Shown: in pieces, positions 1-50,310 of the stretch
Layout of the letters: every line of letters begins with the position of its first letter
How positions within the stretch are numbered: the stretch's first letter is position 1
Assembly: GCA_001917905.1 (NCBI GenBank)
Contig: MNEX01000282.1
Coordinates: forward strand, 1-50,310
From: Acidobacteria bacterium 13_1_40CM_65_14
GTDB taxonomy: Bacteria > Acidobacteriota > Vicinamibacteria > Vicinamibacterales > CAVVIG01
Reading direction: 5' to 3'
Length of the DNA: 50,310 nt
Translations under genes and position numbers: made by a program
The notes under the pieces: generated by a model
What the model was told of the DNA's origin: nothing
Databases searched by the model: none
The model's input: the letters and a program-made list of their open reading frames with translations, nothing else

Positions 1-978
1 CGTCGAGTTGGTCGCCGTTTGATCGGCCCCAGCGCTCGCGAGGATCGGATTGCCGCGCGCTTCCGACCAGTACGTCGTCGTCACGCCGGCGAGAAACAGG
101 AACGCCATCGCGGCCCACACCGCCCAGCCGTGCCGGCGAGAGCCGGTCATGTCGCCGAGCGTGTAGGTGAGGCCTGCCGAGATCGCGAAGATCGCGAACA
201 TCTCGATGAAGTTCGAGAGCGGCGTCGGGTTCTCGAACGGATGCGCGCTGTTCGCGTTGAAGAACCCGCCGCCGTTGGTGCCCCACTCCTTGATGATTTC
301 CTGTGACGCGACGGGACCTTGCGCAATCAGTTGCTCCTTCGCATCGATCGGCGTGACCTTGTCGTAAGGCCGCAGGTTCTGCACGACGCCCTGCGAGACC
401 AGCAGGAGCGCGCCGACGATGCAGAACGGCAACAGGACCCAGAGCGTGCAGCGGACCAGATCGACCCAGAAGTTGCCGATCGCGTCCTGTTCCTGCTGCG
501 CGATGCCACGGATGAAGGCGACCGCGAGCGAGATGCCGACGGCCGCCGACACGAAATTGTGATACGCGAGTCCGGCCATCTGCGTCAGATAGCTCATCGT
601 CGACTCGCCGCTGTACGCTTGCCAGTTCGTGTTGGTCGTGAACGACGCGGCGGTGTTGAAGGCGAGGTACGGCTCGACGCCGCCGAGCTGTTGCGGATTC
701 CACGGCAGCCGCCCTTGCACACGCTGCATCACATACAGCACCAGCATCGACACGGCGCTGAACAACAGCATCGCGGACGCGTACTCGGTCCATCGCATCT
801 GCCGCGCATCGTCGACGCCCGTCGTGCGATAGATGAGCCGTTCAATCGGACGAAGGAGCGGGTCCAGCCACGTCCGTTGCCGCGTGAAGACCTTCGTCAT
901 GAACCGCCCGAGCAGCGGCGTGACGGCGAGGATCGCGAGCAGGAAGAATCCGATTTGAAGCCAGCCGTTGGCAGTCAT
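1..978 (-). CDS. kdpA: Potassium-transporting ATPase subunit A (5' part; runs off the window edge)
   Basis: Missing from the ORF track. Manual translation from ATG 978 gives MTANGWLQIGFFLLAILAVTPLLGRFM...AFNTAASFTTNTNWQAYSGESTMSYLTQMAGL...WGTNGGGFFNANSAHPFENPT, which are KdpA signature motifs. Confidence 0.96.
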   Translation of the reverse strand, partial: MTANGWLQIGFFLLAILAVTPLLGRFMTKVFTRQRTWLDPLLRPIERLIYRTTGVDDARQMRWTEYASAMLLFSAVSMLVLYVMQRVQGRLPWNPQQLGGVEPYLAFNTAASFTTNTNWQAYSGESTMSYLTQMAGLAYHNFVSAAVGISLAVAFIRGIAQQEQDAIGNFWVDLVRCTLWVLLPFCIVGALLLVSQGVVQNLRPYDKVTPIDAKEQLIAQGPVASQEIIKEWGTNGGGFFNANSAHPFENPTPLSNFIEMFAIFAISAGLTYTLGDMTGSRRHGWAVWAAMAFLFLAGVTTTYWSEARGNPILASAGADQTATNST

Positions 979-1008
979 CTTTGTTTCTCGCGGGACACAT
1001 CTATCACG

Positions 1009-1106
1009 CGCGTGGGGCCCCACCCCCACGCGTTCGGCTCAAGGCTGCCCCCGCTCGCTGACACGCTCGCACCGTGGTGCTCGCGTGTATCCAGAACAGA
1101 ACGTCG
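1009..1106. repeat. GGGGCCCCACCCCC-core hairpin repeat, subfamily A
   Basis: Core at 1014-1027. The tail ctgacacgctcgc..gtgg..ctcgcgtgtatc.agaacagaacg is shared with the copy at 33738-33809 (inverted) and resembles the copies at 27368-27515. Confidence 0.85.
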
Positions 1107-1114
1107 CCACGGGC

Positions 1115-1204
1115 TCAGAATCGTTCCGGCCGGAGCAGCGCGACCGTGAGATAGACGAGCAGCCCCACGGTCACGATCAGGCCGACAATGTAGTCCACGG
1201 TCAT
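1115..1204 (-). CDS. kdpF: K+-transporting ATPase subunit F (29 aa)
   Basis: MTVDYIVGLIVTVGLLVYLTVALLRPERF has one TM helix and the C-terminal PERF motif. It has a GGAGG SD and lies directly upstream of kdpA. Confidence 0.93.
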   Translation of the reverse strand: MTVDYIVGLIVTVGLLVYLTVALLRPERF

Positions 1205-1299
1205 TGCGAACCTCCGCGCAGGCGATCACAACCGACGACGTAGGCGACGCCGATTGCGAAGAATGCCACCGTGCCCAGAACGAACAGCACATCCAACAT
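1201..1299 (-). CDS. Small hydrophobic peptide (32 aa) upstream of kdpF
   Basis: MLDVLFVLGTVAFFAIGVAYVVGCDRLRGGSQ. AGGA lies 5 nt upstream, and the stop overlaps the kdpF start (ATGA coupling). Confidence 0.75.
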   Translation of the reverse strand: MLDVLFVLGTVAFFAIGVAYVVGCDRLRGGSQ

Positions 1300-1306
1300 A
1301 GCGGTC

Positions 1307-2839
1307 CTATCGTGAAAGGACGCCGTCGAACGTCAGAATCACGGCGACCCCGAAGAGCTGCTGCGTGGGCGTCAAACCAACCTCGTCGAAGAACCCACCG
1401 GCCGGCCCGCGCGAGTCGTCGACACGATACTCGCCGCGAACGATCGCCTGCGCGCCGCGATAGGCCTTGCGGTACTCGACTGTTGCCGTCAGCGCCTTCA
1501 CCGACTGCTCGCCACCGATCCAACGACCGTCGCGATCCCAGGCGAGCTCCGGACGGACAGTCAGCGACCACGGCTCTTGCACGCGCCAACGTACCGGCGC
1601 CTGAGCGGCCATCCACAACGCTCGTGGATCACCCGCGGTCGCGACATCCTCCGTGCCGAGCTGGTACTCGAACGCCATCGTCGCGGTGTCAGTCTTGCGT
1701 TCGACGATGCTGTCAGAGAAAAAGCGCCAGAACTTCGGCGCGGTCTCGGACTGATGCGGGCCGTACAACAACGTTTCTTTGACCGTCACACGATCGGTGA
1801 GTTTGTACGCGATCTGCGCGCCCGAGCTCGGCACGCTGTTCGCGTTCGCGAGATGCCAGTAGCCGTTCACAACGAACCCGGTCAGGGTCAGTCGGGACGT
1901 GACGGGATAGGCGACGTTTGCGCCGAGCATCAAATACGGCGTGTAGTCGCCCGTCCACGGACGCGTGTACGTCAGGTTGTCTTTGGCGTACAGCGAGTCG
2001 TAGCCGATCAGGCTGCTGAAGATGCCGCCCTGGATCGTGAGCCCGCTGCCGACCGGCGCGATGTACGACGCGTTGGTCGGGCCCAGATGCCGCAACCAAT
2101 CGGCGCCGGCGATGTTCGGCGCGGTCGCCGAGAAGCCGAACACCTTCGAATCCTGACCCGTTTGTCCTGTCGCCTCGATCCCCCAGCGCGAGGATTCGGA
2201 CGCGATCTTTCTCACGTACGCGCCCGCCATGTTCACGTCGAGCTCATCGACGCGCGGCGTGGTGCCACGATTGCGAAACAGATGGTTCGACGGATGGTTG
2301 AAGTCGTTCGCGTATGCGATGTCGACGAACCCGCCGTACTGGATCGTCATGTCGGGCGCCTGTGCGAAGACCACGTGAGCGCACGACAGCAGAATCGCAA
2401 GCGCGGCCGCGGCGCCGAGCGCGATGCGGCGGCCGCTCGCACACGGACCGGTTGCCGCGAACACCACGTGATACCCTTTTCGGCTGAGCTGATTGGCGAA
2501 GCGCTCTTCAGGTGACATGCGCCATCGACAGCTCGGCCCGCCGACGACCACCGTCGCCTCGGCGCTGATCAGTCGATCGATGAGGTCGCGAATCGAGCGG
2601 CACAGGCAAATCTGCACGTGGCCGTTGCCCTCGAGCGCGTCGATCAGCTGGCGATATCTGTCGGCAGCCACGTCGGTCATATCCGCGGGCGCGTCATCCG
2701 GCAGCTCGTAGCGCGCGATGCGGGGCACGACGATGGTCAGCCGGGCGCCTCTTCCCTTGGCCAGCGGCACAGCGGTTTCGATGGCGGCTCGCGTCCCTTC
2801 GTACGTCGTCGCGATCACCTGAACGGATGGCTTGAACAT
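1307..2839 (-). CDS. Outer-membrane beta-barrel (porin-like) protein with an N-terminal USP-like domain
   Basis: Probable start is ATG 2839 (GGAG upstream). The first ~130 aa are homologous to ORF 5419-5814. A signal-peptide-like segment (RRIALGAAAALAILLSCAHVVFA-Q) follows, then an amphipathic beta-strand body (GGFVDIAY, GIFSSLIGYDS, FVVNGYWH, RGEYRVD). Confidence 0.8.
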   Translation of the reverse strand: MFKPSVQVIATTYEGTRAAIETAVPLAKGRGARLTIVVPRIARYELPDDAPADMTDVAADRYRQLIDALEGNGHVQICLCRSIRDLIDRLISAEATVVVGGPSCRWRMSPEERFANQLSRKGYHVVFAATGPCASGRRIALGAAAALAILLSCAHVVFAQAPDMTIQYGGFVDIAYANDFNHPSNHLFRNRGTTPRVDELDVNMAGAYVRKIASESSRWGIEATGQTGQDSKVFGFSATAPNIAGADWLRHLGPTNASYIAPVGSGLTIQGGIFSSLIGYDSLYAKDNLTYTRPWTGDYTPYLMLGANVAYPVTSRLTLTGFVVNGYWHLANANSVPSSGAQIAYKLTDRVTVKETLLYGPHQSETAPKFWRFFSDSIVERKTDTATMAFEYQLGTEDVATAGDPRALWMAAQAPVRWRVQEPWSLTVRPELAWDRDGRWIGGEQSVKALTATVEYRKAYRGAQAIVRGEYRVDDSRGPAGGFFDEVGLTPTQQLFGVAVILTFDGVLSR

Positions 2840-2859
2840 TCGCGCGCGCTCCAACACCC

Positions 2860-2914
2860 ACGTTAGGAGGCGCGCGCTAAAGGCGGCTTGAAAAGGTCCT
2901 AAAAAATCGCTAAA
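2860..2914 (-). promoter_or_regulatory. Putative KdpE-dependent promoter: four 11-bp-phased boxes plus -10
   Basis: On the + strand CTAAA/TTGAA/CTAAA/CTAAA start at 2877, 2888, 2899 and 2910. The minus-strand -10 TAACGT is at 2865-2860. Confidence 0.65.
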
Positions 2915-3147
2915 CCACCGCGGACGAAAGAACCGTCGAGCTTCTCGTCGTTTTCAGCGACTTCTTCGAGGTCTTCAGCGTTACATAGGTCGCCGCCTTC
3001 TATGCTGGAGACATGGAAATCGAAACAGACCATCGCGTTCCTTCAAGCGTCGTCGCCGCCACATAGACCCGCAGTCGCTTTGACCCATCGCCTATCTATG
3101 GCATCCGGTGCGCCACGATCGGTTCTCGCCCAAGCAGCCATGCGTGC

Positions 3148-3202
3148 AGCATAGAAAGCGACGCCTCAAGTCGGGCGAAAAGGTGCCTATGAAGCCGCTT
3201 AA
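3148..3202 (-). promoter_or_regulatory. Degenerate third copy of the phased-box promoter
   Basis: Boxes CTCAA/CGAAA/CTATG/CTTAA start at 3165, 3176, 3187 and 3198. The -10 TATGCT at 3153-3148 has the same spacing as in the other two copies. Confidence 0.45.
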
Positions 3203-3203
3203 A

Positions 3204-5426
3204 TCAGCGTCCCGTGTGTTGCTTCAGCTTTGACAGCAAGGCATCGCGTCGCTCGGTTGACAGACCGGCCGCCAGCTCGCGGAGTGCTGTGCTCACGATA
3301 TCCCGGTGATGGACCTGCGGTCCGATCGTTTTGTACGCGTCGAGCCATAGCTCATGGATTAACTCGACGTCCCCCGGAGCCAGTTCCGGCGCGTGCACGC
3401 CCAGGCTGAACGTGTCGCGCCGATTATCGCTGCAGTACACGACGAGCCGGACTTGTCGAGTGCGAGTGCCGGGAATCTTGTCCCAGGCCTCACCGATGAG
3501 CCGCGACTGCTCCCGGGCAGGCAGCATCGCCGATTCTCCCATCGCGATCTCCGAGGAGTGCAGCCGAAACGCCGTCTGAGCGATCGCGCTGTACGGATCG
3601 CCGGACGGAACAATCAGCAGCCGCACGGGCCGTCCCTCCCGCTCGGCGACAGACACGACCTTCGTGAACAGGAGCTGCTCGTAGTCGGTGAACAGCTCTT
3701 CTCGTTGAAAATCCTGACTGCCTGCGTCCGGTCCGCGCATCACTCGCACCGTCATCACGACAATGTCGCGTGCCTTGACTTCGCGAAGGGCCGTGGCCAA
3801 ATGCGTGAGCGTGTTGTAATCACGGACCGGAACGAGGACGTTCCCCGGCTCGACGGCCACGTCTTGCTGGCTGATTTCGGGCGCGGACACGAGCTGGAAC
3901 TGGTCGAGCTCCGACGCGGTCGCACGTTGGCGCGCGGTTCGGCGTTCAGACGCGACAAACGAGCCGTAGAGCACCAGCGTAAAGGTGACCCCTGAAATCG
4001 TTGCGACCTCTTTGGTCAAGAGGTTGACCGCTGCGGCGGCAAACAACATGACCGTGATGAGCGCTAGACCGATCGGCAACTCGAGCCGGCCGACCTGAAC
4101 GTTCAGTGGCACTTTCCATTCACGGTGTCCCGGTTCCTTGTATCGAAGCACGAGGACCGCGAGCGCCTTGAACGCAAAACTCCAGACCACCCCGAACGCG
4201 TACGCCTCTCCGAGCACGTACACGTTTCCGCGGCTGAGAACGATCGTGACGAGCTGCAGACCGGCGATCAGATTGATGATCCGGTAATTCGTCCCGAATC
4301 GTCGGTGCGGCCGCCGGAACCACGCCGGCAGCACGCCATCCTCCGACACCCTGCTCAGCACTCCTCCCGATCCCACGATCGACGTATTCACGGCGCCCGC
4401 GAGGATAAGAAAGCCCACGACCACCACGAAGGCCTGGAACACGAGCCGTAGCCACAGCGGACCAACCAGATGCATCGCCAAGCCGGAGATGAGGTTGTCG
4501 TAGAACTTCGGACGCACCGAATCGGGAATCAATGCGACCGCGAAGAAGCTGACGAGAGACGTGAACGTGAGGCTATACAGGAAGATGACCAGCCCTGTTC
4601 GCTCGAGGTTCTTGACCTTGGGCTGCTCGATCTCGCGGTACACCTGGGCCAGCGACTCCTCGCCGCTCATCGCGAGAATCGAGTGGCCGAATCCGACGAG
4701 AATCGCGATCGCGGTGAACGACGGCCAGCGCGTCCCCTTGAACCACCCGAGGGCGTCGTCCGAGAAACGCAAATTCCGCGGCACCGGGGCAGGCGGCAAC
4801 TGTCCGCCGCGCGCCAGCAGCGTGAGCACGCACCACGCGACGAGGATCACCACCATCACGGTTGTCACTTGCATGATTCTGAGCGCGTCGTCGCTCGACT
4901 CGTGCAGTCCGCGTGTGTTGCGCCACCAGAAGTAGACGGTAATCAATGTCGCGAAAAGCGCCGCCGTTTGGTTGTAGGGAACGGTGACGTGAATCCCGAT
5001 TCTCCCGAACAGATCATTCACGAGCCCGGCGATGTACTGGCCTGCCGAGACGCCGCTGATGGGACCCGTCAGCACGTAGTCGAACATGAGGGCGGACACC
5101 GATAGCTTCGCCATCGTGCCGCCCATCGCCTCCTTGACCACGCGATACACACCGCCCCGGACGAACATCGCCGAGCTTTCGATGTACACGGCGCGGACGG
5201 CGTACGAAAACAGCATCACGCCGAGCACGAACCACGGCGCCGACTTGCCGACAGCCTGCTCGGAAATGCCACCGACGTAATACGCGGTCGAGCCCAGATC
5301 GCTCAACACGATTGCGGCGGCGCGCCAGAAGGAAATGAAGGAAAGAAGGACGGTTGTGGCGAGAACAACCTGAACGCGGCCCGACGAGGATGGAATCGTT
5401 GGCGTCGCGGCCGCGCCGTCAGACAT
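3204..5426 (-). CDS. APC-superfamily permease (KimA/KUP-related) with a C-terminal cytoplasmic USP-like domain
   Basis: 740 aa with many hydrophobic TM segments. Motifs DLGSTAYY, GGVYRVVKEAMG, SGEESLAQ, AVNT, LGEAYAFGVVW, followed by a soluble C-terminal domain (NVLVPVRD). Confidence 0.88.
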   Translation of the reverse strand: MSDGAAATPTIPSSSGRVQVVLATTVLLSFISFWRAAAIVLSDLGSTAYYVGGISEQAVGKSAPWFVLGVMLFSYAVRAVYIESSAMFVRGGVYRVVKEAMGGTMAKLSVSALMFDYVLTGPISGVSAGQYIAGLVNDLFGRIGIHVTVPYNQTAALFATLITVYFWWRNTRGLHESSDDALRIMQVTTVMVVILVAWCVLTLLARGGQLPPAPVPRNLRFSDDALGWFKGTRWPSFTAIAILVGFGHSILAMSGEESLAQVYREIEQPKVKNLERTGLVIFLYSLTFTSLVSFFAVALIPDSVRPKFYDNLISGLAMHLVGPLWLRLVFQAFVVVVGFLILAGAVNTSIVGSGGVLSRVSEDGVLPAWFRRPHRRFGTNYRIINLIAGLQLVTIVLSRGNVYVLGEAYAFGVVWSFAFKALAVLVLRYKEPGHREWKVPLNVQVGRLELPIGLALITVMLFAAAAVNLLTKEVATISGVTFTLVLYGSFVASERRTARQRATASELDQFQLVSAPEISQQDVAVEPGNVLVPVRDYNTLTHLATALREVKARDIVVMTVRVMRGPDAGSQDFQREELFTDYEQLLFTKVVSVAEREGRPVRLLIVPSGDPYSAIAQTAFRLHSSEIAMGESAMLPAREQSRLIGEAWDKIPGTRTRQVRLVVYCSDNRRDTFSLGVHAPELAPGDVELIHELWLDAYKTIGPQVHHRDIVSTALRELAAGLSTERRDALLSKLKQHTGR

Positions 5427-5814
5427 TCGCGAACACCACCTCGTGACCGTGCCGTTTCAGGCGCGCGGCCAGGCGCTCCGCGGCCGTCGGCCACCACCAG
5501 CGATGTCGGCCGCCGATGACGACGTGAGCGCGACGACCGAGCATCAACCGGAAAACATCATGCCGACGCCGGCAGAGGCAGACCCGGACCACGACCTCGA
5601 GTCCCATACTCGACGCGAGGGCGCGGTACCGATCGGTGATCGCGGCTGCGTCGCTCGCGGCGGAAAAAGTTTCGAAGCGAGGCACGACGTGGGGGATGAG
5701 CAGAAGGAGACGCCCATCGGATCCGTTGACGAGGCGTGCCGCCTCGCTGAGCGCGCGGCGGGTTCCCTCGTCAGTCGTCGCGACGACGTGGAGTCCGCGG
5801 GAAACAGGGACCAC
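5419..5814 (-). CDS. Small USP-like protein (CLCR and GG..WW motifs)
   Basis: 131 aa with a USP-like alpha/beta pattern. It overlaps the next gene by 8 bp and is a paralog of the porin N-terminal domain. The GTG start lies 7 nt after a -10, suggesting a leaderless transcript. Confidence 0.75.
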   Translation of the reverse strand: MVPVSRGLHVVATTDEGTRRALSEAARLVNGSDGRLLLLIPHVVPRFETFSAASDAAAITDRYRALASSMGLEVVVRVCLCRRRHDVFRLMLGRRAHVVIGGRHRWWWPTAAERLAARLKRHGHEVVFANV

Positions 5815-5820
5815 GATTCC

Positions 5821-5875
5821 ACGGTATGAAGCGCCGACTAAAACCGGCCAAAAAAATCCCTAAAGAAACGCTAAG
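5821..5875 (-). promoter_or_regulatory. Putative KdpE-dependent promoter: four 11-bp-phased boxes plus -10
   Basis: CTAAA/CAAAA/CTAAA/CTAAG start at 5838, 5849, 5860 and 5871. The minus-strand -10 TACCGT is at 5826-5821. Confidence 0.65.
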
Positions 5876-5908
5876 CGGCCAGTCGCTCACTCGTCCTCGC
5901 CGGGCACA

Positions 5909-5962
5909 GCGGTAACCGACCCACGGCTCGCTGAGCAGGTAGCAAGGATGGGCTGGATCGGT
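5909..5962 (-). pseudogene. Relic of a second kdpE 3' end
   Basis: Translates as [18 protein letters not shown], against [18 protein letters not shown] at the C-terminus of the intact KdpE. Confidence 0.8.
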
Positions 5963-8900
5963 TCAGAGCAGCGTGCCGCGCAGAATGACGAGACCCACGG
6001 AGAAGTAAATGATCAGCCCCGTGACGTCGACCAGCGTCGCGACAAACGGCGCTGACGAAGCCGCGGGATCGAAACCGAGGCGCCGCAGGCCGAACGGCAG
6101 CAGCGATCCAACGAGCGTGCCCCACAACACGACGCCGATCAACGCGAGCGCCACGGTGATCGCGACGAGCAGCCAGTGCGCGCCGTAAATGGTCGAGAAC
6201 GCGGACCACACCGTGATCCGCAGGAAGCCGATCGTCCCGAGGATGCCGCCCAGCGCGAGCCCCGCGCCGATTTCACGCCGCATCACGCGCCACCAGTCGC
6301 CCAGCGTCACCTCGCCGAGCGCCAGCGCGCGAATGACGAGCGTCGACGCCTGCGAACCGGAGTTGCCGCCGCTCGAGATGATGAGCGGCACGAACAGCGC
6401 GAGCACGACCGCCTTCTCGATCTCGTGCTCGAACGCGCCCATCGCGGTGGCCGTCAGCATCTCGCCGAGGAAGAGCGCCGTCAGCCAGCCCGCCCGCTTT
6501 TGAATCATCCGCCGAAACGCGATCTGCATGTACGGCTCGTCGAGCGCTTCCGAACCGCCGACGCGCTGGATGTCCTCGGTCGCTTCCTGCTCCGCCACGT
6601 CGAGCACATCGTCGACGGTGACGATGCCGATGAGGATGCCCGCCGAGTCGGTGACCGGCAGCGCCGTCCGATCCTCCGCGCGAAAGACGCGGACCGCCGT
6701 CTCCTGATCGTCGGTCGCTTTGAGCCCCACGAAGCGGCGGTCCATCAGGCTGGACACGAGATTCGCCGGAGACGTGAGCAGGAACTCGCGGATGCGGATG
6801 TCGTCGATGAGCAGGCCGCGGTCGTCGACGACGTAAATCACGTTGAGCGTCTCGCTGTCCTGACCGTGCGCGCGAATGTAGTCGAGCACCTGCGCAACCG
6901 ACCAGTCGGAGCGCACGGCGATGTAGTGCGGCGTCATCAGCCGCCCGATCGACCCTTCCGGATACCCGAGCAGGCGGACCGCGACGGCGCGCTCCTCCGG
7001 CGTGAGCAGCGCGAGCAGCTGCCGCGTCACTTCCGCGGGCAGCTCTTCGAGGAACATGGTGCGGTCGTCGGGCGCCATGTCGTTCAGCAGCGCGGCGGCT
7101 TCTTCGGAGGCCATCGCCTTGAGCAGCGCGTTCTGCGCGTCGGGCGAGAGGTAGGCGAACGTCTCGGCGGCCTGCTTGCGCGGCAGGATGCGGAAGACGA
7201 CCACCTGCTCGTCGAGCGACAGGTCGGTCAGGAGCGGCGCAAGATCGCTCGCCGGCTGATTCCGCAGCATGTCGCGCAACCGTCCGAAGTCGCGTTCGCG
7301 GATGACCGCCGCCAGTTCGTCCGCGGGCCGTGCCGTCTCGCGCGCGAGTTGGAGGATGGCATCCCGGTTGGGGCCGTTCAGTTGTTGTTCCATATAGATG
7401 AGGGCGGCGCGCACGACATCGCGATGGTGCACGCTGGGACCGACGGCTCTGACGACGTCCAGCCAGAGCCGATGGATGTGTTCGAAGTCTTCGGGCTGCA
7501 GCGCCGGCGCGTGCGCACCGAGGTGATAGGCGGCGGTCGTCCCGCGCGGATGATGCACGATGAGCCGGACATCGGCGCGCGCGTCTTGTGCGGCGCGCTC
7601 CCACGCGGCGCCGAGCAGGCGCGCCTGCTCATCCGCCGACAGCGTTTCGGATTCGCCGACGTGAATCTCGGATGAATCCAGCCGAATCGCCGTCTCGACC
7701 ACGGAGTCGAAGACGTTGACGCCCGGCACGATCATCAGCCGCACGGCGCGCCCTTCCCGCTCGGCGACCGCGATCACTGCGGACAGCAGCCGCCGCTCAT
7801 CCTCGGTGGCGCGCGGGCTGACGGTCGGGTCGTCCGGCACGTCGACGCCGACCAGACGGACGGTCATCGCGACGACGTCGCGATCGCCCGCGGCTCGAAG
7901 CGCGGCGACAAGATGCGTCATCGCGTGCGGCTTGCGCACGGGCACGAGGAAGTTGCCTGGACGAGCGTCGACCTGTCGCAGGTCGACGTCATCCGACGGC
8001 AGGAGCTGGAATTCGTCGAGGCCGGTCTGCGCGGCGGGTTGTGCCGCCAACCCGCGCTCCGACACGACGAGCACGAGCGCCAGTGCGATGACGAGCACCG
8101 CCGCGGCGAGCGACGGCGGATCGAGTGCCGCCAGCAGACCGGCACCCGGAACCAGGAGCACCACCGCGAGGGCGATGAGTCCGATCGGCCACTCAACGCC
8201 TCTCAGCGTGAGATTGAAGGGCACACGATAGGCGCGCGGCTCGCGGCGAACGAAGCGATATCGCACGAGCGCTGCGACCTTGAGTACCGCGCTGCACACG
8301 ACGGCGACGGCGTACACGCGGGCCAGCCACCCGACGTCGCCGTCCGAGACGAGGAGTACCGCGAGCTGCGCAACGGCGGTCGCGTCGATGATCCGCCACG
8401 GTGTGCCGAAGCGGTGATGAAGCGCGCGGAACCCCTCGCCGAGTACGCCTTCGTCGACCAGACGCGCGAGCGCGCCGTGACCGCCCGTCGCGGCCGCTCG
8501 CACGGTCGCCGCGAGAAACACGACGGCCGCGACGGCGACCGCCGTCAACATCGTGAAGCGAAGCCACGCCGGGGCGGCCAGCGTCAGCGCGAGGGCGGCC
8601 AGCGGCGCCGACGTCCACGCACTTCGCTCGGCTTCGGGAACCAGACCGGCGACCAGGAACGCGCTCGCCGCGATGATGAACAAGGCGTACGCGCCAACGA
8701 GGCGCGCCACGCGGAGCAGGTTCTTGATCCGCGGCTGTTCCAGATCGAGCGCGGCGAGGCCGAGCGCGTCGACGCCGCCGAGGCACGGCAGCGCATAGCC
8801 GAGCGCCGCGGCCAGCCACAGAGGGTGTGCCGCCGGCCGAGACGGCAACAGCGACAATCCCGAATCGCGAAACGCGATCGTCGCCGCGGCCCACACCACG

Positions 8901-9454
8901 AGGACGCCGAGCGCCGCGATCGCGAGGCCGACCGCGCGCGACACGCCACGATCCGACGGCGATCGCCCCTGCCGCTGGAGCCACCACACAACGGCGATCA
9001 CACCGGCGGCGGTGGTCATCGGCCCCGTGTCGCCGGCCGCGCCGCTCGAGGGCGAACCGGCGATCGCGCGGACGATCGCGACCGCGTAATGACCCGCCAC
9101 CGCCGCCGCGAGCGGACCGAGCGTCAGTCGATCGACGAGCAGCGCCGACGCCGCGAATTTGGCGGCGAGCGCCCCGAGCGTCTCGCGCACGCTTCCGTAG
9201 AGACCGCCCGGGACGAACAGCGCGCGCGCCTCGACGTCCGCGGCGCGCAGCATCATGCTGAGGACGACCGCCGCGAGCACGAACCACGGCGCCGGCGGTC
9301 CGATGAGCGCCCACGCGACGCCGCCGATGAAAAAGGCCGGACACCCGAGCTCGGTCAGCGCCCGCGCGGCGGCGCGCCAGACCGACACGTACGAGACCAG
9401 CGTCCTCGACGTGAGAATGACCCGAACGCGCGGCGGTGCCTGGAATCTGGTAAT
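5963..9454 (-). CDS. mgtE: APC-permease + USP-like domain + complete MgtE Mg2+ channel fusion
   Basis: The N-terminal ~700 aa align with the 740-aa APC paralog. From about nt 7320 come the MgtE N-domain, CBS pair ([28 protein letters not shown]) and TM part ([21 protein letters not shown]). The start is uncertain: the track start 9652 overlaps kdpE, while ATT 9454 has a GAGAGG SD. Confidence 0.85.
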
Positions 9455-9473
9455 GGCAGCCTCTCGCCAGTGG

Positions 9474-10184
9474 CTATTCTGACGGCGGCGGCGCCTCGGT
9501 CGCCAGCCGGTAGCCCACCCACGGCTCGCTGACGAGATACCGGGGCGCGGCAGGGTCGATCTCGATCTTCTTCCGGAGCTGCGCGACGAGCACCCACAGA
9601 TGCTCAGGTTGATCGACCGCGTTGGGTCCCCAGATGGCTTTGAGGATCGCACGGTGCGTCATCACGCGGTCGGGATTGCGCGCCATGAACGCCAGGAGCT
9701 CGAACTCCTTCGGCGTGAGTCGAATCTCCTCTTCGCCGCGCAGCACGCGGCGCCGGTCGTAGTCGATGGTCAGGTCCGTAATCTTCACGCGGCCGCTCTC
9801 GACCCGTTCCTCCGAGAGCAGCCGGCGCAGCCACACGCGAATACGTGCGAGGAGCTCCTCCGGTCCGAACGGCTTGGTGACGTAGTCGTCGGCGCCGAGA
9901 TCGAGCGCCGCCACTTTGTCCGCCTCGCGCCCGCGCGCCGAGAGAATAATGATCGGCAGCGACGAGGATTCGCGGACGCGCCGGCACACCTCGGTGCCTT
10001 CGATGTCGGGCAGACCCAGGTCGAGCACGATGAGATCGGGCGGATGCTCGGCAAACATCTTCAACGCGTCCGCGCCCGTGCCGGCGACGTCGAGGTCGTA
10101 TCCGCGCGATCGCAGCAGCGGCGCCAGCGCACGCTGAATCGACACCTCATCGTCGACGAGCAGAATACGCGCCGGATGCGTCAT
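9474..10184 (-). CDS. kdpE: OmpR-family response regulator KdpE
   Basis: Starts [13 protein letters not shown], with [17 protein letters not shown] and a winged helix ([22 protein letters not shown]). ATGA overlap with kdpD. The track ORF is over-extended. Confidence 0.93.
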
Positions 10185-11704
10185 GCTTCCTGCGCCTCCG
10201 GCGGAAGGCGGACGCTGCCGGCCTCTTTGCGCTCGACCGGGACCGCTATCGTGAACTGCGCGCCGCCATCGCCGCAATTCTCCGCCCAGATGCGTCCGCG
10301 CTCGACCGCGAGCAGGCCCCGCGCAATCGACAGACCCATGCCCGTCCCGGAGACGGTCCGCGACTGAGCGCCTCTGTAGAACCGATCGAAGAGGCGCGGC
10401 AGATCGGCCGCCGCGATGCCGGCCCCGCGATCGCGCACCGCGATGACGAGCTCCTGATCCACCACCCGCGTCATGACGGTGATGGACGATCCCGCCGGCG
10501 AGTAGCGCGCCGCATTCTCGAGCAGGTGCGCGAGCGCCGCCGCCGTCAGCCGCGGATCGAGCCGAACGAGCATGTCGTCGCCGGCCACCGTCTCGACGTG
10601 ATGCCGGTTCAGCGTGTGCTCCACCTGCTCGCGCGCGGCGTCGACGATTTGCGAGGGATGGACCCACTGCGGCTCGGTCGACACGGCGCCCGCGTCGATG
10701 CGCGCCATGTCGAGGATGTCCTCGAACAACCGCGTCAGCCGCTCGACCTCGGTGAGCACGATGTCGCTCTGCTCGCGCCGCTCCGCTTCGCCGAGCCACG
10801 ACGCCTGGAGATTGCTGGCGGCGACGCGGATGGCCGTCAGCGGCGTGCGGAGGTCGTGTCCGAGCGAAGCCAGCAGCGCCGATTTCAACTCTTCGCTCTG
10901 GCGCGCGAGCTCGGCGGCCTTGCGCTCCTCGAGAAACTGCGCGCGCTCGATGGCGATGGCCGCCACGCCGCCGAGCGCGTCGAGCGATCCCGGATCGACG
11001 GGACGGCCCGCCGCCGCGAGGACGCCGATCGGTTTCGTGCCGAGCCGCAGCGGCACGATGCGCACCTCCCGATCGCCGGCGATCATCGTGCGATGTCCAA
11101 CGTAGGTCCTGTTGCGCGCGTCGAACTCGAGCACCCCCTCGGCGCTGGCGAGCGCGAGCGCCAGCTGTTTGGTGTCGAGGGACACAGAGACCGAGCCGCC
11201 TTCCCCGATCTCCCACCCGCCGCCTCGCGGCAGACAGACCGCGACGTACTCGAGATCGAATCGGCGCGCAATGAACCGTGCGAGCAGCGCCGGCGCGTCG
11301 CGGCTCTCGGTCATCAGCAGGACGTCGCGACTCAAATCGAAGAGCCGTGCGACCTCGTCTCGCCGGGCCATCGCCTCGTGGGTGCGCGCGCGCGCGACCG
11401 ACGAGAGGTTGCTGGCGACGAGGCTCACCGCCAGGAACGCGATGAGCGCCACCCAGTTCTGCGGATCCGCAATCGTGAGCGCGCCGACCGGCGGCAGAAA
11501 GAAGAAGTTGAAGCACAACATCGCCGCGATCGACGTGATCACCGCCACCAGCAGTCGAGACGTGGCCGCCACGACGAGCACGACCAGCAGGAATGTCATG
11601 GCGACGGTCGTGTGGTTGGTCACGCCGAGCCAGCCCGCGTAGAGCGTCGTCACGGCAGCGATCGCAGCAAGCGCCGCCGCCACACGAATGGCGTCCCGGG
11701 TCAT
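10181..11704 (-). CDS. kdpD: KdpD-type sensor kinase lacking the N-terminal KdpD/USP domains
   Basis: Begins directly with the 4-TM DUF4118-like region (FNFFFLPP..LTIADPQNW), then a GAF-like region, HisKA (GHDLRTPLT) and HATPase (ENAARYS, DRGAGI, GTGMGLSI). Confidence 0.88.
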   Translation of the reverse strand: MTRDAIRVAAALAAIAAVTTLYAGWLGVTNHTTVAMTFLLVVLVVAATSRLLVAVITSIAAMLCFNFFFLPPVGALTIADPQNWVALIAFLAVSLVASNLSSVARARTHEAMARRDEVARLFDLSRDVLLMTESRDAPALLARFIARRFDLEYVAVCLPRGGGWEIGEGGSVSVSLDTKQLALALASAEGVLEFDARNRTYVGHRTMIAGDREVRIVPLRLGTKPIGVLAAAGRPVDPGSLDALGGVAAIAIERAQFLEERKAAELARQSEELKSALLASLGHDLRTPLTAIRVAASNLQASWLGEAERREQSDIVLTEVERLTRLFEDILDMARIDAGAVSTEPQWVHPSQIVDAAREQVEHTLNRHHVETVAGDDMLVRLDPRLTAAALAHLLENAARYSPAGSSITVMTRVVDQELVIAVRDRGAGIAAADLPRLFDRFYRGAQSRTVSGTGMGLSIARGLLAVERGRIWAENCGDGGAQFTIAVPVERKEAGSVRLPPEAQEA

Positions 11705-11708
11705 CGCG

Positions 11709-13547
11709 TCAATGCTGAAGGTGAAATGGCACGCTCGTGACGACCGTGTTCGGTTTGAACAGGAGGGCCCCCTTGATCAGCAGCGCGCGCTGGTTGTGAA
11801 AGAGATGATGCCACCATCGCGCCGGAACGAACTCGGGCAGGACAATCGTGACGTAATCTTCGGGGTGTTCGCCAGAGACCTGACCGACGTACTCGAGCAG
11901 CGGCTCCATCAGGGAGCGGTACGGCGATTCGAGGACGACGAGCGGCACGCCTTCTCCCCATCGTTCCCACTCTTTTTTGACCTGCTCGGTCGAGGCGGCA
12001 TCGATATTCACATAGATGGCCCGAACGTCGGGCGAGAGCGTCTTCGCGTAGTCGAGTGCCTCGACGACCGAACGATAAATGCCGCCGATCGGTACGATCA
12101 CCGTGTTGCGGCGCGGCCCCGGCGATTTCCATCCCTTGATCGACAACTGAGCGGCGACACCGTCGTAGTGTTTCCGGGTCATGCGGAAGAACAGGACGTT
12201 CAACGGGATCAAGAGGAGGATGATCCAGGCACCCTCGAGCGTCTTGGTGGTCGCCACGACGAGGAGCACGATCCCGGTGACGAGGGCTCCGAGGCCGTTG
12301 ATGAAGGCGCTCGTCCGCCATCCGGGCCCGCGCAGGCGCCGCCAATGGATGACCATTCCGGCCTGCGAGAGCGTGAACGACACGAACACGCCAATCATGT
12401 AGAGCGGAATCAGCGCGTGGGTATCGCCTCCGAAGGCGATGAGGAGGACGGCGGCCAACACACTGAGGCCCACAATCCCATTCGAGAACGCGAGCCGGTC
12501 TCCCTGGTTCATGAACTGCCGTGGAAGATAGCGATCGCGCGCGAGGATGGAGGCGAGCCGCGGAAAATCCGCGTACGCCGTGTTCGCGGCGAGCACCAGG
12601 ATCAACATCGTTCCGGCCTGCACGGCGTAGTACGCGAAGCCACGACTGCCAAACACGCCGCGCGCGAGCTGCGACACCACTGTTTCCTGTTCACTCGGAA
12701 CAATGTGGTACACGTGCGCCAGCAGCGTGATGCCGAGAAACATCGTGATCGCCAACACCACCATCATCAGCATGGTCGCGGCCGCGTTCTTGGATTCGGG
12801 CGGTTTGAACGCGGGCACGCCGTTCGACACCGCCTCGACGCCGGTCATGGCGGTGCAGCCATTGGAGAACGCCGTGAGGAGCAGGAACAGGCCCAAGGTC
12901 GCGCCTGTGGACGCCACCGGCGCGACGGCTGTGACCGGGGATACCGTCCCAGTCGCCACGCGCCAGATCCCCACTGCGATCAACAGCAGGATCGACACGA
13001 CGAAAAAGTACGTCGGCGCCGCGAAGATCTGTCCCGACTCGCGGATGCCCCGCAGGTTTCCGAGCATCAGCACGACGACGAACGCCAGCGTCAGCTCGAC
13101 GCGGTTCACGTGCCACTGCGGAAAAGCCGACGTGATCGCGGCCACGCCGGCCGCGATGCTGACCGCGACGGTGAGGACGTAATCGATCAGCAGCGATGCC
13201 GCGGCGACGAGCGCCGACGTTTCCCCGATGTTGTCTTTCGCGACGATGTACGCGCCGCCACCACTCGGATACGCGTAGATGGTCTGCCTATACGAGAAGA
13301 CGACCACGGCGAGAATCGCCGCGATGATGAACGCGATCGGGCTCGCGATGCTGAGCGCGCCGGCCCCTGCGAGAATCAGGACGCGCAGGATCTCTTCTGT
13401 CGCGTACGCGACCGACGAGAGCGGGTCCGACGAGAGCACAGCGAGACCCGTGACTCGCGACAGGCGTTCGTGGTGCGCCAGGTGTGACGGGATTGGTTTT
13501 CCGACGATGAAGCGCTTGAATTGGGAGAGGAGCCCTTCTTCGGGCAT
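11709..13547 (-). CDS. kimA: KimA/YdaO-like K+ transporter (APC/KUP family)
   Basis: 612 aa with KRFIVGKP, LSSDPLSSVAYATEEI, YPSGGGAY, TGVEAVSNG, LIPLY and SPYRS, the motif layout recalled for B. subtilis KimA. Preceded by a ydaO riboswitch. Confidence 0.88.
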   Translation of the reverse strand: MPEEGLLSQFKRFIVGKPIPSHLAHHERLSRVTGLAVLSSDPLSSVAYATEEILRVLILAGAGALSIASPIAFIIAAILAVVVFSYRQTIYAYPSGGGAYIVAKDNIGETSALVAAASLLIDYVLTVAVSIAAGVAAITSAFPQWHVNRVELTLAFVVVLMLGNLRGIRESGQIFAAPTYFFVVSILLLIAVGIWRVATGTVSPVTAVAPVASTGATLGLFLLLTAFSNGCTAMTGVEAVSNGVPAFKPPESKNAAATMLMMVVLAITMFLGITLLAHVYHIVPSEQETVVSQLARGVFGSRGFAYYAVQAGTMLILVLAANTAYADFPRLASILARDRYLPRQFMNQGDRLAFSNGIVGLSVLAAVLLIAFGGDTHALIPLYMIGVFVSFTLSQAGMVIHWRRLRGPGWRTSAFINGLGALVTGIVLLVVATTKTLEGAWIILLLIPLNVLFFRMTRKHYDGVAAQLSIKGWKSPGPRRNTVIVPIGGIYRSVVEALDYAKTLSPDVRAIYVNIDAASTEQVKKEWERWGEGVPLVVLESPYRSLMEPLLEYVGQVSGEHPEDYVTIVLPEFVPARWWHHLFHNQRALLIKGALLFKPNTVVTSVPFHLQH

Positions 13548-13552
13548 GGCGG

Positions 13553-13680
13553 ACCTTCCAACACGCCGGCGGGGTTAGCTGACGGGCTCGGACTCGGAAG
13601 TGTCCTACGGCGCCGCGGCGCCGATACGCCCCATGAAGCTCGGGTCCCCCGCGTCCTGCGAGTGGCGCAGGACTTAGGCC
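13553..13680 (-). ncRNA. c-di-AMP riboswitch (ydaO-yuaA class)
   Basis: The minus strand reads ...GCGGGGGACCC...GGGGCGUAUC...GUAGG...CCGAGCCCGUCAGCUAACCCCGCCGGCG...GGAAG, matching the ydaO consensus blocks. A -10 TAAGAT is at 13692-13687. Confidence 0.9.
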
Positions 13681-13718
13681 ACCTTTATCTTACGCCCGGG
13701 CAGCCCTGAAGGGCCGCG

Positions 13719-15176
13719 CTACTTTCTTCCTTGTTTCTTCCGGCGGCGTACCTGAACGCGAATGGGCGATCCGACGAAGCCGAATTTCTGCCTGAGCTGG
13801 TTGATCAGGAATCGCTCGTAGGAGAAATGAAACGTCGTCGCGACGTTGGTGAAGAAGACGAACGACGGCGGGGCGATTCCTATCTGAGCTGCGTAGAGGA
13901 TGCGGACGTGCTTGCGGCCGGGACTGACAGGCGGATTCGCCGCGGTGATTTCTTCGAGCCACTTGTTCAGCGCGGGCGTCGGAATCCGCTGCCGGCGTGA
14001 TGCCGCGATCTTGTCGATCGTTTCGATCAATTTCGGCGCGCGCTCACCGGTCAGCGCGGAGATGTGGAGAATCGGCGCGTAGTCCAGAAATCGCATCTTG
14101 AACCGGAGGTCGTCGTCGAACTTCTTGGCGAAGTTCCTCTCCTGACTCTTCACCAGATCCCACTTGTTCGCGACGATGACGATGCCGCGGCCCGCGCGGT
14201 CCACTTCCCCGCCAATCGCCGCGTCTTGATCCGTCGCGCCTTCGTTGGCGTCGATGAGGAGCGCGACGACGTCCGCGTCGGCGATGGCCTCTTTCGCGAG
14301 CGCGACGCTGACGAACTCAACTTTGCCTCCAGCGCTTCCACCCTTTCCGCCGCCGACGCGTCCCGGCCGCCGCATGCCCGCCGTGTCGACGATTCGGAAT
14401 CGGCGGCGATGCCACATCAGCGGAACGTCGATCGCATCGCGCGTGGTCCCCGGCATAGCGCTGACCAGCACGCGCTCCTCGCGCAGCAGTCGATTGACGA
14501 GCGACGATTTGCCGACGTTCGGTCGCCCGACGATCGCCACGCGTGTTTCCTGCGGTGTCTCCGCGGGGCCGACACCTGGGTCGGCCCCTACGAAGTCGGC
14601 GTGGTCGGCGCGTACGGTGCCGGTGTGGTCGGCCCGTACGGTATCCGTGTAGGGGCGGACCCGCATGTCCGCGGCTCGCAGTCGTTCAACGATCGCATCG
14701 AGCAATTCTGCGACGCCGTGCCCATGTTCCGCGGAAATCTCCAAGACGGGATCGAAGCCGAATTCGAAAAAGTCCGTCGCCGATGCGCGCGCACGCTTGT
14801 CGTCGGTCTTGTTGATGGCGACGAGAACTGGACGGCCGGTTTGCCGCAGATCGCTCGCGATGCGCTCGTCGCCCGACACGAGACCCTCGCGTCCGTCGAC
14901 CAGCATCACGAGGAGATCCGCTCCCGCAATCGCACGCTGGCCTTGCTCGACCACCAGCTCGTGCAGCGGATCTTCGCTCGCGCCGAACAACCCGCCGGTG
15001 TCGAACAGATCGAACCGCGTCCCGCGCCATTCGACCGGCCGCGTGAGCGCATCGCGCGTGGTGCCGGCCACCGGGGCGACGATCGCGCGACGACTGCCAG
15101 TCATTCGGTTGAAAAGCGTGGATTTCCCCACGTTCGGGCGACCGACCAGCACGACAGACGCGAGTTTTCCGGCCAT
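13719..15176 (-). CDS. der: Ribosome biogenesis GTPase Der/EngA
   Basis: Two GRPNVGKS G-domains, DTGG/DTAG, NKTD/NKWD and a KH-like C-terminus. Confidence 0.97.
   Translation of the reverse strand: MAGKLASVVLVGRPNVGKSTLFNRMTGSRRAIVAPVAGTTRDALTRPVEWRGTRFDLFDTGGLFGASEDPLHELVVEQGQRAIAGADLLVMLVDGREGLVSGDERIASDLRQTGRPVLVAINKTDDKRARASATDFFEFGFDPVLEISAEHGHGVAELLDAIVERLRAADMRVRPYTDTVRADHTGTVRADHADFVGADPGVGPAETPQETRVAIVGRPNVGKSSLVNRLLREERVLVSAMPGTTRDAIDVPLMWHRRRFRIVDTAGMRRPGRVGGGKGGSAGGKVEFVSVALAKEAIADADVVALLIDANEGATDQDAAIGGEVDRAGRGIVIVANKWDLVKSQERNFAKKFDDDLRFKMRFLDYAPILHISALTGERAPKLIETIDKIAASRRQRIPTPALNKWLEEITAANPPVSPGRKHVRILYAAQIGIAPPSFVFFTNVATTFHFSYERFLINQLRQKFGFVGSPIRVQVRRRKKQGRK
14565..14672. 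repeat. GTAG-type REP cluster inserted in frame in the der linker
   Basis: ggggccgacacctgggtcggcccctac (14565-14591) and gtaggggcggacccgcatgtccgc (14649-14672), with degenerate units between them. Confidence 0.75.
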
Positions 15177-15201
15177 TTTGTGACGTAACTTAGCCTGAGC
15201 C

Positions 15202-15230
15202 TTGACAGCGTAAGTCTCAGTATTTATAGT
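15202..15230 (+). promoter_or_regulatory. Sigma70 promoter of the HU gene
   Basis: TTGACA (15202), 17-nt spacer, TATAGT (15225). AGGAG SD at 15245. Confidence 0.8.
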
Positions 15231-15258
15231 ATTTACAAGCCTTCAGGAGACTCTAAGC

Positions 15259-15528
15259 ATGATCAAGGTCGACATCGTCAACGAAGTGTCGAAAATCGCC
15301 GACATCACCAAGGTCAAGGCCGAGGTGGCCGTCGACGCCGTCTTCGACGCGATGCGGACCTCGATGCAGCGTGGCGAGCGGATCGAGCTGCGCGGATTCG
15401 GAGTCTTTCAGGTGAAGCCACGCAAGCGCGGCATCGGCCGCAACCCGCGCACCGGTAAAGAGGTGCGCATCCCGCCAGGCCGGACCATCCGGTTCAAGCC
15501 GGGTAAAGATCTCCAGAACATCGGCTAG
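15259..15528 (+). CDS. HU/IHF-family DNA-binding protein
   Basis: 89 aa with IELRGFGVF, GRNPRTG and RFKPGK. Confidence 0.96.
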   Translation: MIKVDIVNEVSKIADITKVKAEVAVDAVFDAMRTSMQRGERIELRGFGVFQVKPRKRGIGRNPRTGKEVRIPPGRTIRFKPGKDLQNIG

Positions 15529-15637
15529 TGGAGCGTCTCCTCGAATTCATGACCGGGCCGCTCCGTTGTCGCGGCCCGAAAATCGCGGTCGAAGGCTTGT
15601 TGTGAATACTACTGAATCAGCTGAGACGGTCCGCTAG
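15525..15637. mobile_element. MITE with CTAG-bounded terminal inverted repeats (IS630-like ends)
   Basis: The left end CTAGTGGAGCGTCTC matches the reverse complement of the right end, CTAGCGGACCGTCTC, at 13/15. A second copy lies at 27610-27762. Confidence 0.72.
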
Positions 15638-15656
15638 AACGAGTACTCTTTCTTCG

Positions 15657-16604
15657 TTGGAACCCGCGCGCGACGAACCCGATCGGCTGACGCCGCCCAT
15701 GGTGTGGCAGTCGCGGCCCAAGTTCCAGGACCGCGTCTGGGTGAACGTCGTCCTCCTGCTCCTGACCATCGCGACGACGACAGATATAGGCCGGGCCTAT
15801 TACGCCGGGTTCGTCGCGGGCTTCGGCGGCACCGCGCCGGCGATGTCCGCGGTCAGTTTGATCGTCCACGGTTTCTGGTACAGCGGAACCGTGCTCGCGA
15901 TTCTTGGCTGCCACGAGCTCGGGCACTACATCGCGTGCCGGTATTATGACGTCGACGCGTCGCTCCCGTTCTTTCTGCCCTTCCCGTTCATTATCAGCGG
16001 CACGCTCGGCGCGTTCATCCGAATCCGCGAACCGGTCCCGCAGAAGCGGATCTTGTTCGACATCGGCATCGCCGGTCCGATCGCCGGATTCCTGGTCGCG
16101 GTGCCGGCGCTGTTCATCGGCATCGCGATGTCGAATCTCGTGCGCCTGCCCGATCCGTTGCCGCCGGGGACGCTCATGTTCGGCGAGCCGTTGATCTACA
16201 AAATCGCGTCGCGCCTGCTGTGGGGCACACTGCCGTCCGGGTACGATCTCAATCTGCATCCGATGGCGTTCGGCGCGTGGTTCGGTTTGCTGGCGACGGC
16301 ACTGAATCTGTTTCCCGTGAGTCAACTCGATGGCGGCCACATTTCCTACGCGGTGTTGGGACGCAAATCCTCGTACGTCACCCTCGCGGCGATCGGCGTC
16401 GGCATCGCGCTGAGCTTCCTCGCGCGGAGCTGGATCGTGTGGTCGGTGTTGATGATCATCATGCTGAGCGTCATCGGACGGCACCATCCACCGGTGTTCG
16501 ACGAGGAGATACCGCTCGATCGCGCGCGGCTGTGGCTGGCGCTGTTCGCGCTGGTTATGTTCATTCTGTGCTTCATGCCGGTGCCTCTGGACTTCATCCG
16601 GTAG
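15657..16604 (+). CDS. Site-2 protease (M50) family membrane metalloprotease
   Basis: HELGH, IAGP and NLFPVSQLDGGH. The start may be ATG 15699. Confidence 0.93.
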   Translation: MEPARDEPDRLTPPMVWQSRPKFQDRVWVNVVLLLLTIATTTDIGRAYYAGFVAGFGGTAPAMSAVSLIVHGFWYSGTVLAILGCHELGHYIACRYYDVDASLPFFLPFPFIISGTLGAFIRIREPVPQKRILFDIGIAGPIAGFLVAVPALFIGIAMSNLVRLPDPLPPGTLMFGEPLIYKIASRLLWGTLPSGYDLNLHPMAFGAWFGLLATALNLFPVSQLDGGHISYAVLGRKSSYVTLAAIGVGIALSFLARSWIVWSVLMIIMLSVIGRHHPPVFDEEIPLDRARLWLALFALVMFILCFMPVPLDFIR

Positions 16605-16685
16605 ATCGTTTTTCGATTCGTGTCACGCCGCTGAACCAACGTCGCGGATCACGCACGCCGCTGACGAGAAAAAGGCTTTAGGTTC

Positions 16686-19013
16686 TTACAAGACCGAGAG
16701 CGGATCCACGTCGACGACGACCCGGCGCTGAAGCTCGGGACGTGAGGCGAGTGCGCGCTGCAGCGCCTCGCGGATCCGTTTCCGGTTCGTGCCCTTGATC
16801 AACAGCTGCGCGCGGTACTCGCCGCGGAGCTTGCCGAGCGGCGCGGGCGCCGGTCCGAGGACGCGCAGCTGCCCGCCGTCGTTGTCCCTCACCTGCTGCA
16901 CGACATCGGCCGCATCGTCCATCGCGCCGCTGAACGTACGGGCGCGCACGACCGTGTTGACGAGCGAGACGAGCGGCGGATAGCGCATCGCCTTGCGGAA
17001 ATGCAGCTCGCGTTCGTAGAACGCCGGATAGTCCTGCCGGCACGCGAGCTGGATGCTGTAGTGCTCCGGGTACAGCGTCTGCACGATGGCTTCGCCAGGT
17101 TGCTCGCCGCGTCCCGCTCGCCCTGCCACCTGCGTGAGCAACTGAAACGTCCGTTCCGACGCGCGGAAATCGGCGATCCCGAGTCCAACGTCCGCCGACA
17201 CGACGCCGACCAGCGTCACGCGCGGGAAGTCGTGTCCTTTCGCGATCATCTGCGTGCCGACGAGCACGTCGATCTCGCCGGCGCGGAACCGTGAGAGGAG
17301 CGACCCGAGCGCGCCTCTGCGGCGAATCGCGTCGCGATCCAGCCGCGCGACGCGCGCGCCCGGACAGGTCTTCTTCACTTCCGCCTCGACGCGCTCGGTG
17401 CCGAAGCCGGACTGCTCGAGATAGGGCCCCGCGCACAGCGGGCACGCCGCCGGCACGCGCGCCGTGTAGTTGCAGTAGTGACAGCGTGCGCGCCGCGCGT
17501 GGCCCTCGCCGTGGATGACGAGCGACACGCTGCAGTTGGGACAATCGAGCGTCCCAGCGCACTGACGGCAGAAGACCGCGGTCGCGAAGCCGCGGCGGTT
17601 CAAGAGAATCAGCGACTGCTCGCGGCGATCGAGCCGCGCCTGGATCGCATCGCGAAGCGGCCGGCTGAGAATCACCTCGGGACCCTCGGCCGCGTACTCC
17701 TCGCGCATGTCGACGACGGCGACGGCCGCCAGCGGTCGATCGAGGACGCGTCGCTCGAGGACCACGCGCTCGTACTTCCCGGTCATCGCGTGGTGATAGC
17801 TCTCCATCGACGGCGTCGCCGAGCCGAGGACGACGAGCGCGCCGGCTCGCTGTCCGCGGACGATCGCGACGTCGCGGCCGTTGTAGCGTGGGCTCTCCTC
17901 TTGTTTGTATGAACCGTCGTGCTCCTCGTCGACGACGATGAGACCGACGTCCTCGAGCGGCGCGAAGACCGCGGATCTCGTGCCGACGACGACGTCCACG
18001 TCGCCGCGGCGGATGCGCTGCCACTGATCGTGGCGCTCGCCGTCGGAGAGGCCGCTGTGCTGGATCGCCACGCGGTCGCCGAACGCCTCGCGGAAGAGCG
18101 CCGCGACCGCCGGGGTCAGCGCGATTTCCGGGACGAGCATCAGCACCCGTCGTCGCGCGTCGCGAACCGCCGCGGCCAGGCGGAGATAGATCTCGGTCTT
18201 CCCGCTGCCGGTCACGCCATGCAGGAGCGCGACGCGAAACTCCATGCGGTCAGCGATTGCGCGCAGTCGGTCGAACGCCGCCGCCTGCTCATCAGTCAGT
18301 TGTCTCTGTTTATCTCCAGTCGGGCTCAAGCCTGACTTGAGCCTGACTTGAGCCTGACTTGAGTCGGACTGCAGTACGACTTCGAACGGGTCGCGGTTGA
18401 GGCGGTCGTGGCGGAGGCTGACGTAGCCGTGCTTCGCGAGGCGCGACACGGTGTCTGAGCCAATCCCACGAGACGCGAGTTCCGGGGTCGGAATCCCAGT
18501 CGGCGTGCCGGCGAGCAGATCCAGCGCCTCGCGCTGTTTGTCGGTAATCGTGTCGGCCGATCTCGCTTCCAGACCGGCCGCCGTGATCGCCGCGACGCGG
18601 GTGGTCTTGTGCGCGTCTGCTCGCGCGCCGCGCGCCATCGGCGGCAAGAGCGCGGGGATGGTGTCGCCGACACCGGCTGCGTAGTACTCCGCGGTCCACC
18701 GCGCCAGCGCGATCACGTCGGGCGGCACGAACGCCTCGGCGTCGAGCACCTGCCGCAGCGGCTTGATCGCGGCGCCCGACGCGCCCGCGGTCGCCGTGTT
18801 CGCTTCGATGACGATGCCGGTGACCACGCGCGAGCCGAGCGGCACGACCACGCGCGCGCCGACGACCGGAGCCGGCACGTCAGGCGGCACGGAGTACGTC
18901 AGGAGATCAAGATTCGGAACGGGAACCGCGACGAGTACGTGAGATTTCAGATTGCAGATTTCAGATTTCAGATTGATTTCAGATTTCAGATTGTTGGAGG
19001 AGGCGGCGCACAA
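16686..19013 (-). CDS. priA: Primosomal protein N' (replication restart helicase)
   Basis: [18 protein letters not shown], four CxxC zinc pairs, [11 protein letters not shown] and QVAGRAGR. Start uncertain. Confidence 0.96.
18330..18362. repeat. (GCCTGACTTGA)x3 tandem repeat within priA
   Basis: Three exact 11-mers, 33 bp in total, so the frame is preserved. Confidence 0.9.
18942..18992. repeat. Heptamer tandem repeat (CAGATTT)n at the udg/priA junction
   Basis: agatttcagattgcagatttcagatttcagattgatttcagatttcagatt. Confidence 0.9.
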
Positions 19014-19794
19014 GTTTCATATCTTCCCACACCTCGCGCTTCGAGGACGGATTGCGCAGCAGATACGCCGGGTGAAAGGTCGGAATCAGTTTCGCGCCGC
19101 GGTAGTCGTACACGCGCCCGCGGAGGCGCGAGATCGGATCGAGCGTGCGCAGCAGCGCGCGCGCCGCGAACGTGCCGAGCGCGACGATGACCTTCGGCTT
19201 GATGACGTCGATCTGCTGGAACAGGAACGGCTCGCACGTCTCGACCTCGTCCTGCTCGGGATTCCGGTTGCCCGGCGGGCGGCACTTGATCACGTTCGCG
19301 ATGTAGACGTCCTCCCGCTTCAAGCTGATCGCTTCGATGATCTTCGTCAGCAGCTGCCCGGCGCGGCCGACGAACGGAATGCCCTGGATGTCCTCGTCGC
19401 CGCCGGGCGCTTCGCCGACGAACATGAGATCCGCGTCCGGATTGCCGACGCCGAACACAATCTGTTTTCGTCCCTGCGCGTGCAGCTTGCAGCGTGTGCA
19501 GTCGCCAAGCTCTGTGCGAACGGCGACGAGCGCCTCGGCGGAGTCTTTGAAAAACGCAGCGGTTTGGGGGCGGACACCTGGGTCCGGCCCTACGTCGGTA
19601 CTGTCATCGGGGCGGACGCGCGGGTCGTCCCCTACGGCGGTCGTACGCGGATCGGCATCGCCGATCGTAGGGGCCGACCCATGTGTCGGCCCCGGTGTGT
19701 CGGCTCGCGTGCGCCACGCCGGATCACCGCTCACGCCGGCGACGCCGAGGTCAGCCGCGAACTGGAGATGCGCTTTCAGCTGATCGCGATCCAC
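18979..19794 (-). CDS. Uracil-DNA glycosylase family 4
   Basis: [29 protein letters not shown] and TFHPAYLLR. Confidence 0.95.
19566..19693. repeat. GTAG-type REP cluster inserted in frame in the udg N-terminal linker
   Basis: Three palindromic units, e.g. gtaggggccgacccatgtgtcggcccc (19667-19693). Same family as the der insert. Confidence 0.75.
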
Positions 19795-20977
19795 TGAGGA
19801 GGCGCTCGACGCGATTGAGGATTTCGCCGGCGACGTTCGTCTTCGACTGCAGCGGCAGCGACTCGGCGCCGTCGGCGGTCACGATCGTGACCGCGTTGGT
19901 GTCGACGTCGAACCCGGCGTCGGTCCGTGCGACGTCGTTGGCGACGATGAGGTCGACGTGCTTCTTCGCGCGCTTCTCGATCGCGCGCGCGACGACGTCC
20001 TGCGTTTCCGCCGCGAACCCGATGAGCGCCGGGCCGCGGCCCGACGCCAGGCGCCGGTGACCGAGATCGCCGAGGATGTCCGGCGTCTTGTGCAACACGA
20101 GGGTGAGCGTATCGGCGCCCTTCGGCACTTTCTGCGGCGCCCGCTCGGGCATATAGTCGGCGACCGCCGCCGCCATGATGACGACGTGCATGTCGCTGGC
20201 GCGCGACATCACCGCCTGATGCATCTCGCTCGCCGTGCGCACGCGCACCACTTCGCGGACAGACGGCGGCTCCAATTCAGTCGGGCCGACAATCAGGCTG
20301 ACCTCGGCGCCGCGATGCGCAGCTTCCGCCGCCAGCGCGAACCCCATCTTGCCGCTCGACCGGTTGCCGATGAAGCGAACCGGATCGAAGTCTTCGTACG
20401 TCGGACCGGCCGTGACCAGCACGCGCTGCCCGCGCAGCGGACTCTCGGGGCGAAGGATCTCCTCGGCCGCCGCGATAATCTCGTCGGGCTCGGCGAGACG
20501 GCCCTTGCCGATCCATCCGCACGCCAGATACCCTTCGCCCGGCTCGACGAAGCGGGCGCCGCGCGCGACCAGCGTGTCGAGGTTCTTCCGCACCGCCGCG
20601 TGCGCGAACATCTGCGAGTTCATCGCCGGCGCGATGAGCACCGGCGCACGCGTGGCCGTGTACAGCGTCGACAGGAAATCGTCGGCGATGCCGTTGGCGA
20701 GCTTGCCGATGATGTTGGCGGTCGCCGGCGCGATGAGCAGCAGATCGATCGTCGACGCGATTGCGATGTGCTCGATGTCGGCGTTCATCCCCTCCGCGAA
20801 CTGATCGGTGATGACGGGACGCCGGGTGATCGCCTCGAAGGTGACCGGTCCGACGAAGCGTGTCGCCGAATGCGTCATCACGGCCACGACTTCGTGGCCA
20901 TGCTTCTGCAGCCCGCGCGCGACTTCGACCGCCTTGTAGGCGCCGATGCCGCCGGTCACGCCGAGAGCAATCAGCAT
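19751..20977 (-). CDS. coaBC: Bifunctional phosphopantothenoylcysteine decarboxylase/ligase
   Basis: [46 protein letters not shown] and GFAAET. Confidence 0.97.
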
Positions 20978-21065
20978 TGGGTAATTGGGTAATCGGGTAA
21001 TCGGGTAATCGCGTCATCGCGTCATCGGGAAAATCGAACAATCAATTACCCGATTACCCGATTAC
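20978..21065. repeat. Octamer repeats (GGGTAATY)n and inverted (ATTACCCG)n forming a long hairpin
   Basis: Four units on the left and about three complementary units on the right, filling the rpoZ-coaBC spacer. Confidence 0.85.
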
Positions 21066-21254
21066 TCACTTACCAGATTCCTCCTTTTCGATCTTTTCCA
21101 CCTGCTTGGTGATGACTTCCCGCTGCGCGATCGTCGTCTTCTTGTGCTCGCCCGCGGTGACGCGCGGCGTCGATCCGGCGAGGAGCTGGCGCGCGCGCGC
21201 GCCGGCGGTGACGACGAACTCGAAGGAATTCGAGAGCTTGCTTCTGTCGATCAT
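21066..21254 (-). CDS. rpoZ: RNA polymerase omega subunit
   Basis: MIDRSKLSNSFEFVVTAGARARQLLAG..PRV..KKTTIAQREV, in the conserved gmk-rpoZ-coaBC order. Start trimmed to ATG 21254. Confidence 0.9.
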   Translation of the reverse strand: MIDRSKLSNSFEFVVTAGARARQLLAGSTPRVTAGEHKKTTIAQREVITKQVEKIEKEESGK

Positions 21255-21266
21255 TTTGACCTTTTC

Positions 21267-21320
21267 GCGGGGCCAACCCCGCATCTTCTTCTCGATGCTC
21301 GTGGGGCCCCACCCCCACTC
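21267..21320. repeat. GGGGCCCCACCCCC hairpin (core 21303-21316) plus degenerate copy (21267-21282)
   Basis: Direct match to the core motif. Confidence 0.8.
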
Positions 21321-21421
21321 GCCTCGCTCGCGTCGACACGCTCGCGAGAGCCGCCGGCGCTTCATCGCTCGCCTTCGGCTCGCGACGGTCGTTAGAACCG
21401 ACTGGCCGCTTGGGGAGCGGC

Positions 21422-22042
21422 TCAGCCAAACGTCTTGACGATTCCTTCCGCATCGGCGCGCATGCGGCGCAGCCGCGAGCGCTGGGCGATGACAATGCTG
21501 CGTAACCGATCGACCGCCGCGGTCAGCTCGTCGTTGACCACGACGAACTCGTAGTCGACGAAGGCGGCCACTTCTTCCCGCGCGACCTGGAGGCGGCGCT
21601 GGATCGCCTCCTCACTGTCCTTACTGCGTCCGCGCAGCCGCTGCTCCAGCACGTGCATCGACGGCGGCATGACGAAGATCGCCGTCGTCTCGATCCCTCG
21701 GCTGCGGACTTTCCTCGCGCCCTGGACGTCGATGACGAGCACGACGTCGTTTCCTTCGGCGAGCATCCGTTCCGTGTCGGCGGCGCTGGTCCCGTACAGG
21801 TTGCCGAAGACCTCCGCCCACTCGAGAAACTCGCCTGCCGCAATCATCGCCTCGAAGCGTTCGCGCGACACAAAATTATAGTCCACCCCGTCGATTTCGC
21901 CTGCGCGCGCCCGCCGCGAGGTGTAAGAGCGCGACATTTTGAGGTGCGGCGTGTGCTCGACGAGCCGTTCGACCAGCGTCGTCTTGCCGGCGCCCGACGG
22001 CGCGGAGACGATGAAGAGCAGCCCGCGGCTCTTACTCGACAT
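21422..22042 (-). CDS. gmk: Guanylate kinase
   Basis: SAPSGAGKTT, SYTSR..R.GEIDGVDYNF, FLEWAEVFGNLYGT and IDVQGA. Confidence 0.97.
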   Translation of the reverse strand: MSSKSRGLLFIVSAPSGAGKTTLVERLVEHTPHLKMSRSYTSRRARAGEIDGVDYNFVSRERFEAMIAAGEFLEWAEVFGNLYGTSAADTERMLAEGNDVVLVIDVQGARKVRSRGIETTAIFVMPPSMHVLEQRLRGRSKDSEEAIQRRLQVAREEVAAFVDYEFVVVNDELTAAVDRLRSIVIAQRSRLRRMRADAEGIVKTFG

Positions 22043-22925
22043 TCTGGACCTGTTCGCGCATCTTCTCCAGTTCCGCCTTGGCGGCGATGACGAGCTCGGA
22101 GACGCGAAGGCCGTCGGCCTTCGAGCCCATCGTGTTGACCTCGCGGTTCATCTCCTGGAGCAGAAAATCGAGCTTCCGCCCGCACGGCTCCGCGCTGTCG
22201 GAGAGCGCCGACCAGTGCGACACGTGGGCGCGGAAGCGCGCGACCTCTTCGCTGATGTCGGAGCGCGCGGCCATCCGGACGATCTCCTGCGCGACCGCCG
22301 TCTCGTCAGCCTGGAGATCGGTCCGCAGCTCGCGGACGCGGTCGGCGATCCGCTGCTCCATCGCCGAGCGACCCTCGTCGGCGGCGGCGGCGATGCGCTC
22401 GACCAGATCCGCGACGAGCGTGCGCCGCTCGTCCAGGTCGGCGCGCAGATGGTCCCCTTCGAGCGCGCGCATCGTGTCGAGCTCGGCGAGCCCCTGCGAC
22501 ACGACGTCACACGCCTGTGCCGCCAGCGCGTCCTGCTGCGAGTCGTCGTCGGACGGCTGTCGATCGCGGATGGAGATCGCCTGCGGAAAACGCAGCAGAT
22601 CCCCTGGCGTCAGCGCGCCGCCCACGAGGCCCATCTCGCGCGCGCGATCCAGCGCCGCGGCAACCGCCTGCGCGAACTCCGCGTTGAACTCGACCTCGAC
22701 GCCGGGCACCTGCCGAAGCTGCAGCGAGAGGCTCAGCTCCACGCGTCCACGCGCCACGCGTTTGCCGACGAGCGTGCGCACGTCGACTTCGAGCGCCGCG
22801 AGCGACTGCGGGACGCGCAGCTGCAGATCGAGATAGCGGTGATTCAGCGACTTGATCGTCACGGTCATCGTCGCGCGCTCGTCCTCGCGCGTGACCGTCG
22901 CGAAACCCGTCATGCTTTTGATCAT
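22032..22925 (-). CDS. yicC: YicC/YloC family endoribonuclease
   Basis: MIKSMTGF, KSLNHRYLD, GRKLDFLLQEMNREVNT.GSK and EKMREQVQNVE. Confidence 0.95.
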   Translation of the reverse strand: MIKSMTGFATVTREDERATMTVTIKSLNHRYLDLQLRVPQSLAALEVDVRTLVGKRVARGRVELSLSLQLRQVPGVEVEFNAEFAQAVAAALDRAREMGLVGGALTPGDLLRFPQAISIRDRQPSDDDSQQDALAAQACDVVSQGLAELDTMRALEGDHLRADLDERRTLVADLVERIAAAADEGRSAMEQRIADRVRELRTDLQADETAVAQEIVRMAARSDISEEVARFRAHVSHWSALSDSAEPCGRKLDFLLQEMNREVNTMGSKADGLRVSELVIAAKAELEKMREQVQNVE

Positions 22926-22934
22926 TTTTGCACT

Positions 22935-23060
22935 GGCGCCGGGGCCCCACCCCCGGCGCGAGCTGTCGCAGACACCTCGCCTCGGATGTCCATGTCCTCG
23001 GCTCGGCGCGCCACCCCAGCGCGGCTGCCGCGCTGGGGGCCCCGGTGTGGCCGCAGGCGC
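22935..23060. repeat. GGGGCCCCACCCCC hairpin repeat, subfamily B
   Basis: Core at 22941-22954. The tail cctcgcctcggat..ccatgtcctcggctcggcg is shared with 50163-50250. Confidence 0.85.
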
Positions 23061-23118
23061 TGCTGCGAAGGTGGAAAATAAGTACAACAGCTGTAGCGCG
23101 GCCCTTTCAGGGCCGCGA

Positions 23119-24885
23119 TCACGATGGCACCATCCGTCTCTCGTCCTTTCTTCCTTCCAGCAACTGTAGCTGATAGAGCGTCGCGTACGTCCCCTCCGGC
23201 CGTGCGAGGAGCTCGTCGTGCCGGCCGATTTCGGCGACCCGGCCGTGCTCCAGGACGACAATCGCGTCGGCGCGCCGAATCGTCGACAGGCGATGCGCGA
23301 TGACGAAGGACGTCCGGTTCAGCATCAGATTCGCCAGCGCTTCCTGCACGAGCAGCTCCGATTCGGCATCGAGCGCCGAGGTCGCCTCGTCGAGCACGAG
23401 AATCGGCGCGTTCTTGAGCAGCGCCCGCGCAATCGCGAGCCGCTGCCGCTGGCCGCCCGACAGCCGCTGCCCGCGCTCGCCGATCATCGTGTCGTAGCCT
23501 TTGGGCAGCGCGGCGATGAACTCGTGCGCATTGGCCGCGCGCGCCGCCGCCTCGATTTCATCGCGCGTCGCCTGCGGCGATCCGTACGCGACGTTGCTCG
23601 CGATGCTGTCGTCGAACAGCACCGTGTCCTGCGTGACGATGCCAATCTGGCCGCGCAACGAGGCGAGCGTCACGTCGCGGATGTCGACGCCGTCGATGAA
23701 GATCGCGCCCGAGCTCACGTCGTAGAACCGCGGCAGCAGGTTGACGAGCGTCGTCTTGCCCGCGCCGCTCCGGCCGACGATCGCGATCATCTGGCCGGCG
23801 CTCACCGTGAACGACACGCCGCGAACGATCCGGCCCGGGCCCTCGTCGTAGCCGAACCCGACGTCGCGGAACTCGATCTGATCGCCGAACGGCGCGAGCA
23901 CCGCCGCGCCCGGCTGCTCCTTGACCTCGGTGTGCGCGTCCATCATCTCGAAGATGCGTTCCGAGGCGGCGATCGCCTGCTGGAGGTTCGCGTTGACGCG
24001 ACTGAGTTTTTTCGCCGGGCCGTACATCAGGAACAACGTGCCGATGAACAAGGCGAACTGACCGGGTGTCAGCCGGCCGGAGGCGATCTGCCGGCTGCCG
24101 TACACGATCGCGGCGGCCATGCCGATGCCGCCGATCAACTCCATCAGCGGCGGCAGGCTCGACAGCGACGCCGTCACCTTCATGTTCGTGCGGAACAGGT
24201 TGTAGCCGGCGCGCCTGAATTTCTCCGCCTCGTGCGCCTCGGTGCCGAACGCCTTGACGATGCGATGACCCGTGAACGCTTCGGCGCTCAGATGCGAGAG
24301 ATGCTCGAGCGCTTCCTGGCTGCGCCGCGTCGTGCGCCGCACGCGCTGCCCGAGGCGGATGAGCGGGTAGATGATCAGCGGCGCGCCGGTCAGACAGACG
24401 ATCGTCAGCCGCGCGTCGTAGTAGAAGAGGAGCGCCGAGTAGCCGACCAGCGCCAGCGACTCGCGCGCGAGATCGCCGGCCGTTTCCGAGACGGCCTGCT
24501 GCACCTGTCCGACATCGTTGCTGATGCGCGACAACAGGCGTCCCGTGGCGCCGTGCGCGAAGAAGCCGGCCGACTGATCGAGGATGTGGCGATACAGCGC
24601 GTTGCGCAGATCCATCACCACGCGCTGCCCGACGTCGGCCATCAGATACGACGACACGTACGACCCGATCCCCTTCAGCAGATACACGCCGACGATCGCC
24701 CACGCGATGCGCAAGACGTCCTGCTGTTTGGGCAGCACGCTGTCGAAGATCGGTTTGATGAGATACGCGAGGCCGGCCGACCCCACCGCGTACACCACCA
24801 TGCCGGCGATCGCCCACGCGAGGCGCCCGCGGTACGGCGTGGCGTACTCGAACAGGCGCTGCAGGGTGGTGCGCTGTCTCGGCAT
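23119..24885 (-). CDS. MsbA-like ABC exporter (TMD+NBD)
   Basis: TM domain, then GRSGAGKTT, LSGGQRQR and LDEATSALD. Start trimmed to ATG 24885. Confidence 0.92.
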   Translation of the reverse strand: MPRQRTTLQRLFEYATPYRGRLAWAIAGMVVYAVGSAGLAYLIKPIFDSVLPKQQDVLRIAWAIVGVYLLKGIGSYVSSYLMADVGQRVVMDLRNALYRHILDQSAGFFAHGATGRLLSRISNDVGQVQQAVSETAGDLARESLALVGYSALLFYYDARLTIVCLTGAPLIIYPLIRLGQRVRRTTRRSQEALEHLSHLSAEAFTGHRIVKAFGTEAHEAEKFRRAGYNLFRTNMKVTASLSSLPPLMELIGGIGMAAAIVYGSRQIASGRLTPGQFALFIGTLFLMYGPAKKLSRVNANLQQAIAASERIFEMMDAHTEVKEQPGAAVLAPFGDQIEFRDVGFGYDEGPGRIVRGVSFTVSAGQMIAIVGRSGAGKTTLVNLLPRFYDVSSGAIFIDGVDIRDVTLASLRGQIGIVTQDTVLFDDSIASNVAYGSPQATRDEIEAAARAANAHEFIAALPKGYDTMIGERGQRLSGGQRQRLAIARALLKNAPILVLDEATSALDAESELLVQEALANLMLNRTSFVIAHRLSTIRRADAIVVLEHGRVAEIGRHDELLARPEGTYATLYQLQLLEGRKDERRMVPS

Positions 24886-24920
24886 GGCGTCCGGCACTCC
24901 TAATCTAAAAGAGCGTCGCA

Positions 24921-25035
24921 AAATTACCTCGCCACCACAGGGGACACGGAGGACAGAGGTTCAAACCTGTCCAGAGCAAGATTTTCCCCAGTGTCCCCGT
25001 GTCCTCCATGGTGGAGAGCTTAATTCTGCAATGCG
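24921..25035. repeat. Palindromic MITE-like repeat (aattacctcgccaccac...ggtggagagcttaatt)
   Basis: Internal arms ggggacacggagg / tccccgtgtcctcc. A second copy lies at 30855-30935. Confidence 0.75.
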
Positions 25036-25065
25036 TCTAAAGGAGCGCTTTACCTGTCTCCATTG

Positions 25066-26067
25066 CTACTTGTCTCCATAGCCGGTCGGGTGCGTCCGGT
25101 GCCAGTCCCAGGCGGTACGCACGATGACCTCGAGGTCGGCGTAGCGCGGCGTCCAGTGCAGCTCGGCGTGCGCCTTCTGCGGCGACGCGTAGAGCACCGC
25201 GGGATCGCCCGGGCGCCGCGGCGCCAGCGTCCACGGTACCTTGCGTCCGGTGACGCGTTCGACGGCGTCGATGACCTCGCGCACCGAGTGCGGATGCCCG
25301 GTACCGAGATTGTACGCGCCCGATCGATCCGTCTCGATCAACGCGTCCAGCGCGCGGACGTGCGCATCGGCGAGATCGGTCACGTGGACGTAATCGCGCA
25401 GGCACGTGCCGTCGGGCGTCGGGTAATCGTCGCCGAACACCTGCAGTCCCGGCCCGCCGCTCGCCGCGTCGATGGCGCGCGGAATCACGTGGATTTCCGG
25501 CGAGTGGTCCTCCCCGATCTCGCCCTCCGGATCGGCGCCGGCCGCGTTGAAATACCGCAGCGCAATCGAGTGGATGCCGTACGCGCGCTCGAAGTGCGGC
25601 AGCGCGCGCTCCACCGCCAGCTTGGTTTCCCCGTAGCTGTTGATCGGCGTCTGTGGATGCGTTTCCGCGATCGGCGTCTCGATCGGCTCGCCGTATGTGG
25701 CGCAGGTCGACGAGAACACGAAGGGCTTCACCGATTCCGCCGCCATCGCTTCCAGCACGCTCAGCGCGCCGGTCACGTTGTTCCGGTAGTACCGCGCCGG
25801 CTCACGCACCGACTCGCCGACGTCGAGCAGCGCCGCAAAATGCATGACGGCGAACACATCGTGCTTGCGAAGCGCCTCGCGGACCGCGGACGCATCCGTG
25901 ATGTCACCTTCCACGAAGTCGCCGAAGGCTGCAGCACCGCGGTGGCCGGCGACCAGGTTGTCGTAGACGACCACGCTGTACCCGGCCTGGCGCAACGCCT
26001 TCGCCGCGTGACTGCCGATGTAGCCGGCGCCGCCGGTCACGAGGACGGCGCGACCGCTAGCGTCCAA
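25066..26067 (-). CDS. galE: UDP-glucose 4-epimerase
   Basis: TGGAGYIGSH, HFAA, SSTCATYG, YGETK, LRYFNAAGA and RDYVHV. Confidence 0.95.
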   Translation of the reverse strand: MDASGRAVLVTGGAGYIGSHAAKALRQAGYSVVVYDNLVAGHRGAAAFGDFVEGDITDASAVREALRKHDVFAVMHFAALLDVGESVREPARYYRNNVTGALSVLEAMAAESVKPFVFSSTCATYGEPIETPIAETHPQTPINSYGETKLAVERALPHFERAYGIHSIALRYFNAAGADPEGEIGEDHSPEIHVIPRAIDAASGGPGLQVFGDDYPTPDGTCLRDYVHVTDLADAHVRALDALIETDRSGAYNLGTGHPHSVREVIDAVERVTGRKVPWTLAPRRPGDPAVLYASPQKAHAELHWTPRYADLEVIVRTAWDWHRTHPTGYGDK

Positions 26068-27358
26068 TGGAAAAGTAGGTGAAGCCGAGCGCGCGCATCT
26101 GCTCGGGCGAATAGATGTTGCGGCCGTCGAACACGATCGGCGCGCGCAAAAGCGATCGCATCTTCGCGAAGTCGGGCTCGCGGAACTCGTTCCACTCGGT
26201 CACGATCGCCAGCGCGTCGGCGCCCGACAACGCGTCGTAGCTCTTCTCGCACACCGCAATGCGGCCGTCGAACAGGCGCTTCGCCACCGGTCCGGCCGCG
26301 GGATCGTACGCGCGCACCGTCGCGCCGCGCTGGAGCAGCGTCTCGATGATCTCAATCGCGGGCGCTTCGCGCATGTCATCGGTCCGCGGCTTGAACGCGA
26401 GACCCCAGAGCGCAATGGTCTTGCCGCGCAGATCCTTGAAGTGCCCCTCCATTTTCTCGACGAGCCGCTGCTTCTGCTTCTCGTTGGCGGCCTCGACGGC
26501 GCTCAGAATGCCGAAGTCGTAGCCGTGGTCCTGGGCCGACTTGAGCAGCGCCTTGACGTCCTTCGGAAAACAGCTGCCGCCGTAGCCGACGCCGGGAAAC
26601 AGAAACGACGTGCCGATGCGGCGGTCCGCGCCGATCGCCCTGCGTACCTCGTCGACGTCGGCGCCGACCAGCTCGCAGACGTTCGCAATCTCGTTCATGA
26701 ACGAGATGCGCGTCGCCAGAATCGAATTCGCGGCGTACTTGCACAGCTCGGCGCTCGCCGTGCTCATGATGAGAATCGGCGCGCCCGTTCGCGTGAACGG
26801 TCCGTACAGCTCCCTCATCACGGCCGCCGCGCGATCGTCTTTCTCTTCGATCCCGATCACCACGCGATCGGGTTTCATGAAGTCCTCGATCGCAGCGCCC
26901 TGCTTCAGAAACTCGGGATTGCTGACGACGCTGAAGGGCTGCGTCGTTTCCTTGGCGATCGTCTCTCGAACTTTCTGCGCCGTGCCGACGGGCACCGTAC
27001 TTTTGTCGACGACGACCGTGTACGTGTTCATCGCGCGCCCGAGGTCGCGCGCGACGCCGAGGACGTGCGCCAAATCCGCGGAGCCGTCCTCGCCCTGCGG
27101 CGTGCCGACGGCGATGAACACAATCGCCGAGTCGTGGACGGCGGACGCGAGATCGGTGGTGAAGCGCAACCGTTCTTCGTGACGATTGTGCCGGACCATT
27201 TCCTCGAGGCCGGGCTCGTAGATCGGCATCCCGCCCGCGTTGAGGGTGGCGATTTTCGACCCATCCTTGTCCACGCACACGACGGCGTTGCCGTTCTCGG
27301 CGAAGCACGCGCCCAGTACGAGCCCGACGTACCCCGTTCCGACGACGGCGATTTTCAT
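26057..27358 (-). CDS. ugd: UDP-glucose 6-dehydrogenase
   Basis: MKIAVVGTGYVGL, KSTVPVGT, SNPEFL, GYGGSCFPKD and AFKPRTDD. Start trimmed to ATG 27358. Confidence 0.96.
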   Translation of the reverse strand: MKIAVVGTGYVGLVLGACFAENGNAVVCVDKDGSKIATLNAGGMPIYEPGLEEMVRHNRHEERLRFTTDLASAVHDSAIVFIAVGTPQGEDGSADLAHVLGVARDLGRAMNTYTVVVDKSTVPVGTAQKVRETIAKETTQPFSVVSNPEFLKQGAAIEDFMKPDRVVIGIEEKDDRAAAVMRELYGPFTRTGAPILIMSTASAELCKYAANSILATRISFMNEIANVCELVGADVDEVRRAIGADRRIGTSFLFPGVGYGGSCFPKDVKALLKSAQDHGYDFGILSAVEAANEKQKQRLVEKMEGHFKDLRGKTIALWGLAFKPRTDDMREAPAIEIIETLLQRGATVRAYDPAAGPVAKRLFDGRIAVCEKSYDALSGADALAIVTEWNEFREPDFAKMRSLLRAPIVFDGRNIYSPEQMRALGFTYFSIGR

Positions 27359-27367
27359 TTTCTTATT

Positions 27368-27515
27368 CGCGTGGGGCCCCACCCCCACGCGCTGACGCGC
27401 GTCGCGGCGTAAACCGCTCGCGCGTATCTAGAACAGAATGTTGCTGAGGGCCTACCCCCACGTGCTGACGCGTCGCGGCGTAGACCGCTCGCGCGTATCC
27501 AGAACAGGACGTCGT
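27368..27515. repeat. Tandem pair of subfamily-A hairpin repeats
   Basis: Core at 27373-27386 and a degenerate second unit from about 27447. Both end in cgcgtatc.agaacag. Confidence 0.8.
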
Positions 27516-27609
27516 GGTGGGCGACGTCACTGCGACATCCGTGACCGTGGATCATCACACGAAAAACTCAGGCAGAGTACCATAACAAGATACTGAGCCG
27601 GAAAGACTT

Positions 27610-27762
27610 CTAGCGGACCGTCTCAGCTGAATCAGTACTAATCACAACAAGCCTTCAACCGCGGTCTTCGGGCCGCGACAATGCGGGGCCCCCACCGCGC
27701 ACGCCTGCGCGGTGGGGTGCGAGCGGAGCGGCCCGGTAGTCGTGCGAGGAGAGACGCCACTA
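27610..27762. mobile_element. Second (inverted) MITE copy with an extra internal hairpin
   Basis: Its reverse complement matches 15525-15637 at both ends. It carries an extra gcggggcccccaccgcgc..gcgcggtggggtgc at about 27683-27720. Confidence 0.72.
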
Positions 27763-27763
27763 A

Positions 27764-28897
27764 GTGCGGGTCCTGATTGATTACCGCCCCGCGCTGCGCG
27801 AGCGCAGCGGCGTTGGCGAGTACGCGCACCAGCTCGTGCGGGCGCTGCTGCGAACATTTCCGCCGAGCGCGACCGACGGCCTGCTCGATCTCACGCTCTT
27901 CTCGAGCTCGTGGAAAGATCGACTCCAGCCGCTGCCGGACATCGCTGGCGCGAGGGCGATCGATCGTCACGTCCCCGTACGCGTGCTCAACTTCGCGTGG
28001 CATCGCCTGCGGTGGCCGCCGGCGGAAGCGCTGGCCCGAGCGGAGTTCGACGTCACCCACGCGCTGCATCCGCTCGTGATGCCGGCGCGCCGCGCGGCGC
28101 AGGTGATCACGATCCACGATTTGAATTTCCTGACGCACCCCGAGCGGACGCGCGGTGAGATCCGCCGCGACTACGCGTCGCTTGTGCACGATCACGCACG
28201 CCGCGCGGATCGGGTCATCGTCGTCTCGCATTTCACGGCGACAGAGGTCCAGCGCCAGCTCGGCGTTCCCATCGATCGGATATCGGTGTGTCCGCCCGGC
28301 GCGCCCGACTGGACGCCGCGACTGGCGACGCCGGAGAACGGCTATGTGTTGTTCTTCGGCACGCTCGAGACGAGAAAGAACGTCGGCGGATTGCTCGACG
28401 CGTACGAGCGCCTCGTCGTCGCGCGAAGGCTTCAGCCGAGCGTTCCGGAACTGGTGCTCGCCGGAAAAGCCACCGACGCGGCGCAGCCGTGGCTCGATCG
28501 CATCAGGCACGGACCGCTCGCCGGTCGTGTGCGGCACATCGGCTACGTCGAGCCCGCGGATCGCCGCGCGCTGTACGAGGGCGCGCGGCTGCTCGTGCAG
28601 CCGTCGTTTGAAGAAGGCTTTGGCATCCCGGTGCTCGAAGCGATGACGCTCGGCGTGCCGGTGGTCGCCAGCCATCGTGGCGCGCTGCCGGAAGTCCTCG
28701 GTGACGCCGGGCTGCTGGTCGACCCGGCGGACGCGGAGGAGATGGCGAGCGCCATCCACCGCATGATCGACGACGACGCGTTCGCGGCAGCGTGCGGCGG
28801 TCAAGGGGTCCTGCGCTCGCGTCAGTTCACGTGGGAGCTCACGGCTCGGCGTGTGTTCGACGCGTATCAACAGGCGATCGATGCGCATCGGCATTGA
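27764..28897 (+). CDS. Glycosyltransferase family 4
   Basis: SGVGEY, TIHDL, GTLETRKN and EGFGIPVLEAM. Confidence 0.92.
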   Translation: MRVLIDYRPALRERSGVGEYAHQLVRALLRTFPPSATDGLLDLTLFSSSWKDRLQPLPDIAGARAIDRHVPVRVLNFAWHRLRWPPAEALARAEFDVTHALHPLVMPARRAAQVITIHDLNFLTHPERTRGEIRRDYASLVHDHARRADRVIVVSHFTATEVQRQLGVPIDRISVCPPGAPDWTPRLATPENGYVLFFGTLETRKNVGGLLDAYERLVVARRLQPSVPELVLAGKATDAAQPWLDRIRHGPLAGRVRHIGYVEPADRRALYEGARLLVQPSFEEGFGIPVLEAMTLGVPVVASHRGALPEVLGDAGLLVDPADAEEMASAIHRMIDDDAFAAACGGQGVLRSRQFTWELTARRVFDAYQQAIDAHRH

Positions 28898-30041
28898 CGC
28901 GCGCGAGCTGTCGGGCCGCGCGACCGGGGTCGGACGCTATCTCGCCGGCCTGCTGCGCGAATGGACCAACGGCGAACGAGCGCGATCGCATGAGTTCGTG
29001 CTGTATGCGCCGGAGCCGGTCGGCATCACGCTCGACGCGCACCGGTTCGCCACGCGAATCATTCCCGGAACGAGCGGCACGTGGTGGGAACAGATGCGGC
29101 TGCCGAGCGTCGCCGCCGCCGATCACCTGGATGTATTCTTCGCGCCCGCCTACACGGCGCCGCTGCGCCTCGACGTGCCGACGGTCGTGACCATCCACGA
29201 CCTGTCGTACGTCGCGCATCCCGAATGGTTTCGGCTGCGCGAAGGCGCGCGCCGGCGCTGGCTGACCCGCGCCACCGCCGCTCGCGCACGCGCCATCGTC
29301 ACGGTGTCGGAGTTCTCGAAGCGCGAGATTGTCGAGCGCCTCGGCGTGAGCGAGGCGAAGGTGCGAGTGGTGCCGCACGGCATCGACGCGCCGGCGGGCC
29401 TCGCCGAAGCTCGCGGAGATCGCGAGCGAGCGGAGGCGGGAAGCGCCGACCTGTCCGCCGTCGCGCGGAGCGCGGAGGCGGAAGGCGCGAAGGCGGGCGA
29501 TGCCGATCCGCGGCTTCTGTACGTCGGATCGATCTTCAATCGCCGGCGGGTGCCCGATCTGATTCGCGCGGTCGCGGCGCTCGCGCGCCGGCGGTCCGGC
29601 ATCTCGCTCGATCTGGTCGGCGACAACCGGACGTTTCCGCCGCAGGACATCGACCGCGCGATCGCAAACCATGGCATGACGGGCCGCGTCCGCTGGCATC
29701 GCTACGCGACCGAGGAGGCGCTTCGCGATTTGTACGCGCGCGCCCGCGCGTTCGCCTTTCTGTCGGAGTATGAAGGCCTCGGCATGACGCCGCTCGAAGC
29801 GCTCGCCGTTGGGATCCCGCCGGTGGTCCTCGATACGCCGGCCGCGCGCGAGAGCCTCGAGGACGCGGCGATGTACGTTCCGATCAATGGCGACGTGCCC
29901 GCCGTCGCGCTGGCGCTCGAGACGGCGCTGTTCGACGAGCGGGCGCGTGCGCGCGTGCTCGGCGCGGCGCCGGCGGCGCTGGCGAAATACGAGTGGCCGC
30001 ACGCGGCGCGTGAGACGTTGGCGGTTTTGGAGCGCGCGTGA
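28881..30041 (+). CDS. Glycosyltransferase family 4
   Basis: MRIGIDARE, TGVGRY, TIHDL and EGLGMTPLEA. Carries a low-complexity insert at about 29391-29500. Confidence 0.9.
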   Translation: MRIGIDARELSGRATGVGRYLAGLLREWTNGERARSHEFVLYAPEPVGITLDAHRFATRIIPGTSGTWWEQMRLPSVAAADHLDVFFAPAYTAPLRLDVPTVVTIHDLSYVAHPEWFRLREGARRRWLTRATAARARAIVTVSEFSKREIVERLGVSEAKVRVVPHGIDAPAGLAEARGDRERAEAGSADLSAVARSAEAEGAKAGDADPRLLYVGSIFNRRRVPDLIRAVAALARRRSGISLDLVGDNRTFPPQDIDRAIANHGMTGRVRWHRYATEEALRDLYARARAFAFLSEYEGLGMTPLEALAVGIPPVVLDTPAARESLEDAAMYVPINGDVPAVALALETALFDERARARVLGAAPAALAKYEWPHAARETLAVLERA

Positions 30042-30823
30042 TCGACGTCTCCATCGTCATCGTGAGCTACAACGCACGACCCGATCTCGAGCGCTGCCTC
30101 GAATCGCTGCACGCGTCGCCCCCTTCCGCCAGCCACGAGATCATCCTCGTCGACAACCAGTCGAGCGACGGGAGCGCCGAAGCGGCGGCTCGGTGGCCGG
30201 ACGTACGCGTCATCCAGAGCGGCGCGAATCTTGGATTCGCACGCGCGACGAACATCGGCATCCGCGCGAGCAGCGGGAGAGATTTGCTGCTGTTGAACAG
30301 CGACACGGTCGTCCCCGCGGGGGCCGTCGATCGCCTGCTCGCGGAGCTTCACCGCGATCCTGGCGTCGCCGTGGTCGGCCCGCGCCTGGTCGACGCCACT
30401 GGCCGCGCCGAGCTGTCGTACGGACGGATGATCGGTCCGTTCAACGAGCTGCGACAGAAGGTCCGCAACCAGCGTCCCGCGCTCGTCGATCGACTCACAC
30501 GCCGCCGCCACTCGCCCGACTGGGTGAGCGGTGCGTGTCTCCTCGTGCGGCGGATGGACGCAGAGGCAGTCGGGCTGCTCGACGAGCGCTTCTTCATGTA
30601 CGCGGAGGACGTCGACTTCTGCGCGGCAATCAAGGCACGTGGACGCCGCATTGTGTTTACGCCTGAGGTCGAGGTCGTGCATCTGCGCGGCCGATCGGTG
30701 GCCAGCGCGCCGGCGGCGACCGAGACCGCCTATCGCCGTAGTCAGGTGGCGTTCTACGAAAAGCACCGGCCCGGTTGGGTGCCGCTGTTGAAGCTGTACC
30801 TCAAGCTGCGCGGGCAGGCCTAA
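30038..30823 (+). CDS. Glycosyltransferase family 2
   Basis: IVIVSYN, VDNQSSDGS, LLLNSD, WVSGACL and FFMYAEDVD. Confidence 0.93.
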   Translation: MIDVSIVIVSYNARPDLERCLESLHASPPSASHEIILVDNQSSDGSAEAAARWPDVRVIQSGANLGFARATNIGIRASSGRDLLLLNSDTVVPAGAVDRLLAELHRDPGVAVVGPRLVDATGRAELSYGRMIGPFNELRQKVRNQRPALVDRLTRRRHSPDWVSGACLLVRRMDAEAVGLLDERFFMYAEDVDFCAAIKARGRRIVFTPEVEVVHLRGRSVASAPAATETAYRRSQVAFYEKHRPGWVPLLKLYLKLRGQA

Positions 30824-30854
30824 AAGCCCTGTGCTCGGGGTGTATAGCGTTGCC

Positions 30855-30935
30855 AAATTACCTCGCCACCACAGAGCACGATTTTTCCTCCGCGTCCCCC
30901 GTGCCCTCCGTGGTGGAGAGCTTAATTCTGCGATG
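30855..30935. repeat. Second copy of the palindromic MITE-like repeat
   Basis: aaattacctcgccaccacag...ccctccgtggtggagagcttaattctgc. Confidence 0.75.
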
Positions 30936-31035
30936 TGCGCTGTCAGGGCTGCCGGGCGCCCGCTCTCAAGAGCGTCGCGACTTCAGCCGATAGCAGTACA
31001 ACTGGGTATTTCCCTGCCCAGCTCAGGATTCTGAA

Positions 31036-32481
31036 ATGGTCGACCTATCGTCTTCCCCCGCGTTCAGCTGGAAGTGTCCGGCGTGCGGCCGCCGCGTGCC
31101 GTCGAAGGTGCCGACCTGCAGGTGCGGCCATGAGCTGGACGCCGACCAAGCCGCTCGGTTGAGTGCGCCGCCCGTCGAAGACGCTGTCGCCACGCCGGAA
31201 CCCGGCGAAAACAACATCGCCGGAACCGTGGTCGCCGTGATCATGGCGCTGGTCGCGATCGGTGGCGCGGTCTATTGGATGAACAGCCACCGTAGAGATA
31301 CCGTCACCTCCGAGGTTGCGATCCCCGTTGGGGTCGATCCAGACGACGATCGCAAGGTGCCGCGGCCGGCTCGCGTTGTGAACGTTGAAGCGGCGGCCCA
31401 ACCGGCCGCGCAGCCGGCGTCCGCGCCGATACTCGTCGTCCCGGCTGCGACGCCTGCTCCGGTGCCGATGCCCACACCGCCACCGATGCCCGCAACCGGC
31501 GCGTCGCTCGAGGACATCATCGGAAGCGCCATGCTGGCGGTCGTCCGTGTTGAAACGAGTGGGGGTTCCGGATCCGGCTTCTTCATCAAGCCCGACACGA
31601 TTCTCACCAACGTGCACGTGGTCGGCAGCAATCTCTTGGTGACCATTCGCCGCCAGGACGGCAACACGCAGTCAGCGCGGGTCGAGACGACGGCGCCGGA
31701 GCTCGACATCGCGGTGCTGCGCATCTCGAGCGCGGACGGGAATCAGCCGACGCTGCGGCTCGGGTCCGTCACGCAGGCGCGTCCGGGTCAGGAAGTGATG
31801 GCGCTTGGCTCGCCGCTCGGTCTGCAGAACACCGTGACGCGCGGCATCGTGAGTGCGGTGCGGCAAGTGGGCGCGCTGACGCTCGTGCAGACCGACGCCG
31901 CGATCAATCCGGGCAACAGCGGCGGTCCGCTGCTCGGACGCCACGGCGACGTGATCGGGATCACGACCATGGGCATTGGATCGGCGGTCGCCCAGGGACT
32001 GTCGTTCGCCGTTGCGATCGATCATGCGCAGGCGCTCCTGGCCGGCCAGCGGCCGGCGAACGCCACCGGCACACCGCTCACGACGCTGAATCAGGCGATG
32101 AACGCGCAGTCGTTCTCGTCGGACAGCGATACGCGGCGCTCGCAGGGGACACAGACCTATCAGCGGACGATCGGGGCGATCGCGCGCAGAGCCGACGAGC
32201 TCGACGGCCGCTGGATCACGTTCAAGAAGTCGTGCTACGACGGCCGCGTCGTGGGCGCGTTCGAGCGCGAGTGGTTCGCGCTCTGGGAGGCGCGCGCGAT
32301 GCCGGGGCTCGTGTCGCCCGCGTGCGGCGCGATCTTCACCGATGTTCGCCGCATCGCCGACGACATCCGCGCCGCCGTGATCGCCGCTGAAGAAGCGGCG
32401 CGGCAGGCGGACGTGTACCCGGGCACGCGGCGCGATGTGCTCCGCACCTATCACCTCGACTACTCTGGTTGGGGACGCTAG
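31036..32481 (+). CDS. Membrane-anchored trypsin-like (S1C-type) serine protease with a putative N-terminal Zn-ribbon
   Basis: CPAC..CRCGH, one TM helix, a Pro-rich linker, the TNVHVV / LDIAVL / GNSGG triad and a helical C-terminal domain with no PDZ. Confidence 0.88.
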   Translation: MVDLSSSPAFSWKCPACGRRVPSKVPTCRCGHELDADQAARLSAPPVEDAVATPEPGENNIAGTVVAVIMALVAIGGAVYWMNSHRRDTVTSEVAIPVGVDPDDDRKVPRPARVVNVEAAAQPAAQPASAPILVVPAATPAPVPMPTPPPMPATGASLEDIIGSAMLAVVRVETSGGSGSGFFIKPDTILTNVHVVGSNLLVTIRRQDGNTQSARVETTAPELDIAVLRISSADGNQPTLRLGSVTQARPGQEVMALGSPLGLQNTVTRGIVSAVRQVGALTLVQTDAAINPGNSGGPLLGRHGDVIGITTMGIGSAVAQGLSFAVAIDHAQALLAGQRPANATGTPLTTLNQAMNAQSFSSDSDTRRSQGTQTYQRTIGAIARRADELDGRWITFKKSCYDGRVVGAFEREWFALWEARAMPGLVSPACGAIFTDVRRIADDIRAAVIAAEEAARQADVYPGTRRDVLRTYHLDYSGWGR

Positions 32482-32603
32482 GGCAGGATAGGCGGGATAG
32501 GCAAGATAGGCAGGATGGGCGGGATGGGAGGCAGGAAGGTCTTGCCAATCGCCCATGCTGCCACCGGGCCTGCCCATCCCGCCCTTCCTGCCCACCCCGC
32601 CCT
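32482..32603. repeat. Nonamer repeats (GGCRRGATR)n with inverted copies (hairpin)
   Basis: ggcaggataggcgggataggcaagataggcaggatgggcgggatgg ... cctgcccatcccgcccttcctgcccaccccgccc. Confidence 0.8.
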
Positions 32604-32620
32604 TGATATCATCGCCACCG

Positions 32621-33733
32621 GTGCGCATAGGGATCGACGCACGAAAGCTCCACGACTTCGGCATCGGCACTTACATCCGAAACCTGCTGCGGCAGCTCGC
32701 GCGGCTCGACCGCGAGACCGAGTTCGTGGTGTTCTGCCGTCCCGACGATCGTGAGGCGCTGACGTCGCTCGGCGAGAACTTCCGGCCGGTCCCCGAGCGC
32801 TCCGCCAACTACTCGGTCGCCGAGCAGCTGTCGATTCCCCTCGCGCTGCGGCGTGAAGGCATCACGCTGTTTCACGCGCCGCACTACGTCCTGCCGCCGC
32901 TCGTGCGCTGCCGATCGGTCGTCACGATCCACGACTGCATCCATCTGATGTTTCCGCAGTATCTGCCCAGCCGTCTCGCGCTGCAGTACGCGCGCACGTC
33001 GATTGCGCTGGCGGCGCGCCGGGCCGCCCGGGTCATGACCGTCTCGGAGAGCTCGAAGCGCGACATCCTGCGGTTCGTCGACGTGAAGCCGGAGAAGATC
33101 GACGTGATCTACAACGCGTACGACGAGCGATTCACCATCGAGCCGCGCGAGGAAGACGTCGTGCGCGTCCGCGAGCGCTATCAGCTGCACGACGAGTTCG
33201 TGCTCTACGCCGGCAACGTCAAGCCGCACAAAAACCTCGAGCGGCTGATCGACGCGTTCGATCTGGTACGCAAGCGCGGCCTGGATCATCTGAAGCTCGT
33301 GATGATCGGCGACGACATCTCGAAGTACACCGCGCTGCGCCGGGCCGTGCACCAGCATCAGCTGCACAAGTACGTCCGCTTCCTCGGCTATCTGCCGGAA
33401 GAGACGCTCGCGGTGATGTACCGGCTCGCCGGTGTGTTCGTGTTCCCGTCGCTCTACGAAGGCTTCGGCCTGCCGCCCCTCGAGGCGATGGCGAGCGGCA
33501 CGCCGGTCGTCACGTCGAACGTGTCGTCGCTGCCCGAGGTGGCGGGCGACGCCGCGGTGCTGGTCGATCCGTACGACGCGCTCTCGATTGCCGACGGCAT
33601 CCATCGCGTGCTGACCGACGAGACGCTGCGCCGCGATCTCCGCAAGAAGGGCGTCGCGCGCGCCGGCATGTTTTCGTGGGAAGCGTCGGTCCGGCGCGTC
33701 CACAAGATCTACATGCAGATCGCGAAACAATGA
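32621..33733 (+). CDS. Glycosyltransferase family 4
   Basis: (M)RIGIDARK..FGIGTY, TIHD, KPHKN and EGFGLPPLEAM. Start trimmed to GTG 32621. Confidence 0.93.
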   Translation: MRIGIDARKLHDFGIGTYIRNLLRQLARLDRETEFVVFCRPDDREALTSLGENFRPVPERSANYSVAEQLSIPLALRREGITLFHAPHYVLPPLVRCRSVVTIHDCIHLMFPQYLPSRLALQYARTSIALAARRAARVMTVSESSKRDILRFVDVKPEKIDVIYNAYDERFTIEPREEDVVRVRERYQLHDEFVLYAGNVKPHKNLERLIDAFDLVRKRGLDHLKLVMIGDDISKYTALRRAVHQHQLHKYVRFLGYLPEETLAVMYRLAGVFVFPSLYEGFGLPPLEAMASGTPVVTSNVSSLPEVAGDAAVLVDPYDALSIADGIHRVLTDETLRRDLRKKGVARAGMFSWEASVRRVHKIYMQIAKQ

Positions 33734-33737
33734 ACAC

Positions 33738-33809
33738 AGCGTTCTGTTCTAGATACACGCGAGCGCCACGGCGCGAGCGTGTCAGGCGTGGGGGTGGGGC
33801 CCCACGCCC
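33738..33809. repeat. Subfamily-A hairpin repeat (reverse orientation)
   Basis: GGGGGTGGGGCCCC at 33790-33803. The tail matches 1055-1103 in reverse. Confidence 0.85.
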
Positions 33810-33816
33810 ATAACAA

Positions 33817-34923
33817 ATGAGCGTCGCCCTCGTCCACGACTGGCTGACCGGCATGCGCGGCGGCGAGCGCGTGCTCGAAGCCCTCTGCGAGCGCTATCCC
33901 GAGGCCGAATTGTTCACGCTGCTCCACGTCCCCGGATCGGTGACGCCGTCCATCGAGCAGCGGCCGATTCACACCTCAGCGCTGCAGTACTTGCCCGGCA
34001 TCCGCCACTACTACCGTGAATGCCTTCCGCTGTTTCCGGTGCTCGTCGAGCAATTCGATCTGGAACGGTTCGACCTCGTCATCAGCAGCAGCCACTGCGT
34101 TGCCAAGTCTGTGCTGACGCGGTCCGATGCGCTGCACATCTGCTACTGCCACACGCCGATGCGCTACGCGTGGGATCAGTTCGGCGCGTACTTCGGCGCG
34201 GATCGGATCGGATGGGCTGCGAGCCGGCTGATGCGGTCGGTGATGGCGCGTCTGGCGCGATGGGATCGCGCCACGTCGGACCGCGTCGACCGCTATGTGA
34301 CGAACTCACAGCATGTTGCCCGCCGGATCCGGACGTACTATAATCGCGACGCGATTGTGGTCTATCCGCCTGTCGACACCGATTTTTTTCATCCCGACGC
34401 GGCCGTGCCCGAGCGATACGCGCTGGTCGTGTCGGCGCTGGTCCCCTACAAGCGAATCGACGTGGCGATCGAGGCATGCCGTCGCGCGCGCCTGCCGCTG
34501 AAGATCGTCGGCAAGGGACCGGATCGCGCGCGCCTCGAGCGCGCGGCGCGCGCGAACGGCCCGGGCAGCGACGTCGAGTTCCTCGGCCGCGTCCCTGACG
34601 ATCGGCTCCGCGATCTCTATCGCCGCGCGTGGCTGACGTTGATGACCGGCGAAGAGGATTTCGGGATCGCGCCGGTCGAAGCCCAGGCGTGCGGACGGCC
34701 GGTCGTCGCGCTCGCCCGCGGCGGCGCGCTCGAGACCGTCATCCCCGGCGAGACGGGCGTGCTCGTCGACGAGCTCACCCCGTCAGCGTTTGCCGACGCC
34801 GTCGCGCAGGCGCTCGAGGCGCGATTCGATTCGGCCGCAATCCGGCGCCACGCGGAACAATTCGGACGCCAACGCTTCCGCAAGGACATGGCCGCGGTGA
34901 TCGAAGAGACCGCTGCATGCTGA
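33817..34923 (+). CDS. Glycosyltransferase family 4
   Basis: VALVHDWLTGMRGGERVL, CHTPMRY and EEDFGIAPVEAQACG. Confidence 0.93.
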   Translation: MSVALVHDWLTGMRGGERVLEALCERYPEAELFTLLHVPGSVTPSIEQRPIHTSALQYLPGIRHYYRECLPLFPVLVEQFDLERFDLVISSSHCVAKSVLTRSDALHICYCHTPMRYAWDQFGAYFGADRIGWAASRLMRSVMARLARWDRATSDRVDRYVTNSQHVARRIRTYYNRDAIVVYPPVDTDFFHPDAAVPERYALVVSALVPYKRIDVAIEACRRARLPLKIVGKGPDRARLERAARANGPGSDVEFLGRVPDDRLRDLYRRAWLTLMTGEEDFGIAPVEAQACGRPVVALARGGALETVIPGETGVLVDELTPSAFADAVAQALEARFDSAAIRRHAEQFGRQRFRKDMAAVIEETAAC

Positions 34924-36356
34924 ACCGTCACAACCGGCTGCTCGTGACGGTTCACGTGCTGTCGGATTCGCTGCTCGCGGTCACCGCGTTTCTCCTCACC
35001 TACTATCTCCGGTTCCACACGGGACTCATTCCCGCGCCGAAGGGCATTCCCCCGCTGGAGCAGTACATCAACCTGTTGCCCTTCATCGCGGTGCTCGTGC
35101 CGGTCGGCTTCCAGTTGCAGGGACTCTATCGGCTGCGGCGCGGCCGCTCGCGCGTCGACGATTTCTTCGCGGTCTTGGTCGGCAGCATCCTCGCCGTCGT
35201 GTTCGGGATCGTCGCGACGATATACGTCGAGATCTATTTCGCGACGCCGGCCGCACGCGATCGCGGCGCGTTCGAAGTGTCACAGGCCGCCTGGGCGATC
35301 TTCCTCGTCCTGAACGTCGCGCTCACGTTCACGTCGCGCGAAGTCGTGCGCGAAGCGCTGGAGCGCCGCTGGCGCGCGGGCATCGGGCTCAAACGGATTC
35401 TGATCGCCGGATCCGGCGAGCTGGGCCGCCTCGTCGCCGACAAGATTCTCGAACATCGAGAGCTCGGGTACCAGATCGTCGGCTTCGTCGACGATCGCGC
35501 GTCGGGCGATCACCTCGGCTACCGTGGTCTGCCGCTCCTCGGCACCATCGACGATGCGGCGGACATCTGTCAGCGGGAGTCGGTGGATCATCTCTACGTC
35601 GCGCTGCCGCCCGAGCAGCACGTCCGCATGCTGCAGCTCATCGACAGCACCAGCCGCGAGTTCGTCGACGTCAAGGTCGTGCCCGATCTGTTGCAGGTCA
35701 TCGCGCTGCGCGCGCGGCTCGAGGATCTCGACGGCATCCCCGTCATCAACATCAACGACGTTCCGCTGCAGGGCTTCAACAGCATCGTCAAGCGCGCGAT
35801 CGATATCGCGATCTCGTTCGTCGCCCTCGTCGCGCTCACCATTCCCTTCAGCGTCATCGCGGCGCTCATCAAGCTCACGTCGCGCGGACCGGTGTTCTAC
35901 CGCCAGCTACGCATGGGGCTCGACGGCTCGCCGTTCATGATCTACAAGTTCCGCTCGATGTACGACGATGCGGAGGCCGACACCGGACCGGTGTTCGCGA
36001 GCGATCAGGATCCGCGGCGTACGCCGGTCGGCAGGGTGCTCCGCCAGTCGAACGTCGACGAGCTGCCGCAGTTCTGGAACGTGCTGCGCGGCGAGATGTC
36101 GATTGTCGGTCCGCGTCCAGAGCGGCCGAACTTCGTCGCTGAGTTCAAGCACAAGATCCCGCAGTACATGCTGCGCCACAAGGTGAAGGCCGGCATCACG
36201 GGCTGGGCGCAGGTCAACGGCTGGCGCGGGAACACGTCGATTGAAAAGCGGATCGAGTACGACCTGTACTACATCGAGAACTGGTCGGTGCGGCTCGACC
36301 TGAAGATCATGTGGCTCACGCTCCTGCGAGGCTTCTTTCATAAGCCTGCGTACTGA
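34917..36356 (+). CDS. Undecaprenyl-phosphate sugar-1-phosphate transferase (WcaJ-like)
   Basis: N-terminal TMs, a Rossmann-like middle region, KRAID, KFRSM, DELPQ, GPRPE and GITGWAQV. Start trimmed to ATG 34917. Confidence 0.94.
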   Translation: MLNRHNRLLVTVHVLSDSLLAVTAFLLTYYLRFHTGLIPAPKGIPPLEQYINLLPFIAVLVPVGFQLQGLYRLRRGRSRVDDFFAVLVGSILAVVFGIVATIYVEIYFATPAARDRGAFEVSQAAWAIFLVLNVALTFTSREVVREALERRWRAGIGLKRILIAGSGELGRLVADKILEHRELGYQIVGFVDDRASGDHLGYRGLPLLGTIDDAADICQRESVDHLYVALPPEQHVRMLQLIDSTSREFVDVKVVPDLLQVIALRARLEDLDGIPVININDVPLQGFNSIVKRAIDIAISFVALVALTIPFSVIAALIKLTSRGPVFYRQLRMGLDGSPFMIYKFRSMYDDAEADTGPVFASDQDPRRTPVGRVLRQSNVDELPQFWNVLRGEMSIVGPRPERPNFVAEFKHKIPQYMLRHKVKAGITGWAQVNGWRGNTSIEKRIEYDLYYIENWSVRLDLKIMWLTLLRGFFHKPAY

Positions 36357-37292
36357 ATGAAAAAGCGCGTCGTCATTACCGGCGCTGCGGGCTTTATCGG
36401 ATCGCATCTCGCGGAGACGCTGCTCGATCGGGGCTACACGGTCATCGGCATCGACAACCTGCGGACCGGCGACACCGCGAACATCTCGCACCTCGCCAAC
36501 CGCGACTTCTCGTTCATCAAGCACGACGTCACCAACTACATCTACATCGACGGCCCGGTCGACTTCGTGCTGCACTGGGCGAGCCCCGCCAGTCCGATCG
36601 ACTACCTCGAGCTGCCGATTCCGACGCTGAAGGTCGGCGCGCTCGGCACGCACAAGGCGCTCGGTCTCGCCAAAGCGAAGGCCGCGCGCTTCGTGCTCGC
36701 GTCGACCTCGGAGGTGTACGGCGATCCGCTCGAGCATCCGCAGAAGGAAACCTACTGGGGCCACGTCAACCCGGTGGGACCGCGCGGCGTCTACGACGAA
36801 GCCAAACGCTTCGCCGAGGCGATGACGATGGCGTATCACCGCTATCACGGGGTGGATACGAAGATCGTGCGTATCTTCAACACGTACGGCCCGCGGATGC
36901 GCGTCAACGACGGCCGTGCGGTGCCGGCGTTCATGTCGCAGGCGCTGCGCAACGAGGACGTCACCGTTTTCGGCGACGGCACGCAGACGCGCAGCTTCAC
37001 CTACATCACCGATCTCGTCGACGGCATCATCAGGCTGATGCTCTCTTCGGAGAACGATCCGATCAACATCGGCAACCCGCGCGAGATGACGATTGCGGAG
37101 ATCGCCGACACGATCATCAGGATGACCGGGTCCACGAGCCAAGTCGTCTACAAGCCGCTGCCGACCGACGACCCGAAGCAGCGCCGTCCCGACATCACCC
37201 GCGCGCGGACGCTGCTGCAGTGGGAGCCGACAGTCGCGCTCGAACAGGGGCTCGTGAAGACGATCGAGTACTTCCGCACGAAAGTTCGATAG
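36357..37292 (+). CDS. UDP-glucuronate decarboxylase (UXS-like SDR)
   Basis: [42 protein letters not shown] and [10 protein letters not shown]. Confidence 0.92.
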
Positions 37293-37327
37293 CGGCATCG
37301 GCCGCGTCCCCCGTTTCATTTTTCCTC

Positions 37328-37384
37328 TTGACAAGCTCTGGCGACTCGCCTAAGAGTATTACTGTGCTAGTTCAGTAGCACAGT
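37328..37384 (+). promoter_or_regulatory. Promoter and YtrA-type operator
   Basis: TTGACA at 37328 and the perfect palindrome ACTGTGCTA-N6-TAGCACAGT at 37361-37384, just upstream of the gntR start. Confidence 0.75.
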
Positions 37385-37389
37385 TACCC

Positions 37390-37788
37390 ATGATGTTTCG
37401 ACCGAATCCCTCGTCGGGCGTTCCCATCTACCTCCAGTTGATGGAGCAGGTGAAGCACGGCATCGAAACGGGCGCGCTCCGGCCGGGCGAGCAGCTGCCC
37501 GGCATCCGTCCTCTCGCGGAGGAGCTCGTGATCAACCCGAATACGGTGGCCAAGGCCTACCGCGAGCTCGAACACGAAGGGATCATCGAGCTGCGCCATG
37601 GCGCGGGCGCATTCGTCTCTGCGACTGCGCGGGCGAAGAAGCTCACCGACAAGCTTCGCGCCGGGCAGGCCATCGTCGCGGCCGCCATGGAGAAACTGCG
37701 CGCGCGCGGAGTGACCGACGAGGAGATCCGGCGGTTGTTCGAGGCGGAGCTGGCGGGATTAGCGAAGCCAGGAGGTCATCGTGAGTGA
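37390..37788 (+). CDS. GntR family regulator (YtrA subfamily)
   Basis: PIYLQL, LPGIR.LAEEL.INPNTVAKAYRELE and a short C-terminus. Confidence 0.94.
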   Translation: MMFRPNPSSGVPIYLQLMEQVKHGIETGALRPGEQLPGIRPLAEELVINPNTVAKAYRELEHEGIIELRHGAGAFVSATARAKKLTDKLRAGQAIVAAAMEKLRARGVTDEEIRRLFEAELAGLAKPGGHRE

Positions 37789-38680
37789 CCGGTTCGTGAT
37801 CGAAACGGCCGACCTGCGGAAGAACTACGACGGCGTGGAGGCCGTACGCGGTTTGAGCCTCCAGGTGTCCGGGGGCTCCATCTACGGGTTTCTGGGACGC
37901 AACGGCGCCGGCAAGACGACCACCATCAAAGTTCTGCTGGGCATGGCCCGACCGACCAGCGGGCACGCCCGCGTGTTCGGCCTGCCGGCCGATGCGGAGG
38001 ACGCGAGCGTGGAAATCCGAGGTCGAACGGGGTTTGTCAGCGAGGAGAAGGAGCTCTACGACTACATGACAGTGGAGGAGATGATCCGCTTCACTGCTCC
38101 GTTTTTTCCGCGATGGCGCGGCGACCTGGAGCAGCGGTATGTCCACAAGTTCGAGCTGCCACTGGACCGGAAGGTCAAGGCGCTCTCGCGCGGCATGCGC
38201 ACCAAACTCGCCTTGCTGCTGGCGCTGTGCCGCGGCGCGGAACTGCTGATCCTCGACGAGCCGACCTCGGGACTCGACCCGGCGATGACCGAGGAAGTTT
38301 TGCAGGCGCTCGTGTCCCATGTGGCCAGCGAGGAGATGACGGTGTTCTTCTCCTCGCATCAGATCGCCGAGGTGGACCAGATCGCCGACCACGTCGCCAT
38401 CATCGATCGCGGCCGCGCGGTGGTGACGGGTGCGCTCGACGACCTTCGCGAGAACTTCCGCCGCATCCAACTCGTGTTCGACGGCGACGCGCCGGAGCCG
38501 GCGTTCCGCGCGCCGGGCGTCGTGCGCGTGCGGCGCAAGGGTCGTGTGCTGACAGTGTTGTCGAGTGCAGGCGCGGAGCGGATCCTCGACGAGGCGCGTG
38601 CGCTCAACCCGGTGTCGGTGGACGTTGTCCCCGTCACGCTGAAAGAAATCTTCCTCGAGACCGTGACCGCGGAGGACTGA
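37781..38680 (+). CDS. ABC transporter ATP-binding protein (YtrB-like)
   Basis: GRNGAGKTT, LSRGM, LDEPTSGLD and SSH. Confidence 0.94.
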   Translation: MSDRFVIETADLRKNYDGVEAVRGLSLQVSGGSIYGFLGRNGAGKTTTIKVLLGMARPTSGHARVFGLPADAEDASVEIRGRTGFVSEEKELYDYMTVEEMIRFTAPFFPRWRGDLEQRYVHKFELPLDRKVKALSRGMRTKLALLLALCRGAELLILDEPTSGLDPAMTEEVLQALVSHVASEEMTVFFSSHQIAEVDQIADHVAIIDRGRAVVTGALDDLRENFRRIQLVFDGDAPEPAFRAPGVVRVRRKGRVLTVLSSAGAERILDEARALNPVSVDVVPVTLKEIFLETVTAED

Positions 38681-38681
38681 C

Positions 38682-39449
38682 ATGCTCTGGTACAAGTCGT
38701 GGCTGGAAACCCGCTGGCAGTTTCTGATCGGCCTGGTCGTGCTGATGCTCTCCGCCGCCGGCACCGTGATCGCCTATCCCAAAGTGATGAAGCTGATGCC
38801 GATGGTGCCCACGATCGACGTCAGCGGAGAGCTTGGCCGCCGCATCAGGGAAGCGGCGGAACTGGCGCGAAGCTACCGCGGCTATGTCTGGTCGCAATCG
38901 TTCGGGCAAAACCTGACGCAGATGGCCACGCTCTTTGCCGCGCTGCTCGGGAGCGGAAGCCCGCTCTCGCAAGGCTCTCGAGGCGCGGCGCTGTTCACGC
39001 TGTCGCTGCCGGTCTCCCGCAACCGCCTGCTCACGGTTCGGGCCGCGGCGAATCTCACGGAATTGCTCGCGCTCGCCGTCGCCCCTTCGCTCCTGCTCAC
39101 GCTGCTCTCGCCGGCCATCGGGCAGAGCTACAGCATCAAAGACGCGCTGGCCCACAGTGTGTGCCTGTTCATGGCCGGCACCGTGTTTTTCAGCCTGGCG
39201 TTTCTGCTGTCCACGGTGTTCAGCGACGTGTGGCGGCCGTGGCTGCTGGCGTGCGCGGTGGCGGTAGTGCTGGCGCTGTGTGCATTGGTCATTCCGGAGC
39301 TGTCGCGCTACAGCATTTTCCGAGTGATGAGTGGGGAGGACTATTTCCGTGGTCGTGGATTGCCGTGGCTGGGACTGCTCGCCAGCGCGGCGGTGTCGGT
39401 GGCGATGCTGTACGTCGCCGCTAAAAACGTCGCGCGCCAGGATTTCTGA
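38682..39449 (+). CDS. ABC-2-type permease
   Basis: MLWYKSWLETRW, about six TM segments and TLSLPVSR. Confidence 0.85.
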   Translation: MLWYKSWLETRWQFLIGLVVLMLSAAGTVIAYPKVMKLMPMVPTIDVSGELGRRIREAAELARSYRGYVWSQSFGQNLTQMATLFAALLGSGSPLSQGSRGAALFTLSLPVSRNRLLTVRAAANLTELLALAVAPSLLLTLLSPAIGQSYSIKDALAHSVCLFMAGTVFFSLAFLLSTVFSDVWRPWLLACAVAVVLALCALVIPELSRYSIFRVMSGEDYFRGRGLPWLGLLASAAVSVAMLYVAAKNVARQDF

Positions 39450-39474
39450 CGCGCATAGCAAAAGGAGAACCGTG

Positions 39475-40200
39475 ATGAATCCGTTCACTCGAATCCTTCT
39501 CATCGCCGCGCTGCTTCTCGCACCCGCGCCTTCTCTGCTCGCGCAAACGGCCGTCGACCCATCAGGCCATTGGGAAGGCGTGATCCAGGCGCAACCGAAC
39601 ATGGAGATGAAAGTCGAAATCGATCTGGCGAAGAACAGCAAAGGCGAGCTCGCGGGCACGTTCGCCCAACCCGCACAACGCGTGAAGGGTCTTCCGCTCT
39701 CGACGGTTGCCGTCGAGGGCCGGTCGATCCGCTTCGTCGTCAAGGGAGGTCCGCAGGCCGCCACGTTCCAGGCAGCGCTCTCTGCCGACGGCAAGTCGAT
39801 GTCCGGTGAGGTCGCCCAAGGCGGCTACTCCATCCCCTTCACCCTGACGCGGACTGGCGACGCGCGGATTGCACCAGTGCCAACGAGCCCTCCGATCGGT
39901 AAAGAGTTGGAAGGTACCTGGAACGGCGCGCTCGACGTCAACGGAGCACAGATGCGGCTCGTTGTGAAGATGGCGAATCAACCCGACGGCACCGCCGCCG
40001 GCACGATTGTCAGTCCGGATGGAAGCGGCGTGGAAATCCCGATCGCTATGACGCAGAAGGCTTCCAACGTGACCATTGATGTCCCATCCGTTGGCGCGTC
40101 CTTCGCCGGCGTCTTGAACGCTGAGCGAACAGAGTTGGCCGGCACATGGACGCAGGCACAAGGCGCAATGCCGCTGACGCTCAAGCTTGCCAAGCCGTAG
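39475..40200 (+). CDS. Secreted protein with two tandem beta-rich repeats
   Basis: AGGAG SD, a signal peptide (LLA-Q) and repeats beginning SGHWEG and EGTWNG. GTG 39472 is an alternative start. Confidence 0.8.
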   Translation: MNPFTRILLIAALLLAPAPSLLAQTAVDPSGHWEGVIQAQPNMEMKVEIDLAKNSKGELAGTFAQPAQRVKGLPLSTVAVEGRSIRFVVKGGPQAATFQAALSADGKSMSGEVAQGGYSIPFTLTRTGDARIAPVPTSPPIGKELEGTWNGALDVNGAQMRLVVKMANQPDGTAAGTIVSPDGSGVEIPIAMTQKASNVTIDVPSVGASFAGVLNAERTELAGTWTQAQGAMPLTLKLAKP

Positions 40201-40245
40201 CGGACGTAGAGAGGCCGCCGTTAACCGCGAACGAAAGGGAATCCC

Positions 40246-40453
40246 ATGTTGGCGAGCAAAACCATCGCGGCTCACATCATGCGCGGCGTGATCGCCGCCG
40301 CACTGATCGCGTGGGCATTGCTACATCAGTCGTCCGACCCCGCGTTCGCCGTCCGCCGCAGGCGTGGCGGCCGTGGCCGCCATGAGAGGCTGCCCTCTCT
40401 GCTGCACGATGGGCCTTTTGGAAACGATCGGCGCGAGGATCAGGGTTCGATGA
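40246..40453 (+). pseudogene. Small membrane protein with an RGCPxC motif, frameshifted
   Basis: Removing one C near 40354 gives MLASKTIAAHIMRGVIAAALIAWALLHQSSDPAFAVAAGVAAVAAMRGCPLCCTMGLLETIGARIRVR (68 aa). Confidence 0.65.
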
Positions 40454-40471
40454 GACAGCGGGTGATGTGCC

Positions 40472-41050
40472 ATGAACTGCTTCACGCATAGCCGCAACGC
40501 GGCGATCGGGTTGTGCGGCGTCTGCCAGAAAGCCATCTGTCACGAGTGCGTGGCTCGGGAGACGCCTCGGCTCATGTGCCGTGCCTGCGACGCTCGCGGC
40601 AGCGTGCTGCCATACGGATGGTACGGGTGGTACGGCTACGGGTATGAGTACAAGTCATCGACGACTGTCGGTGGGTGGCCGCTGATTCACGTCTGCGCGG
40701 GCATCGATCCGGTCACGATGCGCCCGAGGATCGCCCGGGGTGTGGTCGCGATTGGCAACATCGCCGTCGGAGCTCTCGCCATCGGAGGAGTGGCCTGCGG
40801 TCTGTTCACCGTGGGTGGTGCCTCGATCGGGCTCCTCCTTGCGGTAGGCGGCGCGGCGCTGGGGCTCGGCGTATCAGTGGGCGGCTTCGCGGTGGGATCG
40901 ATCGCGATCGGCGGCGCGGCGGTGGGCTTCGTCTACGCGATCGGTGGCGCAGCCTTCGGACCCGCTGTGATCGATGGCCGGCACTGTGACGAGGCGGCAC
41001 GCGAGTTTGTCCGTCGATGGCTCGATGTGCTTCCGGCCAACTGCCGATGA
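40472..41050 (+). CDS. B-box-like Zn-finger plus Gly-rich membrane domain protein
   Basis: CxxH..CxxC..CxxC..CxxC followed by (A/S)IGG-type hydrophobic repeats. Confidence 0.75.
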   Translation: MNCFTHSRNAAIGLCGVCQKAICHECVARETPRLMCRACDARGSVLPYGWYGWYGYGYEYKSSTTVGGWPLIHVCAGIDPVTMRPRIARGVVAIGNIAVGALAIGGVACGLFTVGGASIGLLLAVGGAALGLGVSVGGFAVGSIAIGGAAVGFVYAIGGAAFGPAVIDGRHCDEAAREFVRRWLDVLPANCR

Positions 41051-41095
41051 GACTGCGAATGATCATCTCGCTCTGGTAGACTCGTTCGAAAATCG

Positions 41096-41539
41096 ATGGA
41101 CCTTTTTCAGATCGACGACAACGGGCGGCTGTTCATTTCTCCGGCGCTGGACGAGTGGGAGACCGTCGCGCAGAGCGGGATCGACGTCGTCATCGATCTC
41201 GAAGGCGAGCTCGACTCCTGCATCCCGACGATGACGAATCATTGTCTGTATGTCTACTTCCCGATCGACGACGACAATGAGCAGCTTCCCTGCCTGACGA
41301 AGCTGCGCGCGATCGCCCGGCTCGGCGCCGCGCTCATCGCCGACGGTCACCGGGTTCTGTCGCACTGTGGGATGGGATTCAATCGATCCGCGCTCGTCGC
41401 CGGACTGATCCTCGTCGAGCTCGGAATGCCTGGTCCTCTCGCGGTCGAACGCCTGCGCACCCGGCGTCCGGGCGCCCTGTACAACGAAGGATTCGCGGAG
41501 TTCCTGGCGTCCCTCGGGCCCTCCGGCGCGAGCGTCTGA
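41096..41539 (+). CDS. Dual-specificity / protein-tyrosine phosphatase-like protein
   Basis: HCGMGFNRS (CX5R), VIDL and FPIDD. Confidence 0.85.
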   Translation: MDLFQIDDNGRLFISPALDEWETVAQSGIDVVIDLEGELDSCIPTMTNHCLYVYFPIDDDNEQLPCLTKLRAIARLGAALIADGHRVLSHCGMGFNRSALVAGLILVELGMPGPLAVERLRTRRPGALYNEGFAEFLASLGPSGASV

Positions 41540-41556
41540 ATCTACACAAATGAAAC

Positions 41557-44307
41557 CTACTCTCGAAGCGCAACTGTGGGGCCGAGTCTCGAAGCGCGGC
41601 GGGCGGGGAACCACGCCGCGAGCACGCACACGACGCCGAGCGCGCCAATCGCGAGCACGAGCGATGTCGGATCCAGCGGCGTCAAGCCGTAAAGAAGGCT
41701 TGCCGCATAGCGTGACGCCGCGATCGCAAGGCCCACGCCGATGGGGACGCCGGCAGCCAGCAGCACACCGGATTCCGCGAGGACCATGCGGATGATTCTG
41801 CGTGGCTCCGCGCCGAGCGCCATGCGAACTCCGATCTCCACCCTCCGGCGCGTCACCATGTAGGACATGACGCCGTAGAGCCCGATCGACGCAATCAGCA
41901 TGGCCAGCACGCCGAAGAATCCGGAGAGCCAGGCCATCAGGCGCTCCGGGACGAGCAACGTTTCGATGTAGTTCGAGACAGCGTCGTATGACACCGCGGC
42001 GCCGGGTGCGACCTCGCTGATGGCGCGCGTCAGCGCGCGAGTGAGAGCCGCCGAGGGCACGTCGGCACGAAGGACGATCCGGAAATCCGGCGGCGGCGTG
42101 GTGCCCTGCGACACAGCCAGGTAGGCCATCGGCAGGAACGTCGCGCTCGATTCTGTGGCAGAGAATCTCGTGGCTGGGCCGGTGCGCTCCTCCCGTACCT
42201 GGAGGTATTTCGCATCCCTGACCAGCCCGACGATGTGATACGTCGCCTGTGGGGGCGCCACATCCATCTGAAACGTCTGGCCGATCGGATCGGTGTTCGG
42301 GAAATACCGCCGAGCGAACGTCTCGTTCACGATTGCCGCCCTCGGGGCGTCGGGCCGGTCTCGACCGTCGAACGTCCGGCCCACGAGGAGCGGCGTCCCC
42401 ATCACGCGGAAGTAGTTGCCGCCGACTGCGTTGAAGTGCACGTCGCCGTTCTGTGCCGCGCCGCCCTTGACGATTTGACCGTTCCAGTCAGCGCCGCTGA
42501 GCGGCACGATCAATGTCTGGGCGGCGTGACGAACGCCCGGTACTTGGTGGAGACGCGCGACGATGTCGGCGAATGCCTGCGTCCGCGCCTCGGGCTGCAC
42601 GTTGGTTCGGCGAAGGTCGACAGCCGCCACCACGACGTCCGGATCGAAGCCAAGTTCGACAGAACCGAGGTTCCTCAAGGTGCGCCCGAAGAGCAGCGCC
42701 CCAACCACCAGCACCATCGAGAGCGCGACCTGAACGACCACCAGTCCGCGCCGGAGCGCGACCGCGTCGTGTCCATCGGTCGACGATCGGCCGCCAGGCT
42801 GCAGGGTCGTGGCCGGATCACGGCGAGTGGCCGTGAGCGCCGGGCTGAGGCCAAACAGCACGCACGCGAGGACGGCGACTATGGCGATGAACGCAAACAC
42901 GCGCCAGTCTGGCGTCAGGTCCACGAAGATTCTGTTGCCGCCCGCGTCAAGGAACATGATCAGCGTCTGGCTGATCCAGCGCGCGAGCAGCAGCCCGCCC
43001 AGCGCGCCGAATCCGGCGAGCAGCGCGCTCTCGGACAGCATCTGACCGACGACGCGGCGCCGCGACGCGCCAATCGCCAGACGCACCGCAATCTCACGGC
43101 CCCGAGCGGTGGCGCGCGCAAGCATCAGGTTCGCGAGATTCGCGCACGTGAGCAGGAGCACCAGGCCGGTGGCGCCGAGCAACGCCCATAGCTGGGTCGC
43201 ATACGCGGTCCGCAGGTTCGACACTCCGGTAGGAGCGGGTCTCGCGGTGAGCGTGAACGACGTATAGTTCTTCGCCCAGTCGGCCTTGTATCCCGGGGAC
43301 ACGGTTGCCTGGAAGACGGCGGGAGAAACGGCGGCGACATGTGCCTGGGCGCGTTCGACCGTCCAGTCCGGCTTCAGACGTCCCATGATGTCGAGCCACC
43401 AGACGGCCGCCCGGTCCCAGCCTTGTTGGCTGCGTAGTAGCGGCTCGGCGCACAACGGGAGCGCCACGTCGAACGTGCGGCCGACTTCCACGCCGAAGAA
43501 GCCCGGCTGCGCGACCCCGATCACATCGAACCGACGCCGGTCGAGCATGATCGACTGTCCGATCACGCCCGGGTTGCCTCCGTACCAGACTTGCCAGAAA
43601 TCGTGCGACAGCACCGCGCCGGGCGAGCCGCATCCTTTTGGATCGTCCGCCTCTGTCAACATGCGACCGATGTGAGCGTGGACGCCGAGGACGTCGAAGA
43701 AACGTCCGCTGACGTAGAGCCCCCGCGCCAACGCGACTTCCCCTTCGGGAGAGAGGTCCCATTGGGTGACGCCCCATGCGAACAGCGACGAGAAGGCCTG
43801 CTGCTGCGAGCGGATCTCCTGCCAGAGCGGCTCGGTGAAAACCCCACCCGGAAATCCCCTGCCCACCCGCCCCTTGCCGTGCTGGTCGATCCTGATCGAC
43901 ACGAGCTCGTGTGGCTGCTCCACCGGAAGCGAGCGGAGGCGGAGCGCGTTTACGAGCTGGAAAATTGCCGCGTTGGCGCCGGTGCCGAGCGCCAGCGTCA
44001 GGATCACGACGAGCGAGAAGGTCGGGTTCTTTCGAAGGATTCGGATTCCGTAACGAAGGTCTTGCCAGATCGTGTCGAGGAAGGGCAGCGTGTTCATCTC
44101 GTAAATCTCCTCGCGAACTGACAGCGCGTTCCCGAACTGCCGCCGTGCGGCGACGTGCGCTTCCTCTGGCGCCATGCCCCGACGGATGTACCGGTCGACG
44201 AGCAACTCGAGGTGCGCCTCGAATTCGCGCCGGGCGTCCTCGTCGACGCGCCGGCGGGACAAGGCAAAGCGGAGCCGCGAGACCAAGGCGACAAATCTGG
44301 CCCACAT
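41557..44307 (-). CDS. ADOP-type duplicated ABC permease (MacB/FtsX x2) with N-terminal prefix domain
   Basis: ARRQFGN, QDLRYG.R.L, LALGTGANAAIF, CANLANL..AR...REIAVRLAIGA and EIGVRMALGA. Confidence 0.92.
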   Translation of the reverse strand: MWARFVALVSRLRFALSRRRVDEDARREFEAHLELLVDRYIRRGMAPEEAHVAARRQFGNALSVREEIYEMNTLPFLDTIWQDLRYGIRILRKNPTFSLVVILTLALGTGANAAIFQLVNALRLRSLPVEQPHELVSIRIDQHGKGRVGRGFPGGVFTEPLWQEIRSQQQAFSSLFAWGVTQWDLSPEGEVALARGLYVSGRFFDVLGVHAHIGRMLTEADDPKGCGSPGAVLSHDFWQVWYGGNPGVIGQSIMLDRRRFDVIGVAQPGFFGVEVGRTFDVALPLCAEPLLRSQQGWDRAAVWWLDIMGRLKPDWTVERAQAHVAAVSPAVFQATVSPGYKADWAKNYTSFTLTARPAPTGVSNLRTAYATQLWALLGATGLVLLLTCANLANLMLARATARGREIAVRLAIGASRRRVVGQMLSESALLAGFGALGGLLLARWISQTLIMFLDAGGNRIFVDLTPDWRVFAFIAIVAVLACVLFGLSPALTATRRDPATTLQPGGRSSTDGHDAVALRRGLVVVQVALSMVLVVGALLFGRTLRNLGSVELGFDPDVVVAAVDLRRTNVQPEARTQAFADIVARLHQVPGVRHAAQTLIVPLSGADWNGQIVKGGAAQNGDVHFNAVGGNYFRVMGTPLLVGRTFDGRDRPDAPRAAIVNETFARRYFPNTDPIGQTFQMDVAPPQATYHIVGLVRDAKYLQVREERTGPATRFSATESSATFLPMAYLAVSQGTTPPPDFRIVLRADVPSAALTRALTRAISEVAPGAAVSYDAVSNYIETLLVPERLMAWLSGFFGVLAMLIASIGLYGVMSYMVTRRRVEIGVRMALGAEPRRIIRMVLAESGVLLAAGVPIGVGLAIAASRYAASLLYGLTPLDPTSLVLAIGALGVVCVLAAWFPARRASRLGPTVALRE

Positions 44308-44308
44308 T

Positions 44309-44665
44309 TCAGGACCGCGCCGCGGCGCGGAGAAGGCGCGCCATGACTCCCGCGATACGGTCCCAGTTCTTGGTTTCCCTCGTGAGCTGACGGCGACCGA
44401 ACTTGGTGATGGTGTAGAACCTGGCCTTCCGATTGTTCTCCGAGGCGCCCCAGCTTGCCGAAATCCAGCGTCGTTGTAACAGTCGCATCAGCGACGCGTA
44501 GACGGTCCCCTCATTCAATTTCAACGCGTCGTCGCTCATCTGTTCGATGCGACGCGCGATCCCGTATCCATGCAGCGGACCCATCGTCTCGAGGGTTTTC
44601 AGCAGCATGAGGTCAAGCGTCCCTTGCAGGACGTCTGTTCTGTCTTTCGTCCGTCCTTTGGGCAC
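44309..44665 (-). CDS. PadR family regulator (acidobacterial type)
   Basis: LQGTLDLMLL, HGYGIA, EGTVY and WGASENNRKARFY. Confidence 0.93.
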   Translation of the reverse strand: MPKGRTKDRTDVLQGTLDLMLLKTLETMGPLHGYGIARRIEQMSDDALKLNEGTVYASLMRLLQRRWISASWGASENNRKARFYTITKFGRRQLTRETKNWDRIAGVMARLLRAAARS

Positions 44666-44704
44666 ACCAAAGGTCTATCATCTGACCTTTGGGATGTCAA
44701 TAGG
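44655..44704 (-). promoter_or_regulatory. Putative PadR operators overlapping the padR promoter and start
   Basis: Imperfect palindromes CCTTTGGGCACACCAAAGG (44655-44673) and CCTTTGGGATGTCAATAGG (44686-44704). Minus-strand TTGACA at 44700-44695. Confidence 0.6.
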
Positions 44705-44954
44705 AGCGTGGTAGAAGGCGGGAGCCTGGAGGGCGGTGTGCTGATGAACATCGAGCGCGACATCGCGTCGTTCACATTGCGAGCGGCGATCAGCGAACAC
44801 GAACCGACAGCGGCTCCGGTCGATCAGCGGTGTGGGGTCTTTTACGTCGATCGTCCGGCTCGACTCGGTCACTCGCTGCGAGCTCGTGCCGCGGCGATAG
44901 CGTCCTCCCGCGACAGTGTTACTTTTATAACACAACGTGCTATACATATCTCTC

Positions 44955-47489
44955 ATGGTGAGAGATCTTCGGCTGGCCGCGCGGATGCTGCTGCGGGAAA
45001 AAGGCTGGACGGCCGTCGTCGTCGTGTCCCTGACGCTTGGCATCGGCGCCAACACCGCCCTGTTCAGCGCGGTCAACGGACTGCTGCTCAGGAAGTTGCC
45101 GGTCCGCGATCCGGACACGCTCGTCCGACTGCGCTATGCGGGCCCGAATCAAGTGAGGACCGATGTCCTCATCTACGGCTTCACGGCGCCGGACGATCGG
45201 GGACGCCAGGTCGAGCCCACCTTCTCGTACCCGATGTACCTGCAGCTCCTCGCCGCCAACCGCACGATGTCGGATCTCTTCGCGTGCGCGCCGTTCGGCC
45301 GCGTGAACGTCGTCGTCGACGGTCAGGCTGAAATCGCGACGGCGTTCATTTCCTCCGGGAACTACTACCAAGCGCTCGGCGCGACCGCGCGACTCGGCCG
45401 CACGATCACGCCGGACGACGATCGACCGACCGCTGCTCCGGTTGCCGTCATCAGCCACAAGTACTGGATGTCGCGGTTCGGCGGCAGCCCGACCGTCGTC
45501 GGGGCGGCGGCCCGAATCAACAACGTCCCCGTCACGATCGTCGGCGTGCTGGCGCCGGAATTCAGCGGCGTTCAGCTGGCGGTCGGCGATGCACCCGATG
45601 TGTCGGTACCTGTCGCGCTCGAGCCGCGGCTCAACCCGGGGCTCACCACGCCGCAGTCGCTGGTGACGCGGCCGACCTTCTGGTGGCTCATGGTGATGGG
45701 CCGGCTGAAGCCGGGCGTCACCGCAGCGCAGGTGCACGGCAATCTGGCCGGCGTCTTTCAGCACACGGCGCGCGAGGGGTTCGACTCGTATCTGTCGTCG
45801 CTGCCGCCAGAGGCGCGATCGCAACCGGATCTGCAGGACCGCACGCAGATTCCCGACCTGCTGGTGGATTCCGGCAGCCACGGCGTCTACGACATCCCGC
45901 TGGCGGATCTCCGCGCGGTCACCGTGCTGACCGCCGTTGTCGCGCTCGTGCTGCTGATCGTCTGCGCCAACGTCACCAACCTGCTCCTCTCGCGTGCGGC
46001 CACGCGGCAGAGGGAACTGTCCGTGCGGCTGGCGCTCGGCGCCACACGTGCGAGACTGGTCCGGCAGCTTCTTACGGAGAGCCTGCTGCTCGCCGCCATC
46101 GGCGGCGCGCTGGGAATCCTGGTCGGACGCTGGGGACAACGGCTGCTGCCGGGCGCAACGGGACAAGCGTCGCCGCTCGACTGGCGCGTGATGGCGTTCG
46201 TCATCACCGTCACCACCGTGACGGGCATCGTGTTCGGTATCGCGCCGGCACTGCGCGCGACGCGAACGGACGTCAACGTCGGGCTCAAAGAGAACAGCCG
46301 GAGCGTCGCCGCCTCACGCAGCCTGCTCGGACGGTCTCTGGTTGTCGCGCAGGTTGCCATCTCGCTCGTGCTCCTCGTCGGCGCGGGATTGTTCCTCCGC
46401 ACGCTGCAGAACCTTCGACATGTGGACCTCGGCTTCAATCCCCGGAACCTGGTGCTCTTCCAGGTCAGCCCGGCGCTCAACCGGTACGACGCCGAGACAC
46501 AAAATCCGCTCTACGATCAGATCGGCGAGCGTCTTCGCGCCATCGCCGGCGTACGCTCGGTCGCGTGGTCGGACCCGAGGCTCATGTCGGCTCGCAGGTT
46601 TTCGAACGGCATCTTCATCCAGGGTCGCCCCTATGCGCGGGGTCAGCGCGACACGATCTCCGGGGTCGTCGTCTCGCCCACGTTTTTCGAGACGATGGAG
46701 ATGTCACTGATCGCCGGCCGCGGCTTCACGCCGCGCGACAATCAAGACGCGCCGCGCGTCGCCGTGATCAACGAAGCGGCTGCACGCAAGTACTTCCCGC
46801 ATGAGTCGCCGATCGGCCGCCGTTTTGGATCGACCCTCGAGGGCAGCGGCAGGCAGGAGATCGTCGGCATCCTTCGGGACGCGAAATACAACAGCGTCCG
46901 CGACGCCGCCGTGCCGACGATGTACGCGCCGTATCTGCAGAGGCCTCAAGGCAGCGCGACCTTCGAGGTGCGGACGGCGGGCGATCCGCTCGCCTCGGTC
47001 GCGGCCATCCGCGACGCGGTCCGAAAGGTCGATGCGAGCCTGCCGCTCATCAACCTGGCGACGCAGCTGGAAGAAGTCGAAGGCCGCTTCCTGCAGGAGA
47101 AGGTGTTCGCGCAGGCGTACACGCTGTTCGGTGGGCTCGCGCTGCTCGTCGCGTCGGTCGGTCTGTTCGGCTTGATGTCGTACAGCGTCGCGCGCCGAAC
47201 CAACGAGATCGGCATCCGCATGGCGCTTGGCGCGCAGCGTCAGGACGTGCTGCGGCTGGTGATGCGCGAATCGATGATCCTCGTGGGCGCGGGCGTCGCG
47301 TTCGGCCTCGGCGGCGCGGTCGCCTCGAGCCGTCTCGTCTCGAGCCTGCTCTTCGGCCTCGCGCCGAACGATCCGATCACGATGGCAGGTGCGATAACCG
47401 TGATGGTGCTCGTATCGGCTCTCGCCGGGTATCTGCCGGCCAGACGTGCGTTACGAATCAATCCGATGGTGGCGCTTCGCTACGAGTAG
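44955..47489 (+). CDS. ADOP-type duplicated ABC permease (no prefix domain)
   Basis: MVRDLRLAAR, LGIGANTALFS, CANVTNLL, EIGIRMALGA and PMVALRYE. Start trimmed to ATG 44955. Confidence 0.92.
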   Translation: MVRDLRLAARMLLREKGWTAVVVVSLTLGIGANTALFSAVNGLLLRKLPVRDPDTLVRLRYAGPNQVRTDVLIYGFTAPDDRGRQVEPTFSYPMYLQLLAANRTMSDLFACAPFGRVNVVVDGQAEIATAFISSGNYYQALGATARLGRTITPDDDRPTAAPVAVISHKYWMSRFGGSPTVVGAAARINNVPVTIVGVLAPEFSGVQLAVGDAPDVSVPVALEPRLNPGLTTPQSLVTRPTFWWLMVMGRLKPGVTAAQVHGNLAGVFQHTAREGFDSYLSSLPPEARSQPDLQDRTQIPDLLVDSGSHGVYDIPLADLRAVTVLTAVVALVLLIVCANVTNLLLSRAATRQRELSVRLALGATRARLVRQLLTESLLLAAIGGALGILVGRWGQRLLPGATGQASPLDWRVMAFVITVTTVTGIVFGIAPALRATRTDVNVGLKENSRSVAASRSLLGRSLVVAQVAISLVLLVGAGLFLRTLQNLRHVDLGFNPRNLVLFQVSPALNRYDAETQNPLYDQIGERLRAIAGVRSVAWSDPRLMSARRFSNGIFIQGRPYARGQRDTISGVVVSPTFFETMEMSLIAGRGFTPRDNQDAPRVAVINEAAARKYFPHESPIGRRFGSTLEGSGRQEIVGILRDAKYNSVRDAAVPTMYAPYLQRPQGSATFEVRTAGDPLASVAAIRDAVRKVDASLPLINLATQLEEVEGRFLQEKVFAQAYTLFGGLALLVASVGLFGLMSYSVARRTNEIGIRMALGAQRQDVLRLVMRESMILVGAGVAFGLGGAVASSRLVSSLLFGLAPNDPITMAGAITVMVLVSALAGYLPARRALRINPMVALRYE

Positions 47490-47495
47490 GGATGA

Positions 47496-48500
47496 TTACT
47501 GCGTGCGCAGCCAGGCGATTGCGCGCTCGACGACTTGGGCGTCGCCCGCCACCATCTCGTCGGGCGTAATCGAATCGCCGTACGACGTGCCGGTGCGATC
47601 CGCCATCACGGCCGTCGTCAAATACAACATCGCGCCGTCGCTCAAGCGATAGGACCCATTCGCGGTCGACAGACCGCAGGTCGCCATGCCGAAGCTGCGC
47701 GCGTTCGGTCTGGCGCGGAACGAGATCGTGACCGCCTCGCCCGAGCTTGCGACGAGATTGTCGGTGAGCACCGCCACGCGCGGCGAGGTCCGTATCAAGA
47801 CGTGCACGCTCGACACCCTCGCCTGCGCGGATCCGTTCACCGTCGCCGCGCCGTTCGAGTACGCCCACTGGGACAACGACCCGCTCGGCGGGATGAAGTA
47901 GCCGGCAACTCCGTCGCCCAACACCGGGCCGACACCGGCGAGCATCGGCCACATGTTGCCACCGCCGTTGCCGCGCAGATCGACGATCCAGCCGGCGAGC
48001 CCCGGCCGATCGGATTCGCGAATCTGATCCTGCACTGAGTCGGCAAACGCGCGGACCGCTGCGATGTCGGTGCCGCCAAACGAACCGACCCGCACGTATC
48101 CGATGTCCGCCGGCACCGCCGGGTTCGACACGGCCGGCGCCGCACACCGCCGGCTCGACGGATTCCCGAGCCCGCTTCCCGACGCCGCCGTGTAGAAGCT
48201 GTGATGATCGTTGAGGAGACCGAGCGCGAGCGAGATCGCCGGATACGTGTCGGCAATCGACTGCGCGCCTTGCGCGCGCGCAAAGACCTGCGCGCGGAAA
48301 TCGGTCCAGTTGATCGTGCTGCGATTGATCGAATTGGCTTCCATCAGGCCGACGACTTCGTTGAGATAGATCGTCGCCGGCGATCCGTTGACGGCCGCCG
48401 ACGTGGGCGACGAAGGCGCCGTTGCCTGCGCGCCGCCGCAGGCAGCCGCGAACAGCGTGACGATGAGGATGAAGACGAGAGCCGCGCGCACGTTCCGCAT
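47496..48500 (-). CDS. S41-family peptidase, putative lipoprotein
   Basis: Lipobox-like FAAAC, DLRGNGGG, ASSGE and ITPD. Confidence 0.88.
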   Translation of the reverse strand: MRNVRAALVFILIVTLFAAACGGAQATAPSSPTSAAVNGSPATIYLNEVVGLMEANSINRSTINWTDFRAQVFARAQGAQSIADTYPAISLALGLLNDHHSFYTAASGSGLGNPSSRRCAAPAVSNPAVPADIGYVRVGSFGGTDIAAVRAFADSVQDQIRESDRPGLAGWIVDLRGNGGGNMWPMLAGVGPVLGDGVAGYFIPPSGSLSQWAYSNGAATVNGSAQARVSSVHVLIRTSPRVAVLTDNLVASSGEAVTISFRARPNARSFGMATCGLSTANGSYRLSDGAMLYLTTAVMADRTGTSYGDSITPDEMVAGDAQVVERAIAWLRTQ

Positions 48501-48544
48501 CGCGCGGCAGTATTGTACGACGAACTTCGGCCGGCGCTAGCGCG

Positions 48545-49021
48545 TCAAAAGAGCGCGTATGAGCACACGTCTTGATCGAAGCCGACGACGACCGGCCGAG
48601 GAATGAACCGGACCGCCGTGCCCATCCCGGTCGCACCCATGATGATGAGCAGGACACCGGCCATCATCGCGCACAGGAAGAGACCGTCGACGCCGTGCTT
48701 CGCCACGATGCCGGCGACGACGATGACGACTGCGCCGGTCGGTCCGGCGATCTGCGTCCGCGATCCGCCGAGCGCCGACACGAGGAAGCCGGTCACGATC
48801 GCCGTGTAGAGTCCTGCCTGCGGAGGCAGTCCGGACGCAATCGCGAAGGCCATCGCGAGCGGCAGCGCGACGAAGCCGACCGTGACGCCGGCGCTGATGT
48901 CGGCGATGGCGATGGATCGGTTGTAGCCGCGAATCGCCGTGAACAGCCGCGGCAGCAGCTGGCGGCGCGCCAACGCACGCAGCAGCGGGACGCGCGCGAG
49001 CCGCGCTGGCAACTGGGTCAT
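48545..49021 (-). pseudogene. Truncated SulP/SLC26 anion transporter (N-terminal fragment)
   Basis: DISAGVTVGFVALPLAMAFAIASG..GLYTA..GGS..QIAGPTG..FIPRPVVVGF, then unrelated residues and a stop at 158 aa. Confidence 0.8.
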
Positions 49022-49022
49022 G

Positions 49023-49667
49023 TCACACAGCCGCCGGTCGACCTCGCGGGTAGTCGATGTACCGCGCGGTCTCGTCGGCGACCTCGCGCCCGCACAGCCG
49101 CTCGACCACGTCGAAGGCCATGTCGATGCCCGCCGACACGCCGGCCGACGACACGATGCCGTCGCTGACCACGCGCGCATCGCGCTCGACCTGAATCGAC
49201 GGATCGAGCGAGGCGAGCAGATCGAGCGCCGCCCAGTGCGTCGTGGCGCGCCGACGGGTGAGCAGTCCCGTTTGCGCCAGTAGGAGCGCGCCCGTGCACA
49301 CGGACGTGACGAGCGACGCGCGCGCCGCCACCGACCGAATCCACGCGAGCGTCGTGTAGTCGTTGAGCAGCGCGCGCGTCCCGAACCCGCCGGGGATGAC
49401 CACGATGTCAATCGGCGGCGCGGCGTCCCACGCGTAGGTCGGCGTCACTTTCAATCCGCCAATCGCCGTCACGACGTCACTGGTGCGCGCGATGGTGAAG
49501 ACCTCGAACGGCGCGCTGTCGTCGCTGCGACGCGAATCCGCTCCCGGCACGAGCCGCGTGCGGGAGAACACTTCGAACGGACCGGCGAAGTCGAGCACCT
49601 CGACGTCGTCGAAGATCAAAATGCCGACGGTCTGCTTCTTTGTCACAGCTCCTTCGTCGTTTGTCAC
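49023..49667 (-). CDS. DJ-1/PfpI family protein
   Basis: EVLDFAGPFEVF, IPGG.G, SVCTGA, ATTHW and SAGVSAGID. The start may be GTG 49646. Confidence 0.93.
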   Translation of the reverse strand: MTNDEGAVTKKQTVGILIFDDVEVLDFAGPFEVFSRTRLVPGADSRRSDDSAPFEVFTIARTSDVVTAIGGLKVTPTYAWDAAPPIDIVVIPGGFGTRALLNDYTTLAWIRSVAARASLVTSVCTGALLLAQTGLLTRRRATTHWAALDLLASLDPSIQVERDARVVSDGIVSSAGVSAGIDMAFDVVERLCGREVADETARYIDYPRGRPAAV

Positions 49668-49700
49668 AATTCCTTCGTCGTTGTCACAATTCCTTCGTCA
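49640..49700. repeat. Three ~20-bp direct repeats at the GNAT/DJ-1 junction
   Basis: ttgtcacagctccttcgtcgt / ttgtcacaattccttcgtcg / ttgtcacaattccttcgtca. Confidence 0.85.
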
Positions 49701-50151
49701 TCAGCATGAAATGCGCCGGCTTGGTGAGCTTCGCTTCCTCAAACGGCATGGTGCCACAGTCTGTATAGCCAAGGGTTCGATAGAAGCCTGGCAGCTCCGT
49801 CCGGAGATTGACGATCTTGATGTCGACCGCCCGGCATCCGGCAGCGCGGCAGTACTGCTCCGCGGCCGCCATCATCCGTCGTCCGATTCCGCGTCTGTGC
49901 AGGCTCGGCTGCACCGCCAGCATACCGATGTAGCCGCGCTCGCCGCCCGGCTCGACGTAGATGCACGCGTCGGCGCCGCCGCCGTCGCCGTCGGCAATTA
50001 GAAACGTGCCCTTCTCGAGGTAGCTCGCGACATCGTCGATGTCGGTGCGATCGCGATCGACGAAGCGCCGTTCGACGACGAACGCGGCGTTGATCAGGGA
50101 CACGAGCAGCGGGACGTCGGTGATGGTCGCGGTGCGAATCGTATTCGTCAT
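49684..50151 (-). CDS. GNAT family N-acetyltransferase
   Basis: MLAVQPSLHRRGIGRRMM (motif A) and FYRTLGY. Confidence 0.9.
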   Translation of the reverse strand: MTNTIRTATITDVPLLVSLINAAFVVERRFVDRDRTDIDDVASYLEKGTFLIADGDGGGADACIYVEPGGERGYIGMLAVQPSLHRRGIGRRMMAAAEQYCRAAGCRAVDIKIVNLRTELPGFYRTLGYTDCGTMPFEEAKLTKPAHFMLMTKEL

Positions 50152-50162
50152 CTTTTTTCAAC

Positions 50163-50250
50163 GGCGCTGGGGCCCCACCCCCAGCGCGAACTGACGCTGA
50201 CGCCTCGCCTCGGATTCCCATGTCCTCGGCTCGGCGTGGCCGCAGGCGCG
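50163..50250. repeat. Subfamily-B hairpin repeat
   Basis: Core at 50169-50182. The tail is shared with 22935-23060. Confidence 0.85.
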
Positions 50251-50310
50251 TCACCGGCTCGCGCCGAATCGCTCCGCCGCTCGCGCGCGCGCCTGCGCGG
50301 CGACCTCGTC

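Follow-up and report, generated by a model that had tools for sequence, protein, structure and literature searches.

Repeat Family and Core Hairpin

Six hairpin sites in the window, the 50,310-nucleotide stretch of DNA that was analysed, were confirmed as copies of a dispersed, modular, multi-hairpin repeat family of the Vicinamibacterales (Acidobacteriota), which is best read as a MIRU/REP-like insertion family. The explanation that we favour, with moderate confidence, is that copies survive in stop-start junctions and 5' leaders because their A-rich tail would replace the ribosome-binding site. Judging from the sequence, the repeat probably doubles as a ribosome landing site.

The core, GGGGGTGGGGCCCC, matched the window exactly at 1014-1027(-), 21303-21316(-), 22941-22954(-), 27373-27386(-), 33790-33803(+), and 50169-50182(-), and had no exact match across 100 dinucleotide-preserving shuffles. 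At all six sites this is the reading on the strand of the gene downstream, with core-to-ATG gaps of 35 (kdpA), 48 (rpoZ), 15 (yicC), 14 (ugd), 13 (GT4), and 17 nt (GNAT), and none of these gaps contained GGAG, GAGG, or AGGA. The 5-nt stems flanking the core were CGCGT/ACGCG at kdpA and ugd, GCGCC/GGCGC at yicC, GGCGT/ACGCC at GT4, and GCGCT/AGCGC at GNAT; the rpoZ stem, CGAGT/ACGAG, pairs via a tandem G.A mismatch. The six cores, their strands, the ATG gaps, and the covarying stems were all as the original prediction gave them.

Exact cores numbered 323 in the 6.3 Mb genome, and 420 with at most one mismatch. Across the 323 copies, the Watson-Crick share at stem pairs 1-5 was 95, 97, 69, 69, and 83%, compared to 51, 58, 34, 32, and 45% in a shuffled-partner control, and pairs 3 and 4 formed a tandem G.A in a further 27% of copies. 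The stems occurred in 66 different combinations, enclosing a loop of 6 nt.

Rather than standing alone, the hairpin proved to be the 3' end module of longer composite repeats with at least three types of 5' module. A unit runs from the 5' module, which often provides or adjoins a stop codon, through GC-rich hairpins (one or several) whose stems are compensatory or tandem G.A, to the GGGG-GTGGGG-CCCC hairpin and an A-rich tail of 8-12 nt. The tail often contains TAA or TGA and ends 0-4 nt before the native ATG. The motif of a further small hairpin, GTGGGGCCCCGCGAG, had 158 matches genome-wide with at most one mismatch. Motifs B5 and C5 had many chance matches in GC-rich genes and were left out of the orientation claims.

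Composite Repeats in the Window

The repeat between kdpF and kdpA fills the junction at 979..1105(-), directly before the kdpA ATG (976-978). From its type A 5' module (CGTTCTGTTCTGGATAC, 1087-1103), it continues through an upstream hairpin and the core hairpin (1009-1032) to a second small hairpin, which is degenerate, and an A-rich tail. In G004, which lacks the element, the kdpF stop lies 8 nt from the kdpA ATG. The second junction filled by a repeat, at 21255..21421(-), lies between the gene that the original prediction named rpoZ (ATG 21252-21254) and an upstream gene with its stop at 21422-21424, which we take to be gmk. Here, a type C-like 5' module and a nested extra module are followed by the core hairpin (21298-21321), a small hairpin (21267-21282), and the tail. 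This small hairpin had been described as a degenerate copy of the core; the hairpin is present, but forms a small module of its own. At kdpA, the 35-nt gap is accounted for by a similar degenerate small hairpin with a second A-rich tail. At the rpoZ junction, G003 carries a shorter element with the same core and G004 carries none.

A type B repeat at 22926..23061(-) precedes the yicC ATG (22923-22925) and comprises the 5' motif GCGCCTGCGGCC (23049-23060), a palindromic GGGGCCCC sub-module, the core hairpin (22936-22959), and the tail AGTGCAAAA. The same junction measures 39 nt in G003 and 37 nt in G004, both without the element, and holds a different repeat in G002. A small hairpin upstream of the yicC copy was terminator-like in appearance. 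The 5' region of ugd (ATG 27356-27358) holds two tandem type A copies at 27359..27513(-), of which the first, at 27443-27513(-), is degenerate and the second, at 27359-27442(-), is intact, with its core hairpin at 27368-27391 and the tail AATAAGAAA. Both are absent from G002, G003, and G004, where a conserved block of ~30 nt ends 4-8 nt before the ATG.

The only plus-strand copy in the window, a type A repeat at 33734..33816(+) with its core hairpin at 33785-33808, takes up the entire 83-nt gap from the upstream stop (33731-33733) to the GT4 ATG (33817-33819), its 5' boundary being uncertain by ~6 nt. The element is absent from this junction in G001, G002, G003, and G004, and in the last three the junction is ATGA, which we read as a stop/start overlap. 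The GNAT copy, a type B repeat at 50152..50250(-), lies between the upstream stop (50251-50253) and the GNAT ATG (50149-50151), with its core hairpin at 50164-50187 and the tail GTTGAAAAAAG; in G003, this junction has a 10-nt spacer, a GTG start, and two extra N-terminal codons. All six window copies were predicted to fold locally into hairpins, and their centroid structures left the tail and AUG unpaired. At gathering score, no Rfam family matched the element, the sole match in the window being a c-di-AMP riboswitch (13550-13690), and no tRNAs were found in the window.

Orientation and Position Relative to Genes

The original prediction placed the hairpin in a fixed orientation just upstream of start codons, and neither orientation nor distance was random genome-wide. 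Between co-directional genes, 180 of the 323 copies were in sense and 17 in antisense orientation (binomial p 1.5e-35), with gene calls from a codon-usage ORF caller made for this analysis, whose start positions are approximate. The remaining copies were divergent and facing a gene start (51), convergent (8), within called ORFs (51 sense and 4 antisense), or at contig ends (12). Starts clustered 10-21 nt past the core, where the first in-frame start of the next gene was found for 119 of 285 copies with a downstream sense gene. Similarly, an ATG lay within 8-30 nt in 17 of 20 copies in G033 and 11 of 20 in G022. In a set of 82 copies from many MAGs, 41 had it 10-21 nt past the core, 24 of them at exactly 14 nt.

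Long ORFs hold 36 copies deep inside them, with all three core frames in use, and 53 of 124 copies begin more than 12 nt past the upstream stop. The element is therefore tied to more than starts alone.

These positions also bear on a DNA-level role, in which the element would either be bound by a nucleoid or topology protein, as has been proposed for BIMEs, or work as an intrinsic terminator or attenuator between genes. A GC-rich palindrome in an intergenic location would suit such a role, as would the small hairpin upstream of the yicC copy, but strict sense orientation is unexpected for a duplex palindrome site, and 66 compensatory stem combinations favour folding over a fixed duplex binding site. 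Moreover, what follows the hairpin in the sense direction is an A-run rather than a U-run; read on the other strand, the T-run comes before the hairpin. We consider a DNA-level role highly improbable. Its terminator form was ruled out by the base frequencies at +24..+29 from the core start, where A reached 65-81% and T at most 10%.

Insertion into Native Junctions

Comparison with same-genus genomes supported the mobility of the element that had been predicted. At all 11 junctions examined (the six of the window and five more), at least one same-genus genome had an element-free junction, and at 10 of the 11 the codons after the ATG aligned with those of the relatives. The family would thus spread, or once have spread, by insertion. 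The genes flanking the element were syntenic in relatives without it, which ruled out an integron attC site. Sites of that kind separate mobile cassettes and carry a GTTRRRY core site, and no GTTRRRY was seen at the element ends among the copies listed.

The tail joins the native ATG of the downstream gene. Tandem copies are arranged head-to-tail, and the tail AGTGAAAA passes directly into the next unit, with an ATG between units in 1 of 10; the ATG was therefore ruled out as part of the element. Spacers of the relatives at filled sites were very short, from an overlap to ~35 nt, and unrelated repeat families sat in the same junctions in relatives. Where residual native spacer was visible, it lay on the 5' side while the tail touched the ATG, as at kdpA (9 nt), GT4 (6-7 nt), L009:10757 (8 nt), and L009:8817 (10 nt). 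A copy in G004 at L009:8817 was only apparent, arising from a gapped alignment, and G004 is empty there.

Neither terminal inverted repeats nor a TA duplication were seen. A target-site duplication was also rejected: TGA preceded the type A 5' motif in 30 of 47 copies, but its presence showed no association with an ATGA at the 3' junction (Fisher p 0.13, odds ratio 0.32). The TGA is therefore part of the element consensus.

Start Context and Proposed Role

Copies with an in-frame ATG at 10-21 nt carried an SD 4-mer in 8 of 96 cases (5 of 96 if the region was clipped at the stem), compared to 89 of 301 other unambiguous starts, and at least seven A in the 12 nt before the start in 56 of 96 compared to 7 of 301, the control being a small, selected set (316 of 4993 genes). 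At copies 22-35 nt from the ATG, the SD 4-mer was kept in 22 of 51. The predicted unpaired probability at -12..+6 was 0.60 (n=93) vs. 0.41 (n=286; Mann-Whitney p 9e-22), which is partly a plain outcome of A-richness. The tails in G033 and G022 were less A-rich, 3 and 5 of 20 tails, respectively, having at least six A of 10. The 3' end of the 16S rRNA, which would hold the anti-SD, was not found in the MAG with short probes.

An in-frame stop was enriched at -6 of the start, and ATGA was present at 51 of 96 starts. Counting stops in any frame, ATGA included, there was no enrichment (84 of 96 tails vs. 82.2 in shuffles), and the tail stop had no constant frame with respect to the core. In a study of SD-independent initiation, adenines at -3, -6, -12, and -13 and low structure are described as raising it (PMC6847099). 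The translation-initiation role put forward in the original prediction has its basis in sequence statistics: it fits the depletion of SD motifs, the A-richness of the tail, and the open structure predicted.

The analysis showed the repeat family with its orientation, position, insertion polymorphism, SD depletion, and predicted openness; that the element is transcribed, that ribosomes load on the tail, any influence on mRNA stability, and the way it moves are inferred. Copies last mainly in one orientation, in short stop-to-start spacers or 5' leaders, and in the mechanism proposed they would be co-transcribed with the operon. The hairpins would fold locally and lock up GC-rich sequence, and the unpaired A-rich tail would serve the downstream gene as an SD-independent ribosome landing site, replacing the SD or the stop/start coupling displaced by the insertion.

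A bolder version is possible, although doubtful. Here, the family would be a mobile "intercistronic cassette" that lands precisely at native starts and switches ~100 genes per genome to an A-rich landing pad insulated by structure, in place of SD or stop/start coupling. The stop in frame ~6 nt before the ATG would belong to this design. In a transcriptome of 65% GC, the built-in hairpins would insulate the pad and keep it open, and the exact 3' junction would be due to targeting of start regions, not survivorship. The 96-119 start-adjacent copies correspond to ~2% of called genes.

Survivorship by itself could yield much of the pattern. In a purely selfish or neutral insertion without a positive role, the orientation, the stop/start adjacency, and the A-rich tail would all result from it: gene-dense operons would tolerate insertion only in the few stop-start bases, and only copies that do not block translation would persist. 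The spacers of relatives are so short that any tolerated insertion must adjoin both genes. The unrelated repeat families in the same junctions, the in-frame copies within ORFs, and a copy number ranging from 323 to 5 inside one genus point the same way. Against this reading stand the residual spacers at kdpA, GT4, L009:10757, and L009:8817, which lie 5' of an element whose tail touches the ATG, and the ATG at exactly 14 nt in 24 of 82 copies of one subfamily across many MAGs. Furthermore, SD motifs are absent exactly where the tail adjoins the ATG and present elsewhere, which argues that those genes must initiate from the tail. We regard the purely selfish reading as unlikely.

The hairpins could also form an mRNA processing or stability module, with RNase III or RNase E entering or stopping at them to cut polycistronic mRNA between cistrons. 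The 5' hairpin that remains would protect the downstream cistron and produce differential expression within operons, which is compatible with a role as ribosome-binding site. REPs and Correia elements affect mRNA stability or are cut by RNase III, and stable, compensation-conserved hairpins with a single-stranded A-rich stretch directly 3', lying between cistrons in strict sense orientation, fit such a module. On the other hand, a single-stranded DNA transposition intermediate would explain the hairpin conservation equally well, and the in-frame intragenic copies would mean cuts inside coding mRNA. As an alternative to the landing-site explanation that we favour, processing is quite improbable.

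Relationship to Known Repeats

As summarized in PMC12548453, MIRUs are similar to this family in being short, located within operons, co-oriented with genes, and apparently mobile, in inserting at starts with hardly any damage to the gene that follows, and in occasionally forming tandem copies. Co-oriented operon spacers (180 vs. 17) and start-codon insertion (119/285; 10/11 junctions) were both found here. The same text states that MIRUs carry an ORF coupled to the gene at -4 nt spacing (PMC12548453). A bridging ORF of this type, from the upstream stop to the tail, was found in only 15 of 43 testable copies and was rejected as a feature of the family. Unlike MIRUs, the unit is GC-rich, multi-hairpin, and modular, with an A-rich tail and an in-frame stop enriched at -6. 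It belongs to a different phylum and is set beside MIRUs by description.

REPs, BIMEs, and REPINs, including CGTC-tagged REPs (PMC3733652), share abundant short hairpins, compensatory stem variation, strong copy-number differences among related genomes, mosaic modules, and some intragenic copies with the family. That study places most REPs downstream of genes, between ORFs that are co-directional or convergent, and describes them as often forming inverted dimers (PMC3733652), whereas the copies here are upstream of starts (51 divergent vs. 8 convergent), sense-oriented, and tandem head-to-tail. REPIN-type inverted doublets downstream of genes were accordingly rejected, with convergent regions holding 8 of 323 copies.

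In the 30 nt upstream of the core, 9 of 321 copies had a GTAG tag, compared to 25 in shuffles, and 129 of 321 had CGTC, compared to 33. In 110 of the 321, the core hairpin had CGTCAG at its 5' foot. In CGTC-tagged REPs, a stem of 8-9 bp encloses a loop of 4-5 nt and has CGTC at one end; here, the loop has 6 nt and an AG separates CGTC from the stem. No GGGGCCCC was found near the sole Y1 transposase gene of the genome (PF01797 match, G000 C103:122-460), within the first 3 kb of its contig. By hand tally, 23 of 32 core-bearing genomes and 20 of 29 genomes lacking the core had a Y1 gene, and G022, G024, and G015 had no PF01797 match despite 68, 32, and 30 core copies, respectively. With no repeats at the Y1 gene and Y1 presence not tracking the core, a RAYT link was rejected. 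The predicted label "REP-like" holds as an analogy only, given the absence of a GTAG tag, inverted doublets, and a linked RAYT gene, and a location upstream of starts instead of downstream of genes.

Rickettsia palindromic elements, which are mentioned in PMC3733652, are similar in that a subset lies in frame inside genes and is read through. Most copies here, by contrast, are intergenic and start-adjacent. To our knowledge, neither an orientation bias nor an A-rich tail is among the features of those elements. BOX elements of Streptococcus pneumoniae and Correia/NEMIS elements of Neisseria are co-transcribed and can alter the expression of neighbours, and they resemble the family as modular small repeats near gene starts. 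They have no sequence relation to it, and the family differs in its lack of terminal inverted repeats or a TA duplication and in the negative TGA duplication test. Literature searches on repeats returned no description of this family, which soil Acidobacteria carry in hundreds of copies; it is a further variant among the known bacterial repeats.

Distribution and Implications

The family is present across Vicinamibacterales MAGs; among the genomes tallied by hand, the core was found in 32 and absent in 29. If the tail drives initiation, hundreds of genes in a dominant but little-studied soil lineage would carry a portable ribosome-binding module of natural origin that needs no SD and brings its own structural insulator. 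Such a module would offer a direct handle on translation initiation in high-GC bacteria with weak SD usage, as well as parts for synthetic operon design. For annotation, a start codon that follows one of the repeats is prone to miscalling, and roughly one in nine copies lies within a gene and is read through. MAG assemblies break at the repeats, which are also usable as strain markers.

Placement and Orientation of the Core Hairpin

The 14-mer core GGGGGTGGGGCCCC was found six times in the window and never in 100 dinucleotide-preserving shuffles, in agreement with the original prediction of six exact cores. Allowing up to two mismatches added nothing in the window except overlapping readings of these six sites, which are palindromic. 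The fixed orientation proposed for these sites also held, as all six cores (read in core orientation) were sense relative to the gene that follows, and the core-to-ATG gaps of 35, 48, 15, 14, 13, and 17 nt were all reproduced. The 5-nt flanks of the six cores, which had been described as covarying stems, pair as written, with the rpoZ flanks (CGAGT/ACGAG) pairing via tandem G.A. Five of the window copies are on the minus strand and one is on the plus strand. Since the copies change strand along with the genes, the orientation bias tracks transcription rather than replication arm.

The window corresponds to contig C99 in a MAG of 6.33 Mb (342 contigs, 64.8% G+C, without rRNA), in which we identified 323 exact copies of the core and 420 with one mismatch. 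Genes were called using a purpose-written codon-usage ORF caller, for which stops are reliable and starts are approximate; the 4993 genes that it returned cover 85% of the sequence. Between co-directional genes, 180 of the 323 copies were sense vs. 17 antisense (binomial p = 1.5e-35). A further 51 copies were in divergent regions, facing the gene start, while eight were in convergent regions and 12 at contig ends. The remainder were inside called ORFs (51 sense and four antisense). Genome-wide, about 36 copies were deep in long ORFs and flanked on either side by coding signal, and all three frames were used.

Modular Anatomy and Predicted Folding

The core hairpin is the final hairpin of longer composite units and not a separate element. 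Type A units carry the 5′ module (T/C)GA-CGTTCTGTTCTGGATAC plus a hairpin, type B units (A)GCGCCTGCGGCC plus hairpins, and type C units GAGCGGAnAGTCG..., and many module combinations were observed beyond these types. A small hairpin, GTGGGGCCCCGCGAG, with a second tail is an optional 3′ addition to the composite unit. The copies have diverged, with the nearest full-length neighbour mostly 90–97% identical and only one pair identical, across 96 nt.

Across the 323 copies, the five pairs flanking the core were Watson-Crick in 95, 97, 69, 69, and 83%, compared to 51, 58, 34, 32, and 45%, respectively, with shuffled partners. These stems occurred in 66 combinations, and pairs 3 and 4 were tandem G.A in a further 27%. 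The other hairpins of the unit contained recurrent GCGAGC/GCGAGC and CCGAGG/CCGAGG stems, alternating with CCGCGG. This alternation between G.A and Watson-Crick stems points to single-strand folding, as either RNA or DNA. The tail that follows the core stem was A-rich (65–81% A across six positions in 317 copies). A role at the DNA level or as a terminator is one rival reading of such hairpins; both the A-run and the variation of the stems speak against it.

For the six window copies, the predicted RNA folds consisted of separate local hairpins (Z-scores −1.1 to −3.8). All six centroid structures left the tail and AUG unpaired, as did five of the six MFE structures.

Start Codons and Initiation Context

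A sense gene lies downstream of 285 copies, for which the distance to the first in-frame start was investigated. This start was 10–21 nt past the core in 119 copies, 22–35 nt in 55, and farther in 70; in the other 41 it was 5–9 nt away, mostly as a GTG within the type B tail. In 96 copies, hereafter start-adjacent, an in-frame ATG was present at 10–21 nt.

The original prediction noted no clear Shine-Dalgarno (SD) sequence, and GGAG, GAGG, and AGGA were indeed absent from all six window leaders. Genome-wide, an SD 4-mer was present in eight of the 96 start-adjacent copies (five if the region was clipped at the stem) and in 89 of 301 other unambiguous starts, with an in-gene control of 9%. Copies located 22–35 nt from the ATG had an SD 4-mer in 22 of 51 cases. 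The copies thus fall into two classes: the first represents insertion upstream of an SD that was kept, and the second insertion at the ATG itself, with no SD remaining.

Start-adjacent copies differed from other starts in composition and predicted structure. The 12 nt preceding the start contained at least seven A in 56 of 96 start-adjacent copies vs. seven of 301 other unambiguous starts. Predicted unpaired probability from −12 to +6 was 0.60 (n = 93) vs. 0.41 (n = 286; p = 9e-22), a difference due in part to A-richness. An in-frame stop within 12 nt before the ATG was observed in 42 of the 96 copies, while shuffled tails gave 24.4 ± 4.1 (maximum 38 in 500 shuffles). The same was noted in 22 of 41 start-adjacent copies from other MAGs (L072–L151), 19 of them at −6 (shuffles, 7.5 ± 2.3). 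Specifically, the enriched pattern is T[AG]A-NAA-ATG, which places a stop about 6 nt before the ATG and in frame with the downstream gene.

The best reading of these sequence patterns is an insertion-type repeat whose tail is a putative SD-independent initiation region. Copies would persist in junctions and leaders because the tail acts in this manner, and the adjacent hairpins would keep the initiation region of the tail open. PMC6847099 describes upstream adenines and low structure as favouring SD-less initiation, and the proposed role of the tail fits this evidence. A role in mRNA processing or stability is a rival explanation that is compatible with a role in initiation.

Filled and Empty Junctions in Relatives

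Four same-genus genomes (G001–G004) contain DNA syntenic with the source MAG at 70–93% identity; as kin genomes, they are non-independent samples. At the GT4 junction all four lack the element, and G002–G004 read ATGA there, which may be read as a stop/start overlap. The yicC junction is a gap of 39 nt in G003 and 37 nt in G004, and contains another repeat in G002. Upstream of ugd, an insert of ~220 nt, two type A copies included, separates a conserved block from the ATG in the source MAG and is missing in G002–G004. The rpoZ junction is empty in G004, and in G003 the element there is shorter but shares the core; the rpoZ insertion is therefore older, with a nested module gained in the source MAG. 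At the GNAT junction G003 has a 10-nt spacer. The genes kdpF and kdpA, which lie at the left end of the window, are 8 nt apart in G004. Five more junctions, on contigs C181 and C87, were empty in at least one relative, and two further junctions held different repeat families at the same spot in different species.

Codons after the ATG aligned with those of relatives at 10 of 11 junctions. The exception was GNAT, with an N-terminus two codons shorter and a GTG to ATG change. The surviving native spacer was always on the 5′ side (6–10 nt at four sites). In 124 testable copies, the start of the 5′ motif relative to the upstream stop was −2 to +3 nt in 35, 4–12 nt in 19, and farther in 53; the motif was unrecognised in 17. 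Pure survivorship is a rival explanation for the placement of the repeat.

The ATG lies outside the unit: at ten tandem joints the tail runs directly into a type B unit, with an ATG between in one. For the 5′ TGA of type A, a test rejected target duplication.

Comparison with Known Systems and Distribution

MIRU is the nearest known counterpart: PMC12548453 describes it as a mobile element that inserts at start codons and has a coupled internal ORF. The repeat shares this placement and orientation but does not match the coupled ORF. Just 15 of 43 copies had an ORF bridging the upstream stop and the tail, and MIRU-type coupling is therefore not the rule. With REP/BIME (PMC3733652), the repeat shares hairpin covariation, mosaicism, and patchy abundance, and differs in tag, placement, dimer form, and RAYT link.

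No mobilising enzyme for the repeat was found when the PF01797 gene of the source MAG and the genomes of relatives were checked. The GGGGCCCC hairpin was absent from the first 3 kb of the contig with the sole PF01797 gene of the source MAG, and by hand tally PF01797 presence did not follow the core (23 of 32 genomes with core vs. 20 of 29 without). This sole Y1 (RAYT-like) transposase gene is at C103:59–697. A different palindrome (GAGTCGGA..TCCGACTC repeats), unrelated to the core hairpin, lies ~400 nt downstream of it (C103 ~1090–1150). Among the matches listed for literature on Acidobacteria REP/intergenic repeats and Vicinamibacter repeats, no description of the family was found, which does not prove that none exists.

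The exact core was present in 32 of 61 related genomes, including the source MAG, with 0–1 matches per genome for the reversed control. Within the genus, counts were 323, 68, 23, 8, and 5. In the species collection, a 25-mer variant had at least 120 matching stretches; those listed were from MAGs labelled Acidobacteria, Acidobacteriota, Vicinamibacterales, or Vicinamibacteria, save two loci. These two exact matches (L085 and L124) are both in one Betaproteobacteria-labelled MAG and could represent mis-binning or transfer. In two other genera the same modules were observed, and start adjacency recurred.

Additional Features of the Window and Relatives

A c-di-AMP riboswitch (RF00379; 75.4 bits, E = 8.6e-16) was identified at 13550–13690 on the minus strand, with a 612-aa ORF, 11709–13547(−), directly downstream. 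In relatives (L001–L003; cf. window 27514–27620), a conserved block of ~30 nt, ..AAGTCTTTCC..CAGTATCTTATTG, ends 4–8 nt before the ugd ATG, a position that would be compatible with an mRNA that is leaderless or nearly so. On the opposite side of the divergent ugd region, a further repeat (27606–27763) has its own hairpin, GGGGGCCCC, at 27685–27693; it is missing at the same site in G002–G004 and has many look-alikes in G003. Another dispersed repeat of ~140 nt (24903–25041) fills the junction between minus-strand genes (end 25066, start 24897). This junction is only 9–18 nt in G002, G003, and G004, and similar stretches occur many times in G001.

On contig C181 (L008), two sense type A copies at 3180 and 4070 lie within a long ORF, in a variable linker where relatives have other repeats; the corresponding position in G002 is occupied by a type B copy in antisense. 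Tandem 7–8 nt units (GGCAGGT-like) form hairpins in junctions of G002, G003, and G004 (L022–L024). The same stop-start junctions in the source MAG (contig C87, L009, at 1925 and 10291) contain the core-bearing repeat instead. Such sites are hot spots for multiple repeat families.
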